From Candidatus Heimdallarchaeum endolithica (GTDB taxonomy: Archaea > Asgardarchaeota > Heimdallarchaeia > Heimdallarchaeales > Heimdallarchaeaceae), in contig CP084167.1 in the NCBI GenBank assembly GCA_021513715.1, positions 2,368,001 to 2,432,000 on the forward strand: DNA of 64,000 nucleotides, given 5' to 3'. The notes under the pieces are model-generated. The model did not search any database and was not told the DNA's origin. It saw only the letters and a list, made by a program, of their open reading frames with translations. How positions within the stretch are numbered: position 1 is the first letter of the stretch; each line of letters begins with the position of its first letter. Position numbers and translations under genes: made by a program. Below, in pieces: positions 1 through 64,000 of this stretch.

Positions 1-2
1 CC

Positions 3-3000
3 ATTTATGCAGAAGATGGAAAAGTATGGGATTCAGAAATTTTTACTCTTCAATACCAGGATGGAATAACTCCAAACTACTATACTCACTCAATAGAGGC
101 TTATACTGACGCAGAAGATGTGGTAATAGAGGTATGGACATATGATGAGATATTTACTAATGATGAACTTAATGTTTCAGCAGAATATTGTCAATCTATT
201 TATGAAAATTTTGAGTGGATAAATAATGGCTCATTATATTATGAGAGTTTTAGTTTGCAAACGGATGGAGAAATTATTCATAATGGAGAAACGTACTATA
301 GATATAAACTAGTTATTCCTCATGATAGAATTGAAGCAGGGTACGGAATAGTAGGAAAAATAATTGTTTCAGATCTAGCATCAACACCTAATGTTTTTAC
401 TATTCCCATAGAAATACAATTGTATGACTCGAGAATAGTATTAGGAACACCTCATCTTACTCCTACTCCAGATCAAAATGGATACGTTCATTTTCTTTCT
501 GATTTATCCCTATCAGTTATAATAATTGAATCGTATTATCCTACTCCTGTCGTATGGGCAGATGTATATGTCAATGACGTTTATTCTACTACATTGAATC
601 TTGGAACAGGAGATTATGTTACATACGTTTATGGTTCATTTGATTATAACACCATAGGAGCAACACTACACGATGAAGTGAGATTAGAACTTCATGCTTC
701 AGCAACTATTAACTCAGAAACAGTGAATGAAGAAGAAGTAAGAATAATAGATTTTGTCTACTGGGATCTTGTACCTCCTGAAATTACATATGTTTCGTCT
801 ATTCCTGCAAGAATGAATCCTGCAGAATTCTCATTTAAGGTAAAAGAAGATATCAGAACGATTATCCCTGGATTAATTACAGTAGAATATTCTCTCTCCA
901 ATCAAAATAATTGGAACCCGTGTGATGTGGAATATACAGAGTCGGTTGGAAATGGAGAGTGGTTAGTTAATGCTTCTTTTGACAGTTCAAGCATGTCAGC
1001 AGGAGAGATATACGATTTCAAAATAACAGTGACGGATTATTATAGTGTTACAAGTTTAACAGTTAGTCGAACATTAACAGATATTACAGCTCCTACAGTT
1101 TTATTTACTTCCCCTTCCACCCCAGGATACAGTCAAGATATTACTGTAGAAGCAGTTCTAGTAGATGATTCAGAAGTTGACATAGATAATGTGTATATTA
1201 ATTACAAGAACGAAAATGGAGAATGGATATATTCTACAGATTTTAGTATTGAACAAAAGATGAGTTATGATACGAATACTAACTCTTTCCACTTCACTTT
1301 GGAATCAGAAAATCATCAAGCTCCTTACTCTATGCTGATAAAAATATGGTGTCAAGATAAATATTCTAATGCCCATTGGTCAGAATTCACAATATCTCTG
1401 GAAGACGACACCCCACCACTAATTATGAATGATGAAGTGTTAGTGAATATAGATAACATCAACGCAATCACCGCGGTAGCAGATACTGAAATTGTCTTAA
1501 GGGCAAGAGATGCTTGGTCAGCAATAAGAGAAACAGAAGTTCAAGTATATAAAGAAGTAAGTGCTGATAGCTGGGAACTAATAGCTGTTATTCTTCTTTC
1601 TCCAGACAGTAGCAGAGACGAAGGAATATTTAAGGGATACTCTGGAATATTAAATAAAGAAACACTTGAGATAAACAATGTCGTAACAGGAACACGGTTG
1701 AAATTTATTCCGTGGGTTGTGGATGATAAAGAAAACGAAGCCGATACTTTTGAAATCGTAAAAAAAGTAGTTGAAGGAAAACCTGAAATAAACACCGTAA
1801 ACATGAACCCTTCACCTAGTTCATATCTACCTTATGATTCAACTGTAAATGTAGAAGTCAACACCACTTGTATTTATAGTGTAGAGGAAGTAAAATTAGA
1901 TATATACATAGATGATGTGTTGAAGATAACTGGTTACTCTTTCACTTTTGATTCTGGAACAAATACATGGAAAACGGTTTTACCGGACTTAAGCCAATAT
2001 GCAAGAAAAAATGTCAAATTGATGATTTATTCATATACAACTCCACCAGGAGAAAATAGTCTTTCTTCTTCTCCAGAAATCATAGAATATTATCTGAAAG
2101 ACGTCTATGCTCCAGTTTATCTTGAAAATAACATCCCCTTACTTTTTGCTGAACAATGCAATAATAAAGTATGGTTTGCTGTTTATGAAGATATAACGAT
2201 ATTAGCAGAAACAAACATTGCTGTAAAATTCAAAAAACATGGTATTATATCCACATATTATGCTACAATTGATAGTATAACAAACTATTATGATGGAGAC
2301 AGCAAAAAATACAAAATAGAGGTTACTTTAGATGATTTAATCAATTTTAGTGCAGGAGAAAATATAGATATAATTCTTGAAGTAACAGATGATGAAGGAA
2401 ACCTTTTATCTCAGACTTTTGATGGCAGTTATGGTACGGGAATAACACTTATAGAATCTGACCCTCCAACTATAGCTGTAGAATCTTCTTTTAGTTCTTC
2501 TCAAGAAGCAGGGGTGGATTATGAAATAGGGTATAACGAAGATTTGATATTTGATTTTAGTTTAAATGACGTCTCTGGTGTAGACGTGGGAAGTGTATCT
2601 TACAGTTATACAATTATTGATCCTTCTTCTTCATTTTCTCCCTCTGGAATAAATCCTTTTTCTTTTACAATAGGCACTACAAATTATGATTACAATGCGT
2701 TAATTACAATAAACATTAATGCACAAGATATTCATGGTTTTGGCTCCTCTTTTCTATATCGCTTTAGAACAATAGATAATGTTCTTCCTTCGGATATTGT
2801 TTTTACAAGTGGATTAAGTTCTACGATAGAAGTAGATTCACCCTATTCCTTTAGTTTTAGAGGAATAGATGAAATATCTACCAATCAGAACATGGAATGT
2901 AAGTATCGTTTGTCTTACGATGGGGGTTCAACTTGGACAAGTTACACCGTCTTAGAAGCTTCTTCTTATGACTCTGCTAATGATGCGTGGGATGTGACAA

Positions 3001-5729
3001 TAGGAGCTTATTCTGATTTGAGAACAGTAACTGTGGAAGTAGTTGTTACTGACCAAAGTTCTAATAGCAGAAGCGAAACTTTCTCATATACAGTTATAGA
3101 TACTTTAGTTCCTGATATTACATGGAATAATGCCCCCACGAGTTATGGTGATAACTCTGATTTGTGGGTTAGTGCATTTATCACTGACAATATAGCTGTA
3201 GATGAGAGTAGTATAGATTTTTATTATGTTAAACAAGGAGATTCTACAGTTTATCATTTAAGTTATGAAACAGATCCTTTACTTACAACTCTCTTTAAAG
3301 CAAAAATACCTAACAGTGCTCTATCATGGCAAGATGTTGTTACTTATTATGTTTATACGGAAGATAGTTCTGGTAATAGTTTAGAGATTTCTAAAACCGT
3401 GACAATAAATATTGATGAAAAAAAACCTATTATAAATTATTATGATTATGGAGCTGAAAACACATTTTACTATTATGACTATTCAGTTGATGTTATAAAA
3501 GATTCTTGGGATTTCGAAGATGATACTGATGGCTGGGCAGATGCAGGGATATATTCTAGTCAACGGTATGTGAATGAATATGGAAATTTGATTGTGAGAG
3601 TAGACTCTGGAACAAGATACTATTTTGGAACTTATTATTATGAATATACTCACCCTATCAACATGGTGGATACTTCTTATCGTGTTTTCCGAATATCTTG
3701 GCGTGTGAGTCATGTTCCCTCTGGGGCAAGTGTAAGGATGTGTGTGGGTGTTAGTTCTTCTGGTAGTGGAGAAAATTTCTGGAATCATGATACGTGGAGA
3801 TACTCTTCATGGTATTCAGATACAAACTGGCATACAAGTATTATCTACTTTGATTCTTTTGATTCTTCAACTGACGGGAGAAACATACAAAAAATACGTT
3901 TACACGTTGCTTCTAGTTCCAGTAGCGCAACTTTCACTCCAAGTACTGACTATTGGGCTTGTCAATATATCAACCTTTACGCACATGAAAATAAACCCTC
4001 CTTTGATAGAAGTGGAGCAATATATGTCACAGTAGACGATAACACTGATTTGTCTTCAGTGAAAGCGTATGTCAAACGTAGTGATCAGTCTACTTGGCAA
4101 GGAGGGTGGACTTTAACAAATTACATGACAAATAGATGGTATATTTACGCTAATGAGATGTTTTTTATATGGTATTCTTCTTCAAGTTGTTATGATATCA
4201 AAGTAGTTGCCACTGATAGCAACTCTAACACTGAAACAGTCACTTTTACTCAAAAAATACAATCTTTGGATATGAAATGGCCATCTATCACCAGTATCAC
4301 GTCTGATGATTATAATATCTACAATGACGAATGTTGTTATATTACTGTCAACACTTACGACCCTGGCGATCCTTGGAATGGCGATAAAGGGGCGTCAAGG
4401 ATATATTATTCTAATAATGTCGACTTTTATTATAAAGCTTCCAGTCAGTCCTATTGGACACTCTTCTCAACCAACTATTTCTCTGAAAGTGGAAAGTATG
4501 CAAATGCAAAATTCTCCGCTGCAAGTTCTTTTCCTGATCAAGATATACAGTTTAAGGCAATAGTTACTGACAGAGCAGGAAACTCTATAACTAGCAGTAT
4601 TATTACCATCCATGTAACTAAACGTCACAATGCTCCTGTAGTTGTCAGTAGATGGGACTCAGGATATGATAATACTAAAGTTAACGATTATTTTTATGCT
4701 CGCGCACATATTACTTGTGATAGTGATGACATTTCTTCTGTTGATATACGTTATGGTCCTTCAACCTCTTCATATACAACTTTGTCAGGAGGAGCTTCAA
4801 AATATTCAGGTAATTTAAGAGATGGCTACTGGCAGAAAGGTCTTTATGGCGGTGATACAATAGGAGAAAGAGTTTACTTCAGTTTTAGAGCAAAAAGTGT
4901 TGCAGGAGTAACAGGTAGTTGGAGTAGCTGGGACTATGTAGAATATAAGGGAATTTTGTTCTCTCAAGAACTTTATTCGGTAGACGATATAATCTATAAA
5001 AAACAAGATAATCGCTTATATGTTATCTTCCGTAATTCTTTCTCATCAGAAAACTATTCCGTTTACCTCAATTTATATGTTGAAAATTATTCTTTACCTC
5101 TGTCTCTTCTCCATGAAAATGATGAAGAGAGAAATGTTTATTCTGTTTATATCAAAAATGTAATAGATAAATACCAATTAGAATTGTTAACTTATTCAGT
5201 TTCTATCAGAGACTATTTCAAAGTTCTTTATACCTCTCGCAATTTCACTCTTTCTGTAGGCGACGTTTCCCCTCCTGTAATAGAAGAAATAAAAGTTAAC
5301 TCTTTTTACAAATACGGTACTCCAATTACAATCACATCTGTTGTCTCTGATAAACATATGGATAAAATAGAAGTAGAATTACTTGATCTTGATGAAAACA
5401 ACGAATGGCGCGTCTATGAAAAATTATCTATGAAAGATACCTTTTCTTACTATTTTGTGAAATTTGAAGCCCTACATATTCCTGGATATTACATAAGAGT
5501 TAAAGCTTCTGATAAGTCGTTTAATGTAGCTTATAGTGAAATTCTACGAGTGCATGTAGGAGAAAAAGAAAATAAAAACACTCAATCTTATTTTAATCAA
5601 GCCTTAATTTTATCATTCAGCTTGTTTATTGGCTCGTTGACTTTTATTCGTAAACGAACCTTTTTAAAAACAAAATTTTACTCTCTGAAATTTTTCAAAA
5701 TAATAAATAAACAGTTTAGGAGGAAATAA
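3..5729 (+). CDS. Giant surface protein 1 of element A (5'-truncated by window): tandem Ig-like repeats, C-terminal membrane anchor
   Basis: The frame is open from base 3 (ATT TAT GCA GAA...), so the track start at 120 is not the true start. Recurrent D-x-x-(P/A)-P-x-I linkers about every 100 aa (WDLVPPEI, TDITAPTV, EDDTPPLI, IDTLVPDI, GDVSPPVI); C-terminal ALILSFSLFIGSLTFI plus basic tail; ASKYSG..DG.W motif shared with 41596..51108. Confidence 0.85.
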   Translation: MYAEDGKVWDSEIFTLQYQDGITPNYYTHSIEAYTDAEDVVIEVWTYDEIFTNDELNVSAEYCQSIYENFEWINNGSLYYESFSLQTDGEIIHNGETYYRYKLVIPHDRIEAGYGIVGKIIVSDLASTPNVFTIPIEIQLYDSRIVLGTPHLTPTPDQNGYVHFLSDLSLSVIIIESYYPTPVVWADVYVNDVYSTTLNLGTGDYVTYVYGSFDYNTIGATLHDEVRLELHASATINSETVNEEEVRIIDFVYWDLVPPEITYVSSIPARMNPAEFSFKVKEDIRTIIPGLITVEYSLSNQNNWNPCDVEYTESVGNGEWLVNASFDSSSMSAGEIYDFKITVTDYYSVTSLTVSRTLTDITAPTVLFTSPSTPGYSQDITVEAVLVDDSEVDIDNVYINYKNENGEWIYSTDFSIEQKMSYDTNTNSFHFTLESENHQAPYSMLIKIWCQDKYSNAHWSEFTISLEDDTPPLIMNDEVLVNIDNINAITAVADTEIVLRARDAWSAIRETEVQVYKEVSADSWELIAVILLSPDSSRDEGIFKGYSGILNKETLEINNVVTGTRLKFIPWVVDDKENEADTFEIVKKVVEGKPEINTVNMNPSPSSYLPYDSTVNVEVNTTCIYSVEEVKLDIYIDDVLKITGYSFTFDSGTNTWKTVLPDLSQYARKNVKLMIYSYTTPPGENSLSSSPEIIEYYLKDVYAPVYLENNIPLLFAEQCNNKVWFAVYEDITILAETNIAVKFKKHGIISTYYATIDSITNYYDGDSKKYKIEVTLDDLINFSAGENIDIILEVTDDEGNLLSQTFDGSYGTGITLIESDPPTIAVESSFSSSQEAGVDYEIGYNEDLIFDFSLNDVSGVDVGSVSYSYTIIDPSSSFSPSGINPFSFTIGTTNYDYNALITININAQDIHGFGSSFLYRFRTIDNVLPSDIVFTSGLSSTIEVDSPYSFSFRGIDEISTNQNMECKYRLSYDGGSTWTSYTVLEASSYDSANDAWDVTIGAYSDLRTVTVEVVVTDQSSNSRSETFSYTVIDTLVPDITWNNAPTSYGDNSDLWVSAFITDNIAVDESSIDFYYVKQGDSTVYHLSYETDPLLTTLFKAKIPNSALSWQDVVTYYVYTEDSSGNSLEISKTVTINIDEKKPIINYYDYGAENTFYYYDYSVDVIKDSWDFEDDTDGWADAGIYSSQRYVNEYGNLIVRVDSGTRYYFGTYYYEYTHPINMVDTSYRVFRISWRVSHVPSGASVRMCVGVSSSGSGENFWNHDTWRYSSWYSDTNWHTSIIYFDSFDSSTDGRNIQKIRLHVASSSSSATFTPSTDYWACQYINLYAHENKPSFDRSGAIYVTVDDNTDLSSVKAYVKRSDQSTWQGGWTLTNYMTNRWYIYANEMFFIWYSSSSCYDIKVVATDSNSNTETVTFTQKIQSLDMKWPSITSITSDDYNIYNDECCYITVNTYDPGDPWNGDKGASRIYYSNNVDFYYKASSQSYWTLFSTNYFSESGKYANAKFSAASSFPDQDIQFKAIVTDRAGNSITSSIITIHVTKRHNAPVVVSRWDSGYDNTKVNDYFYARAHITCDSDDISSVDIRYGPSTSSYTTLSGGASKYSGNLRDGYWQKGLYGGDTIGERVYFSFRAKSVAGVTGSWSSWDYVEYKGILFSQELYSVDDIIYKKQDNRLYVIFRNSFSSENYSVYLNLYVENYSLPLSLLHENDEERNVYSVYIKNVIDKYQLELLTYSVSIRDYFKVLYTSRNFTLSVGDVSPPVIEEIKVNSFYKYGTPITITSVVSDKHMDKIEVELLDLDENNEWRVYEKLSMKDTFSYYFVKFEALHIPGYYIRVKASDKSFNVAYSEILRVHVGEKENKNTQSYFNQALILSFSLFIGSLTFIRKRTFLKTKFYSLKFFKIINKQFRRK

Positions 5730-5731
5730 AA

Positions 5732-8700
5732 ATGCAAAAAATCAAATCTAAAATGAATACTTTTCTAGGCAAATTGAATAAACGTAGTCTTGTTATTACA
5801 GGAGTAGCGTTATTTATTTCAGTAATTGTTATCCTTCAGAGTTTCTCTATTGCTCTCTATCCTCAATCATCAGACGATGATAGCTATACCTTTTTCTACT
5901 CTGACTTTTCAGATAAAGAAGAGTGGAAAGGAGTTTATCGCTTATCTTGGGGGTCTATAATTGTAGATAGTAATTTTAATGCTATGAGTAAAAAAATAGA
6001 CCTTTATTGGTATGGTATGCAACAGTTGTTCTTAGAAGTGAAAGGAATAGATAGTTTAAAACTTGATTCTTCTTCAGCAATACAAGTTATAGACGCTGAT
6101 ACTTCTCGCATCTTATATGAACTTCGAGGATCTCAACTTTCTTCATTTAATGTCTCTGTAGACTTGTCCGCATACGTGTATGAAGACACTTCAGCGCTAT
6201 ATATCAATATTATTGGAAGCATAAAAATTATTGATTATATAAGAATTTTTACTCCTAAACTGTATTATCATAATTTTCTTAACGATGGAAAAACTTTTCC
6301 GAATGCTTATCACGAATTTAATCAGTTATATATTGATTATTTAGCCTACACAGAAGAAGTGACCTATGAAACTCCAGTTATCAAAGTTCCAGAAGGTAAT
6401 AACGTTAATCTTACTTTCGCTTTTAATTTAGTCCCATCGCTTACTTCTAATTATTCTATGTTTGCTCATATTTATGCCGATATATATGGATTAGGAGGTT
6501 TTGGTGAAGTAGAACAGCGAATAGAATTAGGATACAGTTATACAAATATGAGTTTTGGAGCAGACTATGTCTCTCTTATTGATAAAGAAATAACACTTTT
6601 AGGAAACTACTATGTAAGATTTTACTTAAATTTTGATTGTTTTGAAACAAATGAGGAAGACATACAAATAAAATTAATTGCTTTTTTCATTCAACCTCAC
6701 AATAACGTTGAAGCGCAGTCTGAATATGTCGACCCTGCACTTTATATTCGCAAATCTCCCAATGCTTATATCTCTGAACAAGTAGTAGAAGGAAGGGTAT
6801 TTAATGCTCTTACCGTTGATAGACAAGGATACATTGCTACATATAAGATCTCACATATGGATACGATATTTTATGATAAATTAGATCCAAGCACTATTGA
6901 AGAAAATTATACAATAGGTAACCCTGATACCTTAGTATATGATTTCGACAGTTCTAAGAATCTGAGATTAAACTCCTCAGGTTACCTTTATTCCTCTGAG
7001 TCTATTGGTAGTGATTTCTCTGTTTCTACTTCTTTTAATCTTAATAGTTTAGCAAGTAACCGTATTTTTGCAGGTATAGGTATTTATGGCACACATTCTT
7101 ACGAATTTGCTGTAGGGAATATGACTCTTTATGAAGAAACTTATGTTGATGAAGAGACAACCACAGTGAAAGTAAAAGAGGTTTATCAAGCTTATTTACA
7201 TGTCTACAAAGACAATTTATTAATTCGCTCTTATGCTCTCAATCAGACTTTTGGAGAAGGACAAGTTATTTCTCTTTCCCTTTCCTCTAAATTTGGTTAT
7301 AAAGCTTATAGTGTTCAAATTAATTATGAAGAAATAGTTATTTCTCTTCCCGAGATTATAGCGATAGGAGGAAAACCAGGTATATTTGCTAAAATTCCTC
7401 AACCTAGCCCTGATAACTTTGTTTCCTTTTACTACTTATCCGCAAGTGGTATAACAGAATATAGTCCCCGTCGTTTATTGATTTATAGTAAAACTCAACA
7501 ATATGTTACTGTTGTACTTAAAGCTACAAGAATCAATCCTTTGAGTTTTTCTTCGGAAAAAGTAGTTATAGACGAAAAGAAGTTATCTCAAAACAAAGAA
7601 GGTATACTTTATTTTTCTTATATTCCTAAACCTTTTGAGTATATTCATTTAGAAGTGTATTGTACTAATCCTGATGAAGAGCTAACTAGTTCATTTAGTA
7701 TTTTGGCTATGAAATTCTCAGGAATACACGAATATAATACAATTATCCCCTCTTATGATTACTATGATATATCTGATTCTGTCTATTTCGAGAAACGTAA
7801 TCTTATTTCTGAAGACCTTTCTGATAATTTTATTGCCTCTTATGACGCAATAGTAGAAGAAAGGTATAGTTTATTGGAGATAGGTGCTGAAGCACAAGAC
7901 TCTCTTCCCGATACCCAAATAGATATTTATACTCGAAAATTAAATAGTGGGCTTCCTTTCACCTTCCAAGGAACAGTTTACTGGACTGAACATGAAAGTG
8001 GAAGTTTCTTTTCTCATGTTCTTTATCTTGATCTTTCACCCGGAAATTATGAGATAAGATTAGAACGACCTTTAATTTTTACAAGTAAATTAAATATTAG
8101 TTACCTTCTTCTTCGACCTTTGACCTCTTATGCTAATGCTGTAACTGATTCAGTAGGTTTTACCAACCCTTTATCTTGGGAAAAAGATTTTACCACTGAT
8201 AAAATTGATGCATTCAATGGTATAGACCAGTTTATAGAAGAGAGTTATTACTCTTTAGTTCATCCCAGTTGTTATATGAAAGACGATGGAAATGGGAACT
8301 ATGAACAATATACTGATTGGACGCCTTCTACAGATGATACACAGATATGGTCAGTAGAAGATAACCTTGCTTCCTTTGTAGGAGGAGTAAAACTTGATAT
8401 TCCTGATGTTTCCACGGGTTCTGAAGGCTATCCCTATTTGCGTTTTGTTGCTAGAACGTACTCAAACTATACAATAGACTTAAAATTAACTTTAACTTAC
8501 TCAGATGGAAGCACAAACGAGTACTATTATTCTGTTTCTCAAGAACCAAAAGTATACTTTTTCAATTTTGATTATACTGATAGTCCTAAAATTTTATCAG
8601 GAATAGAATTTTTCACCAACTATATCCTTTATAACGATAAGGACGAGTCTGTTATCGTTTCCGATATTCATCTTTATCGCTTTACTAACATAGAAGTCAA

Positions 8701-11700
8701 ACTAGAAGACCAGTCGTATTTAGATGATAGTGGATTTGACACCTCTGACTATTCAGGAGACAATTTTTCTGTTGCTCCCTTTTTGAGCGATTATTATGGC
8801 TTGCTTGATATAGATTTAAATTATATTCCATCAAACGAAAGGGTTAAAGTATGGACAGATAACGATGCGGAAGGATTAAAACAATATTACTATAATAATA
8901 ACAACCATTATTTGCTTCCTTCTACCGTTACTGTTCCTATAAACGATTGGAGGGTAAATAAAGGAGCGTCAGTAGGAATCTATTCTACTCCCTTAACTTC
9001 ATTGAATCTTAATTTTATGATTAGTATGGATATTGAAAATAGAAAGACGTTTAATGAGGATATGACAATTGAACTTTTTGAATATAAATTCAAGCCTAAT
9101 ACTGATGCTTATGCTACTTCTCTTCCTTATTCTTATTATAAACTTAAGTTCTATCTTTATGGTTCAATTGAAATGCAAAATGAAGAAGGAGAGATGGAAG
9201 GAGGATATTTGTACTACCGTTTATTTGCTTATGATGGAGTAGAAGAAACTGAACTTACTCCTACTTACGATATGTTGAGCGATAATACTGATTTTCTTCA
9301 AGCTATATCTACTAATACTTTAGACTTTCCTAATATGCTAAGAATAACTGATAATTATGAAAAAGGTATTACGCACCTTATTTATAATACAAATGAAGAA
9401 AGTGAACTTCGTGCTGTTTTTCCTGTCAATTTTGAAGAAGCGTATACTATTTCTATTCACTTTGGTCAAGATCAAAGAATTGAAAGAGAATATGCCGATG
9501 CTGATTCTAAAAATGATGTTTTTGATACTCCATTTTTTGTAGGTGTATCCTCTTTTGACACTTTTCTAGAACTATATGAGGGAAGTGGAGAAAAAGCTAC
9601 TCTATTATTTGCTGATGTAACAATTCCTAGTTCAATGTTTCCTTCTCTTTTTATTCAAACTTCTGAAGCTATTAACTCCACTACTGAACTTTCATGGGAA
9701 ACAGATTATTCTATTAATTGGACACCTGAACCTACTTTCTATGTTAATTCTTACGAACCTTCTAGAAACGATGAAACAGGGTATAAACCTCTTGCACATC
9801 ACATTAACTTGTTTGAAAACCGTTATTTACTTTTGGAAGATTTAAAAACAATTTTTGAAGAAATAGATGTTACTCCCTATTTAGTAAACGAAAACTATGG
9901 AGACTTTCTTTACTTACCCAAATATTATTCTGCCACGCTCTCTACTTTTCAAGATGTATATGTTACTAATTATGACTTAAGCTTTGAAGGGACAGGAAAT
10001 TTCCAACTTATCGGCAATACAATACTTTCTTCTTATACTTTTGATTATAATGACGAGAAAAACAAAAATTGGAAAAATGAATTTATTTATAAAACTGTTA
10101 GTTCTTTGAAGTTTATTTCTACTTATGAAAAAGACTCTTTACCTAAAACCTATCTTTCATGTCTAGATTATTTATCTTATGAATATTATGCAAAAAACAA
10201 AAAAAGAGAGTATTCTTTTACTGACGGTTTTACTAATTATGAAGACTGGACAACAGTTGATTTTAGCCTCTTTGAAAGAGTAAAAGAACCTTCTTTACGT
10301 TCTTCTCCTTTAGGGTTAGTTATAGATGAGAATTCCATAGATTTTACCAACGAGAATATGGATAGTATTTACGATTATTTTGACCCCACTGATGAGTTAG
10401 AAGATCTTTTCTCCTTCTCTGGAAAAACTATGTACTATCTTCCCAGTTACTATATGAAAGGAGGAGATGACCAACCTGGACATAGTCTTTGGGATAGAGT
10501 ACTTGCAGGTGAAGCATTTCAAGGATTTAACCCTTCCTCTTCCCCCTATTATCAGAACCAGCAATATCTTTACAACAATTGGATGTACGATTTACAAAGC
10601 CAAATAATACAAAAAGAAGCAAAGAACATAGACGAAGATAGCGAATTAAATATCTACAATTTCTACGATGAGTTTCCAGAAGATGGACTTGATTTTTCTT
10701 GTATGTTACCTGATTATTTAAGATTTAAACCAGTTTACTATTCTGCCAGTTTACCTAAAGATTTTATATGGTCGTTTGATATAAACGTTGATTCATGGAG
10801 TCTTGGTAACCTTGCAGAAGACTATGTCAAGTTTTTTGATAAAGAAGAAGGACGATACTCTTTTTATATTACTATACCTATTATTTTACCTTCTCATGGG
10901 AATAAACCTTATTATCAAGATTTATCACCAGATCCCAATGTTTTAAGACTTTTCATCTATTATGATTCAGGAACAGAATATCACGATTCAGAAATAGAGA
11001 AAGGATACGTTAAACTTGACCCCCATTACAGCATCTATTTAGGTAGATCAATCATTGGAGTGTGGAAAGCATCAGAAAGTGTATCTCTCCATTTCGAAAT
11101 AGCAGTAGAGGAAAAAGAGATAGACGAGAGTTATGCTATTTATCAAGAGGGCGTTAATGGAGGTCCTCAAATTACAGCTTATTACGATTATAACCTTCAG
11201 ATGTGGATAAATAACGACAATATGTACTGGGATTTGCTCAAATTGCCGATGTGGATGTTGACAATAACTTATCCATATAAAGACAAAGATTATGATGCAA
11301 TAGAAAATACATATCAATACGACCTCATGTATAATCAGTTATTTAATACTCTCCCTTCTGAAAACGGTTATATCAACCCTCAATACTTTCAAGCTTTTAA
11401 CACGTACTATAAAGGATTATATGGAGACAAAGAACCTACTGGTTTTCAAATTGACGGTAGACTGTTTTTCGATACTGGAACATTAACTGAGCATACTTAC
11501 CATTGGTTGCAATATCAACGTTCTTTAGTTTCCGATAAATATTATTCTTTATCTTTATCCGAATACGGTATCGACCCTTCTGACCCTTCTCTTTACGATT
11601 TGGATTATCACTATTATAGCAGAGACAATTATGCAGGGATGGTTCGTTCAGATATGGCGGATGTAAGGTTTGAGAACCCTCGATATGTTAGAGGAGAATA

Positions 11701-14700
11701 TGATTGGTTTAACATAGCAAATGAAATTTATGAGAATGATTTTGCTTTATATAATATAGATTATGCTTTAGATAATAGTTTATACAAAATCCCACAAAGA
11801 ACAATAGGTTTTGGAGTAAATTATCCTTTTGTGGGGATAAGTGACGTGTCTATTACTCCTCTTAACTCTATTCAGACAACTGATCTGGATGAGGATGGAG
11901 AAGAAGATTTTTCTGTTATCAACGGAGAAGTAGCAACGGATGGAGAAAATGTTATAGTTAAACCTGGTAGTGCAATAACTTCTTTAGATTTGTCGAATGA
12001 TTTGGATATTGCTATTAAATATAAAGACATAATATCTTCTTGTAGGGGTTATTATGATAAAACTCTTCTAGACTACTCTTTTGAAGTTGGATTACAAGAT
12101 TTGCATAATCCTAATCTTAAATATTATTTTTATATGAAAAATAGGTACCCGTATAACCAATATTTTGAATATAAAAACTCAGAACAGATTGATAGTATCG
12201 ATCATTTTGGAGGAGACGATTCTTTACCAAGTTTAGATTCAGGAATAACTCAACCACTTATGGGAACATATGTGGGGATAAAAGGTTACGCTCAGAGTTC
12301 GTCAGACTATTCCTTAATTACAGATACACTTTCTTCTACTTTCAAACGTATATTTCAACCCAAGAATTCGATTTTATATGATTATTTAAATATAAAATAT
12401 GATGTTACCACTAAAATATTGACTTTTATACTCTGGTCGGAAAAATACGGTAATAAACAATCCTATGAAATAAGCTATAACCTTTCGGAAACAGGAGAAT
12501 TAGGAACGAATGATTTGACAAATTATACCTTATATTTTAAGACAGAGAACGCTTACTTGTTTATAGATAAGATTTACACTCGAACCTTTATGCCTGTAGA
12601 GGATACTAATTCTGAACGCTATTACAGAGGAGCAGGAAAACTAGGGGATTATTATCTTTACTCTCCTGTTAATCATGGGTTAGAATTACAAAATCAAGTT
12701 AAACTTAGCTATGAAGATTATAATCTTAATTCTTTTCCTTCCACTGAATTTTATTTCATACCTACTTCAGAGTCCAGTTTCTCCTTAGATTTATTTGGAA
12801 TAAAGAGTGATGATACACTCGAGAATTTTCTTAAGTTGGAAATAAATGGAAAAGAGTGTAAACTTTCATTAGATTCTGGAGACTCATGGAATTCTCTCAA
12901 TAATACAGAAATAGAGAATATGTTTGATGTGGTGAATAGTTATACTTGGAACAGTTTATCTATTCATCGTGGGAGTGAAGAAGACCAGCTGATTATAAAT
13001 CTGAATAATCAAGATTATCCATTCGTTTTTTATATTGATACCGAGGAATATTATAAGTACAAGTTCACTTTAACTCATAAGCGTTCAAGAACCGTAATAG
13101 ACAATTTATCTTTCATTTCTCTTTATGAGGAATTTGAAAATGATAGAGAGTTGTTAAATGATGAGTGGGAAAAAGATATTTCTCGAGGATTTTATAGACA
13201 GATACAGGTTACAAAAGTTCAATCCCAACTGATTATTTATGGTGCTGCAATTATAGAAGGGGAAACAGAAGTTGCAGTGACCTTCAACGATGATCCCAGT
13301 ACTACAGTCAGTCAAGTTTGGAAAATGTCTTCAGTAGGTATGAAGATGGACTATTTCTCTTACGTTATACCTTCTTCTGTAGATATGTCTTCACCAGTTA
13401 AAATTTCTCTTTCTGTTAGTAATATGGCTATAATCAACTGGTTAAGTATTGAACCGATGAAAGATGTTGAGTCTATACTTTATCTTTCTAACAATAATAA
13501 GTATATAAACCAAGTCTATAGTCCAATGGAGTATCTTTCTGGTTCAGAACTTGTCGATACTTCCACCTATGAGCAACCTCATGCTCTTGAAGTCGGAGGA
13601 ACAACGCAAGTAAAGTTCAAGTATAATTATTCTCCTGAAGATCTAGATGTCGCTCCTAACGTGGTTTTTGAAGGGTTTATAAAAGGACAAGGTAAAATCT
13701 CTTTCTCTTTTCAAGTTAAACTTCCAGACAAATTAACTAGTTTGAATGTGAATTTCATAGGTTTAGTGGGCGTAGGAGAGAGTACAGAGCAGTATATTGC
13801 TACAATCAGCAGAGAAGAAAAAACGATTACTTATTCCGCTATTCTCAGTTCAGCAGAGGAGCAAGAACAGTGGAAATATTTCTATATTAGCCTTTATCAA
13901 CTTGCAAGACATATTCCTAAAGAATTACTTGTAGATAATTATTCAAATGGAAGTAAAGAGGTGGATCTATTAGATGAAAATTACCCTGTTTCTGGTATAA
14001 TTTCTGATGCAAAAATGGTCGTTAATTATGCGGGCGCATATGTGGAAAAAATTATCCAATTAGAAAAAGGAGCAAGTCAAAATCTATACATTTCTGACTT
14101 GAAATCTACAATTACTAACATTCATAGCGCATATCCTTACGAAAATGCTTTATCTTCTTTGTCCGAGGAAATAAAGTGGAAAAAATATGATGTCCCATTT
14201 GATGGGTATATTCCTCTTGATAATGTCTATCTTGATGATTTTGACGGTAGTTCGTATTATATCTACGATGTAGTGGTTTATGTTGATGCTTCCACTTATT
14301 CTAAAGTACATTTAACAGTTGAAACTGAGGGCTCTTTTGTTCTTTCTAACCGCTACTCTATAATATTACAAAAGATGGGTTTTTCAAACGAAGTTGTTTC
14401 TACAGTCTTTAGCGCACAACAAGGATATACTCCCTTGTATCTTCACGTTGTTTTTCCAAAAACAGCTTTTAATCAGAATATACGCATTCAATACATCTCC
14501 AATGGAGGAGTGGCTATAAGTGCTGAAAACAATAGAGAAGGAGATGCCATATCAGAGTGGTTGATCTCTACTCCTTTCTATTCTGAAAAAAATGAGGACA
14601 CCGTTGATTATCTTAATTTTATTTCACAAGTTACACCTATGGAAGGAGAGCGATTCGAAAAAAGAGTAGTAGATTCAGAAGGATTTACCCACACAGAAAC

Positions 14701-17700
14701 AATAGAATTTTCTGAATTCACTTTTCCTGGATTTTGTCCTATCTTAGACTTTGTTCCTCATGCTGTTCCTTCAGGTTATTCTGTTATTCTCACTACTACG
14801 CTCGATTTCGCCAAAAGTTTGAACACTTCCTTAGTTCTACTCCTAAACAAAGAAAGTGGCATAACAATACAATCCTTACTTTGGGATGAGACTCCACTTC
14901 TTTACATCAATGAAGGAGTATTTAACGAAATTGACTCCGATTTGGAAAATGGTATGATTACTATACCTTTGAATAGTGAAGGGTTAACTGTCAACAGTCT
15001 CTTTTCTCCTAAAGAAAACAACCCTAATGAGTATGGTTTCATAGAAAACGACCCTGATTATAACTTTCATTTTTCATCTTCTGACCCTTATAGTATAAAA
15101 ACATCCTCTGTTAACCCTGATTCTGTTATTTTGAACAACAAAGGCATTCACAGAATAGTTATCCAATTAACCTTTCCTTCTCCTTATAATACAGATTTTG
15201 GAATATATTTGGAAAATGTAGATGATAGCGTGCGAACTGTTTTATCTCCCTCAGATAAAGCAATAGACTTTCATGCAGTAGCACAGAAGAACTTTATTCA
15301 ATTTGAAAACGATCTTCATCAACCTCAAACTCTTGCTCAATTAGAGAAAAACGAGAATACTTTATTTAAATCACGATATTTCAAAGATGACTATGGTCAA
15401 TACCATTCCTATAGAATTTATAGTCTTGGCTTTTCTGATGAATACACTTTAGATAAAGGAAAGAAATGGAAAATATATGATGGTGATACTGATGATTCTA
15501 ACGATGTTATCTATGAAAGTACAACCCACTATAATTGGAAACATGTAATAGGAAAGATGAATTTTGCAATTGTTATAGATGAAGGAACTCCACAAGTTTT
15601 GCAATTACCTTTTAATTTTCTAGTAGGTTATATGGTCTTTTGTGATTGGCTAGATACAAATGGAGATGGATTAGAAGACACATGTGCTCCTTATATAGGT
15701 CTAGCAGACCCCCTGGATGCTAGTTCTACTTACGATGATGTAAAAAAAGGTGTAGTTTATAATACAGAGGAAGAAAAGAAGATAAGTTATGATGTTACTG
15801 ATGAACAACAAGCAGAACTCAAGAATCTTACTGTACACCAATCGTTGGTATCTTCTCTTTCAACTACAGTAATTACAAAAACAGAAGAAGAAATACCCTT
15901 ATCCTACACTTCTGACGAAATAGCTGCTATTCAAAACAATGGATTAACTCTTGATCGTTATCTTCATTCTTTAATAGAAAATGACTATTTGACCTACTCT
16001 AAAGATATTGCAAGAGTAAAAATAACTATTAGTTCTTCAAATAATAAAGCAATAGACCTTGCTTATGATTATGATAAAGAAGTATTGTTCACCCACAGTA
16101 TTGATAATGCTACAGGAGAAGAAGAAAAAATAGTCTATGATTTCAGATATGACTGTTTTTCTGTCCTCACTCCTGATGCTTTTGCTAACGATAACTACAG
16201 AGTAGATTTTTATACTTTTAATAATAAACTAAGTCTCTATAATACAGATTTGTATAAACTTAAAGAGACTCCTAATTCTTACGGATTGTTTGATGACCCA
16301 CAAACTCTTTCACCTATGGTAGTATTAGAAAATTATAACTATGAAATAAAAGAAACTGTTAATAGTCTTGATTCAAAAGATGAAGAAATTTTAAACAATA
16401 CTCCAACAACAATTGTAGACGCTTTTGTTCAAGGATTAACTCTTTCTCAACTAAGTGTGGAAATGTATGATGCAGAAATAGAGATGGATTATTATAGTTT
16501 AGATCTCTTCTACTCTGTTTTCTTTAATGAATATTTGACTCTACAACAGTTCTTCTCTTCTCAAGAAACATTAAATAACAACCAGAAACATCAGTATTAT
16601 CCCACTGGGACAATCCAATTTGCTATATGGATTAGTTCAATACTTAACTCCTATATAATCCACCAATCAGACAAATTATTCGACGAATACCAAAACCGTA
16701 CTTCCCGATATGATTCAGAGAAAAAAGCTATAGCTGCTATGTCCTTTTTGTTAGACCTTATTATACCTTATCGCGGATTCAAAACCTATGGAGCGGAACC
16801 AGAACCAGAAGAGACTCATCACCCACGTTTCTCTAGTTATGTTGATTTCAAATATAGTCTAGTTATGTTTTGGGGATTAATCTTAGGTAATAGTGCAGGA
16901 TGTGGAATACCTAAAAATTCTATCCCTATGTTTCGAGATAGTGAGAGAACTGGAAAACTTTTGATGATTGACGAATTATGGGATAAAGCTATTAAAAACT
17001 GGAACTTGGCAGATAAAAGTAGAATAGATGATCCTAGCGAATATTTACCCTATACTGACCAAGCTGTAGTAGACAAAATACTGTTTGACGCTAGAGTAAG
17101 AGGAGATGAAGCTATGATCGACTGGATAACAAATGAAGATTATAGTGCTGAGGCTTATTACATGCAACCCTATGGAGTAGATTATGCGATTTATTACTGG
17201 TTGAAGGCTTTTACTATTCAACAAGGATATGACCCTTATGCTATCAAAGTTTACACCATTGAAGAGATGAATAGTCAAGAGAGAGAAGATTTTGACGAAA
17301 ATTATTTTGTTATAGGCGTTCCTGTTTCCACAATCGAAGACCGATATTTAGAATATAACTGGTTTGTAAGTCTAGATAAAGAAACACGTGTACCCACTTC
17401 TGCTACATCACAACTAATAGACTTTATCCCTCTTGTATTCGGTCAAAGTTCTAATCCACATGTAAGAACAATGATGAAAATAATTAAAAGATTAGGAAAT
17501 GTAGCAAAAGGAGAAAATTTCGGTTATAACACTTTTAGCATGAGCGAATTTAGCTTAATTGTTACTTTGGAATTTTTAGTGAATCTTATAGATATAGGCG
17601 CTTTACTTATTGATATCAGAGATGCCTATATAGGAGCTACTCCTTTTATACGCAAAATGTCGCTCATGCAAATACCAATGGATATACTAGATCTGTTTAC

Positions 17701-20700
17701 CCCAGGACCTTTTTCTCTCGTAGGAAATACAATGAATAATATTTTCAAATCTATAGTAGGTGACATTCCTACAGGAGTAAAAGGATTAACAAAAACAGCT
17801 AATTTGCTAGATATTATACAAAATTCTGCACAAGGAGAGTGGAAAAGCATTGCTCGCGCAGCAGGAAAATCAGAACTAATGATTTGGATAGTTGAAGCAG
17901 CACAAGTGACTTATCGTTTCTCTACACTAGCTAACCAGTTTTACCAATGGTTCTTCTTCCTCCCGCAAAAGATTTTCATGAGCAGTTTGCAAATAACCTT
18001 AAACTCATTCATGATCTTTGCCTCTAAAATGATTTATACCATCAGAAGAATGGATATAGAAGAAGCTACACTGTTAAACATTAAAGCGCAAGAATACTTC
18101 TACCAAGGACTAGATGATACTGCTAAAATGACAAGAGCTATATTAAGCCATCCAAAAATGCTATCCAGATTTGGGACTGAAGGACTTATAGAACGAGCAA
18201 ATATAGTAGCCAAATATTACATGAACATTATAATAAAGAAAGTAATGGAGTTGGAAGCAACATCAAAAGCAATACTAGAATCGGTTGAAAAGTCACGCTT
18301 CTATGTTATGATGGCCTTAAGATATGCTACACATATGTACATGAACACCCCAGGAGGAGTAGGTATACACTTCTCCCCCAATTTAATTGATAATGATAAA
18401 GAAACTGAAGGAAGATATTTTTCCACCGTGGATAACACTACAATTCGTCATGACATTAGTAACTCTTTGGATATATACCGATTTAACTATATAGCCGATA
18501 GTAAAACTAGACTCAACTTTGAGAAAGCTAAGTTTACAATAAGTGATTTAGAAGCTGCCAAAATAAAACTAGCCATATCTTTTTCCTCGCTTTCAGCAAT
18601 ACATTCGACACCTGAAACATTTCAAGCATATAAGGAAACGTTAGAATATATCGATGAAAGGTTGAAACAAATAACAAATGAAGAAGGTGAAAATCTAGAG
18701 TATACACCTATATGGTGGATTTTACATGTACCGGTTAATGCAGATATGAACAAGTACTCACTTAGACCTATATTTGATGAAAATCCGGCAGTTTCTTTTG
18801 TTCTCAGAATATTTATGTTAGAGAAAGCTCTAAATGAAAACTTGGAAAAGTCAATGGCTGAAGGAGAAATAAATTTTGGAGATTATGATGTTCGAACAGA
18901 ATATGAAAAAGAAATTCGTTCTAGTCTGGATAAAATATTAAGTTCTGCGCCTGTAGGTTTAAGCCATAGAGGCTTTGAACTAGTGGAGGACATAGATAGA
19001 AAATACGTGTGGAGAGCAAGAATTTTAGAACTATTTGGACAAACTCAAGGTTCACTGTGTAAACTAAAAACAAGAGATGAATTTGGTGATTGGGTAAGGT
19101 ATGGACGAACGGGAACAGATTTATTAGGTCTATTTGGATATGAAGAGTATAAACAATGTAAAAAAACAATAAGACGTATTCTATCTGCTCGTAGCCAAGA
19201 TGCTGTCTCTTTTATCTATTACTTTATGTCTTTAGGATTATTTGGATTTCGGTTCTATTCTGATGATGAAAGTGTGATGGCTCAATTAAGAAAAGATTTT
19301 CCAGACCATGATTTTGATACAGAACCGAGTATTAGTTTTACTAAGTTAGCAACTAAATATGGTGTGTCTGATTTTCAAGGATTAATGCCATCGAAAGAAT
19401 TTATAGTGCAAGCTCTTACACATTTAGGCTTAAAAGGTTTGGCGATTGATACAAAGATTACAAATTCTCTTTACTCTGTTACAGATTCAATGGGAATATT
19501 CAATAAAGCTATTGCAAAGAATATTTTGACCTCTGTAGCAGCAGAAAATGCATATATTGGACATGGGAGTGTAATTTACTATAAGGATAAAACGCAAGGA
19601 GAAATTATAAAAGATTTTGATAAAAACTCAGTATATTTTGCAAGGTATGTAGACGGAAAAGATACGAAACCTCCTATGGCATTTATTCCTGGTGACGCAA
19701 TACTGTTATATGACACAAACGAAGACCGTTATCTGTTTTTACGGAATAATTATCCAGAGCGGTTTTTTTATGAAGGTTTTACATTCCAAAAAACAGAATT
19801 CCTTGTATATTGGTTTCGAATAAACGAGGTCACAGGTAAAGGAGAGGTAGTTTATGATATATTGGATCACTATTGTAAAGATGAAGAAGGAAAACTAAAA
19901 GAAGGAATAACAATTGTAGGAACGGAAGATGTTCTTACAGATATGAATAAGTTTTATCCCAAAAGAAATAAAATAAGAAGCAGTCAACCCATAATATCAA
20001 TTGAAGTAAAACAAAATGGTGAAAACACAGATTACGTTGTCTCAATGGATGAAAAACTACCCTTGTTTAAGTTTGTAGGAGGAGATTACGCTACTCCAAC
20101 AGAAAAAGATATCAACTTTGCAAGTTTCCTTTATCCAAGCAAATATTCAGGAAATATTGTTTTTGGTTTATTAGATGATAACTTAGAGTTTATAGATGAA
20201 AAAGGCTTATGGCCTGTTTATATGGGGTTAAGTCCCTCAAGATACACATATAATGTAAAAGGAATAAATCTAGAAAACGTTAATTCAGCAAAAGAGTTAT
20301 TAGATAAATTAGATAAAAAAGAAAACTTACCAGAGGTAGAAGTAGCTACAAATACAAATAAATTGATAACTCGTCCCGCAACAGTTCAGGAAGTAAACCA
20401 ACAAAGAGTATACGAATTAATTAGATGGTACACAACGAATCAAGTTTATACTTATTATGTATCTACTTTAAAAAAAGAAAATAAAGCATTTTTATGTAGA
20501 GCCTATCTAGATGATTGGAACGCGGTTAAGTCATTAGGTGAAATCATAGAAATAATTGAAGATTCAGAAGGATATCTATATCAAAAATATGGATACAAGA
20601 ATAAACAAGAATATCTAAACTTTAGAATAAACATGATTCAAACAATAATAAATGAACAAGAACAATTCTATAAATACAAATTTAAAGACGATAACCTTTC

Positions 20701-22357
20701 TAATGAAGATAAGTTGATAGAATTTCTAAAAGAACAAAAAGAATTCTTTGAAAGATTAAGTAAACAAGCAGCTAAAATAGAAGCTTTTCAAGAACCATTC
20801 TTTTCAAACTTGAGATTAGATATATATGAAGAAAGCCTAAGTCAATCAATACTAGACATTAATTATGAAACAATGTTAACATTATTGTTATCAAATAGAT
20901 TTAATTCTTATAACAAAATACGATTGTTTGAAGGAGATGTACCTTTCAGCAGAAACCAAATGAAATTCGCGTTCGATAATATAATACTACAATTAGGAAC
21001 AAAAACTTTCATTGAAGAAGCAAAGAAAATGGGAATATTAGATCTCAATGAGAACACAGATGAAATAATAGATATGATGAATAAAGTATTAATAAAAGTG
21101 CATCGCAATACTCCGAAGATTAGGAAGAATATTGCAAAAAAGGTGGAAATTTATGGTCCAAAAACAGCAGAAAAACAAATACTGTTTTATCATAAAGAAA
21201 GAATGCAAAGAATAAACTATCAAAAAGAGCAACTAAAAATAGAAAGAGCAGAAGAAAGACTTTGGAAACTATACGGTGAAAAAACAGAAAATAAGAAAAA
21301 AGACCTAACAGTAGAACAACTATACGAGATAGAAGAAGAATTCAACAATCTGAATGGAAAAAGCATAGTAGAAAAAACAGGAACAGGAATGGTGGTTGTC
21401 GAAAATGGTGATATATACACGGTTAAAATATTTAATGTGATAAGTGATGTAATGTACAAAAAAATATCAATAGTTCAAAGAGGATATGCTCATGATATGA
21501 TAGAAAAGGTAGTAGGGTTAGCAGAGCACATATCATACAACGAAGGTCGAAAGCGCACATATATTAATTGCGCAATGATTAACATTCTCTATCTGATACA
21601 AGCTTTAACATGCGGAAATATAAGAATTGATAATTATAAAAATTTAGAAGAATTGAAAAAATTAGAAGAATTCAAAAAAATACTGATAAATTATCTGGGC
21701 AAAGAAAGAACGGAAAGAATACTGAAATTATTCAAAGAACCAATGATAGGCGTAAAAACTTCACCAAGAGTTGACGAAAAATTAAAAACAGGTTTTTTAC
21801 AAACCTTTGGGTCAGTAGATTTTCATCAACCAAGTAAAACTTTACCAGACATATATGGAAAATATGCATTAAACGGAATGATGAAAAAAAATATACTGAT
21901 GCTACTAGAAATTATATATGGAATATATTACACAGGAGTGAAATATACGAAAGATCTGAATGAAAACCTGACAGATACAATAATAATGAAATTCAAAAAA
22001 ACAATTGAGGATGGAAAAGAAATATTACGTTTAAAAGATGTAAAATTAAGAAAAGAAGAACTAGAAGGAGAATTCATATATACAATTAAAGAACTGAATA
22101 CTGGACTAGACGAAAAAACAAAAACAATATTGTTAAAACTCGCAAAAAAACCATATTCATCAGTGTTCGGACCAGAATTCATGAGCAAAAATGAATTACA
22201 AAAAATGGTGGACAAGATAATAGACGAATATGAAAAAATAATTCAACTGAAAATAAGGAATTTTAACGATATAATAACTGAAGAGGACATGAAGGTAGTG
22301 TTAATAGCAGAAGAATTCAAAATAGAAAACCTATTAAAAATATTTAAAACAAAATAA
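5732..22357 (+). CDS. Giant protein 2 of element A (5541 aa): signal anchor, acidic beta-rich ectodomain, hydrophobic cluster, Lys/Glu-rich C-terminal region; function unknown
   Basis: Uninterrupted 16.6-kb ORF starting 2 nt after the previous stop; N-terminal hydrophobic SLVITGVALFISVIVILQSF; Ca-binding-like DLDEDGEED and DTNGDGLED; hydrophobic helices at nt ~16600-18040; homologous to the ORF at 51105. Confidence 0.9.
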   Translation: MQKIKSKMNTFLGKLNKRSLVITGVALFISVIVILQSFSIALYPQSSDDDSYTFFYSDFSDKEEWKGVYRLSWGSIIVDSNFNAMSKKIDLYWYGMQQLFLEVKGIDSLKLDSSSAIQVIDADTSRILYELRGSQLSSFNVSVDLSAYVYEDTSALYINIIGSIKIIDYIRIFTPKLYYHNFLNDGKTFPNAYHEFNQLYIDYLAYTEEVTYETPVIKVPEGNNVNLTFAFNLVPSLTSNYSMFAHIYADIYGLGGFGEVEQRIELGYSYTNMSFGADYVSLIDKEITLLGNYYVRFYLNFDCFETNEEDIQIKLIAFFIQPHNNVEAQSEYVDPALYIRKSPNAYISEQVVEGRVFNALTVDRQGYIATYKISHMDTIFYDKLDPSTIEENYTIGNPDTLVYDFDSSKNLRLNSSGYLYSSESIGSDFSVSTSFNLNSLASNRIFAGIGIYGTHSYEFAVGNMTLYEETYVDEETTTVKVKEVYQAYLHVYKDNLLIRSYALNQTFGEGQVISLSLSSKFGYKAYSVQINYEEIVISLPEIIAIGGKPGIFAKIPQPSPDNFVSFYYLSASGITEYSPRRLLIYSKTQQYVTVVLKATRINPLSFSSEKVVIDEKKLSQNKEGILYFSYIPKPFEYIHLEVYCTNPDEELTSSFSILAMKFSGIHEYNTIIPSYDYYDISDSVYFEKRNLISEDLSDNFIASYDAIVEERYSLLEIGAEAQDSLPDTQIDIYTRKLNSGLPFTFQGTVYWTEHESGSFFSHVLYLDLSPGNYEIRLERPLIFTSKLNISYLLLRPLTSYANAVTDSVGFTNPLSWEKDFTTDKIDAFNGIDQFIEESYYSLVHPSCYMKDDGNGNYEQYTDWTPSTDDTQIWSVEDNLASFVGGVKLDIPDVSTGSEGYPYLRFVARTYSNYTIDLKLTLTYSDGSTNEYYYSVSQEPKVYFFNFDYTDSPKILSGIEFFTNYILYNDKDESVIVSDIHLYRFTNIEVKLEDQSYLDDSGFDTSDYSGDNFSVAPFLSDYYGLLDIDLNYIPSNERVKVWTDNDAEGLKQYYYNNNNHYLLPSTVTVPINDWRVNKGASVGIYSTPLTSLNLNFMISMDIENRKTFNEDMTIELFEYKFKPNTDAYATSLPYSYYKLKFYLYGSIEMQNEEGEMEGGYLYYRLFAYDGVEETELTPTYDMLSDNTDFLQAISTNTLDFPNMLRITDNYEKGITHLIYNTNEESELRAVFPVNFEEAYTISIHFGQDQRIEREYADADSKNDVFDTPFFVGVSSFDTFLELYEGSGEKATLLFADVTIPSSMFPSLFIQTSEAINSTTELSWETDYSINWTPEPTFYVNSYEPSRNDETGYKPLAHHINLFENRYLLLEDLKTIFEEIDVTPYLVNENYGDFLYLPKYYSATLSTFQDVYVTNYDLSFEGTGNFQLIGNTILSSYTFDYNDEKNKNWKNEFIYKTVSSLKFISTYEKDSLPKTYLSCLDYLSYEYYAKNKKREYSFTDGFTNYEDWTTVDFSLFERVKEPSLRSSPLGLVIDENSIDFTNENMDSIYDYFDPTDELEDLFSFSGKTMYYLPSYYMKGGDDQPGHSLWDRVLAGEAFQGFNPSSSPYYQNQQYLYNNWMYDLQSQIIQKEAKNIDEDSELNIYNFYDEFPEDGLDFSCMLPDYLRFKPVYYSASLPKDFIWSFDINVDSWSLGNLAEDYVKFFDKEEGRYSFYITIPIILPSHGNKPYYQDLSPDPNVLRLFIYYDSGTEYHDSEIEKGYVKLDPHYSIYLGRSIIGVWKASESVSLHFEIAVEEKEIDESYAIYQEGVNGGPQITAYYDYNLQMWINNDNMYWDLLKLPMWMLTITYPYKDKDYDAIENTYQYDLMYNQLFNTLPSENGYINPQYFQAFNTYYKGLYGDKEPTGFQIDGRLFFDTGTLTEHTYHWLQYQRSLVSDKYYSLSLSEYGIDPSDPSLYDLDYHYYSRDNYAGMVRSDMADVRFENPRYVRGEYDWFNIANEIYENDFALYNIDYALDNSLYKIPQRTIGFGVNYPFVGISDVSITPLNSIQTTDLDEDGEEDFSVINGEVATDGENVIVKPGSAITSLDLSNDLDIAIKYKDIISSCRGYYDKTLLDYSFEVGLQDLHNPNLKYYFYMKNRYPYNQYFEYKNSEQIDSIDHFGGDDSLPSLDSGITQPLMGTYVGIKGYAQSSSDYSLITDTLSSTFKRIFQPKNSILYDYLNIKYDVTTKILTFILWSEKYGNKQSYEISYNLSETGELGTNDLTNYTLYFKTENAYLFIDKIYTRTFMPVEDTNSERYYRGAGKLGDYYLYSPVNHGLELQNQVKLSYEDYNLNSFPSTEFYFIPTSESSFSLDLFGIKSDDTLENFLKLEINGKECKLSLDSGDSWNSLNNTEIENMFDVVNSYTWNSLSIHRGSEEDQLIINLNNQDYPFVFYIDTEEYYKYKFTLTHKRSRTVIDNLSFISLYEEFENDRELLNDEWEKDISRGFYRQIQVTKVQSQLIIYGAAIIEGETEVAVTFNDDPSTTVSQVWKMSSVGMKMDYFSYVIPSSVDMSSPVKISLSVSNMAIINWLSIEPMKDVESILYLSNNNKYINQVYSPMEYLSGSELVDTSTYEQPHALEVGGTTQVKFKYNYSPEDLDVAPNVVFEGFIKGQGKISFSFQVKLPDKLTSLNVNFIGLVGVGESTEQYIATISREEKTITYSAILSSAEEQEQWKYFYISLYQLARHIPKELLVDNYSNGSKEVDLLDENYPVSGIISDAKMVVNYAGAYVEKIIQLEKGASQNLYISDLKSTITNIHSAYPYENALSSLSEEIKWKKYDVPFDGYIPLDNVYLDDFDGSSYYIYDVVVYVDASTYSKVHLTVETEGSFVLSNRYSIILQKMGFSNEVVSTVFSAQQGYTPLYLHVVFPKTAFNQNIRIQYISNGGVAISAENNREGDAISEWLISTPFYSEKNEDTVDYLNFISQVTPMEGERFEKRVVDSEGFTHTETIEFSEFTFPGFCPILDFVPHAVPSGYSVILTTTLDFAKSLNTSLVLLLNKESGITIQSLLWDETPLLYINEGVFNEIDSDLENGMITIPLNSEGLTVNSLFSPKENNPNEYGFIENDPDYNFHFSSSDPYSIKTSSVNPDSVILNNKGIHRIVIQLTFPSPYNTDFGIYLENVDDSVRTVLSPSDKAIDFHAVAQKNFIQFENDLHQPQTLAQLEKNENTLFKSRYFKDDYGQYHSYRIYSLGFSDEYTLDKGKKWKIYDGDTDDSNDVIYESTTHYNWKHVIGKMNFAIVIDEGTPQVLQLPFNFLVGYMVFCDWLDTNGDGLEDTCAPYIGLADPLDASSTYDDVKKGVVYNTEEEKKISYDVTDEQQAELKNLTVHQSLVSSLSTTVITKTEEEIPLSYTSDEIAAIQNNGLTLDRYLHSLIENDYLTYSKDIARVKITISSSNNKAIDLAYDYDKEVLFTHSIDNATGEEEKIVYDFRYDCFSVLTPDAFANDNYRVDFYTFNNKLSLYNTDLYKLKETPNSYGLFDDPQTLSPMVVLENYNYEIKETVNSLDSKDEEILNNTPTTIVDAFVQGLTLSQLSVEMYDAEIEMDYYSLDLFYSVFFNEYLTLQQFFSSQETLNNNQKHQYYPTGTIQFAIWISSILNSYIIHQSDKLFDEYQNRTSRYDSEKKAIAAMSFLLDLIIPYRGFKTYGAEPEPEETHHPRFSSYVDFKYSLVMFWGLILGNSAGCGIPKNSIPMFRDSERTGKLLMIDELWDKAIKNWNLADKSRIDDPSEYLPYTDQAVVDKILFDARVRGDEAMIDWITNEDYSAEAYYMQPYGVDYAIYYWLKAFTIQQGYDPYAIKVYTIEEMNSQEREDFDENYFVIGVPVSTIEDRYLEYNWFVSLDKETRVPTSATSQLIDFIPLVFGQSSNPHVRTMMKIIKRLGNVAKGENFGYNTFSMSEFSLIVTLEFLVNLIDIGALLIDIRDAYIGATPFIRKMSLMQIPMDILDLFTPGPFSLVGNTMNNIFKSIVGDIPTGVKGLTKTANLLDIIQNSAQGEWKSIARAAGKSELMIWIVEAAQVTYRFSTLANQFYQWFFFLPQKIFMSSLQITLNSFMIFASKMIYTIRRMDIEEATLLNIKAQEYFYQGLDDTAKMTRAILSHPKMLSRFGTEGLIERANIVAKYYMNIIIKKVMELEATSKAILESVEKSRFYVMMALRYATHMYMNTPGGVGIHFSPNLIDNDKETEGRYFSTVDNTTIRHDISNSLDIYRFNYIADSKTRLNFEKAKFTISDLEAAKIKLAISFSSLSAIHSTPETFQAYKETLEYIDERLKQITNEEGENLEYTPIWWILHVPVNADMNKYSLRPIFDENPAVSFVLRIFMLEKALNENLEKSMAEGEINFGDYDVRTEYEKEIRSSLDKILSSAPVGLSHRGFELVEDIDRKYVWRARILELFGQTQGSLCKLKTRDEFGDWVRYGRTGTDLLGLFGYEEYKQCKKTIRRILSARSQDAVSFIYYFMSLGLFGFRFYSDDESVMAQLRKDFPDHDFDTEPSISFTKLATKYGVSDFQGLMPSKEFIVQALTHLGLKGLAIDTKITNSLYSVTDSMGIFNKAIAKNILTSVAAENAYIGHGSVIYYKDKTQGEIIKDFDKNSVYFARYVDGKDTKPPMAFIPGDAILLYDTNEDRYLFLRNNYPERFFYEGFTFQKTEFLVYWFRINEVTGKGEVVYDILDHYCKDEEGKLKEGITIVGTEDVLTDMNKFYPKRNKIRSSQPIISIEVKQNGENTDYVVSMDEKLPLFKFVGGDYATPTEKDINFASFLYPSKYSGNIVFGLLDDNLEFIDEKGLWPVYMGLSPSRYTYNVKGINLENVNSAKELLDKLDKKENLPEVEVATNTNKLITRPATVQEVNQQRVYELIRWYTTNQVYTYYVSTLKKENKAFLCRAYLDDWNAVKSLGEIIEIIEDSEGYLYQKYGYKNKQEYLNFRINMIQTIINEQEQFYKYKFKDDNLSNEDKLIEFLKEQKEFFERLSKQAAKIEAFQEPFFSNLRLDIYEESLSQSILDINYETMLTLLLSNRFNSYNKIRLFEGDVPFSRNQMKFAFDNIILQLGTKTFIEEAKKMGILDLNENTDEIIDMMNKVLIKVHRNTPKIRKNIAKKVEIYGPKTAEKQILFYHKERMQRINYQKEQLKIERAEERLWKLYGEKTENKKKDLTVEQLYEIEEEFNNLNGKSIVEKTGTGMVVVENGDIYTVKIFNVISDVMYKKISIVQRGYAHDMIEKVVGLAEHISYNEGRKRTYINCAMINILYLIQALTCGNIRIDNYKNLEELKKLEEFKKILINYLGKERTERILKLFKEPMIGVKTSPRVDEKLKTGFLQTFGSVDFHQPSKTLPDIYGKYALNGMMKKNILMLLEIIYGIYYTGVKYTKDLNENLTDTIIMKFKKTIEDGKEILRLKDVKLRKEELEGEFIYTIKELNTGLDEKTKTILLKLAKKPYSSVFGPEFMSKNELQKMVDKIIDEYEKIIQLKIRNFNDIITEEDMKVVLIAEEFKIENLLKIFKTK

Positions 22358-22389
22358 CAAAAGTAAATGCCACAATAATTAGAAAAACC

Positions 22390-22507
22390 TGGCGCCGCGC
22401 AAAGGACTTGAACCTTTGGTCTTTCGGTTGCTGCTCTTTTTACACCTTTCGTGCATTCTTTTTTTCTGATTAACAGCCGAATGCTCTACCGACTAAGCTA
22501 GCGCGGC
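22390..22507 (-). tRNA. trnN: tRNA-Asn(GTT) with 42-nt canonical 37/38 intron (22429-22470), encoded CCA
   Basis: Reverse complement folds as GCCGCGC/GCGCGGC acceptor, GCTT/GAGC D-stem, TTCGG/CCGAA anticodon stem with CT-GTT-A, AAAGG-TTCAAGT-CCTTT T-arm, G73, CCA. BHB helix CTGT/GCAG. Confidence 0.95.
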
Positions 22508-22509
22508 TA

Positions 22510-22620
22510 TGTTTTTGTTTTCCTTTTACGTTTCTTCTATTTTTCCTTTGTTTTTAAAGTTTTTTTTCTTTGCTTGCTTTTTTCTTTAGTTTTTTTTCTT
22601 TTTATTTTTGTTTTTTATCC
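22510..22620 (+). terminator. Long oligo-T tract, probable terminator zone for the giant-gene transcript
   Basis: About 110 nt of stacked T-runs on the + strand right after the giant operon and tRNA; archaeal termination uses oligo-U tracts. Confidence 0.4.
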
Positions 22621-22780
22621 ATCTTGTTTGCAATAATGAGTTTTTTACTCAACAAATTTTTGTAAAATTTCATAGTGGGCACTTTTACAATTACATTAGA
22701 GTCCCTTTCGTTTTCACTTCCTATATCAGTTGATATATTACTTATTCTTTTTCTATTTTTTTCGATTCCTTAAACTTAAG

Positions 22781-22788
22781 TTTAAATA
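22781..22788 (+). promoter_or_regulatory. TATA box for probably leaderless DinG-family gene
   Basis: TTTAAATA about 30 nt upstream of the ATG at 22817. Confidence 0.5.
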
Positions 22789-22816
22789 ATCAAATATTTT
22801 TATTCTTTCAGATTAT

Positions 22817-25210
22817 ATGAGCCATTTTTCAGTGTTAACTCTTTCTGTTCGCGAGCTTGTTGAGTATTCATTACGTTCTGGAAGTATTCAATCTAGTTTT
22901 TTTTCTTCTTATCGAATGCTTGATGGGATTGAAGGTCATAAATATGTTCAGAAAAAACGTCCTTCTACATATAAGAGTGAGGTTACTATCTCTGGAAATA
23001 TTTCTTTTCAAGGTTATTCTTTTACTCTTAGAGGGCGAATTGATGGGTTATTTCGTTCTTTAGATTATTTCGTTTTGGAGGAGATTAAGACTACCTCCCG
23101 CCCTTTGTCCTCTATTACTCGAGATGATAATCCTCATTATTGGGCTCAGGCTAAATGTTACGCTTATCTCTATTCTAAAGAACACGATCTTTCCTCTATT
23201 GTTGTTCAACTTTGTTATTTTAATATTGATACAAAAAAAGAAAGAACTTTTTCTGAAGTTTACAATATTAAACAGTTAGAGTCTTTTGTTTTTTCCTTAC
23301 TTGAGGAATATTTATCATGGATTAAACTTGTTATTAATGAGCGAGAAAAACGCGACTTATCTCTTTCTTCTTTTCTCTCTTTCCCTTTCCCTCAGTTCAG
23401 AAAAGGGCAGAAACAAATGATTGACTTTGTTCGTTCTCATATCTCTTCTGGTCAGATAGCCTTTTGTCAAGCTCCTACAGGTATAGGAAAAACCATTGCT
23501 GTGTTATATCCTGCCATAGAGTATCTTCAATCTGATCCCTCTGCTCAAATTTTTTATCTTACATCAAAGACAACGCAGAAAGCAATTGCTGAAAAAACCT
23601 TAGATCTCTTACGTAAAAATGGGTTGAAAATAAAATCTCTTACTCTTACCGCTAAGTCTCAGATTTGTTTTAAGGAAAAAAGTGTTTGTGATCCATCTTT
23701 ATGTGAGTACGCTGATGGTCATTTTGATAGAATTAATGATGCGATAAAAGATATATTCCCTAAAGATTCTTTTACTAGAGAAAGAATTACTAAATATGCT
23801 CAAAAGCATCGTGTTTGCCCTTTTGAGTTTTCTTTAGATCTTTCACTCTTTTCAGATTGCATAATTTGTGATTATAATTACCTTTTCGATCCTCGGGTTA
23901 AATTAAAACGCTTTTTTGATTTTAATTCTGGTTCCTATGTTTTTCTTATTGATGAAGCACATAATTTGGTTGAACGTGCAAGAAACATGTTCTCTGCAGA
24001 GTTAAATAAACGAACTTTTTTGCTTTTAAAAAGTAAAACAAAAGAGATTTTACCTCATATTTCAAAACTTTTGGGTGCTTTAAATAAACATATGATTAAT
24101 TTCAGAAAAGATTGTGAGCAGAAAGGAAAAAGAGATATTGCTCTCCTTTCTCCGCCTAAAAAAGATTTTATTCGCGATCTTAAGAAATTCATTGTTGAAA
24201 GTGAAAAATGGTTGGCATTAAATATATTAACGGATTTTAGAGAAGAACTTTTGGAATTATATTTTGATGTTAGGAGCTTTCTTAACATTACTGAATTGTA
24301 TGACTCTAATTATGTGACTTATTACTCTAAGCAATCTAAAGGTGATCTATTGGTCAAGCTTTTCTGTATCGACCCTTCGATTCTAGTAAATAAAGAATTA
24401 AAGAAAGGCCATTCTTCTATTTTCTTCTCTGCGACGCTTACTCCTTTAGATTACTATGTTAACTTACTTGTTGGCGAGCGAAGAAAAAATATTCTCGAAC
24501 TAGATTCTCCCTTTCCCCCAGAAAATTTTCTTGTTCTAATTAACGATACCATTTCTACAAAATATAAGGATAGAAATGAAACATTTAATGAAATTGTTGA
24601 AGCTATCGTTTCTTTTATTGAAACAAAAAAAGGAAATTTCATGGTTTATTTTCCATCATACGAATATATGCAAAAAATTGTTCCTTATGTAAAAGAGTAT
24701 GAAAGAACTAGAGGAATGGAAATTATTGTTCAGGATAAAGAGATGAACGAAAGCGATAGAGAAATTTTTCTCAAGAAGTTTCATAAACATGGAAAAAGAA
24801 CATTAGTAGGTTTCGTAGTTTTGGGAGGAATTTTTGGTGAGAGCATAGATCTGGTCGGAGAAAAGTTGTCTGGAGTTGTAGTTGTTGGAGTAGGTTTACC
24901 AAAAATATGTTTTGAGAGAGAATTAATGAAGAACTACTTTGATGCAAAAATGAAACAAGGTTTTCACTATTCTTATACCTTTCCTGGGTTAAATAGAGTT
25001 CTTCAAGCAGTTGGAAGGTTGATAAGAACTGAAAAAGATAGGGGAGTAGTTTTATTAGTTGATGATCGTTTCACAAACCCCACATACAAACGACTTTTAC
25101 CTTGTTATTGGAAAAACGTTGTGATTGTAAAGAATAGTAAAGAAATAAGTAAACACACTCTAGAATTCTGGGAGAAAAAAAGAAAAAGAAAAAAAAAGAA
25201 AGTTGAATAG
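22817..25210 (+). CDS. dinG: Rad3/XPD/DinG-family Fe-S helicase with N-terminal PD-(D/E)XK nuclease domain (EndoDinG-like)
   Basis: N-terminal GRIDG...EEIKT...WAQAKCY nuclease motifs; Q-motif FRKGQ; Walker A APTGIGKT; Fe-S cysteines ICF..VCDPSLC...CPFE; DEAH; SATL; motif VI QAVGRLIR. Confidence 0.9.
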   Translation: MSHFSVLTLSVRELVEYSLRSGSIQSSFFSSYRMLDGIEGHKYVQKKRPSTYKSEVTISGNISFQGYSFTLRGRIDGLFRSLDYFVLEEIKTTSRPLSSITRDDNPHYWAQAKCYAYLYSKEHDLSSIVVQLCYFNIDTKKERTFSEVYNIKQLESFVFSLLEEYLSWIKLVINEREKRDLSLSSFLSFPFPQFRKGQKQMIDFVRSHISSGQIAFCQAPTGIGKTIAVLYPAIEYLQSDPSAQIFYLTSKTTQKAIAEKTLDLLRKNGLKIKSLTLTAKSQICFKEKSVCDPSLCEYADGHFDRINDAIKDIFPKDSFTRERITKYAQKHRVCPFEFSLDLSLFSDCIICDYNYLFDPRVKLKRFFDFNSGSYVFLIDEAHNLVERARNMFSAELNKRTFLLLKSKTKEILPHISKLLGALNKHMINFRKDCEQKGKRDIALLSPPKKDFIRDLKKFIVESEKWLALNILTDFREELLELYFDVRSFLNITELYDSNYVTYYSKQSKGDLLVKLFCIDPSILVNKELKKGHSSIFFSATLTPLDYYVNLLVGERRKNILELDSPFPPENFLVLINDTISTKYKDRNETFNEIVEAIVSFIETKKGNFMVYFPSYEYMQKIVPYVKEYERTRGMEIIVQDKEMNESDREIFLKKFHKHGKRTLVGFVVLGGIFGESIDLVGEKLSGVVVVGVGLPKICFERELMKNYFDAKMKQGFHYSYTFPGLNRVLQAVGRLIRTEKDRGVVLLVDDRFTNPTYKRLLPCYWKNVVIVKNSKEISKHTLEFWEKKRKRKKKKVE

Positions 25211-25230
25211 TTAAAATTTGTTTAATTTTT

Positions 25231-25881
25231 TCACTTAATGAATCTTTTTCTTAGTTCTGAAGCATTAATTTGAGTTATCACTTCGATGTCTTTTTCTTTT
25301 AATCCTGCACCTAAAATGAGATCGGAAACTCTTTTCTGAGAAAGCATGTCTGAAGGAGTATGTGTGTCCGAATTTACTAACATCTTGGCATTATATTTTT
25401 TAGCTAGTCTGGCTACATGACCATTAGTAAAACTATGTCCCTTTCTTCCAGAAAGTTCGAGGAAAACATCGTTTTCAACAGCAAGCTTGACTTCTTCTTC
25501 AGTAATTAAACCTGGATGAGCAAGGATATCAACATAACCCGAATTTAAAGCAGCAAAATTCGTTCCTTTTCTAACAGGTTCAACTATTGTTTCACCATGA
25601 ACAATAACCAGTAAACCAGCTTGCTTTGCTTTTTTAGCTAACTCTGGTATCCTAGACGGAAGAACGTGTGTGATTTCTACCCCCGGAATAACGTCTATCA
25701 TATCACTTTCGTTTAACATCTTGGAAAGCTCAATTATTACACGATCAATAGTTGAAACATCAACATGGTCTGTTATAGCTATGGAAGTATAACCATTTGC
25801 TTCTGCTCTACGAACGAGTTCTGAAGGAAGTAAAAAACCATCCGAAAGAATGGTGTGCATATGAAAATCTGTAAAAGACAT
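25231..25881 (-). CDS. PHP-family phosphoesterase (histidinol-phosphatase-like, archaeal type)
   Basis: DFHMHT..SDG, AITDH, GVEITH, ILAHPG and NSDTH metal-binding motifs. Confidence 0.9.
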   Translation of the reverse strand: MSFTDFHMHTILSDGFLLPSELVRRAEANGYTSIAITDHVDVSTIDRVIIELSKMLNESDMIDVIPGVEITHVLPSRIPELAKKAKQAGLLVIVHGETIVEPVRKGTNFAALNSGYVDILAHPGLITEEEVKLAVENDVFLELSGRKGHSFTNGHVARLAKKYNAKMLVNSDTHTPSDMLSQKRVSDLILGAGLKEKDIEVITQINASELRKRFIK

Positions 25882-26083
25882 AAAAAAAAATTTGAAGTTG
25901 TCTAATTAATATTTCTATAATCAATAAAAACCAATTTTTTGCCTAATTCGATCAAAACAGAACCATATATTTAAAAAAGCATATAAAGATAAATAGATGC
26001 TACAAATCGAAAGTTTAAAAAAAGGAACAAAAAAAAGATAAATAACCCCAATTGTTCATTGGATAGAAGACAATAACTTGCGT

Positions 26084-26197
26084 GGGCTGGTAGTTCAGAG
26101 GAAGAACGATTCATTTGCAGTGAATAGGCCGGGGGTTCGAGAATTAAAGTTTCAGGCGCTGTGGGCACCGAATCCGAAAATCCCCCCCAGTCCACCA
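26084..26197 (+). tRNA. trnA: tRNA-Ala(TGC) with non-canonical ~39-nt intron in the T-loop (~26142-26180, position 59/60), encoded CCA
   Basis: Acceptor GGGCTGG/CCAGTCC with the G3:U70 alanine identity pair; GTTC/GAAC D-stem; ATTCA-TTTGCAG-TGAAT anticodon arm; GGGGG/CCCCC T-stem interrupted after TTCGAG; TTCG/CGAA helix with 3-nt AAT bulge; A73, CCA. Confidence 0.9.
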
Positions 26198-26319
26198 AAC
26201 CCTTTTTCAATCATTGTTACTTATAAAAAACAAATTTATCTTGAACATTAAGCCCTTTCATCATATCTGTTTGTGATTTTTTCGAAAGGTTTATTGTTCT
26301 CTTTTTCTTACTTCTTCCA

Positions 26320-27267
26320 ATGCTTTCTATCGTTATTCCCGTATATAATGAGGAAGAATCTCTTCCTTCACTTTACTCTGAGTTACAAGAAGTTCTTTCC
26401 TCACTCAACATCCAATACGAAATCATCTTTATAAACGATGGTTCTACTGATAAAAGCCTATCAGTTTTAAAAGAAATATATTCCAAAGATAGCTCACATA
26501 TTAGAATTATTGACCTCCGCCGAAATTTTGGTCAGACTGCAGCTCTATTGGCTGGATTTCAACATGCTCGCGGCGATTTAGTATTATCTCTTGATGCAGA
26601 TGGTCAGAACGACCCTCACGATATTCCGTTATTACTTAATACTTTGACAGAAGAAATAGATGTTATTTGTGGATGGCGTTATCCTCGTCACGATCCTTTT
26701 TTTCGCAAAATTCTCCCTTCTCGTGTCTCAAACTTTCTTAACCGAAAAATCAATAATTTAGACATTCATGACAGCGGTTGTACTCTTAGACTGTACCGTA
26801 TTGAGGCAGTAAAAAATCTCTCCTTAATGCGTGGAGAACATCGTTATATTCCTGCGATATTAAGTCATCAAGGATTTAACATTTCTGAAGTTAAAGTTAA
26901 TCACCGCCCTCGTGTTAAAGGTAAAAGTAAATATGGTTTCAACCGTCTTTTTTCTGGTTTTTTCGATTTATTTATGATTAAGCTCTTATCTAACTATAAC
27001 CAAAAACCTATTCGATTATTCGCTAAAATAGGCTTTTTATTCTTAATTACAGCTTTTTCTTTAGGAACCTATCTTTTAATAGTAAAATACGCTTTGGGGC
27101 AAGATATAGGTGATCGTCCTTTACTTTTACTAACTTTACTTCTTGGTTTGTCTGGTTTCCAATTCTTGCTTTCAGGCTTTATGACAGAACTAATTGTTAG
27201 ACATACCAGTTATGTAAATAATCCAAGTACAGATATTACCTACCATATCAAAAAGATATATGAATAA
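26320..27267 (+). CDS. GT2 glycosyltransferase (ArnC/Dpm1-like polyprenol-phosphate sugar transferase) with two C-terminal TM helices
   Basis: SIVIPVYNE, NDGSTD, RNFGQTAA, DADGQNDP, DSGC, HRYIP, R..GKSKY motifs. Confidence 0.9.
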   Translation: MLSIVIPVYNEEESLPSLYSELQEVLSSLNIQYEIIFINDGSTDKSLSVLKEIYSKDSSHIRIIDLRRNFGQTAALLAGFQHARGDLVLSLDADGQNDPHDIPLLLNTLTEEIDVICGWRYPRHDPFFRKILPSRVSNFLNRKINNLDIHDSGCTLRLYRIEAVKNLSLMRGEHRYIPAILSHQGFNISEVKVNHRPRVKGKSKYGFNRLFSGFFDLFMIKLLSNYNQKPIRLFAKIGFLFLITAFSLGTYLLIVKYALGQDIGDRPLLLLTLLLGLSGFQFLLSGFMTELIVRHTSYVNNPSTDITYHIKKIYE

Positions 27268-27425
27268 TTCTTTCTTTCATTTTGTTTTATTGAAGTTTGT
27301 TTATTATTTACAAAGTTTTAAGTTTGATGTCTTTTGCAAGACCTCTTCTATAGTCTGTAAAGATTTATTAGAAATAATGATTCAAGGTAGAAAAAGAGTT
27401 TTTTGCTCTCTGTTTGCTTAGTAAT

Positions 27426-28088
27426 TTATATGGCTTTGAAATAGTATTTCTTGGGTTCATATATGTCTCCGCTTTTAATTAGGCTTTGTATAGCTTTTTC
27501 TACTTTCTCTCCTTCTTCACCTATTTTGTCTAATATCTCTTTCATACTTAATGCATTTTCTGTTTCTTGTAAAAGTATTAGTACTTCTGCAGTAATTTTG
27601 TTTAATGATTCTTGTTCTTCACTTTCTTCAAAAGTTTGTTTTTCTTCTTTTATTTTTATTCCTTTTTTTGTATATCTCTTTGCTCTGACTAATCTTAGGT
27701 ATATTTCTTTGTCTATGCTTTCAATTTTCATGGGTCTCTCTGGTAATACGAAAATTTCCTCTTCGTTTCCTCTTGGTTTCCCAATTACGTCTATTTGTTC
27801 ACCTTTGTCAAACCTATTAAGTTCAGCTGCACTAAGTTCCCAAGCTTTGACTGCAATTACCCCTGTTCCATCGTCTACTGATAACATAGTATAATCTTTC
27901 TTTCCTTCAATTCCTTCAGAATGATATTTGTCTACGATTGTTCCAACTATTCTTACCCTTTCAATCAACTCTCCATTTTTTGTAAGAATGGCCATTTGAA
28001 AAGGATTTTCAGGGTCTGTTCTGAGTGTACCATTAATCAAATCATAAATATAAACAATTATAGCAGGAGGTGATACGAATTGACTCAT
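27426..28088 (-). CDS. OB-fold ssDNA-binding protein, RPA32/RPA2-like, with C-terminal winged helix
   Basis: RVRIVGTIV...VDDGTGVI.VKAW OB-fold pattern, acidic linker, C-terminal AIQSLIKSGDIYEPK winged helix. Confidence 0.8.
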   Translation of the reverse strand: MSQFVSPPAIIVYIYDLINGTLRTDPENPFQMAILTKNGELIERVRIVGTIVDKYHSEGIEGKKDYTMLSVDDGTGVIAVKAWELSAAELNRFDKGEQIDVIGKPRGNEEEIFVLPERPMKIESIDKEIYLRLVRAKRYTKKGIKIKEEKQTFEESEEQESLNKITAEVLILLQETENALSMKEILDKIGEEGEKVEKAIQSLIKSGDIYEPKKYYFKAI

Positions 28089-28278
28089 AGTTTAACCTAT
28101 TGATATAGATTAAAAATGTTTACTACTTTTACTTTTTTGCCCTTACCTCTTTAAGCAAAAAACTAACTGGCTTTTTTGGCTATTTATCTGTTTTCTCTTC
28201 TTATCTTTTATTTTAGTATAGCTGATAAAAAATTTAAGAGGTTATCGAACTTTCAATAAAAAGTTTTTTTATTCTCTT

Positions 28279-28388
28279 TAGTACTTCCGAATTATCTCAA
28301 AAAGTATAAATTGAGAACACCCCAATGATAGTATGAACGCCTATAATTTTAACCTATAGAAATCGGTCAACTTATTGCGGAAGTACTA
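28279..28388. mobile_element. 110-bp MITE-like element with 11-bp TIRs and 6-bp target-site duplication
   Basis: TAGTACTTCCG (28279-28289) and CGGAAGTACTA (28378-28388) are perfect inverted repeats flanked on both sides by TCTCTT (28273-28278, 28389-28394); no coding capacity. Confidence 0.7.
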
Positions 28389-28436
28389 TCTCTTTAAGGA
28401 AATGTTAAAGTTCACCTCAAATCTTGGTACACAAAG

Positions 28437-28643
28437 ATGAAAAAGCAAAACCTTTTTTTATTAATGTCAATTTTATTTACTCTCATCTTTTCCATTGTAA
28501 TTATAGGGGATCCTACTAATGCACAATTAAACGGACAGAAACAAGAAAAAGATTCTTCTTTTTACTCCTCTACAATTAAACATGATTTAATTGGACATGC
28601 CCTTCTGTTTTTGTTAAGTTCCAACAATACTAATAATTTCTAG
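28437..28643 (+). CDS. Short signal-peptide-bearing ORF, possibly a truncated secreted-protein remnant
   Basis: MKKQNLFLLMSILFTLIFSIVIIG signal-like N-terminus; only 68 aa; overlaps the convergent gene end. Confidence 0.35.
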   Translation: MKKQNLFLLMSILFTLIFSIVIIGDPTNAQLNGQKQEKDSSFYSSTIKHDLIGHALLFLLSSNNTNNF

Positions 28644-29367
28644 TAAGTTTTGTTTCGAGAACAATGGTAGGTTTATAAATAGAATCATAGAAGAACTTTA
28701 TTCCAATAAAAAGCAAGAAAACGACTTCTAAATAAGCATAAATAATTAGCATAGTTACTCCTAAGTCCAACGAATTAGGCTGGTTTTCCCTAAGTCCAAG
28801 AGAAATGAGCGTGAAACCTAGACAGTAAAATATGGCATAAGTTATTGCATAAAGAAAAAGGAGAAATGTACCATATTTTTTTACTGGTAAAGCTAGAATG
28901 CGGTATGACTTAAACAGAACTTTGATTCGAATAAAACTAAAAATTGAGAAGAGAAATAAAAGCAGTAAAGGATGAAATGTTATCATCTTTAATTCTACTG
29001 TGTGTTGTAGAATGTTGGTGAAAACAAATAAGATTAAAAGAAGGGGAAAAACTTTTCCATCTTTAATTTCTTCTGAAAATGCAGACCCAACTCGATTAAC
29101 AGGAAAATAAAGAAATAAAAAACCTATAGTATAGCTAATATTGCTGATAATTACCAAAGGAAGAGAAATTTCAGCATCAAATAAATTATATTTCCCAAAT
29201 AAGATATACATTAATATCCTCTCATCATAAGCAGTTAAAAAATCAGCAGTATCAAAGCGAATAAGCCGTATAATGAAAATAATAGCTGTTAAAAAGAGCA
29301 TTATTCCAATAATAAAATTAAAAGAAGAGATATTATTTTTTTGGTGATTTTGTTCTTCATTTAACAT
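28630..29367 (-). CDS. Hypothetical polytopic membrane protein (~6 TM)
   Basis: 245-aa ORF with about six hydrophobic segments; no recognised motif. Confidence 0.7.
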   Translation of the reverse strand: MLNEEQNHQKNNISSFNFIIGIMLFLTAIIFIIRLIRFDTADFLTAYDERILMYILFGKYNLFDAEISLPLVIISNISYTIGFLFLYFPVNRVGSAFSEEIKDGKVFPLLLILFVFTNILQHTVELKMITFHPLLLLFLFSIFSFIRIKVLFKSYRILALPVKKYGTFLLFLYAITYAIFYCLGFTLISLGLRENQPNSLDLGVTMLIIYAYLEVVFLLFIGIKFFYDSIYKPTIVLETKLTRNY

Positions 29368-29772
29368 AAAAACAACAAAACATTATATATTTTAAAAATG
29401 TGTAATATCAAAATTAAAATGGTTAAAAAGTGATTTATAAGCATTAAAAATAAATTCTTAACTAGATCAAATAAAAATTGTAAAGATTATTTAATTATTT
29501 ACTCATATGAGTGTAGAAATGACATATTGTTATTAGTAACTACCTACTACATTATCGTGCTGAAATAAATCAAATATAGACATTGGTTTTTCCTATTATA
29601 AAGCAGAGAAATTCAGTTGTCACATTTTAACATTAAAACAATAAAAACGAATGTGTTTTGTGTATCTTACCAAGAGCATTATTTGAAATAAATATATTTT
29701 CCTTAAGTCCTCATTCATTTATTCATTTCAAAATTGACTTCTCTTGCTAATTATTTGTTCAGAAAATAGTTT

Positions 29773-29893
29773 TGGAGCCTCAGGCGTGATTTGAACACGC
29801 GACACCCGGATTGCTGCACAAGTGCTGAAACAGTTTAGTTTTTCAGCGTTTTTGGTTCTTCAGTCCGGCGCTCTCCCGCTGAGCTACTGAGGC
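29773..29893 (-). tRNA. trnF: tRNA-Phe(GAA) with 46-nt 37/38 intron (29812-29857), encoded CCA
   Basis: Reverse complement: GCCTCAG/CTGAGGC acceptor, GCTC/GAGC D-stem, CCGGA/TCCGG anticodon stem with CT-GAA-G, GCGTG-TTCAAAT-CACGC T-arm, U73, CCA. The intron has an internal GCTGAAA/TTTCAGC hairpin. Confidence 0.93.
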
Positions 29894-30079
29894 ACTTGGT
29901 TTGTTTTAGGGCTTAAAACACTGTTGTACTTGAAGTCTTTTTTACTCGTGTTTTGTCCCGTTTTTTACAAATGTTTCCCTTTTAAAAATTTTTCTAATTA
30001 CTAGTGCTTCTGAATTATCGTGACAACTATTAATTTAATGGACCAGGTGACAAATTTTTCCTATATCTATTTTTTTGAG

Positions 30080-31008
30080 CTAATTAATGTAATCGTTTAA
30101 CTTACTGTTCTTGTTTAACCAGTATTTTTTTCCAAACAATTTCTTTATTTTTGGGATTTTTTTATTTGGTGCAAAGATTTCATCTATATATTCACACATT
30201 CTACATTTTTCTTCACAAAAAGCTCTTTCTTTAATTACACAAGGTAATTGTTCTTCGATTTTTACTTTCACAACAAAAGATATAACCTTACTAATCCTCT
30301 TTAGTTCTATGTTATCCTCAGTAAAATCTAATATTACTCGTTTCTTTTCATTATTGTTGTTTAGGTACCACAGTTCAGGAACGATTTCGATGTTAGGTTT
30401 CTTTTTTCTAAGGATTTCAGAGTAGGTTAGAACTTGCTTTTTGTCTCTGAACGATTTTTCTCTTGTTTTTAGTTCTATCACTCTTATTGCTTTTCGATCT
30501 ACTGTCCAAGCTAAAATGTCTATTCGACCTGTTAAAAGAAATTTCTCTGATAATTCATACTCAATTTTATATTCAGTTCCGATAACAAGAGAAATTAGTC
30601 TTCCGTTATTAGTTTCTTCAACTAAAGTAGAACAAAACATAGCTAAAGAGCGTAAATTAAAATAAAGCTCATCGTCAAACTTTACTTCTTTTTCTCTCTC
30701 AATTATACAATCAAAGTCCTTCTCTCCATCAGGAAAGAAAAATCTTTCCTACACTCATTTAGAGCAGAAAAAAAAGATTCTTGGACGGATAATTTTTCTT
30801 GTATATAAAAATGTTCTACTAAGTCGAAATTATTTGATAAAACAGATTGTAGAAGTAGATGGTAAAAAGTTCCTAATTCCATAGACCGTGTAGAAGCATA
30901 CTCTCTTAATTTATTCATTTTAAGTAGAAGAGCGATATAAGGTCTAATTGTACAAAAATCATCATCAAGAACATCAGTAACGCTAATACGAATAGGTTTA
31001 GAGATCAT
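30080..31008 (-). pseudogene. Cas4-like PD-(D/E)XK Fe-S nuclease split by a single-base frameshift near 30738-30742 (or homopolymer sequencing error)
   Basis: N-half from ATG 31008: ISVTDV...FC..RPY...MELGTFYH. C-half: GRIDI...IELKT...KQVLTY...PC.....FCEEKCRMC. The downstream frame is open from ~30748, and one extra T in the T5 run joins them (...KDFFFPDGEKDF...) into ~310 aa. Confidence 0.75.
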
Positions 31009-31223
31009 GTTACTCACACTAATTATTAATTTTTGAATTAATTTATAAAAAAGGAAAAAGAGAATTATTAAAAAAGAATATAAAAAAATCCTATGAAAAC
31101 AAGTATTCCAAACAGTGAAAACATAAAAAGGAAATAAAGAGAATAGGAAGGGATTATTTGAATTAATTATAATAATAGTTGTAAAAAGCATGTATTGAGT
31201 GTACATAAAGTAAAGATAGGAGA

Positions 31224-31523
31224 TTAAGTGATTTCTTTCAATTTTTTTAATATCTCAACAACTTTCTTTCCTCTAGTAGTAAGCGAAAAAAACCTGCGGT
31301 TGTAAGGGGGTTCTTTTTTTTCATTAATCAGTTCCTGATCTAAAAGTTTGCGAACAGCGGTATAAATAGCTGTTTGCCCAATTTTTACAGTATCCTTAAT
31401 AATACTTGATAAATTAGCGTTCTTCTTTTCATCTAAATAAATGAGAATATGTATCGCTCCTTTTTGTTCTAGGGTTGCTATCAATTCTTTGAAAGAATAG
31501 TTCTCAGTGTCATTCATACGCAT
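31224..31523 (-). CDS. Winged helix-turn-helix transcriptional regulator (HxlR/MarR/ArsR-like)
   Basis: AIHILIYL...NLSSII...QTAIYTAVRKLLDQELI.......RRFFSLTTRGKKV pattern. Confidence 0.85.
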   Translation of the reverse strand: MRMNDTENYSFKELIATLEQKGAIHILIYLDEKKNANLSSIIKDTVKIGQTAIYTAVRKLLDQELINEKKEPPYNRRFFSLTTRGKKVVEILKKLKEIT

Positions 31524-31687
31524 TTAACACCGTTAGAATATATAAAACATGTCTTCGTCTTAACAATTAACGTAATTATAAAAACAAAAGTTTAAATAAT
31601 ATATTGTAGATAAACTAAATGAGTATTTATTCTTCAGTAATAGATATTCAGAGCGACGGAAGTGATAAAACATGAAAGGAGAAAAAA
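31524..31687. promoter_or_regulatory. Divergent promoter region between the wHTH/Cas4-like genes and the ParA operon
   Basis: 164-bp AT-rich gap between divergent starts, with TATA-like TTATAAAA and TTTAAATA on + and TTTATATA on -. Confidence 0.5.
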
Positions 31688-31963
31688 ATGCGAAAAAAAG
31701 AAAAAGGAAAAAAAACTTTTATTCATTATTTAGTCGCTCCAGACAATAAAAGGGAAGAAGAACAGTTTGCTTACAAAACTCTTAAACATTCTATAAAGGA
31801 CAGAATCTTATTTAATCCTTCGAGTACTTTTACTTTTCACTTCTATGATAGAGTCCAAGATTTTTTGCTTTCTTTAAAAACCATTTCACAGATTATTTTT
31901 TTAGAAATTTATATTTTTTTTAATCTTCCTTCATTTCACATATATGGAGGGAATAAGAAATGA
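31688..31963 (+). CDS. Small hypothetical protein, first gene of ParA operon
   Basis: Preceded by SD-like AAAGGAG; its stop overlaps the next ATG (ATGA at 31960-31963). Confidence 0.45.
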   Translation: MRKKEKGKKTFIHYLVAPDNKREEEQFAYKTLKHSIKDRILFNPSSTFTFHFYDRVQDFLLSLKTISQIIFLEIYIFFNLPSFHIYGGNKK

Positions 31964-33096
31964 CAATAACTGAGAATGAAACAATACAGCAGGAATCACC
32001 TATAGAATTCACTACAACTGTATTAACAAGATTCAAAATTCGTTTTCCACAAGAGAATTGCGATATTAAAGGAGGAGAGGAGTATCATATTTACTTGGAA
32101 AATTTGAGTAACGATACAGTAGGCAAACAAGGAGTTGATTTACCTATCACTCAAACAAAGGGTGGGAAACTAGAATTCACTTTATCTCATCGATTGAGGA
32201 AGTTGTTCAGTGTTGGAGACAAAGTAAAAGTTAAAGTTGTTAGCGCTACTGAAGAATTTTATTCTCCAGATAATTTTTTAGGAGAAAAACCAAACGAGCT
32301 AACAGACTTTTTAGGAAAAAAATTGTCAGTTGTTTTTCTTTATAGAATAGGAGAAAATAGAGGTTTAATTGCTAGCGAATGCGAAAAAGAAGAAAAAATG
32401 AAGGAACTAGAAAGCATAGAAGAGACATATGCTTTACTTACTCCAGAAAAGACAAGAAAAGGAAATAATGGGAGAATAAAAATACAAACGGAAATGTATG
32501 ATGATCATGCCGTTACTCGTTTTTTCATAAAAATGAAAAAATATAATTTGTTTAAGCAGAAGGAAGGTTTCTATCCTGTGGATTATTATTTATTAATTAA
32601 GAACCAAGAACCAATTACTGTATACGTTTGTCTAATGGTTATTACCACGCATGGGGTGTATAAATTCCTATTAGCATCAAAAATAGTCAAAGAGTTTGAG
32701 CGATTTCTTACTTCAAAATTGAATATTTATACTATTAGAGATAAATTATACGAATTAGAAAAAAAAGTAGAAAAAATAGTTTATGACTCTTTCAATTCTA
32801 AGTTAAGAAAAGAAGAGGAAGAGATAGGCAACTACTTTTCGACTAGTACTATGCTTGAGATAATGGATCATTCTTCTTCCTATGTGCTCAAAGCAATTCT
32901 TGCTCTGAACACTAATAATATAATTTCTAGAGATGGGATAGAAGAATATGTGGAAAAGGAATATAATATCAGTGATAAGGAATACATCACGTATTCTCTA
33001 TTGTATTTATTGGAAAAGGGGATAATACGAAGGATTACTGCAGCCAATGGCAAAACTTGTTTTTCATTGGTGAAAATAGATGACAAGAAAAAGTAA
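31960..33096 (+). CDS. Putative DNA-binding protein: N-terminal tandem AbrB/SpoVT-like hairpins and C-terminal winged helix
   Basis: KIRFPQENCDIKGGEEYHIYL and EFTLSHRLRKLFSVGDKVKVKV resemble AbrB repeats; C-terminal ISRDGIEEYV...SLLYLLEKGIIRR wHTH; overlaps the ParA start. Confidence 0.6.
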   Translation: MTITENETIQQESPIEFTTTVLTRFKIRFPQENCDIKGGEEYHIYLENLSNDTVGKQGVDLPITQTKGGKLEFTLSHRLRKLFSVGDKVKVKVVSATEEFYSPDNFLGEKPNELTDFLGKKLSVVFLYRIGENRGLIASECEKEEKMKELESIEETYALLTPEKTRKGNNGRIKIQTEMYDDHAVTRFFIKMKKYNLFKQKEGFYPVDYYLLIKNQEPITVYVCLMVITTHGVYKFLLASKIVKEFERFLTSKLNIYTIRDKLYELEKKVEKIVYDSFNSKLRKEEEEIGNYFSTSTMLEIMDHSSSYVLKAILALNTNNIISRDGIEEYVEKEYNISDKEYITYSLLYLLEKGIIRRITAANGKTCFSLVKIDDKKK

Positions 33097-33895
33097 ATTA
33101 CTAACTCTCTTCTCATTTGAAGGGGGAACAGGAAAAACCATGCTCGCGTTAAACATGGGAAAAATGTTTGTGCGAGAAAAAAAGAAAACACTAGTTGTTG
33201 AATTGGATATATTTAATCCTAGCTATCACTATCTTCTGAATAAAAAAGTGGAGAAGGAGAAATATTTAACCCATTGGTTATTAAAAAGGAATATTTCAGA
33301 CTCTTCAAAACGTAAAAATTTCGATGACTGTATATTAGAGCATGAAACAGGAATAGATTTTGCTATTGTAGAACCTGTTTTGACTCTCAATGAAATCAAT
33401 AATAGATATACTACACTCACTGCAGACACATTCCTAGATTTTTTGATGGGCTTGATAGTAGAAATGAAAATAAAATACGACTTTATAATCATAGATTGTC
33501 CTAGTACTTTGAATATATTCAGCGTAAATGCAATATTTGTAGCTGATAAACCAATATTAGTCGCAAGTCCCAACTTGTTCTTGCTAAAAGCGAATGCGGA
33601 AAGGATAGCCCATTTCCCAGAGTATGTTAAAATCAAACCTTTGGACATCATCGTAAATAATTTCAAAAACACATCCACACCAAATGAAATGAAACAAAAA
33701 ATAATGGATATATTGAATCTATCTTTCGATAATCAAATAATCATATTAGAACATTCTACTACTTATTTTAACGATGTGGTAACAGAAAAAAAACTGTTTT
33801 TAGATCCAGAACGAGACTATGTATTATATAATTGCATTTTCAACTATGTACGCTCTTATACAAGAGAACAAAAAGACCCCCCAATTCAATTATAA
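33080..33895 (+). CDS. parA: ParA/MinD-family ATPase
   Basis: Deviant Walker A FEGGTGKT..A.N, VVELD (Walker A'), YDFIIIDCP (Walker B), ADKPILV, IIVNN. Confidence 0.88.
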   Translation: MTRKSKLLTLFSFEGGTGKTMLALNMGKMFVREKKKTLVVELDIFNPSYHYLLNKKVEKEKYLTHWLLKRNISDSSKRKNFDDCILEHETGIDFAIVEPVLTLNEINNRYTTLTADTFLDFLMGLIVEMKIKYDFIIIDCPSTLNIFSVNAIFVADKPILVASPNLFLLKANAERIAHFPEYVKIKPLDIIVNNFKNTSTPNEMKQKIMDILNLSFDNQIIILEHSTTYFNDVVTEKKLFLDPERDYVLYNCIFNYVRSYTREQKDPPIQL

Positions 33896-33965
33896 TTAAA
33901 TTATTTTTTACTAATCTATTATTTATTAAATTATTAAGAAAAACATTATTCTGTTTTGACTTAGT

Positions 33966-34024
33966 TTTTTTGTCTATACGTTCTATCGACACATGGATTT
34001 TTTGTCTATACGTTTTATCGACAC
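33966..34024. repeat. Two 27-bp direct repeats (period 32), each an imperfect palindrome TGTCTATA-N5-TATCGACA; candidate centromere/operator
   Basis: TTTTTTGTCTATACGTTCTATCGACAC (33966-33992) and TTTTTTGTCTATACGTTTTATCGACAC (33998-34024), one mismatch, 70 bp after the parA stop. Confidence 0.8.
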
Positions 34025-34055
34025 TTGTCTGATCAAAGCTAATGAAAAGTTATTA

Positions 34056-35000
34056 TTATTTATTCGAATCAAAGAAATATGTTAGGATTCTCTCAAACAA
34101 TGCTAGGTATTTCATAGTTGATAAACTAATTTCAACAATAAAGAAAAGCATTTTAAATTCTGTAAGAACTTTTTCCCCTATACTAAGCATGTCCTTTTCC
34201 CACTCTGTTTTTGGTTCAATTTCATCAACAGTTTTTTTTCTCAACTCTAATAAAGTATTTTCAGCCTTTTGAAGTTGTTTTGGAAACTTTTTCTTTAACT
34301 TATTGATTTCTACTAATGGTTTTGCATGAGCTATTTCGTTTCTTAATTTTATGATACCCAAAAAAGCTGTTTTATTGTTTGCTTTGTTTAATTTGCGGTA
34401 TGCATCACTAATTATTTTCGGTAATCTTTCATCTAGTACCTTCATTAATCTGTTTGGTCTTTCTTTTATAGAACTTTTGTGGAATTCTTTGCTAATATCA
34501 GGTATAATTTCGCGTTGAGCTTTTTTACACATGTAGTCATAACTTTCACCAAGAAAAGTATCAATGTAAGCATATTGTGTTAAAATTAAATAAGCAATAA
34601 GACGTGGAATGAGATTGATATGTTTAAGCGTTTTAGATAGAGTCGAATCTTGTTTTATCTTTTTTTCTTCCTTATTAGCGTTTAATAATGTTAAAAGTTT
34701 TAACATGTCCTCTTTCTGTTCGATTTCCATAGTTTCAGTTATTTTTTCAATATTATTAAGAAAATAATTGTATGCTTGTATTAATACTGGTATAACTTGA
34801 GGACTGTACGCTATTGCTATAAAGCCTAATAAATCCTTACAATTGCTTTCAAACTTTTTTCCAAAGTCTGTATTAAAGAATGAAAATTGCTCATCTTCAA
34901 ATATATTAATAAAATCGATATCTAATTGTTCGATAGTGTTTTCAATAAATTCTGATAGTTCCTTCTTTTCTATCTTTCCCATCATTACGAATATATACAT
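34056..35000 (-). CDS. HEPN-domain protein (putative RNase, defence/toxin)
   Basis: All-helical protein with an R-x4-H motif KLRNEIAH and an upstream AYIDTFL helix. Confidence 0.65.
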   Translation of the reverse strand: MYIFVMMGKIEKKELSEFIENTIEQLDIDFINIFEDEQFSFFNTDFGKKFESNCKDLLGFIAIAYSPQVIPVLIQAYNYFLNNIEKITETMEIEQKEDMLKLLTLLNANKEEKKIKQDSTLSKTLKHINLIPRLIAYLILTQYAYIDTFLGESYDYMCKKAQREIIPDISKEFHKSSIKERPNRLMKVLDERLPKIISDAYRKLNKANNKTAFLGIIKLRNEIAHAKPLVEINKLKKKFPKQLQKAENTLLELRKKTVDEIEPKTEWEKDMLSIGEKVLTEFKMLFFIVEISLSTMKYLALFERILTYFFDSNK

Positions 35001-35092
35001 TGTTAAGATTATATAGTTTGTCAGAAATATATTCTCAAATAAAAAAGAACTCTCTGCCCATTAAAAAGAAATTAATTCTTTACATACTTTAA

Positions 35093-35393
35093 TATGATAG
35101 ACTGAACTTATTTTTAAGGCATTTATACAAGGAAACAGTTGACAGTTATGTTTATGGTTGTTTTACTGATACTATCGCTTTAACAGCTTCGCTAATGGAA
35201 CCTTTTCTTGAAAATGAGATTTAATTTGAATCTCTAAAAAATTACCAACCATTTTACAATAATAAAAACAATAAAGTGAAACCAAGAGCAATCAATTTAT
35301 CTAACTTGGTTGAACTAGCAAATGAAAAAAGTTAATATCGACTAATTTAAAAACAAAACTTGAAATTTTTATACTGTTCGTCTTGTTCATTGA
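35093..35393 (+). pseudogene. Decayed HEPN/DUF4145-like gene remnant
   Basis: Translates LRHLYKETVDSYVYGCFTDTIALTASLMEPFLENEI*...INLSNLVELANEKS*, with an internal stop at 35222-35224, then VRLVH* in another frame. Confidence 0.5.
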
Positions 35394-35508
35394 GTAAATA
35401 ATATGCTTAATATAGTAATAATTTTTTGATATAGGAATTAAGAATAAGATAAACATTGGAAAGAAATCGAAGAGATTTTAAAGGATTAATAATTAAAGAG
35501 GAAGAGAT

Positions 35509-36228
35509 ATGAATTATATAAGTCCAGAATTTGGTAATGAAGCTTATACGTGTCCTTATTGTGATATTGTATCACAACATAAATTTTATTCTGTTGCAAT
35601 TAGTGTCTATTCAATCTTAGATTTCGATAAATATCATAAACCAAAAGAAAAAAATAATAGTCATAGAAAAGCACGTGTTAGTTTTGATTGTTCTCATTCA
35701 GATTTTGAACATCTTGCTATTTCCATTTGCGTTCATTGTAATAATTATTGTATTTGGGAATTAGAAAATAAAAAAATTATTTTTCCACTTGTTTATGGAC
35801 CAAAACCTAATAATGATTTGCCTAAAGATCTAAAAGATGATTTTAATGAGGCTAGGTCGATTATTAATTTATCACCTCGTGCTTCGGCTGCTCTGTCACG
35901 TTTAATTCTTGAAAAACTGCTGAAACATTTGAAAATTAAGGGGAAAAATCTCAATGATATGATTGTATATCTCATTACTCAAGGTTTGAATGAGAAGTTG
36001 CAAAAGGCAATGGACACTTTACGGGTATTTGGTAATGAAGCTGTACATCCAGGACAAATAGATCTGAAAGATGATAGGGAAACTGCAACTGGTTTGTTAG
36101 ACTTAATTAATATTTTAGTTGAAGATTTGATTTCAAAGAAAAAGAGGATAGATAATCTATACAATAAGCTTCCTCAATCAAAACGGAAAAGTATTGAGAA
36201 CAGGGTTAAGAAAACTAAAATGAAATGA
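35509..36228 (+). CDS. DUF4145 (HEPN-like) domain protein with N-terminal Zn ribbon
   Basis: CPYC...CVHC zinc ligands; DFNEARSII.LSPRASAALSRLILEKL; LRVFGNEAVHPG motif. Confidence 0.85.
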   Translation: MNYISPEFGNEAYTCPYCDIVSQHKFYSVAISVYSILDFDKYHKPKEKNNSHRKARVSFDCSHSDFEHLAISICVHCNNYCIWELENKKIIFPLVYGPKPNNDLPKDLKDDFNEARSIINLSPRASAALSRLILEKLLKHLKIKGKNLNDMIVYLITQGLNEKLQKAMDTLRVFGNEAVHPGQIDLKDDRETATGLLDLINILVEDLISKKKRIDNLYNKLPQSKRKSIENRVKKTKMK

Positions 36229-36592
36229 TTTTTCTTGCTTAATGAGTAAATATCACCTTGATTTCTTTAATGTTTCATTTTTAAAACTAAGAAAAAAACA
36301 ATTTAATAAATTACACTTGTGTTATATGTTGAAAAGAATTTATGCAAGGCTAAGAATAGCAATTGAGAGTTTTTAATAAACAAAAGTTATAACTTTTCAG
36401 CATTCCTGTTTTTTACACATGAAGAATTGAATGAGAAGAAAAATAGCATTATAATACTTATATAGCTGTGTATTAACATAATTTCTGAAGTAATACTTGA
36501 CGGTTTCCTTTGGAATTAAGTTCTGGGAAAAATTTTTCTACACTGCAATATCCTTTAATAATCGTTAAATAGTTTGGAATGGATTTTTAATT

Positions 36593-37465
36593 ATGCATTC
36601 ATTTATAGATAGTAAAATTTATCCACCTAACAATTGGGATGTCTTTGAAAAAATGGTTACTGATGTTTTTGCTAAAGAATTCGATGAGCCTTCTTTTGTT
36701 AGATACGGTAGAACGGGTCAAAAGCAAAAGGGTATTGATATTATCAATCAAGATATTTCAAAATTAAAAGGATATTGGGGAATCCAATGTAAAAATAAAA
36801 ATCTAACTGAAAAAGAGATTGATAATATAGTTGAAGATGCCAAAAAATTTGATTTAGAATTATCAAAGTTGATTATAGCAACAACCATGAAACGAGATCA
36901 AAAGATTCTGATATATGTGATGAAAAAATCAAAACATCATTCTAGCAATTCTCTTTTTTCAGTTGAAATATATTTCTGGGAAGATCTAAAAACTATGTTA
37001 GCCAACCATCCTTCTTTACTTTCCAAATACTATCCTCACTATGATAATGACACATTTGATAAAGTTGAAAGACTAATATTGGACTCGTCAGTAGATTCAT
37101 GGTCGTATAATGAAGGAGGTGTATATTCTCTTAAAACAGATGTTAAATTAGTGATTAAAAAAGAAAAAGAATATCGTGAGTTTTCGGAGAAATGGGTTGA
37201 GAATTTTGCTGACAAGAAAGCGTATATGAGTATATATTCCATTTTCTATAATAATTCTTTGATTAAAAGAGAATCGTTTGTCGATGTTGATGGATTCAGA
37301 ATGTCCTTACCACTTCCATCTCTAGATAACAATGGCTTAACTATATCTGAATTTCAATATAAATTGTGCAAGATTATTAATGGACCTCATGTTTCATATT
37401 CTCAATATAGAATAAAACGCTACATTGCAACAGCGGGGATTAAAGTAAAGAAAGATACATATTAA
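36593..37465 (+). CDS. Mrr-like/restriction-endonuclease (PD-(D/E)XK) domain protein
   Basis: PPNNWDVFEKMV.DVF...YGRTGQKQKGIDI...GIQCKN...YFWEDL, the REase module commonly fused to defence NTPases; here with an unknown C-terminal domain. Confidence 0.78.
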   Translation: MHSFIDSKIYPPNNWDVFEKMVTDVFAKEFDEPSFVRYGRTGQKQKGIDIINQDISKLKGYWGIQCKNKNLTEKEIDNIVEDAKKFDLELSKLIIATTMKRDQKILIYVMKKSKHHSSNSLFSVEIYFWEDLKTMLANHPSLLSKYYPHYDNDTFDKVERLILDSSVDSWSYNEGGVYSLKTDVKLVIKKEKEYREFSEKWVENFADKKAYMSIYSIFYNNSLIKRESFVDVDGFRMSLPLPSLDNNGLTISEFQYKLCKIINGPHVSYSQYRIKRYIATAGIKVKKDTY

Positions 37466-38300
37466 TTCAATATTTTTCTCTTTTCTTCCTTCTTTTCTTT
37501 TTTTAGTTAATTAAAACCTTTGTATCTTTTTATTCATTTTTTGTTTTTGGAATTAATCTAACTATTCTCTTAATATAATTTTGTCATTTATACCTGCGTT
37601 TACTGGAGTAAAAATGAAATAATAATCTCAAACAACATTCTTTTTTCTTATTTTTTCTTCAAAAAGTAATGAAGTTATCATTTTTCTTCTTATGTCAGAA
37701 CATAGTTTATGCTCACCTTCTCTATCCTTGTCTGTACCGTCATAATCACTATTCTCGGTTTCATAATAATTGAACTCGTCTTTGGTTTTCTCAAACTCTC
37801 TGTTCCTCCTATCATTGACTGCTTACTCATTGTTATCCTTTCTACCTATTCAGTTTTTTTTCTTATAACTACCTTTTGCTTATTCATATCTTAAAGCAGA
37901 AGAAAAAGAATTTTTGGACATACTTATAAGTGGACACATGGCGATTATCATAAGCATGCAATATATATTGAATAGTATAGAGGCTTATTTATAGTAATAA
38001 TGACATATACAATCATGTATTACCCATATTTATTAACAATTAATATATGCGTCTTTTTGTTATTTTTACGGCTTGTTGTGTGTGATTTTAGTTTATTTAT
38101 AAACTTAACGCATATATTTATATATCAGTATTTGGCGATATGAGTATTTCCAAAAAAACATAATACCTCTTTTTGGCTCAAATAAACTGCAAATATACAG
38201 GAAGTGTTTAATATACACACAGATTTATAAAAAACTAATAAACAATTAATAGACTAGTTAAAAGCCTAATTTCTGTGCAGCTTTATATATAGGGGTTAGC

Positions 38301-38308
38301 TTTTTAAA
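38301..38308 (+). promoter_or_regulatory. TATA box upstream of candidate ncRNA
   Basis: TTTTTAAA 23-30 nt upstream of the first paired base (38331); a second TATA-like TTTATATA lies at 38282. Confidence 0.45.
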
Positions 38309-38330
38309 GAGAACGATAAGCGTACATTTT

Positions 38331-38540
38331 ATGAGTCAATTTAGACACTATCTCTTGTCTAATACCAACCCCAAGTACTTGAGTAGTGCTAAATTGGCTC
38401 ATGTTGCCTTGTCTCTGATACAAGGATCTGACTTCCTTTTAGACCCAGTAGAGAGTTTCAGCAGATATGGGCAACGCACAAAAAATGAGAGGGTGAATTC
38501 CTTCACTCTCTCCACTCTCCTTTTTATTTATTTTATTCAG
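38331..38540 (+). ncRNA. Candidate structured non-coding RNA: two abutting ~72-nt hairpins plus terminal hairpin and U-tract
   Basis: H1 38331-38402 (ATGAGTCAATTTAG-A-CACTA / TAGTG-CTAAATTGGCTCAT); H2 38403-38475 (GTTGCCT-TGTCT-CTGA / TCAG-C-AGATA-T-GGGCAAC); H3 38487-38512 (GAGAGGGTGAA-TTCC-TTCACTCTCTC), then T-rich. Non-Watson-Crick pairs are G:U on the + strand. Locally GC-richer than its flanks. Confidence 0.62.
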
Positions 38541-38757
38541 GTGGAAAAATGTTCGACTTTTTGAAAATTGGATTTCTATTTCAGTCTGTACTTAAGAAAG
38601 AAAAGGTAAACGTTTCTTTTTTAATTTACAATTATTGTATATCTATCAAACTCATCCAGTTAAAAGTTCTGGAATTTTCTTCCCCATTTAAAAACAAATT
38701 AGGTAATTATCATTTTAAAGTGAAAAATATTAGTTTTAGGAAATAGGTGAAAGATAA

Positions 38758-41589
38758 ATGAAAAAGCAAACAATAATTGTTTTCTGTATTATCTCCTTGT
38801 TTTTAATCTCTGGATTAAAAGCGCAAGAAGTAATAAAAACTGATTGTGAAAAATGCAATGAAACACAACTAATAGAAGAAGGTGCGATAGTAGCTGTTAA
38901 ATGTTTAGATAAAACTGTCGATGGAGCAGAAATTGTAAATAAATACAGTAATTTAGGTTTACAGATTTGCAATGTAACTAATCATGATTTGTTTCAGGAA
39001 TTTATTAAAAAGAATAATTTAGTTTATTCTGTAGTTAACACGAAGATAAAAATGAAATCTGCTATGCTTTCGGCTCAAAAGCAGATTGGTTTAGGGTATA
39101 AAGAAGAAGATAATATTCTTCCTGATCCAAATACAACAGTAGCAATATTAGATACTGGAATTGATCTTACTCATAACTACTTCAATAGTTCTCAACTTCT
39201 TCATTGGAAAGACTTTGTTGGTTCTTCAGTGGAAGAAGGACATGATATTTATCTTTCACCTACTGATATTAATGGTCACGGAACAGCAATTGCATCTATT
39301 ATTGCTGGAAACTGTACTGTAAATAATAGTATATTAAAATTCGAGAAAAATGTCACAAAAGGGACTTTAAAATTTGTTTCATATCTTGAAGAAACAAATA
39401 ATGAATTTTTAACCGTTAACGTTAGTTGGTCATCTAATAACAACATTAGTGTGGGTATCTACGACTTAGCAGAAGAGAAGATACGATATTCCTCTGAAAC
39501 TTGTTCAAATGGTTCTTTTGTTTGGAATCGGAGGATATACAATTCAGCGAGAGAGTATCTTATCTTCTATGTAGCAAATGAGGAAGGAGAAAATGTAGTA
39601 GAGGTAAGAGGAGAGTTATCTTTCCCCACACTTAATACTTTCAAGGGAGTAGTTCCTGGAGCAAATATAGTTGTATTAAAAGTTTTAGATGATCAAGGTT
39701 ATGGAAATGTGACTACGCTCTTAGAAGCTTTGGATTATCTATTGACTATAAAAGAAGAATATAACATCAAACTAGTCAATTTGTCTTTAGGTTTTAGTGA
39801 GAGAATAGTAGCGGTAGATGATGCAGTTACAGCAATAGTAGAGGAAGGGATTTTTCCTGTCGTTGCTGCGGGAAATGGAGGAACATCGGGAGAAGTCTAT
39901 TCTCCAGGGAGTAATGATTATGCTTTAACTGTTGGAGCAGTAAATGAGAGAGCAGAAGTAGCTTATTACAGCAGTCAAGGATGTGATTGCCCAACTAGAC
40001 AGATTAAACCAGATGTTTTAGCTCCTGGGGGATCATTCGGAATGGCTTTTCGTCCCATAATTGTGGCAAAAAGTGGAACATATAACGAAGTCAAACAAGT
40101 GAAAGGAACAAGTTTTGCTACTGCATTTATGACTGGAATGGTCTACAGAAAAGTGATAGAAGAAAAATGGGAATATAATAAAGAAAATGTACGAAAAGTG
40201 AAATATCTTATTCTTATGAGTACATACCAATCAAGAGCAAATAACTATAACGGAGACAATGATGGAATAGCACAAGAACCCGATTTAACAATTTACGCAA
40301 AAGACAGAGTAGAAGGATGGGGTATATATGGCTATGCTCCAGTTGTAAACTATACTTTTTCAGAAAGCGAAAAATCTTACTCTGATGCAAAATATTTATC
40401 ACCTATACACATTAACCATTATGATGATTTTGAGTATCAAAGAATTTACGTTGCTGAATTATGGACACCTAAAAATACTACAGGAAGCTATAGAATAGAA
40501 TCTCAAACTAATGGATTTGTATCAAATTCTACTGATTATACTCCTCATCTTGAAAATTGGACTTTTGTTCCTAAATTATCTAATTCTTCAGATGAGTACG
40601 GAAATCCAATTTTCTTTACTCCAGAATTCGCTGAAAGGGAAGATTTAATTTACTTTAATTTAAGTCCTGGTAGCCATTACTACTTTGTAGTTGCAATTAA
40701 TAGATACTTAGATTTAGAACCTTATAAGAGTCTGGGTAATTTTTGCCTTGATACATTTGAAAAAGGAATGCTAATTTCAAATTATTTTATTTATAAAACT
40801 TGGTATGATATTCATCCTAAAGTAATTCTAGAAAATAATACTGTTTATTTTGATGAGGTTGTAAGAGGAAAAATCGAATACCCTCAATATACGAAAATGA
40901 TTAGATTTGAGATGAATGGAATAGATTGCTTGAATTACTTTAATGCTACAACTCATGAGTTCGAAATATATGGATTAAGTGAAGGATCATATCAATTGGA
41001 GTATATTCTTGAATTAGGAAAAACGAGAAAAATTTTCTGGTTTCCTGGGATATATGTAGATAAAAGCCCACCAAAACAATTTTTCTCATTTATTGATAAT
41101 TGCACTATAAAAGAGAATACTACCTATGGTTTTACAACAAAAGATTATTCTCCAACCAACATTACTATCTATATTGACGGGAAAAATTTTGGTTCAAAAA
41201 TTCTGGATCCAGGTTTTGATACAATAAGCATTACAATAAAACCGAAGGAATTACCTTATGGTTATCACAATCTCACAATATTCGCTGTAGATTTATTTAA
41301 TAGAACATTATTTGTCAATTATACTTTTGTAACTTTAGAAAATTACGAAGAACCTACTGAACCTACTGAACCTACTGAACCCACAGAGCCTACTGAACCC
41401 ACAGAGCCTACTGAACCTACAGAGCCTACAGAGCCCACTGAACCTACTGAACCTACTGAACCTACAGAACCTACTGAACCCAATAATTTTGGGAAATACC
41501 CATCGATGAAATATTTAATAGGTGCAAGTGTAATAATCGCATTTCTTGCTGCAGGGTTTATTTTGATATACAAGCGTTATGGAGGTTAA
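38758..41589 (+). CDS. Membrane-anchored subtilisin-like (S8) serine protease
   Basis: Signal peptide; catalytic VAILDTG, NGHGT and GTSFAT; oxyanion VAAGN; KPDVLAPG; insertion in the catalytic domain; Ig-like C-terminal domains, PTE linker, TM helix and KR tail. Confidence 0.92.
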   Translation: MKKQTIIVFCIISLFLISGLKAQEVIKTDCEKCNETQLIEEGAIVAVKCLDKTVDGAEIVNKYSNLGLQICNVTNHDLFQEFIKKNNLVYSVVNTKIKMKSAMLSAQKQIGLGYKEEDNILPDPNTTVAILDTGIDLTHNYFNSSQLLHWKDFVGSSVEEGHDIYLSPTDINGHGTAIASIIAGNCTVNNSILKFEKNVTKGTLKFVSYLEETNNEFLTVNVSWSSNNNISVGIYDLAEEKIRYSSETCSNGSFVWNRRIYNSAREYLIFYVANEEGENVVEVRGELSFPTLNTFKGVVPGANIVVLKVLDDQGYGNVTTLLEALDYLLTIKEEYNIKLVNLSLGFSERIVAVDDAVTAIVEEGIFPVVAAGNGGTSGEVYSPGSNDYALTVGAVNERAEVAYYSSQGCDCPTRQIKPDVLAPGGSFGMAFRPIIVAKSGTYNEVKQVKGTSFATAFMTGMVYRKVIEEKWEYNKENVRKVKYLILMSTYQSRANNYNGDNDGIAQEPDLTIYAKDRVEGWGIYGYAPVVNYTFSESEKSYSDAKYLSPIHINHYDDFEYQRIYVAELWTPKNTTGSYRIESQTNGFVSNSTDYTPHLENWTFVPKLSNSSDEYGNPIFFTPEFAEREDLIYFNLSPGSHYYFVVAINRYLDLEPYKSLGNFCLDTFEKGMLISNYFIYKTWYDIHPKVILENNTVYFDEVVRGKIEYPQYTKMIRFEMNGIDCLNYFNATTHEFEIYGLSEGSYQLEYILELGKTRKIFWFPGIYVDKSPPKQFFSFIDNCTIKENTTYGFTTKDYSPTNITIYIDGKNFGSKILDPGFDTISITIKPKELPYGYHNLTIFAVDLFNRTLFVNYTFVTLENYEEPTEPTEPTEPTEPTEPTEPTEPTEPTEPTEPTEPTEPTEPTEPNNFGKYPSMKYLIGASVIIAFLAAGFILIYKRYGG
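41353..41481 (+). repeat. 9-bp coding tandem repeat, (Pro-Thr-Glu)x14 linker
   Basis: CCTACTGAA/CCCACAGAG units directly before the TM anchor of the S8 protease. Confidence 0.95.
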
Positions 41590-41595
41590 TAAAAA

Positions 41596-44500
41596 ATGTT
41601 CAATAAAAAATATAGTTTAGTTAAATATTTTTCTTTAATATTTTTAACTTTAATTTTCGTTCAATCATTATCAAATTCTGCGTTAATAAAAGTACAAGGT
41701 GATACCAATAATACGATACAAATTAAAAATTTATTTCGTTCTCATGAAAATGTATTAGGGGGAATAGAGTTTTCTGTTTACTGTCAAGTAGAAACTAATG
41801 GGTCAAATATAGTTAAGGAGGTTTTGCTTAGATATACAGAAGATGGAGAAAACCATACAACAAGAATGTATTCTAATTTCTACAGCTATTATGTAGGTGT
41901 TGTCCCTGGACAAGAAATCAATAGTTCTATAACTTACTGGGTAGAAGCTAAAGATAATGAAAATAATACTGCAAAAAGCATTATTGTAGGGCCTTTAACT
42001 GTTTTTGATGGAAATTTACCTCTTATAGGCGATATAATACAAAACCCAGTTGTACCTACAAATTTGGACACAATAAACATAACAACATGGGTTACCGACA
42101 ACGTAGGAGTGAAGGATGTAAAAATTGAATATTGGATCAATAATCAAGTTACTTCAAATATTATATTAATGAACAACGATGGAGGTGCAAAATATGTGGG
42201 AAGTTTACCTACATGTGAAATTGGAACAAAAATTGTTTATCGTATTGTTGCTGTGGATACATCTCCATTACAAAATACAAAATATTCAGAAAATAGAACA
42301 GTGTATATTACAGATGGTGTTCATCCATATATTGTCTTTTATGAAAGTGACCCAAATGAACCAAATGCAAGTCAAGAATTTTACTTAATCGCAGAAGCAT
42401 GGGACTCTACAGGAATAGATAAAGTAAATGTTGAAGTAACATATAGTTATAATTCTATTCCAATAATTTATGAGATGGAAAACATTCCAGACACAAATTT
42501 ATACCAGAAGAAGATAGTGGGACAGCCTGAAAATACTAATATCACATTCTTTTTCACTGCAATAGATTCTTCTTCAGAACATTTGAATTCATCTACACCA
42601 ACTTATTCAATAGTAATTCATGACAATGTAAAACCAATAATAACTAACGTTGTACATGAGATTCCAACTTACTTACCCAATTATTACATTGAAATTAATG
42701 CTACAATCACTGATGTATCAGAGATAGGGCGAGCAACGATTTTCTACACTTATGATAATGGAGAAAATATTACTTTGCGGGGAAGTAATATGGTAAGATA
42801 TGCCAATACCAGCGTTTTTCATGCAGGAATTGAAACACAAACCGCTGGAACAGTATGTACATATTGGATAGATGTGGAAGACATTCATCAAAATAGACAA
42901 GTTACAGAGAATTATAGTTTAACTTTTATAGATGGTATCCCACCAAAAATAGATAATGTAAATATATCACCAATAAATTCTACAACAATATTAGATAATA
43001 CAACCGTACAAGTTAACTGTTCTGTTACAGATGAAAATAACGTGACAGTAAAATTAGAAGTGAAAATAGTAGATTATTATGGGTTTGAAATAGAAACAAA
43101 AACATTTGATATGATTGAAAAAGAAGAAAACATTTTCGAATACAATATTACAGCTACAAATGCTACAAATACAGTTTACTGGACAATAATAGCTACAGAT
43201 GATTCACTTACCAATAATACTGCTTGCTATTCAAGTCATTATGTGGTAGTAGATCAAGGTTTACCACAAATATTATTGTGTGATACTGAACCAAATGACA
43301 ATAGTGATACTCAAAGTATTTACCTTAAATTAGTTGATGATGGTAAAATAAAAAATATAAGAGTTAGACCAGGTATATCTGATGGTTTATTCACTACATG
43401 GTATAACCCCACTTATTATGCTCCAGAGTTATCTGATTCATATTGGGAAGGAACAATCACTACTCATTTGAATCTTTACGGGTTAACAAATTACTACTTC
43501 AAAATAGAAGTAACAGTTTATGATGTATGGGATAATTCCTTTACAGATACATACATATTTCTAATTGAAGATAAAACTCCTCCACAAATAAATATTGTTG
43601 ATTATCCTGAAACATTAAACGAAAATGAAGATTTTAACATAACTTTACAAATTGTGGATAACTCCTCTTATACAGCTTGGCTTTTATATCAAGTAAACTA
43701 TGGAGAAGAATATATTGCTCCAATTATTGATACTAATGGAAATTTAACAGGAACTATTTCTTCTTCTAGTTATGATTTTAGTCAAATTTTGTTAATATAT
43801 ATTTGTGCAGAAGATGAGAAAGGAAATAAAATTCAAATAGAAAATCCATTAACCTACGTCATTACTGATGGAAATCCACCTTATATATCAAATGATACAA
43901 CGCTATTTAGTTATGATAATGTAAAGATAGCCTACAATTCTACATTAACTGTTAGAGCTATTGTTAATGATCCTTCTGGAATTGACTATGTAAAATTACA
44001 TTATCGTTATGCTGATGGCAATGAAGGAGAAATAGACATGAATATTGATTTTTATAATCAATATAATTACTCCGTAGAATTTAATATTGACACATTAAAT
44101 TATAGAAACACTAATGTTGAGCTTTGGTTAATTGCGAGAGATAATAGTGGGTGGGTTGTGAACTCTTATGAAAGCAAGGTGTTAGTTTTATTTAGAGATA
44201 TTTTCAGTCCTTCTGGAAAAATTTTGGATTCTTTGGAATATATAGAATTAAAGAATGAAAATATTTCAGTTACTGCTCAATTTAAGGATGATACTTATAT
44301 AAACATCAATTCTATTAAAATGGAAGTAAAATATTTTTCTCTCTCACTTCAAAATATTTCTCTTTCTCGAGTTATTTCTTCCACAGGAGAGAATGATTAT
44401 ATAACTGAATTTGAGATAGATCCTAATCTTTTAGTTCCATATGTTGATCAAAATATATCACTAAGGGTTATTGTTGAAGATAGTCAAGGTAATATTTTTT

Positions 44501-47500
44501 TCTCTCAACCTCTCATACTATTAGTCAAAGATACTACATCACCATGTATTGACGCTGATTCTTGGATATATTCCCCTCTAAATCCAAATGTAGAAAATAA
44601 AGTTTACCTTCCTTCTGTATTTGATGTATCTGGAATAAATGATACATTTACCCTTGTTTATCTTAATTCTTCCGAGAGTGAAACAGAACAATTAAACACG
44701 CTTTATGATTCAAATTTAAGTAGATGGTATGTACTTGTACCTAGTTTTCGTGCTCTTACTTTAATTACTTTAAATGCTACTTTTTCAGATATACATGGTA
44801 ATATTAATGGAGTTTTACTAACAGAAACCATTACAGATTTAGAAGCTCCTGTTATCTACTCTTTGATTACTTCTCCTGAACCATCAGATAACAAGCCAGT
44901 TGAATTTAGTGCAAATGTTTCCGATGATGGTGAAATTTATCTAGTTGAATTAATTGTGGAACAAAACGGAATGAACATCTCATATTTTATGAGTTACAAT
45001 TCATCATTATATGAGACAGATATTAATTTAGACAAGGGAAGCTATAATATTTGGCTAAAAGCTGTAGATATGTGTAATAAAGTATCATATTATTCTTCTA
45101 CTCTGACAGTTATAGATAAGACTCCTCCATCATTAATAAGCGTAAATAGTTATCCCTATGGTTTTCAACCAATTGATAAAAATGATTTTTATTTCATTGT
45201 AGAAGGTACAGATAATGAAGGATTATCTCAAATTATAGTAGAATATACAATTAACTCATCTTCTTACAGACAAATTCAGTCGGTTGCTAATAATTCAGCG
45301 ATTTTCATGATTAACGATACGGAAATACTGCCTTACGACACAATTCTTCTTACAAATATAACTATATTAGATAATGCCGTTTCACCGAATTGTTTAATTA
45401 AAACTACAAACTTACCACAGTGGATAGTAGGTGATAATACTCCTCCTGAAATTTACTCACATACAGATCATAATTTTGACGGTAGTTCAACAAGTGATTT
45501 CTATCTAACAGTATATATTACTGAAAATGATGTTAGAAATCACACTAACATTGATTCAACTATTTATTACAAATATTACAATGATAGCTCTTGGATGAAT
45601 CAATCATTATATTATGGTGGAGAAATTATTGAAGAACAATGTTATTATGAAGTAATGTTAAGTCCACCTTGGAAAGCAGGAACATATGAATATTATATTA
45701 CTGTGTCACTAAATGGAATGACGACACTATATTATAACGAAACAACTCCATTAACTTTTGCAATTGAAGATTTTACTTCTCCAATCATCAAATCTGATAG
45801 CTTGGTACACACTTCTCAAGACGAGCTTCAACCGATTAATAGCAGTAGTGATGAAGATATAAATGATTTTGTAATAAGTTTCATAGTAGTAGAACATGAA
45901 ACAGGGATAGATCTTACAATTGGTGATACTAACACAGGAATAAACGTTTTGCTTAGTTTGGATAGTGGTTCTAGTTGGACAAAATATGGGGAAGTAACTA
46001 ATGCACAATTTCTCGGCAATGGAGAATATCAAATTACATATACAATATCAGCAGATGATTTAAGAACATTCATTCACCATGAAACAATTTTATATAAAAT
46101 CAAATTGAAAGATTCTGCTAATAATGAAAAAATCTACACCTCTTTTGAAGGAGATACTTTTTCTTTCAACATAAAAGATTTATATCCACCACAAATTCAA
46201 TGGATACTAATAACAAAAGAAAGCAATCCTTCTCCAAATTATTGGGCTTATGATTTAGAAAATCTACCAGAAGGATATTACCTTGTAGATACAACTTCAA
46301 CACTTAACTATTCAATAACAGGCATTTCTCCCTTATTAGATGAAGGAGATTTTGGATATTCGGATATTATAAAAATTGGTTTGAAAATAAAAGATCATAC
46401 TGCGTTTAATAACCCCCCAGATATCAGAACTTATTTCAATTATGGTACAGAAAATATTAATATAAACAAAACAATATATGGTAACTCTGAATTTTTATTT
46501 TGGGTAGAGTTTGATTTAGCTAATATCGTCGGTTCAAATAACTTCAAATCACATAAAGACACCACTGAAACACCATTTAGGTTGCAATTAAACTATTACT
46601 TTATACTTACTGATTCATATAGCAATGAACTTACAAGTCAAAATTATTCAATCTATCTTTATGATACATATGCACCAAAATTAACTAATGGTTACAATAG
46701 ACCATACTTTACAGACTTAAATGATAATGTACGAGAAGATGAAGGTAAATGTGTATTACCAAATGAGTATAATAAACTTATGTTTTCTTTTGAAGAAGTA
46801 AGTTTAGTAACACAGAACGATATTACAATTCAGTTTTACGATACAAAAGGGGAAATATTCTATTACGAAGTAAACAATAACGAAATTAATTTGGATAATA
46901 ACGGATTTCAATATTCTGTTTCAATTACAATGGATTATAACACTTTTTTAAGTTTTCCTGATGTAAGATTTTGTATAAAGATAGTTATTAGTCCTAATGA
47001 TGGTCTAATATTAGAAAAATATTATTTGTTAGATATAGAAGCTTTAAATGTTTATTATGTTAAAATGGTAGCTAATTATAATGAAATTAATTGGGCAGTG
47101 GATGGAGGAACAGCGATAGCACATGCAGAAACTGGAGATATATATCCTGGTCAACCTTTAAATGAAGTAACTATTACTCTTGGAAACTTAATGTATGAAA
47201 CACATATTGAAGTTTATGCACATTATGAAATGACTGACAAATTTAATCCTACAACTAGTGATATTGTCTCTGTATCTCAGCTACTAAAGAGTTTTATCCA
47301 AACTCCTTCTTCTGATTTAAAATTAACCAAAATAATAAACTCTTGGGATGCTAATCCTGAATATGCGGGTAATATATATCTATTTTTGAAACTTTATTAC
47401 ACGTGGGATATCCCCTCTAATGCTATCTCCTCTTCAGATATAACAGAAGGAAAATGTTACATCTACATTCATCATAATAAAGCTGTGGAAGAAGTAGATT

Positions 47501-50500
47501 TTGCTTCATCCCCTGTTAGTCATGACGAAATTACAGATGAAGATTATAATTCTGGTTCATTTCAAGTAAAACTAACATTAAAGAGTTATTGGACTTTCTT
47601 ACCTACTCTTTTAGAATACTCTACTACGCTTACTTTTGTAGACATTACAGATTCAAGCAATACTTATGATTTTAACATAATTTGTACAATGAGTGCTGAT
47701 ACAGTTTTGCAGTCAAATTTAGAATACACGAACCTATATTACCTCAGTTTAACTTGTATTTTTGAGCTTCAATTAAGTACTATTATTGATAATTTAAAAC
47801 CTGGAATTTATTCTCTGAAACTCTTAGCAGGAAACATTTTAACAGAGAAGGTCGAGATTGATACAAATAATGATGAAACAGTAGACAAAACGTTTCCTCA
47901 AAACATTGTGTGCAGTATACAAGTTACTTACTCTGATAACAATCCTCCATCTTTAAGGGAAGATCCAGAATTTGGTTTAACACAAACCTATGAGTATGAC
48001 GAGCAAGATATAAAGAGTACATCTTTTAAAATTTTAGCTGCTGATGGTTATTTAGGTCTTCAAACACCCAGATTTTATTGGAGAAAAATAGGATCTACAA
48101 GTTGGAATGAAGCAACACTCACATATTCAAACGATTTTGGAAATGAAAAAAGATATTATGCTATCCTTTACGACCAAGATTTAGGCACGGAGGGTATAGA
48201 ATACTTTTTCACAATCGAAGATGAAAGTTGGAAAACTATTTTTGGCCGGCTAGAGGATAACAATTGGAACCCAGGAATGAAATACGGTTTCAAAAACACA
48301 CCAGACGAGCCTAGTATAAGTGATAGCGACATAAAGCCTTTGCTCTCCTTTCCAATACTGCCGAACGACCAAAATCTCAAACTTTCATATGTTGGTTGTT
48401 CTCCAAGTTCTAATACTTTGTCTTCTAATGATGGAGTAACGATTACTCTGCAATTTGACAATCTTATAGGCGATTTTACTGAAAGTGCACTATTTATAAC
48501 ATCTGACGTTAATAAGAAGTTTGAAACAGATAATACACTATATATTCGAATTAAATATTGGGATCATGATTCATACGTCTATCTTCGATCAGAAACTTCG
48601 GATATAATAAATTACAACTATATCAATAAACATTCACTACAATTAACAGTAAGATTACATGATAATATATGGAATAGTATAAGCGATACAGCAAAAGAAT
48701 TCAAATATTATATTAACTCTCACTATCATTTCAAATTTGATGAATTTGATTTTAATTATGATTATGAAACAGAGAAAGGAACAAGTAGCCAATATGGTAA
48801 CTGGCAGAAAATCACAGTAGTAGATGATGTTGCTCCCAAAATAACGGATGTCTTTATTTATGATTCTAACAATGAACATTCTATAGATGAAACATATAAA
48901 ATCTGTGCTTCAGCAGAAAATTCAAACACAGGTTGGCACGTATATGAAGCATCATCATTTGAACTTCAAGTATATATGAATAAGGAGGGAACAATAAAAA
49001 CTATAGATCTAGTTGGAAATGATTATTCTGCTTATTATGCAGTATATGAAATTAAATTTAGTGATTATTATTCTGATCTTAGTTCAGGCGATACTATCTA
49101 TCTACAAATTATCGCTTGGCATAGTAATAACGATAATATGAAAGGATTTTCAGCGACAACAAGCATATCTTTTACTGATACACATCAAACTTCATTAATT
49201 AGTTCTTATAGCGTTAATCCTTATGATAGTAATGATAAAAAGGACTTAAGGTATTATTCTCATACAATAAGTTTATCCTCTACAATAAACTCTAACCATC
49301 AATTTATTGTAACTCTGGAAGATCTTGATACAGATAACACAGCATTGAGTTGTACTATAGATGTAACATTTATTCCATATACAGTAACGAATTCCTATTA
49401 TTATAAATATACATATGGTGTCTCTGCTTCCTCCATTGACACTTCTACTGCACATAGAGCTGTATTCACTTTCGATATTACACCAAGTATGAGAGTAATG
49501 AACCATAATCCTGTGGCTACTGGTTCAGGTAGGTGGGCAGGAAATATTAAGATTACAATAGATTATGGTAAAAATTTAGAAAATACAAAAGTATGTGGGA
49601 AAAATATAATTTATGAAGATTATAACTCTCCTTACTTCTATTCATCTTCTTTAGATTTATCTTCAGGAAACATGGGTAGTCAAGTCCGTTTTACTTTAAA
49701 ATATCGAAAGTGGTCTCCACCCAAATACATGACTACACTAACTAACCACTTAGTGAAAATGCAATATAAGTATGGTTCAACATGGGTTGATTTGACATGT
49801 ACAAGAATGGAAGTTCATTCTGGGGGGTCAACGGGAAGGTCATATTGGTATATTTATTTTGATATGGATGTAAAATATAGTTACGCTCCAGATAGAACAA
49901 TGTATTATCGTTATAAGATTGTTTCACAAGACCAATCTAGTACTTATTATTCTTCAAGCAAGTATTTCACTTGGAAAGATGTTACAAATCCAACAATATC
50001 AACAGTTAGTTTCGCAGGCGATGGAGACCCCATGGTCAGTCAACGCATAAATACTAGAGTAAAGGATAATTATTATGTAAGCAATGTATATATTCAATAC
50101 TATTGGAGTGGACACGGTTCCAGTAGTAGTCCCTACTCTACAACTGCATCAAAATATTCTGGAAGTAGAACAGATGGATGGTGGAAGGCGTTCATACCAG
50201 GTACTACTCCCAATAAAAATGTGTATGTATACTATAGAGTAAAGGCAAAAGATAGTTCTGGAAGAACAACTTATAGTTCATGGAAAAGTTACCATTCATA
50301 TAGTTCTGGACCAATTTTTGGATTACTACTTTCTCATGCAGTTAATCAGCAAGAAGAACGTACATATTCTAATGAAACGAATTCTGTTGAAAAAATGTTA
50401 CCTATTTATTCTTCATATATTTACGATCATAATGGAATTATTTTAACTCTCGGCACAGGAGGAATAATGGCAAATGGACAACTTGGTTTATATCTTCACA

Positions 50501-51108
50501 ATAAACAATTCGAGAAATATTTACCTATACATAACTCTAACAATTATTTTACATTGAATGTATTCCTACCTGAGATAAACACTAATACTACTTTCTTTGC
50601 AGATATTGTTTTATGGAGTGTGTGGGGAAGAACTTATTATCTTTCAAATTTATGGGAAGAATATTCGGAAACTAAAATAGATTTGGAAGTTAATATCAAA
50701 GAACCTACTATACATACCAATATTGAAGGAGAAAAATTATTAATAGAAATAGAATCGGAAAGGGAAATATATCTAACAAAATTACATTATCGATACTTAA
50801 ATTCTACATCTTGGCAAACAATTTCTTACTACGGGATTATTGAAATACAACAAGATTTTGGTTATATTGATAAACCTGTTGAAATTTCCATTGAAACATG
50901 GAATGAAGGATTAACAAATAATTATGCAAAGATAGAACAGTTAATAATATCACCTTCTGTTAACGAAGAAAAACAAGTAGTTAATTATGTTCTACCTGTT
51001 GTTTTTGTTAGTTTGGGAATAGGTTCTATTCTAGGGGGAGTATATATTGTTCGTATAAGGGATAAAAGAGGTTTGTTAAAATTACTTAAAGGAGTGAAAA
51101 GAGAATGA
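41596..51108 (+). CDS. Giant surface protein 1 of element B (3170 aa): signal peptide, ~20 or more Ig-like repeats, C-terminal TM anchor
   Basis: Repeated D-x-x-P-P-x-I linkers (DGNLPLI, DGIPPKI, DKTPPQI, DNTPPEI, DLYPPQI, DDVAPKI, DVTNPTI); C-terminal VLPVVFVSLGIGSILGGVYIV plus basic tail; starts 6 nt after the protease stop. Confidence 0.9.
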   Translation: MFNKKYSLVKYFSLIFLTLIFVQSLSNSALIKVQGDTNNTIQIKNLFRSHENVLGGIEFSVYCQVETNGSNIVKEVLLRYTEDGENHTTRMYSNFYSYYVGVVPGQEINSSITYWVEAKDNENNTAKSIIVGPLTVFDGNLPLIGDIIQNPVVPTNLDTINITTWVTDNVGVKDVKIEYWINNQVTSNIILMNNDGGAKYVGSLPTCEIGTKIVYRIVAVDTSPLQNTKYSENRTVYITDGVHPYIVFYESDPNEPNASQEFYLIAEAWDSTGIDKVNVEVTYSYNSIPIIYEMENIPDTNLYQKKIVGQPENTNITFFFTAIDSSSEHLNSSTPTYSIVIHDNVKPIITNVVHEIPTYLPNYYIEINATITDVSEIGRATIFYTYDNGENITLRGSNMVRYANTSVFHAGIETQTAGTVCTYWIDVEDIHQNRQVTENYSLTFIDGIPPKIDNVNISPINSTTILDNTTVQVNCSVTDENNVTVKLEVKIVDYYGFEIETKTFDMIEKEENIFEYNITATNATNTVYWTIIATDDSLTNNTACYSSHYVVVDQGLPQILLCDTEPNDNSDTQSIYLKLVDDGKIKNIRVRPGISDGLFTTWYNPTYYAPELSDSYWEGTITTHLNLYGLTNYYFKIEVTVYDVWDNSFTDTYIFLIEDKTPPQINIVDYPETLNENEDFNITLQIVDNSSYTAWLLYQVNYGEEYIAPIIDTNGNLTGTISSSSYDFSQILLIYICAEDEKGNKIQIENPLTYVITDGNPPYISNDTTLFSYDNVKIAYNSTLTVRAIVNDPSGIDYVKLHYRYADGNEGEIDMNIDFYNQYNYSVEFNIDTLNYRNTNVELWLIARDNSGWVVNSYESKVLVLFRDIFSPSGKILDSLEYIELKNENISVTAQFKDDTYININSIKMEVKYFSLSLQNISLSRVISSTGENDYITEFEIDPNLLVPYVDQNISLRVIVEDSQGNIFFSQPLILLVKDTTSPCIDADSWIYSPLNPNVENKVYLPSVFDVSGINDTFTLVYLNSSESETEQLNTLYDSNLSRWYVLVPSFRALTLITLNATFSDIHGNINGVLLTETITDLEAPVIYSLITSPEPSDNKPVEFSANVSDDGEIYLVELIVEQNGMNISYFMSYNSSLYETDINLDKGSYNIWLKAVDMCNKVSYYSSTLTVIDKTPPSLISVNSYPYGFQPIDKNDFYFIVEGTDNEGLSQIIVEYTINSSSYRQIQSVANNSAIFMINDTEILPYDTILLTNITILDNAVSPNCLIKTTNLPQWIVGDNTPPEIYSHTDHNFDGSSTSDFYLTVYITENDVRNHTNIDSTIYYKYYNDSSWMNQSLYYGGEIIEEQCYYEVMLSPPWKAGTYEYYITVSLNGMTTLYYNETTPLTFAIEDFTSPIIKSDSLVHTSQDELQPINSSSDEDINDFVISFIVVEHETGIDLTIGDTNTGINVLLSLDSGSSWTKYGEVTNAQFLGNGEYQITYTISADDLRTFIHHETILYKIKLKDSANNEKIYTSFEGDTFSFNIKDLYPPQIQWILITKESNPSPNYWAYDLENLPEGYYLVDTTSTLNYSITGISPLLDEGDFGYSDIIKIGLKIKDHTAFNNPPDIRTYFNYGTENININKTIYGNSEFLFWVEFDLANIVGSNNFKSHKDTTETPFRLQLNYYFILTDSYSNELTSQNYSIYLYDTYAPKLTNGYNRPYFTDLNDNVREDEGKCVLPNEYNKLMFSFEEVSLVTQNDITIQFYDTKGEIFYYEVNNNEINLDNNGFQYSVSITMDYNTFLSFPDVRFCIKIVISPNDGLILEKYYLLDIEALNVYYVKMVANYNEINWAVDGGTAIAHAETGDIYPGQPLNEVTITLGNLMYETHIEVYAHYEMTDKFNPTTSDIVSVSQLLKSFIQTPSSDLKLTKIINSWDANPEYAGNIYLFLKLYYTWDIPSNAISSSDITEGKCYIYIHHNKAVEEVDFASSPVSHDEITDEDYNSGSFQVKLTLKSYWTFLPTLLEYSTTLTFVDITDSSNTYDFNIICTMSADTVLQSNLEYTNLYYLSLTCIFELQLSTIIDNLKPGIYSLKLLAGNILTEKVEIDTNNDETVDKTFPQNIVCSIQVTYSDNNPPSLREDPEFGLTQTYEYDEQDIKSTSFKILAADGYLGLQTPRFYWRKIGSTSWNEATLTYSNDFGNEKRYYAILYDQDLGTEGIEYFFTIEDESWKTIFGRLEDNNWNPGMKYGFKNTPDEPSISDSDIKPLLSFPILPNDQNLKLSYVGCSPSSNTLSSNDGVTITLQFDNLIGDFTESALFITSDVNKKFETDNTLYIRIKYWDHDSYVYLRSETSDIINYNYINKHSLQLTVRLHDNIWNSISDTAKEFKYYINSHYHFKFDEFDFNYDYETEKGTSSQYGNWQKITVVDDVAPKITDVFIYDSNNEHSIDETYKICASAENSNTGWHVYEASSFELQVYMNKEGTIKTIDLVGNDYSAYYAVYEIKFSDYYSDLSSGDTIYLQIIAWHSNNDNMKGFSATTSISFTDTHQTSLISSYSVNPYDSNDKKDLRYYSHTISLSSTINSNHQFIVTLEDLDTDNTALSCTIDVTFIPYTVTNSYYYKYTYGVSASSIDTSTAHRAVFTFDITPSMRVMNHNPVATGSGRWAGNIKITIDYGKNLENTKVCGKNIIYEDYNSPYFYSSSLDLSSGNMGSQVRFTLKYRKWSPPKYMTTLTNHLVKMQYKYGSTWVDLTCTRMEVHSGGSTGRSYWYIYFDMDVKYSYAPDRTMYYRYKIVSQDQSSTYYSSSKYFTWKDVTNPTISTVSFAGDGDPMVSQRINTRVKDNYYVSNVYIQYYWSGHGSSSSPYSTTASKYSGSRTDGWWKAFIPGTTPNKNVYVYYRVKAKDSSGRTTYSSWKSYHSYSSGPIFGLLLSHAVNQQEERTYSNETNSVEKMLPIYSSYIYDHNGIILTLGTGGIMANGQLGLYLHNKQFEKYLPIHNSNNYFTLNVFLPEINTNTTFFADIVLWSVWGRTYYLSNLWEEYSETKIDLEVNIKEPTIHTNIEGEKLLIEIESEREIYLTKLHYRYLNSTSWQTISYYGIIEIQQDFGYIDKPVEISIETWNEGLTNNYAKIEQLIISPSVNEEKQVVNYVLPVVFVSLGIGSILGGVYIVRIRDKRGLLKLLKGVKRE

Positions 51109-54100
51109 AAAAAATAATCACAAATAAAAAAATTAAAAGCCTTAAAGTAAGTTTTTTGACAATAATAATAATTATTGGTGTAACCTTTGGTGATATTACT
51201 CACGTAATAAGTGACTACTCCTATCACCCAACAAATGAGTTTTATTTTTTCCATGACAGATATTTTTCTGTTAACAACACATTTGGCTGGAAGGGAGATT
51301 ATGATATAAAGAGTAAAAGTTTATCCATTTTGGATGATCACAGTATAAAGAAAAGCGTCGATATTTCAACATGGAATGGATACTCTCCACTTCTATTAAC
51401 AGTTAGAACGAACACAGAATCTTCTGACGCTATTGATCAACTGCTAATTTATGATAGTAACACGTCAAGTATCATAATGGAAAAAAATAATATTAACGTT
51501 TTACGTTCTGTAAGAATAGATTACTACATATTTCCTTCAACAGAATATATTACTATTAAAATCAAAGATTCAGATTCAAATGTTTATGATTGTAATATAA
51601 AAGAAGTAGCTCTTTTCACTCCTCAATACCATCAAATAGATTTGTTATCAAATACTTATGCAGTTCCTGAGGAAGACTATCCTTTAGCTCGTTGGTATGA
51701 AACTGAATACGGATATGTTACTGATCAATATTTAGAACATAATGCACGAGTGGTTAAAACAAATGAAGTAGAGTATGGATTTTCTGAACTTTCATTTTAC
51801 TTTGAAGTTCCTTCAGTTTATATGCCTACATTAAATTATATGTTTTCTAGCGCTAAAGAAACAGAACAAACTATTTATCAAATTGATATTTCTGTTTTAG
51901 ATTTTGATGCTAGAACAAGCTATTATACTTTGAAAAGCGAAAAAGAGATTTACGATAGTTACCCTACTATCAATGCTGTTGACCTCTCTTCTTATGCAGG
52001 ACACTATATAAATCTGAAAGTCAAAATTACATGGTCTAATAATATTGAATTATCAAAATTAGGACTGATTATTAACTATCTTTTTATTGATGGAATAGTT
52101 AATGAAGACTACTATACTCCAGGAGATACAATTGCTGCTGAAGAATATTCTAAGTCACTGTACAAGTCTAAAGTCAAAGAAATTGACGATTTCACTTTTA
52201 TAGAGGGAGAAGGGTATGTAAGCTACTCTAACCCATTGCTTATGATCGATAACAATGTGGAAGGAGGTTATCTATCATATCAAATTCAAAATAGTGTAAG
52301 TGTATATGAAGATGATTTTTATGATATTGATTTAGACGGTTGGTACTATAACACTAATTATACTAGTAATGTAGATTCTTCTTTGTATACCGACACTTTA
52401 ACAAATGAAACGAAAACTACAGTCCATTACGACCAAAATTTCAATGATTCTTATATTATTGATACATCTTTTACTATTCTTGGAACGAGTGAGAGTAGAC
52501 AATCAACTTTTACTATTTTGTTTAACTATGATAACAATACACATTCTGGTTATGGACTAAGATTCGGTTATGGGGACGAAGAAAAAGGCTATATTAGTTT
52601 AATAAGGATAATCAACAATTTAGAGACTGAATTATATTTCAGAAATGAAGAAATTCTTAAAGATGTTTCTTATTCCATATCTATTATCTATTCTAAAAAT
52701 GGTACAACAGTTGAAATATCTAATTCAGAGACTATTAATGTATATGACAGTGCCTTTAACAATGGATTTTTAGGTTTCGCTTTTGATACAATTAAGGCAC
52801 AGATAACAAGTGTTTCTGTACAGATGAGAGATGAGTATGCGATTGATAGGTTACATTTTAGAGCTATGAACACAGGAACAGAAAATGTTGATGTTAATTT
52901 CTATGTTGATCAAATCGATGGTAATGGTCTTTCTAGACAATTACTAGCAAAAATAGTTTTGGAGAAAGGGAAGGGACTAAAACAGTATACTTGCCCTATC
53001 AATCCTGAATTAATAGGTTTTCGAGTCATTTTAAGTGTTGAAATCGTCACTCCTTTTATATTTCCAATATATCTAGATACAATACAATTCTCAGGTGCTA
53101 CGCCTTTTGGTTATACAAGATATGCATGGGATTATTATAGAAAAGGATCAAAAGCTTATGTCGACCATGATAAACTCTACTATGACGGAAATGAGCCTTC
53201 TGCATATGAAACACCTTTTGACTTTACAGATTCGACAGACGAAATTTTCTATCCTAAGTTTGGAATGAATACTCCTTGGCAAAAAATTTATGATTATGAA
53301 GACTCTTCTAATTTATTTACTTCTTTTGATAAATTCGGAGACTGGAAAGGAATAATTGATGTTACAAAGAGCATTCATTTCTCTTTAACAAATAATACAA
53401 ATAGTATGTATGGAGTAAAATCTTTAGCTCCCTTCCAAATTTCGGGAGATTTTGATATCCATCTCACATTTTCTTCTACTAGCTCTTTTTCTTTTTATGA
53501 TGTTTTACAAGTCGGATTGAAAAACAATGAAGGAGATACATTTCTAGCAGTTGGAAGAAAAGGAGATATTTACTACTTGTTGATTGATGGACAAGAGAGA
53601 AAAGTTGTTAGCCTAACTCAAAGTTTAACGGACTTTGTTTTTCATTTGCAATGGAACAATGGGACACTTACTTTTGAATTCGGAGAGAAAGAGATATTTT
53701 CACTGTTTTTAGATGAACCTGCATTATACCAATCCATATCCAATATAGAACTTGTAATCGCATCTCAAGACTTTTTTGATACAACTTTGAAAAGTGTCTC
53801 TGCTGCGTATAAAAATGGTTATACAACATTACGTCATCGAATATTTGAAGAAAAATTTACAGATAAGAGTTTTAGTCAATGGGAAGTAGAGAATAGTTCT
53901 ACTGATTACGCGAGAATTGTTAACAGTCAACTTTATTCTTATTTTGGAAATAGCTCTGATTGGCATGGAGTGACTCTTTCCCACAAACAATCATTAGGAT
54001 TGAATTTTATCTTAGAATATGGTTTTGACGTTTTGCAATCTGATAAAGAATCAAAAGGGAAACAAAAACTCTCTTTAATGTCTAATGAAACAGAGGTATT

Positions 54101-57100
54101 ATCTGTTATTTTAGAAGATATTCAGTCAAATGATGAAACACCAGTTATGAAGATAAATCTTTACGGAACACTCATAGATTCTTACATTTTGCCATCTATT
54201 TGTATTAATCATGCATTAAGAATTAAAAAGGAAGGATTAAACGTTCAAATAAGTTATTATGATACTTTATCGTGGAAAGATTATCTTTCTTTTCAAATTA
54301 ATCCAAATGAATTGAATATTGATGAATTAGTTTTATCTCAAGAGAAATATGAAAATTTACCTTATTCTGATTTCTATATTAATTATCTAAGTGTGGATAG
54401 ATATTATTACAATATGGGATATGAAACAAACGCTGTTCATTCTGTCCTTAATGAGGAATTTTATTCTACAATAACAACTGATTCTAACTGGATAATTGAT
54501 TATACTAATTGCAATGAAAGTGATATAGATTTTGTAAATGATGAAGATATTCTTTATCTTACTCCGAATAATCCTAATATTGCAACAGGAACAATTAATT
54601 TTACTCGAATATTAAGCAACGTTACAGATATTGAGTTTACTCTAGATCTAATGTATAGCTTAATTGCTATATACAAAACTGGTGAATTTATTATTAATAT
54701 AAATGGAGGAGATTTATCTCTTTGGTTAAAGTTTAATGGAGAAAATATTACTCTAACCTTATCTTCTCAAATCGAGTCTCAATCAACCACTATTAACAAA
54801 AACTTTTTTGATCATAATACATTGCGTTTAATAAGTTCAAGTTCAGGACTTACTCTTTATTCTGATTTTATCAAACTCGGTAAACTTCAACCTTTACTTT
54901 CTATTGATTCTTATGCAGTGTCTTTACGTTCTGTAAGTCTAATTATTCAGACAAATTTCAATTCTAACCCTATTTCTTTTGGATTAGGTCGCCTAGCAAT
55001 TTCTGATTCAGATATTACAGTATATCAGTCTCCATGGTCTGATGGTTATACTATTATTAACGATTATTTCTCTGAGTTAAATTGGGCTACAAGAGGTTAT
55101 AACTATTATACACAACCCTTTACAATAACTGATGGTTCTCAACTTCAAACAAAGTTTACTACCGAAAGAAATGATTGGTATGGAAATACTTATTCAAAGG
55201 ATTATACATTTGAAATGGATTTCTTCATGGATGTAAGATTTTCTTTTATTCTTAATGGGGATAATGGATATCAATCTTTTATTTTAGAGAATAAAATTAA
55301 ATATCAAAATCTCATTGAAGTTAGATTTATAAGCGAAAATGAGAGCATTTGTATTCAACTTTTAATACAAAATGTTGTTGTAGATTCAATAATTTATGAA
55401 CATAGTATTATAGGTGGAATCTTACGTATTCAAAGAATAGGTGATAGAGTAGATGTCTACGGTGATTGGATTTCAAACCAACACTCATTTGAAAAAATGT
55501 TCTCTTATACTAATAATCTTAAGGACATATACATTGATCGTATCAAAATTAGGCAACTATCAAAGACTTCTTCTGCACATACCATGTGCATAGATGGATT
55601 ATACCTTAATACCCGTACTCTACCTGTACCAAATCCTTATACTCCTGCAATAGGTGAATTTGTTCCACTAACATATTCTACCACTTTTCAATCAATAGAT
55701 GATTATACTTCTTATGTTTATGGAAATGTAAATTCTGAAAACGTTCCTTTCACACATACTAATGGCTTACAAACACTTTTTGATTTTGATTCTTTTTCTA
55801 ATGAATTTCGAGGACGAACATTTTACAAAGACATTGTTTGTGTGGATGATTTTATCTTCACTTTTGATATTTCAGTAAACATTAGTTATAATAAAGTAGG
55901 ACTTTTGAATATTGAATTTTTAGACAATTCTTACCAAACTGTATTTCTTATTCAAGTTATAACCAATGACACTCTAAAAATTAATCTCTATTTACGTTCT
56001 TCTCTTATTTATACTTACGAAGATGAAATATCTTCTCTTCTAACTAACTCTTTCCGCCTTGCTAGAGCAGGAACAAAAATTCTTTTTGGTGTCTTTCGAG
56101 GAGATTATTATGTTCCTCTTGGTTCTCCTCTTGAAAGTTCTGTATCTCTTCTCTCCTCTTTCAACAGCGATTTATTCGGTATGAAAATCACTCAAGCAGC
56201 TTTATTTAATAACGTTACTTCTCCTAACTCTATTGTTCTTAATAGAATAGAAATTAACACTGCAAGTAGTGATGAAAGCAATTTAATATATAGAGAATCA
56301 ATTAACGATCCTAACTTTATAGCTAGTTACGATATGTGGATAAGAAATGAAACAAAATTAAGCATTTCTGCCTTTTCTAATTATTATACAGGAGAAAATA
56401 TAACTGAAAGATTGCAACTATCGATATATCTGTTGCCAATAGGTATGCCATTTAGTATCGACCCTGAAAACTATGTGGGAAGTATAATATTCTTAGATAA
56501 TGATATTGATACTTACACTCACTCTTTGATGATAATAGGATATACGGGATTATTTGAAGTTATAGTATGTATAGATCGTATGATACCAATTAGTCTATTT
56601 ACTTTAGAAACAAGTGCACCTTCTTCTTATGCTGAAGCAGAAAAGGATTATGAATATCAGTCTGATATTTTTGGTTGGGAAGAAGAATTTGAAGGATATA
56701 CTAATCCTACAGGTTGGGACGAATCAGTTTGGACAAAAGAGATTTTTATTTCTCAAGAAACTATGACTAAAGATTTATGGACATGTTATAATACCCAGAT
56801 TCAATTCACTTCCAGTTCCTTAATCATAAAACATATTTCACAATATAAGGGAACTGTGACAATTAACATTCCTCCCGTAAATGTGTCTCTCTATCCTTTT
56901 CTCTCTTTTGATATTATGACAACGGAGAGGTTCGCTTCAGAATCAATTAGCTTAGTAATTGGTAATAAGTCCATAGATATCACTCCAACTATAGACACAA
57001 CTTTAGGTTTTACAACAGTAAGAAAGAATCTTTATGAGTTAATTTATCCTAATGTAAATGAAACTGTAGGTCAAATTACTTTTGCTATCTATAATCCTTG

Positions 57101-60100
57101 TACGATAACTATACGAAATCTACAAATCTATAAAATCTATGATTATGATTATGTTCACTATTCTAATGGAGAGAATAACTCTACAGCTGACAGTGTAGCA
57201 GATATAGGTTTTCACGTTGGGACTAACACTCTTATAGCCTTTTTACTCGGCAGATATTGTAGTCAGTCACGAGCAGAGCAAGAGTTAGATATTGTAAATA
57301 ATATAAAAGCAATGTATGATGTTCCTGTTGTATCTTTCTACTCTGATGATATAAATTTCATCTATTGGTTTAATGATAGTATAAATTTGAATAAAAGAGT
57401 TCTTTTAATAGTTTTTGATGAAATTCCTACAAAACTTTTAGATACATATTATTACTATGATGATTTTGGCAGACCTTTTGAAACTTCTTTATTAGAAGAT
57501 TTTCAGCGCAATGGCAATTACCTTTTATGGATAGGTAGTGCTCCATTTTCTAAAGGAGTCAATCCTGAGGGTAATTTAATTGATTTAGATTATGAAGATT
57601 ATAAGCAATTTAGCGGACAAATAGTGGAAACAGACATTGATCTTCAAGTTAACATTAGTGATTTTGGAGAAGAATTAGGTATATCACCCTACTCTACAAG
57701 CTGGTTTGTTAATGTTTCTTCTATGCCTTCCTCTTTAGGTGAGTGGATAGGTGGATATGTCAACATCACGGGATTAATTTATAATTCTTCAGAACATGGT
57801 AATGACATTCTTCTACATCCTTACAATTATTATTTCCATATGTTATCTTCCTTCCTAGGACATAATTATGGTTTTCTAGGTGTAACTGATACCTCTATTC
57901 TTGTAAGATTGCTAGATATCGTTTTTATTCCTCCAACACAATATGATAAGATCTTTGGAAACTTGATATTAAAAGGACCTATATTTTTAGAAAAACGTTG
58001 GTCATTTGAAGATCAATTCCAATTTTTATATGTAGGAACAACTGACCTCGTTAATGTAATAATTGATAATAAAAGTTTAACTTACGCTTTTCCTGATATT
58101 TTAGAATTGGAAGAATATAGTATCTCTAGTGTTGATGGTTTTTCTTTGGTTACAAATAGCTCGAATATAGTTTCCATAGATTCGATTACTTTTATCAATC
58201 AAGGAGCTTCGACCACTCCTTCTGTTTTTAATTTTGACGAGCCTAACTCTTTAGATTTTAAACAGAACTTTGTCCCAATAAGTGGAGGATTTGATTATGA
58301 TAATGGTGATGAAAACTATGTCTTAAAATGGAGAAATAATCTTAGTCAACCTTATTCTGCTGCTCTTCTTGACACACAAAGTTATGGAGATAGTGTGATA
58401 CAATTTGAAATGGGTGTTTATCCTACTGGAGATGAAACTCATATAGGAGGAATAATGCTTAATATTCCTGTTATAAATTCTTCTTCTCTCTTCTTTGATT
58501 CACTTTTCATTGGTTTTAAGATGGTTGGTGGTGGAGATCTAACTTTTCCCTTATCACTCTTTGTTGCCCGATATTATTCTCCTACTTCATATACTGTGCT
58601 ATATGAAAAAGAAATAACAAAATTAGGTAACTCTTTTGGAGGAAATAATGATATTCTTGCTCCTCTGAAACTTACAATTATTAAGACAGTTACTTCTACA
58701 GGGTTGAAACTTTCAATTTATTCTAAAGTCTATCGGGTTTATCCTTACTATGGTGCAGATGAACTACTAGAAATACAAATTGAGAATGATGGAATTTATA
58801 ACTGTAAAACTGCTTGGTTTGGTCAAGATTATTCTTTTGATTACGATATGAGAGGAACAGGAAAAATAGGAATCTTTACAACTTCTACCTCTTTTACTTT
58901 TCATCACCTCTCTGTTTACACTACTATTGCAAATACTTGTGGTGATTATGTAAATCTTGCATCGGGGACAAGTCATATCTCATCTGATGGATTATGGTTA
59001 GAAGGAATAATGGAAACAGCATTCCAAGAAAATGTTGATACAAACTATATTTTCTCTATTTTTGATCCATCACAAAGTGTTGCTTCATTCGATAAGAAAA
59101 AATATGTTGAAGTATCTATCGTTAACACTCTCGGTCAAAAAAGAAGCATAGTGTTTAGCCTTGGAGGTTGGGGGACTTATGTAGATAACGAGTCTATTGT
59201 AGGACAACCTTTGTATAGTTATAGAACTGTTGATCCCTTTTATTCAATTAGTTCAAAAGAATATGATGGAACGTATATGGTTATTGTAACGGTGGATAAA
59301 GGAGAAATTGTTTTCAAAGTATGGGAAAGAGACTCTCTCTCAACTGTTTATACTAAAGAGTTTGTAGGATTTGAAGCCATTAACTCTGAAGCAGAAATAA
59401 AGCTACGTATTTCTACCATTAATACCGTTGCATATATTGATTACATTGCTAACGGCAAAATGCAAGCTTCTGACCTTTCTTTTGCTTATGGTAGAGGATT
59501 GTTAGGTGCAGGAGAAGTATCATACTGGTTAAAGGGAGACACACGTTACTCTCTAGTTTTAGACAATTCTCTTATTACTTCTAGTTATAGAGTTTCTAAT
59601 GAGTCTTTGAACACTCTCTATTCTACATTTTTGTTAAATGAGACTTCAAATTTAGGATATGTTAGTAAATACAACTCCAATACGGTTTATAATATCTCAA
59701 TTATAGAAAACACACTTTATTTCAATAACAATAACATGAATTTTACATTTGTCAATGAACATTGGTATGACCTTTCTTATTCCTTTAACTTGACTTATCA
59801 AATTTTATCAATTACTGATACAAGTAAGAATGAAGCTTGTCCTGTTGAATGGGAATTCTATGTTAATACTTCTATTGTAGATGGAACTGAATATAGTATT
59901 GATATTTTTTCTTTTGATGGAATTGTATTAATAGATAAATTGTCTTTACCTTCTCTTTCTTCCAACTTTTATGACAAAGATTTAGGAGAATGGACTTATG
60001 ACACTAATTATAACGTTCCTTCCTTCTCTAACATTTACTCTAACACTTCTAGCTATCTACAATTAATGATTTATTCTCTCATGGGGCCTGTAAATGTGAC

Positions 60101-63100
60101 TGTTTTTGGTGATGGAAAATATATTGGTAGCACATTACTTGAATATAATCCTTTTTCATCTTACTCTCCCGCTATAATAAATCTTGAAAACTTTGATACA
60201 ACAGGATTACATAAATATACTTTATACATAGATAATGTGGTAGAGTTTGATAGTTTGTGTTTAGGAGAGACATTGCCAATCACAGAATTTCTTTACACTG
60301 CCCCTGATGATGACAATAGTTATACAGACTCTCGTTTCTCTTTAGACTTTTCTGATTCTCCTTATTACAATGAGAAATTAGGAAAAGTTCTCTGTTTGCA
60401 TAATGCAGATAACTATTCCGTTTCTATTTCTAATCTTACCTCTGTTTCTTCTTTAGAACTTTACTATAAGATTCCTTCAGAAGATAAATTAACTATCACT
60501 CTTCCACTCAAAGCTACGTATGTTAATGACTATACTTATGATACTCGCAATATTCTTTTTGAGCTTATACTATCAGGAGATGAAACTAAAGATACAGAAA
60601 TATATACACAAGGATATACAAATTACCAACTTATCCAAGTATGGGATACTATTACAGATGACAATATTTGGCATTATTATCAATCTGCTTTTACTTTTTA
60701 CCTTCAATCTGTGGAATACATGAGCGTAGGACAAAGTAAAACTTACAACTTGTACAACAATTTTGATGTTTCTTCTCCTACTGACTCTCTTTACAATCTC
60801 TATTCTCTTTCTGCAATAGAAAGTTTTGATAATTATAATCTTAGTTTTATTGCTACAACAACAACGAATGTATTTATTGACAGTTTTTCTCTTTATACTC
60901 CCCCTACTCCCACATTTCCTGCACTGGACTTAAGAACCTTTGCTCTTTCCTCTTCTGCTCATTGGAAATCCGTAACTACAAACAATTTAGGTAGACTGGA
61001 TTTTGGTGATATGTTCAATCTTACTCCTTACGATGATTTCTCTTTCTATTTCTCTTTCTCTTTAGAAACTATAGCTGAATGTAATGGCTTCCTCAGTATT
61101 TCTACTAACTTAGCTTTTACATTTCTCACACCCACTATGTGGGATTACCAACCTAAATTTATCGATCAACCTACATCAACTTTACTTGCTATTCCTATTT
61201 CGGCTATAGGTGGACTAAATAGATTTATTTTTAGAGTATATAATCATGGACTGTTAAATCTTACAAATACTACAAGCCTTTATTTCCAGATAAATGTGGG
61301 GTTAGACCATACATTTACTCCTCGCCTTAACTCCATTCAACTATCTAAGAATGAACTAAATCAAACTTATATACCCGAATGGGTTGTTTCTACTCCTTCT
61401 ACGTGGATTGATCTAGAAGGTGAATATACCTCTGCTAGTGATTGGGTTCCTGTTTACAACAACGCTTCCTCTAGTTGGGGAACTTTTGATATTTTACAAC
61501 GTTCCGTTCCTCTCGCAGGAGATGTGGTAATAAACAATGTAACTTTATCAGAAGAAAGCTTTGAGTATTCCCAAACAAATAACTATGGACAAATACAAAT
61601 TCTCAATGACTTCGATCCTGAATTATATAGTAATAACACACAAATTATGTGTACATTTTATTACTATCTTTTTGCTGATATCACATCAGAAAATAATTTC
61701 AGTTTAATTTCCAATCTTGATATAAGTAATATTACTGCTATTGTTTTTGACGGATTAATTATTCATCAACCTACTTCTTGGAATGGTAGTAGCTTTTCTA
61801 CTCTTGTTCCTATCAATAATACAGAAAACCACTTCCAATTAGATATTTCTTCTAATCCATACACTATTTCCAATAATAGTTATCTAGGTTACGAACTCTC
61901 CACAAATTGGCACAAAAAAGGTTTCCATTCAGTTACCTTCTTCCTAAATGGAGTAAATCAATATACACATAATTTTTCTATGGTTATTGATGGATTAACG
62001 GATATCTTAGTACCTTTTGCTTCTGCTACTGATTATTCGTTGGATATTTCTGATAAACTCTCCCAGGAAAGAATCTATATAACCTTAGATGAATATAAAG
62101 GTGGAAAAAATATTCCATATTTCAGTTACGTAGATGTAGCCCGTAGACCTTATGCTTCAAAAGATTATCTTTACTCTGTTGTAAATTTTGATGGAATAGC
62201 TTTTCATGTAACTCGAATGGTTTGGATAGGTGTAGCTGATTATAACACTCAAGATAAAATAGGTTATGCAATTTGTGCTATTATCACTGATCAAGGAACT
62301 AACCATGAAGTACACGAACTTTATGTGCAAAAAATAGAAGTGATGTCTGCTGTTCCATGTTCTACTGATTTAGAACTAGAAGAGAAAGCTCAAAGTATGG
62401 GCTTATCTCCTACTTCTTCCTTATCTCATAAATTGGGTTTATCACAAATGTATATAGCTAGTGCTATTTCCAGTTCAAGACACAAGTCAGTAGTGTTAGG
62501 ATTACAAGAATCTAATTATAAATTAGAAGTAATAAACAACACAGTTACTCTTTTCTTGACAAATATTAAAGATATTGAATACTGGAATACAGGAGAAGAA
62601 CATCTACACACGGGAGTTCTTTCTAATTACAATGTCACAATTGATAATCATACTTTTTCCAACTTTAATGCTACTCAAATGAAAATAGTGCTACAAGATA
62701 GACTGATCACAATCAATCTCCTTAGTCAACAATTACATATTCTCAGTGGAGAAAATGTTTTTGCTTATATATTAGGTGAAGATTCTCTTTCTGTTTCTTC
62801 TGGAAGTTCTAAACTAATTGCAAGTAGTACAGGGCTTTTCCTTATCTCTGAAGTAACTCCAATAAGTGCTGACAGTCGTCCTCTCTCTTCTTCAGACTCA
62901 TTAATGTCTGCTCAAGAATCGCTCTATGAAATGGCAGAAAATATAGATCTAGAAGGATATTTTATCGCTATTGCCCGTTCTCGCTGGAGACAATTCCATG
63001 ATTTCATTCAAACTAACGTTCTTTGTCCACTTAAAACATTAGCTAAATCATCGAATTTGGTTGTAAAATACATATTTAATCAATTATTTACCCACAACAG

Positions 63101-64000
63101 CACATTTTGGAAAAATGTACATCAAAATTGGAAAGCTTATGTTATTCTTCTCTCTTCAATAGCCTTTACCGCTTACCTTTATTATGCTTGTATAACAATG
63201 GGTACCACTTATAACCCTCTCTTTTTCTATGTCGGACAAATAGTCAAGTTTTCGCTTGTTGTTCAAGGTTCGATGTTTGTTGGAATGGTTCTATTAGATT
63301 TGTTTAATAAACCTAACTTTATAGCTGAAGGACTTAGTTTCCAATTTAGTTATATGATAAATAAGATAAAAACAATTTTTTGCAACGTTGCTAAATTTAT
63401 TACCTCTGTGTGGAATGTTCTTTGGGACAATAATCTCACTTTTAATGATAAACTTGAATATCTAAAAGGACTAGCAAAACGTGCTCTTGATACTGTTATT
63501 TCTTTCTTCAAGAAAATATATAAGTACCTTACAGTTGCAATGAAAGCCTTGTACGGATTTATTAAAAATGGTGTAAGAGATATTAGCTATCAATCTTTAT
63601 CTTATACTACTAGACGTTTTCTCTTCATTTTACTTTGGATATTTACCGTCGGAGGGTGTACTGGACTTTCTAGTACATACGAATATGATTTTGTTAAATC
63701 AAATACAGCAGATCTTCTCCATCTAAATTATCTCGCTAACCATATTGATGCTCTAGATAACAATATTCTACTCAATTATTATGGAGGAATAGACTTCAAA
63801 GCAGGTTCAGAAAACCTATTTATGACTTTACTTATGTCATCAGCTCATAGTTTCGCTAAAACTGTTTCTGGAGAAAATAATTATCCTTACTTTGATGAAG
63901 AACAATGGTTAAATAATGATACTCGAGCTTATTGGGCAACAGAATTCTTGAGAGAATTGGGATTTGTTGTACAAGTAAGTGAAACAGTAGGTGCAAACGT
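51105..64000 (+). CDS. Giant protein 2 of element B (>4298 aa, 3'-truncated by window; not in ORF track)
   Basis: ATG overlaps the previous TGA (ATGA). Starts MKKIITNKKIKSLKVSFLTIIIIIGVTFG; the same frame reads ...YWATEFLRELGFVVQVSETVGAN at the window end; shares WKG.Y, FTP, FSG, NFIASYD and EW..STP with 5732..22357. Confidence 0.88.
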   Translation, partial: MKKIITNKKIKSLKVSFLTIIIIIGVTFGDITHVISDYSYHPTNEFYFFHDRYFSVNNTFGWKGDYDIKSKSLSILDDHSIKKSVDISTWNGYSPLLLTVRTNTESSDAIDQLLIYDSNTSSIIMEKNNINVLRSVRIDYYIFPSTEYITIKIKDSDSNVYDCNIKEVALFTPQYHQIDLLSNTYAVPEEDYPLARWYETEYGYVTDQYLEHNARVVKTNEVEYGFSELSFYFEVPSVYMPTLNYMFSSAKETEQTIYQIDISVLDFDARTSYYTLKSEKEIYDSYPTINAVDLSSYAGHYINLKVKITWSNNIELSKLGLIINYLFIDGIVNEDYYTPGDTIAAEEYSKSLYKSKVKEIDDFTFIEGEGYVSYSNPLLMIDNNVEGGYLSYQIQNSVSVYEDDFYDIDLDGWYYNTNYTSNVDSSLYTDTLTNETKTTVHYDQNFNDSYIIDTSFTILGTSESRQSTFTILFNYDNNTHSGYGLRFGYGDEEKGYISLIRIINNLETELYFRNEEILKDVSYSISIIYSKNGTTVEISNSETINVYDSAFNNGFLGFAFDTIKAQITSVSVQMRDEYAIDRLHFRAMNTGTENVDVNFYVDQIDGNGLSRQLLAKIVLEKGKGLKQYTCPINPELIGFRVILSVEIVTPFIFPIYLDTIQFSGATPFGYTRYAWDYYRKGSKAYVDHDKLYYDGNEPSAYETPFDFTDSTDEIFYPKFGMNTPWQKIYDYEDSSNLFTSFDKFGDWKGIIDVTKSIHFSLTNNTNSMYGVKSLAPFQISGDFDIHLTFSSTSSFSFYDVLQVGLKNNEGDTFLAVGRKGDIYYLLIDGQERKVVSLTQSLTDFVFHLQWNNGTLTFEFGEKEIFSLFLDEPALYQSISNIELVIASQDFFDTTLKSVSAAYKNGYTTLRHRIFEEKFTDKSFSQWEVENSSTDYARIVNSQLYSYFGNSSDWHGVTLSHKQSLGLNFILEYGFDVLQSDKESKGKQKLSLMSNETEVLSVILEDIQSNDETPVMKINLYGTLIDSYILPSICINHALRIKKEGLNVQISYYDTLSWKDYLSFQINPNELNIDELVLSQEKYENLPYSDFYINYLSVDRYYYNMGYETNAVHSVLNEEFYSTITTDSNWIIDYTNCNESDIDFVNDEDILYLTPNNPNIATGTINFTRILSNVTDIEFTLDLMYSLIAIYKTGEFIININGGDLSLWLKFNGENITLTLSSQIESQSTTINKNFFDHNTLRLISSSSGLTLYSDFIKLGKLQPLLSIDSYAVSLRSVSLIIQTNFNSNPISFGLGRLAISDSDITVYQSPWSDGYTIINDYFSELNWATRGYNYYTQPFTITDGSQLQTKFTTERNDWYGNTYSKDYTFEMDFFMDVRFSFILNGDNGYQSFILENKIKYQNLIEVRFISENESICIQLLIQNVVVDSIIYEHSIIGGILRIQRIGDRVDVYGDWISNQHSFEKMFSYTNNLKDIYIDRIKIRQLSKTSSAHTMCIDGLYLNTRTLPVPNPYTPAIGEFVPLTYSTTFQSIDDYTSYVYGNVNSENVPFTHTNGLQTLFDFDSFSNEFRGRTFYKDIVCVDDFIFTFDISVNISYNKVGLLNIEFLDNSYQTVFLIQVITNDTLKINLYLRSSLIYTYEDEISSLLTNSFRLARAGTKILFGVFRGDYYVPLGSPLESSVSLLSSFNSDLFGMKITQAALFNNVTSPNSIVLNRIEINTASSDESNLIYRESINDPNFIASYDMWIRNETKLSISAFSNYYTGENITERLQLSIYLLPIGMPFSIDPENYVGSIIFLDNDIDTYTHSLMIIGYTGLFEVIVCIDRMIPISLFTLETSAPSSYAEAEKDYEYQSDIFGWEEEFEGYTNPTGWDESVWTKEIFISQETMTKDLWTCYNTQIQFTSSSLIIKHISQYKGTVTINIPPVNVSLYPFLSFDIMTTERFASESISLVIGNKSIDITPTIDTTLGFTTVRKNLYELIYPNVNETVGQITFAIYNPCTITIRNLQIYKIYDYDYVHYSNGENNSTADSVADIGFHVGTNTLIAFLLGRYCSQSRAEQELDIVNNIKAMYDVPVVSFYSDDINFIYWFNDSINLNKRVLLIVFDEIPTKLLDTYYYYDDFGRPFETSLLEDFQRNGNYLLWIGSAPFSKGVNPEGNLIDLDYEDYKQFSGQIVETDIDLQVNISDFGEELGISPYSTSWFVNVSSMPSSLGEWIGGYVNITGLIYNSSEHGNDILLHPYNYYFHMLSSFLGHNYGFLGVTDTSILVRLLDIVFIPPTQYDKIFGNLILKGPIFLEKRWSFEDQFQFLYVGTTDLVNVIIDNKSLTYAFPDILELEEYSISSVDGFSLVTNSSNIVSIDSITFINQGASTTPSVFNFDEPNSLDFKQNFVPISGGFDYDNGDENYVLKWRNNLSQPYSAALLDTQSYGDSVIQFEMGVYPTGDETHIGGIMLNIPVINSSSLFFDSLFIGFKMVGGGDLTFPLSLFVARYYSPTSYTVLYEKEITKLGNSFGGNNDILAPLKLTIIKTVTSTGLKLSIYSKVYRVYPYYGADELLEIQIENDGIYNCKTAWFGQDYSFDYDMRGTGKIGIFTTSTSFTFHHLSVYTTIANTCGDYVNLASGTSHISSDGLWLEGIMETAFQENVDTNYIFSIFDPSQSVASFDKKKYVEVSIVNTLGQKRSIVFSLGGWGTYVDNESIVGQPLYSYRTVDPFYSISSKEYDGTYMVIVTVDKGEIVFKVWERDSLSTVYTKEFVGFEAINSEAEIKLRISTINTVAYIDYIANGKMQASDLSFAYGRGLLGAGEVSYWLKGDTRYSLVLDNSLITSSYRVSNESLNTLYSTFLLNETSNLGYVSKYNSNTVYNISIIENTLYFNNNNMNFTFVNEHWYDLSYSFNLTYQILSITDTSKNEACPVEWEFYVNTSIVDGTEYSIDIFSFDGIVLIDKLSLPSLSSNFYDKDLGEWTYDTNYNVPSFSNIYSNTSSYLQLMIYSLMGPVNVTVFGDGKYIGSTLLEYNPFSSYSPAIINLENFDTTGLHKYTLYIDNVVEFDSLCLGETLPITEFLYTAPDDDNSYTDSRFSLDFSDSPYYNEKLGKVLCLHNADNYSVSISNLTSVSSLELYYKIPSEDKLTITLPLKATYVNDYTYDTRNILFELILSGDETKDTEIYTQGYTNYQLIQVWDTITDDNIWHYYQSAFTFYLQSVEYMSVGQSKTYNLYNNFDVSSPTDSLYNLYSLSAIESFDNYNLSFIATTTTNVFIDSFSLYTPPTPTFPALDLRTFALSSSAHWKSVTTNNLGRLDFGDMFNLTPYDDFSFYFSFSLETIAECNGFLSISTNLAFTFLTPTMWDYQPKFIDQPTSTLLAIPISAIGGLNRFIFRVYNHGLLNLTNTTSLYFQINVGLDHTFTPRLNSIQLSKNELNQTYIPEWVVSTPSTWIDLEGEYTSASDWVPVYNNASSSWGTFDILQRSVPLAGDVVINNVTLSEESFEYSQTNNYGQIQILNDFDPELYSNNTQIMCTFYYYLFADITSENNFSLISNLDISNITAIVFDGLIIHQPTSWNGSSFSTLVPINNTENHFQLDISSNPYTISNNSYLGYELSTNWHKKGFHSVTFFLNGVNQYTHNFSMVIDGLTDILVPFASATDYSLDISDKLSQERIYITLDEYKGGKNIPYFSYVDVARRPYASKDYLYSVVNFDGIAFHVTRMVWIGVADYNTQDKIGYAICAIITDQGTNHEVHELYVQKIEVMSAVPCSTDLELEEKAQSMGLSPTSSLSHKLGLSQMYIASAISSSRHKSVVLGLQESNYKLEVINNTVTLFLTNIKDIEYWNTGEEHLHTGVLSNYNVTIDNHTFSNFNATQMKIVLQDRLITINLLSQQLHILSGENVFAYILGEDSLSVSSGSSKLIASSTGLFLISEVTPISADSRPLSSSDSLMSAQESLYEMAENIDLEGYFIAIARSRWRQFHDFIQTNVLCPLKTLAKSSNLVVKYIFNQLFTHNSTFWKNVHQNWKAYVILLSSIAFTAYLYYACITMGTTYNPLFFYVGQIVKFSLVVQGSMFVGMVLLDLFNKPNFIAEGLSFQFSYMINKIKTIFCNVAKFITSVWNVLWDNNLTFNDKLEYLKGLAKRALDTVISFFKKIYKYLTVAMKALYGFIKNGVRDISYQSLSYTTRRFLFILLWIFTVGGCTGLSSTYEYDFVKSNTADLLHLNYLANHIDALDNNILLNYYGGIDFKAGSENLFMTLLMSSAHSFAKTVSGENNYPYFDEEQWLNNDTRAYWATEFLRELGFVVQVSETVGAN

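Follow-up and report, generated by a model that had tools for sequence, protein, structure and literature searches.

The structure at positions 38331 to 38512 of the window (the whole 64,000-nucleotide stretch of the Candidatus Heimdallarchaeum endolithica chromosome that was analyzed) is genuine, and it appears to represent a genuine, undescribed family of RNA leaders carried by aloposons, with a function that we infer. The reading we lean toward, with a little better than even confidence, is that it is a leaderless, translated attenuator leader of the giant-gene operon.

The aloposon in the window and its giant-gene operon

The features used to define aloposons are a pair of giant genes and, upstream of them, a four-gene module that includes ParA (PMC8813620). 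The window contains such an element from Ca. Heimdallarchaeum, in which the core module is followed by cargo genes, the structured region, an S8 protease gene, and two giant genes. The host genome (G000) is a single 3.33-Mb circle, and that of its nearest relative, Ca. Heimdallarchaeum aukensis (G001), measures 3.08 Mb. The window element is called A here; elements B and C likewise lie in G000, element D lies in G001, and four further variants (A2, E, F, and B2) came from metagenomes or MAGs.

30080 to 33895: aloposon core module, with a split PD-(D/E)XK nuclease, a wHTH protein, a 91-aa ORF, a 378-aa protein, and ParA/MinD
38539 to 38746, + strand: SD and 65-codon ORF (67 codons in B and F), under weak constraint (pN/pS 0.62)
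38758 to 41589, + strand: S8 subtilase-family gene, the first long gene of the operon
41596 to 51108, + strand: giant gene 1, Otus-type, 3170 aa, Ig-like
51105 to 64000, + strand: giant gene 2, Ephialtes-type, 6099 aa, extending past the window

The stop codon of the 65-codon ORF overlaps the SD of the protease gene, and the ORF was absent from C, D, and E. Small, weakly constrained aloposon ORFs of this kind (31688-31963 and 38549-38746 in the window; orf183 and orf189 in G002, a genome of another genus) had pN/pS values of 0.62 to 0.76 and stops that abut the start of the next gene; they may be ribosome-delivery spacers, not proteins.

Several other observations concern the elements as such. 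The Cas4-like nuclease (30080-31206) was present as two ORFs in the window, as an intact 310-aa protein in contig L074, and as an IS-interrupted gene in C, and a lone nuclease copy was found at G000:2102666, which corresponds to the position of the element in G001. An 11-nt motif ending in GACGGAA (about 31655-31665) precedes the ParA operon; it also occurred in B, C, D, and G002 contig C39, and hence in two genera, and represents a candidate operator or partition site. Three types of element end were seen among A, B, and C, and no integrase: A has ~45-bp degenerate direct repeats (29951 and 69482 in window coordinates), B has direct repeats of ~75 bp where the 16S gene ends, at its 3' side, and next to C lies an incomplete second copy of its tRNA-Asn gene and of the region upstream of that gene, in inverted orientation (G000:2352059-2352249 compared with window 22415-22608). 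An IS remnant (37633-37925) and a MITE-like repeat (28266-28401) were each multicopy in the genome. Orphan C-terminal parts of Ephialtes-type genes (G000:1204786-1205287 and 1899016-1905788) resemble cassette-swapping polymorphic proteins.

Fold of the leader

The structured region is, as described in the earlier note, a GC-richer island in an AT-rich spacer, with 42 to 43% GC at 38350-38499 vs 21 to 31% in the flanks. On the + strand it folded into two abutting hairpins, P1 (72 nt) and P2 (73 nt), followed by the 11-bp P3, at -72.9 kcal/mol.

38119 to 38130, + strand: 12-bp upstream word common to A, B, C, and D, located 212 to 309 nt upstream of the AUG; may serve as an operator or promoter
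38282 to 38289, + strand: upstream TATA-like box, in the same position in all variants
38303 to 38308, + strand: TATA-like box at -28 from the AUG, predicting a start at or beside 38331
38331 to 38564, + strand: leader ORF, 77 codons here and 84 to 138 in homologues, ending beyond the next start codon
38331 to 38402, + strand: P1, long hairpin with the AUG inside its first three pairs; 14-bp base fully paired in every variant
38366 to 38378, + strand: apical motif of P1, the invariant 13-nt CAACCCCAAGUAC, in frame Asn-Pro-Lys-Tyr
38403 to 38475, + strand: P2, long irregular hairpin; the lower stem and one upper pair covary, the apex is variable
38487 to 38512, + strand: P3, 10- to 12-bp hairpin with compensatory changes
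38513 to 38537, + strand: invariant CACUCUCC followed by a U-rich stretch, a candidate signal for termination or for aCPSF1

The shuffle z-score of the fold was -6.0 on the + strand vs -3.2 on the - strand, and for the core of the structure -7.0 vs -2.7. Ranked by GC-corrected stability among ~2600 sampled non-coding 190-nt windows, the fold came first, with its two paralogues in the host genome at ranks 11 and 12; elsewhere in the genome, the scan also picked out strongly folded non-coding windows at G000:1570306 and 1053916. The non-Watson-Crick pairs of the + fold, five in number, were all G.U, as the earlier note had stated. Its description of twin hairpins of nearly equal length held for the window, but equal lengths were not conserved, since P1 measures 63 nt in C and D, which have an additional 28-nt hairpin. 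The 11-bp hairpin and the U-tract that it had listed were likewise both present, but the tract (38521-38525) begins 8 nt past P3, and this is therefore no canonical bacterial terminator; terminator prediction called none at this site. An Rfam search at gathering and E-value thresholds gave no family matching the leader RNA.

Directly 3' of P3, the 8-nt pyrimidine word CACUCUCC and the U-rich region can pair with the P3 5' strand in a slipped register that is 4 to 8 kcal/mol weaker. When P3 was forbidden, only this slipped pairing appeared, and no conserved upstream antiterminator helix was found. Read from the sequence, the invariant 3' strand of P3 has 6 to 8 nt of complementarity to the downstream SD. 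Two further pairings were rejected. A kissing contact of the P1 and P2 loops, 6 nt long in A and B, was broken in E and absent from C and D, and re-pairing of the 5' strand with a second TGACT copy would cost 11 to 21 kcal/mol.

The RNA is conserved ahead of the giant-gene operon

The RNA occurred once per element, immediately ahead of the giant-gene operon, in 4/4 elements of the two complete genomes, and a conserved structure in related elements, which the earlier note had made a test of its reading, was found before this operon in all 8 variants. The copy in element B, which carries IbrAB, adjoins the 16S gene, and is the same as HeimV2, was 87% identical to the window RNA, while element C, just upstream of the window, holds a diverged third copy. 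With a total of three copies in G000 and one in G001, each within an aloposon, the dispersed MITE that had been considered is not what is seen here. A covariance model scored A to D at 193 to 237 bits, with a next best score of 37, and, across 47 genomes of the order, detected no leader RNA outside the genus. When metagenome, viral, and genome collections were scanned for patterns, the D copy already known was recovered and all other matches were chance ones; viral contigs scanned with protein queries yielded no further leader RNA, and distant homologues of the 378-aa protein were on contigs that were too short or had no such operon. Two related giant operons in G002 have ParA directly preceding the protease gene, lack the RNA, and have leaders with a simple hairpin only. 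So far, the family appears to be confined to one genus.

Aloposon-like ParA-protease-giant operons were located at G002:C7 18929-51642 and G002:C39 49372-81257, and also on contigs C114 and C43 of G006; those of the second genus have no nuclease, 378-aa gene, or leader RNA nearby.

Within the genus, the RNA was kept with the operon despite exchanged upstream DNA (F) or downstream DNA (E). The ParA proteins of A and C share 28% identity, and BLAST of the giant proteins of A against those of B and C gave no match. Of the words common to all four element modules, the longest (17 nt) surrounds the AUG, and the 13-nt loop motif ranked among the next longest; exactly three copies of this motif were present in the host genome, one for each element. 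Deletions of the promoter and P1 5' region in contigs L072 and L073 coincide with a stretch identical between A and B and were therefore treated as assembly artefacts.

Helices were anchored on the motifs, giving 28 pairs in 8 sequences, and 223 of these 224 pair cells held; together with the presence of one copy per aloposon, this supports the earlier view of an element-encoded, conserved structure that acts at the RNA level. Four of the 28 pairs had changed on both sides and eight on one side, each to or from G.U, and the upper part of P2 showed one additional double change. The P1 base was 100% paired, vs 25 to 40% in slid controls. Its covariation score was reached by 32 of 500 shuffles, and thus does not clearly exceed them; because the 8 sequences represent only about three independent lineages, we regard P1 covariation as supportive, not significant. 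The G.U-type changes argue against a two-strand cruciform, and taken alone they are compatible with folded single-stranded DNA.

The transcript is predicted to begin at an AUG with an open frame

The earlier note had placed a TATA box at the archaeal spacing upstream, and this was confirmed. In host genes without an SD, TATA boxes are most frequent 30 to 27 nt upstream of the ATG (37 at -29, against a background near 6), and the box nearest the leader AUG, at -28 in A, B, and E and at -30 in C, D, and F, falls inside this peak. P1 begins exactly at the A of the invariant AUG. Further upstream, at 330 to 390 nt from the RNA, 32-bp iteron-like tandem repeats were seen in three copies in C (G000:2360384-2360470) and two in D.

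From this AUG, the frame was free of stops through all hairpins and the U-tract in 8/8 variants, whereas the other two + frames contained 4 to 7 stops each. By shuffling, the chance of an open frame was ~0.015 per sequence; with invariant columns fixed, it was 0.02 to 0.065 for the A/B type and 0.007 for the C/D type. Variants E and F were discovered via their ORFs, and their open frames are therefore partly ascertained and do not count as independent evidence. The ORF always ended past the U-tract, and, A2 aside, 16 to 68 nt beyond the next start codon. In A2, it forms one continuous frame with the 65-codon ORF, terminating at the protease SD. The single base by which A2 differs from the window may reflect strain variation or an error in sequencing. 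The first 41 codons of A and B differ by 11 non-synonymous changes and 1 synonymous change, and in A and its Guaymas-type variant the reading frame shifts downstream of P2. Only four in-frame codons are invariant, with no run of one amino acid, and these four keep minority third bases (10 to 27% usage). Together, these patterns suggest selection on the open frame and not on the peptide. Since an invariant AUG with an open frame is predicted to start the RNA, the label non-coding RNA given to it earlier is probably wrong.

A model of translation-dependent attenuation

We propose that the region is the 5' leader of a ~31-kb protease-Otus-Ephialtes transcript, which would be gated by translation-dependent attenuation. 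Transcription would start at the AUG. In the default OFF state, with no ribosome loaded before about 72 nt are made, P1 would close over the AUG, P2 and P3 would fold, and polymerase would terminate at the bare U-tract, either intrinsically or via aCPSF1, leaving a ~195-nt RNA. In the ON state, early ribosome loading, or a factor that opens P1 by binding the invariant loop, would allow a ribosome to melt P2 and P3 and cover the U-tract, so that transcription proceeds. The invariant loop would be the likely input of the switch. The peptide would be a by-product, the open frame alone being selected; a ribosome that has to cover the U-tract would explain why stops are selected against although the peptide itself is not under selection.

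U-tracts cause archaeal polymerase to terminate whether or not a hairpin is present, with aCPSF1 assisting (PMC13675443), and shielding of nascent RNA from aCPSF1 by ribosomes has been put forward as speculation (PMC8116511). The host has an aCPSF1 gene. Just 19 nt separate the invariant 8-mer from a conserved SD and AUG in A, B, and F, too few for a second promoter, which implies read-through in these variants. Translational coupling typically involves gene overlaps of -1/-4 (PMC10666635), but the overlaps here are 16 to 68 nt, and translation of the leader could therefore occlude the next start and reverse the sign of the effect. Against the attenuator stand the lack of a conserved antiterminator or zipper pairing, the lack of a sensing run, and the G002 operons that have no such RNA. 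Among the three functions offered by the earlier note (nuclease guide, antitoxin, and attenuator leader), the attenuator leader nonetheless seems to fit best.

Alternative readings

It is possible, but doubtful, that the region encodes a stand-alone ~195-nt trans-acting small RNA that is fully terminated at the U-tract, with the operon having its own promoter; its C-rich loop or anti-SD-like 3' end would pair with mRNAs, or an element protein such as the 378-aa one would bind it. The very stable multi-hairpin fold, the TATA box, the U-tract, and the exposed invariant motifs would all suit such an RNA, as would its co-occurrence with the nuclease/378-aa module in 4/4 complete elements, both being absent from the two G002 operons. 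However, the open frame and the fixed position are left unexplained, and the SD and AUG of A, B, and F leave no space for another promoter. No conserved target was found in the elements or the genome, and no antisense target in the elements or 16S rRNA. This alternative and the following one are partly compatible with the attenuator, and the attenuated RNA could additionally act as a small RNA.

The twin hairpins can be compared with put, EAR, and conAn2, which are processive antitermination RNAs. A cis-acting RNA of this sort, whose hairpins would bind polymerase and make it resist U-tracts along the 31-kb AT-rich operon, with P3 and the U-tract as a checkpoint, seems unlikely. Abutting hairpins do head a very long operon of a mobile element, the invariant loop suggests protein contact, and pLS20 has both an attenuator and an antitermination RNA at the equivalent position (PMC13401043). 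On the other hand, neither sequence similarity nor an Rfam match was found, the leader is not followed by a conserved partner gene (C, D, and E have no 65-codon ORF), and an open frame would not be required.

The invariant loop contains a 10-nt complement to the anticodon arm of host tRNA-Pro(GGG), centered on an in-frame CCC codon. Since this was equalled by 1.8% of motif shuffles in a post hoc test, we treat it as a lead only. That the loop binds this tRNA, making the leader a tRNA-sensing riboregulator of new architecture in Asgard archaea, would be a long shot; if true, it would link the giant-gene operon to host tRNA status.

Less probable again is a single-stranded DNA or cruciform site (a transfer or replication origin, or a partition site) whose inverted repeats would be recognized by either the wHTH protein or the 378-aa one. 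Single-stranded DNA would fold too (z -4.0 on the + strand) and tolerates G.T pairs, ParA and the nuclease are nearby, and the elements have no known integrase; the TATA spacing, U-tract, and open frame nevertheless indicate a transcript, and the changes to or from G.U are at odds with a two-strand cruciform. Slightly further down we place a small protein gene in which structure is secondary. Gene callers annotate it, B and C can be aligned in one frame (~34% identity), and a comparison of C with D gave a pN/pS of 0.46 for the entire ORF, the Otus overlap included. Its length, however, varies from 77 to 138 aa and its frame shifts as noted above, pN/pS in P1 was 2.9 for A vs B, and its amino-acid changes preserve base pairs while the invariant codons retain minority third bases.

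Least probable of all are a guide RNA for the Cas4-like nuclease and a type III-like RNA antitoxin for HEPN proteins: genes of both types are found within 8 kb in the window, but HEPN-like, DUF4145, and Mrr genes occur in A only whereas every element has the RNA, which leaves the antitoxin unsupported, and, for the guide, no spacer-like or variable segment matched element ends or targets, the RNA is intact despite a nuclease gene split in the window and IS-interrupted in C, and one variant instead has IbrAB genes immediately upstream. A telomerase- or retron-like template RNA was also rejected. The loop is identical to the Tetrahymena telomerase template; PF00078 was absent from both genomes and no Pfam reverse transcriptase was found in the scanned parts of the giant proteins, and we therefore consider this likeness a coincidence.

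Significance and comparison with known systems

Aloposons have no known mechanism, integrase, or regulation. The leader RNA family is small, but its motifs are the best conserved nucleotide motifs of the aloposons, and it could provide a handle on when proteins of 3000 to 6000 aa are produced and a marker for locating more such elements. If the attenuator reading is right, the leader would exemplify ribosome-driven post-initiation control in an Asgard archaeon by a design of which we found no description, in which the start codon is hidden within the basal pairs of the first hairpin and an open frame, but no peptide, is under selection, and it would be a natural substrate for studying ribosome protection of nascent RNA against aCPSF1.

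The elements themselves match the described aloposons and HeimV2 in their twin giant genes, four-gene ParA module, and tRNA- or rRNA-adjacent location (PMC8813620). That paper does not describe the leader and contains no occurrence of "non-coding," "Rfam," or "RNA structure," and a later Asgard mobile-element paper does not mention the leader RNA.

Like a T-box (RF00230), the leader has a putative specifier, an in-frame codon, distal in a long first stem, that is complementary to a tRNA anticodon loop, and a conserved UGGG upstream of its last hairpin. Unlike a T-box, it has no antiterminator, and the downstream genes are not amino-acid genes. A T-box riboswitch was rejected: RF00230 gave no match at these loci even at E 10, and the UGGG is paired in P2 and would mispair with the A73 discriminator of tRNA-Pro(GGG), which ends in ACCA.

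With the cATT/conAn system of pLS20 (PMC13401043, PMC8191782), the leader shares long imperfect stems, a hairpin and U-tract, and a place at the head of a >30-kb operon of a mobile element. It differs in that no conserved zipper antiterminator and no adjoining conAn1-like gene were found and the U-tract is 8 nt off the hairpin; a zipper-type attenuator was rejected, as a 5-nt match was present in the window copy only and absent from B, C, and D. The likeness to this conjugation-operon attenuator is one of position, by analogy, with no sequence relation and short of the full definition of that family.

In mycobacterial leaderless short-ORF attenuators, the position of the ribosome is proposed to set downstream expression (bioRxiv 10.1101/834739). 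The Heimdallarchaeum leader differs from them in its ORF of 77 to 138 codons, which crosses the U-tract and has no sensing codon run, in its base-paired AUG, and in belonging to an archaeal mobile element. It resembles them in an AUG that would be the transcript start and in a short ORF within a structured leader. By analogy, with no sequence relation and outside the full definition of the class, these attenuators would be its closest functional counterparts.

Follow-up and report, generated by a model that had tools for sequence, protein, structure and literature searches.

A subtilase and two giant exported proteins on an aloposon-type element of Candidatus Heimdallarchaeum endolithica: a candidate polymorphic nuclease-toxin delivery operon

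What do the twin giant proteins of Candidatus Heimdallarchaeum do? Aloposons were named for the tandem genes of this genus that encode proteins of 3,000-6,000 aa (Wu 2022, PMC8813620), and the text of that paper gives these giants no function. The question is addressed here for a stretch of 64,000 nucleotides, termed the window (positions 2,368,001 to 2,432,000 of contig CP084167.1, abbreviated C1), in the genome of Ca. Heimdallarchaeum endolithica, a single contig of 3,326,783 bp with 31% GC. Three twin-giant pairs are present in this genome: element A, which occupies the start of the window, element B, which carries the S8-giant 1-giant 2 operon described below, and element C, located ~123-160 kb upstream. 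On balance, the favored reading of the element B operon is an exported, polymorphic system for delivery of a nuclease toxin, carried on an aloposon-type element.

The operon is composed of three genes:

38758-41589, plus strand: S8 subtilase, membrane-anchored, 943 aa (Pfam Peptidase_S8, E 3e-37)
41596-51108, plus strand: giant 1 (Otus), 3170 aa, with a signal peptide, Ig-like repeats and a C-terminal transmembrane anchor
51105-64000 and on, plus strand: giant 2 (Ephialtes), 6099 aa, window-equivalent end 69404 (C1 2419105-2437404)

Giant 2 extends 5.4 kb beyond the end of the window, and positions past 64,000 are given as window-equivalents. An earlier note on this DNA had described three tightly coupled genes whose products are all exported or anchored. 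Both descriptions hold: a 6-nt gap is followed by an ATGA overlap, signal peptides are present in all three proteins, and the S8 protein and giant 1 have C-terminal anchors. The diverged pair with a 2-nt gap that the note had placed in element A is likewise seen, with a homology that is distant. The giants of element A are true homologues of those of element B, with BLAST E-values of 1e-5 to 5e-6 over single segments, N-terminal profile matches at E 3e-7 and a core in common. The giants of element B are the ‘Otus/Ephialtes’ aloposon pair (PMC8813620), a locus type that is already known.

The S8 protein comprises a signal peptide, a PTE repeat and a C-terminal transmembrane segment. Its catalytic triad (D132/H174/S452) and oxyanion residue (N373) are intact, and it is predicted from these residues to be an active subtilase. 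Upstream of the gene, the window contains a degenerate fragment of a multicopy IS (37633-37930, 72%), and the ~510 bp directly 5′ of the S8 start share 79% identity with their element C equivalent. An S8 gene lies directly 5′ of giant 1 in five of seven elements (B, C and three elements of G002), and the order S8-giant 1-giant 2 recurs in two genera. No S8 gene is found upstream of giant 1 in element A, in its twin in G001 or in a fourth G002 element. G001 is a sister species with intact giants and a single-contig genome of 3.08 Mb, and this complete genome contains no S8 protein of the subtilase subfamily at E<=1e-30. In the element C copy, Asp replaces both the catalytic Ser and the oxyanion Asn, which makes it a dead copy; a predicted active protease is encoded in four of the seven elements. 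Judged from these sequences, the S8 gene is conserved but dispensable. The proposal in the earlier note that the apparatus is matured by its own subtilase is thus not general, failing in element A, its twin, one further element and the inactive copy of element C. The broader proposal of a dedicated exported apparatus is supported by the gene order shared between two genera and by the lack of a detected conjugation or virion module (see below). An entry ‘HeimV2_peptidase’ appears in PMC8813620 in the source data only, and the text does not treat the S8 protease as a conserved part of the element.

Giant 1 matches Big_7 (E 3e-5), and its D-x3-P units start every ~103 aa. Giant 2 has a more complex architecture, comprising an N-terminal signal, an acidic, S/T/N/Y-rich stalk over the initial ~4,000 aa, hydrophobic segments (aa 4013-4064 and aa 4172-4190), a family-wide core and, after the core, a K/E-rich tip of ~1,500 aa. 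The following features were located within it:

52512-52814, plus strand: CBM66-like (levanase) carbohydrate-binding β-sandwich, stalk aa ~470-570 (profile E 1.2e-5 to PDB 4azz)
63132-63674, plus strand: hydrophobic hairpin and amphipathic helices, aa 4010-4190
64122-64694 (window-equivalent, past the window end), plus strand: family-wide conserved core, aa 4340-4530

The amphipathic helices show aromatic periodicity reminiscent of phage tape-measure proteins, a likeness that reaches a PHROG tape-measure match only in the homologue P0011 (E 5e-10) and not in giant 2 of element B itself. The hydrophobic segments are marginal and vary between subfamilies. The core is the segment common to all homologues (five positions are invariant across 24 sequences), and it marks the boundary of both sequon loss and tip swapping. 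Its AlphaFold model has a pLDDT of 57. A suspected resemblance of the core to PT-TG was not confirmed by Pfam, and a tyrosine-recombinase-like pattern at the C terminus of giant 2 was rejected, this tail not being conserved. When pieces of giant 2 were scanned against Pfam, NCBIfam, PHROG and PADLOC, nothing significant was returned; Pfam found no match in aa 1-2600, ESM Atlas gave no usable match, and fold searches with low-confidence models were uninformative, yielding generic helices only, with no nuclease or fusogen match. The family is rare, with 13 representatives among 1.8 billion proteins; it is present in 11 of 400 Asgard genomes, all of one class, and every homologue of known source is from Heimdallarchaeia. 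Word searches for further homologues gave nothing new. Other large exported proteins are encoded in the genome, a coupled pair of 2086 and 2665 aa and a single protein of 4125 aa (C1 320312-334569, 1084136-1096513), and these have no BLAST similarity to the aloposon giants.

Comparisons of close homologues show that giant 2 changes abruptly at the core. Five close pairs share ~90-100% identity up to the core and 35-84% from 0-300 aa past the core on; a sixth pair drops from ~75% to 30-57%. Fourfold-degenerate sites drop as well, for example from 90-98% to 44-60%, and this fall at silent sites indicates that diverged alleles have been exchanged, not just that the protein has changed. Together, these breaks indicate that tips have been swapped by recombination. 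In one homologue, the stalk is nearly the same as that of the element C giant, and the tip is unlike that of element C (25-44%); this tip is 56-74% identical to a stand-alone fragment located elsewhere in the genome. Fragments that comprise only a tip and are related to the element C giant lie at C1 1899004-1905800 (minus strand), beside a ribosomal protein region and with an LRR gene between them. The protein P0012 is likewise a stand-alone tip that begins at the core, and it and the tip-only fragments may be either cassettes or deletion remnants. At L040 (1232-8730), a 1751-aa protein runs from the conserved core on, lacks a signal peptide and contains 0 sequons against 13 expected; its gene overlaps that of a secreted protein, which weakly matches an HExxH metalloprotease.

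The tip of element B contains a residue pattern suggestive of a nuclease active site:

65742-66284 (window-equivalent), plus strand: putative PD-(D/E)xK nuclease domain (E4893, D4995, E5024, K5026)

The B-type tips are ~20% identical, and 55 of 1562 alignment positions are invariant, including E4893, G4993, D4995, E5024 and K5026. The sole invariant G-x-D and the sole invariant E-x-K of this alignment form one pair. One invariant equivalent pair is found in each of the A, C and c7 subfamilies, 490-610 aa past the core, or 500-525 aa in the narrower of two estimates, and visual inspection shows the pair in the g17 type as well as in two more distant homologues; no clear motif was seen in P0009, P0007, P0012 or the G044 homologue. 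Against a profile built from 30 Mrr-type nucleases, the B-type motif window ranks first of 37 (E 5.7e-4, at a match probability of only 29%, over 67 aligned columns that run beyond the catalytic strands) and the C-type window ranks between first and third of 32. The A, c7 and g17 types are neither first-ranked nor significant, and the B-type and g17-type tips do not match significantly when their profiles are compared. The predicted secondary structure matches the order helix, Asp-bearing strand, and strand with ExK, and the AlphaFold model of the region (pLDDT 42) lacks the quality that a fold search requires. The tip probably contains a PD-(D/E)xK nuclease, and the ~1,000 aa that follow this putative domain have no explanation.

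These data bear on a payload-free reading, in which the giants are adhesins or a cell-bridging or fusion structure and the motif is due to chance. The Ig repeats and the CBM66-like domain would suit such a role, as would a tip without a family match, but lineages with tips that fail to align have the motif at a common offset, and the tips are swapped, making this reading very improbable.

The distribution of N-x-S/T sequons provides a view of where the tip resides. Before the core, 420 sequons are seen against 438 expected; in the tips of 13 proteins, 13 are seen against 130 expected, a tenfold reduction, and four control motifs (reversed and shifted) occur 118-133 times in the same tips. The tip of element B giant 2 has 1 sequon against 12.2 expected. 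The sequences in this pool are related, such that pooled probabilities overstate the effect, which is present in every subfamily. Genome-wide, cytoplasmic proteins carry 0.98 of the expected number of sequons and exported proteins 1.39, and an oligosaccharyltransferase gene (AglB/STT3) is present. A cytoplasmic domain never meets the oligosaccharyltransferase and would therefore be expected to have a neutral sequon rate; the depletion thus suggests, as the most likely case, a tip that crosses the membrane and has to stay unglycosylated. Based on this pattern, the tip is probably exported and not cytoplasmic. Selection against N-glycans has been hypothesized for proteins threaded into the apicoplast, in a statement quoted in PMC9713705. 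Sequon loss reports export and intolerance of glycans, not translocation as such, since a part of giant 1 is also free of sequons and interfaces can mimic the signal:

47503-49905, plus strand: part of giant 1 that lacks sequons, from 1200 to 400 aa ahead of the C terminus

In all eight homologues compared, giant 1 is devoid of sequons between 800 and 400 aa from its end, and this membrane-proximal segment is possibly a cleavage boundary or an interface. It ends near a conserved Gly-hydrophobic motif ~300 aa before the C terminus.

The sequon data also speak to the proposal that giant 2 is a membrane-spanning antiviral sensor, with a stalk that senses outside the cell and a cytoplasmic nuclease that kills the infected producer. 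Hydrophobic segments do lie between the acidic stalk and the K/E-rich tip, element B carries a PD-T7-4-like gene, and an immunity gene would be unneeded. A cytoplasmic nuclease, however, predicts the neutral rate of 0.98 where 0.1 is seen, and the marginal, subfamily-variable nature of the hydrophobic segments adds to making a sensor improbable.

The context of the operon is that of an element bounded by repeats, and its features are as follows:

29776-29893, minus strand: intron-containing tRNA-Val(GAC), adjoining the left repeat
29951-29997, no strand assigned: left copy of a 48-bp direct repeat, degenerate (83%), bounding element B
30080-31206, minus strand: PD-(D/E)xK (Cas4-like) gene in two ORFs, split in element B and intact in element C
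31224-33895, no strand assigned: aloposon upstream module, with a 99-aa putative HTH regulator (minus) and 91-aa, 378-aa and MinD/ParA proteins (plus)
34056-37465, no strand assigned: variable cargo, with a 314-aa protein of unknown function, a PD-T7-4-like anti-phage protein and an Mrr-like nuclease
69481-69528 (window-equivalent): right copy of the 48-bp direct repeat, bounding element B

The two repeat copies enclose ~39.6 kb. Similar to described aloposons, element B has tandem giants in the 3,000-6,000-aa class (3170 and 6099 aa), homologous to those of elements A and C, and four consecutive upstream genes that include MinD/ParA. In aloposons, the tRNA used for integration lies 3′ of the giants, whereas in element B the tRNA-Val is upstream, and neither ARAGORN nor Rfam detects a tRNA on the downstream side. 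The 378-aa and MinD proteins are 88-90% identical to their element C counterparts. In the cargo, the DUF4145 protein (window 35509-36228, plus strand) matches PD-T7-4 at E 2e-66, and the adjacent gene (36593-37465) encodes an Mrr-like nuclease domain. Element A matches Aloposon2/3; element C is probably HeimV2, to which it is likened by IbrA/B-like genes near tRNA-Arg(TCT); and element B is, by elimination, probably Aloposon1.

The flanks of the other elements vary. Element A is flanked by a 194-bp duplication of a tRNA-Asn region that is inverted, not direct (88% identity; C1 2352059-2352249 and 2390415-2390608, the second being window 22415-22608). The 38-kb unit of element C lies between 95-bp direct repeats of 97% identity (C1 2207402-2207496, 2245392-2245484), with a third, partial copy near C1 2204700. 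The site occupied by a twin-giant element in G001 is empty in this genome (C1 2102666-2103649), the Cas4-like gene being kept beside tRNA-Gly, and remnants of MinD and a 460-aa gene lie 10-15 kb away. A 140-codon fragment, 71% identical to the end of a B-like giant 2 (C1 1204882-1205304, minus strand), has tRNA-Pro(GGG) on one side and an IS element on the other and is the remnant of another insertion.

No machinery for transfer was recognized within these elements. A conjugative element with a T4SS would be expected to encode VirB4 and VirD4, and an integrative element or provirus a tyrosine or serine recombinase; element B has none of these. VirB4 is absent from the whole genome, the VirD4-like, integrase and resolvase matches all lie outside elements A, B and C, and tyrosine/serine recombinase matches occur only at 29.7, 317 and 406 kb of the genome. 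The element proteins scanned have no significant PHROG match to tail or capsid proteins and none to pilins, an indirect check for capsid and pilin. These results agree with the statement in the earlier note that no VirB4/VirD4, capsid or pilin gene is visible.

In an alternative that draws on this context, the giants would form a conduit for transfer of the element itself, and the tip would be a pilot protein that cuts the tRNA target in the recipient for integration or homing. Elements that lack integrase, resolvase and conjugation ATPase, yet are bounded by repeats and located at tRNAs, invite such a model; the helices are tape-measure-like, an immunity gene would be unneeded if insertion destroys the target, and sequon loss is equally compatible. 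The tip, however, is the most variable part of the protein and, unlike a recombinase, has been exchanged through recombination; no tRNA was detected close to several homologous operons, the giants are intact although the Cas4-like gene is broken in elements A and B, and the recombinase-like tail is not conserved. A transfer machine is accordingly considered unlikely. Of the three roles that the earlier note had offered for the apparatus, contact-dependent effector delivery has gained specific evidence, and element transfer and cell fusion have gained none.

The toxin-delivery reading raises the question of immunity. No immunity gene is found 3′ of the giants in elements A, B or C, which is counted against a toxin, as is the retention of one fold by the tip, with no switching of toxin class. 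A signal-less LRR gene is next after giant 2 at seven of the 18 loci with downstream DNA, on the same strand at four and on the opposite strand at three, one of the latter being preceded by a probable transposase remnant. The loose LRR pattern used is passed by <=3% of the genes of the genome. LRR immunity proteins have been described, and some toxin systems directed against distant organisms lack immunity genes (PMC3482391). The LRR genes may also simply be common island cargo.

The closest parallels are found among bacterial toxins. In the S8-PTS of Gram-positive bacteria (PMC9424270), a secreted S8 gene lies 5′ of a signal-bearing toxin with a variable C-terminal nuclease, an arrangement matched in five of seven elements with giant 1 intervening. 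The S8-PTS toxins have a BetaH domain and an adjacent immunity gene, and element B lacks a downstream immunity gene; the archaeal elements differ further in an extra anchored subunit of 2,000-4,500 aa, a putative toxin of 4,600-6,200 aa and a dispensable S8. Polymorphic toxins with Tox-REase domains, including the CdiA type (PMC3482391), share a long N-terminal stalk, a conserved pre-toxin segment, a recombining C terminus, an E/D/ExK active-site pattern, stand-alone tip fragments and LRR candidate immunity proteins. They differ in that no pre-toxin or Tox-REase Pfam match is found here, the tip, of ~1,500 aa, retains a single fold, and immunity genes are inconsistent. Element B would work like a polymorphic toxin and would not be a classical member, given that no immunity gene is adjacent to its operon. 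The logic of the Streptomyces umbrella toxins (PMC13274773), with a protease-fold subunit, glycan-binding modules and a toxin-tipped stalk, is also alike; those are secreted particles with ALF repeats and trypsin-like domains, whereas here two subunits are membrane-anchored and no homology is seen.

Export signals, membrane anchors, gene order, exchange of tips and avoidance of sequons can be read from the sequences, and from these nuclease activity, delivery, a target and processing by the protease are inferred. In the proposed mechanism, giant 1 would act as an anchored scaffold that displays giant 2 at the cell surface. The stalk of giant 2 would bind glycans on the target cell, the helical region and core would insert into the target membrane, and the unglycosylated tip would be threaded into the target, where its PD-(D/E)xK domain would cut nucleic acid. 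The S8 protein could serve in accessory processing or as a structural subunit, inactivated or lost in some lineages. The producer could be safe if the tip leaves unfolded via Sec, if the target is non-kin, or if LRR proteins in the cytoplasm, from adjacent genes or from other loci, protect it. A more daring and rather doubtful version is that the operon represents an unrecognized Sec-dependent injection system of Heimdallarchaeia with a nuclease module of ~1,500 aa which, at its boldest, would also cut the tRNA target and so spread an integrase-less element.

Neither a toxin role for aloposon giants nor such a delivery chassis was found in the literature searched. The analysis narrows a 31-kb operon down to one breakpoint and four named residues, all amenable to in vitro tests, and the test for sequon avoidance can be reused to look for translocated cargo in other archaeal giants. 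The toxin reading would give a function to the aloposon giants, which have been functionally open since 2022. If true, Heimdallarchaeia would possess a delivery chassis without a detected homologue outside the class, and close archaeal relatives of eukaryotes would attack neighboring cells.
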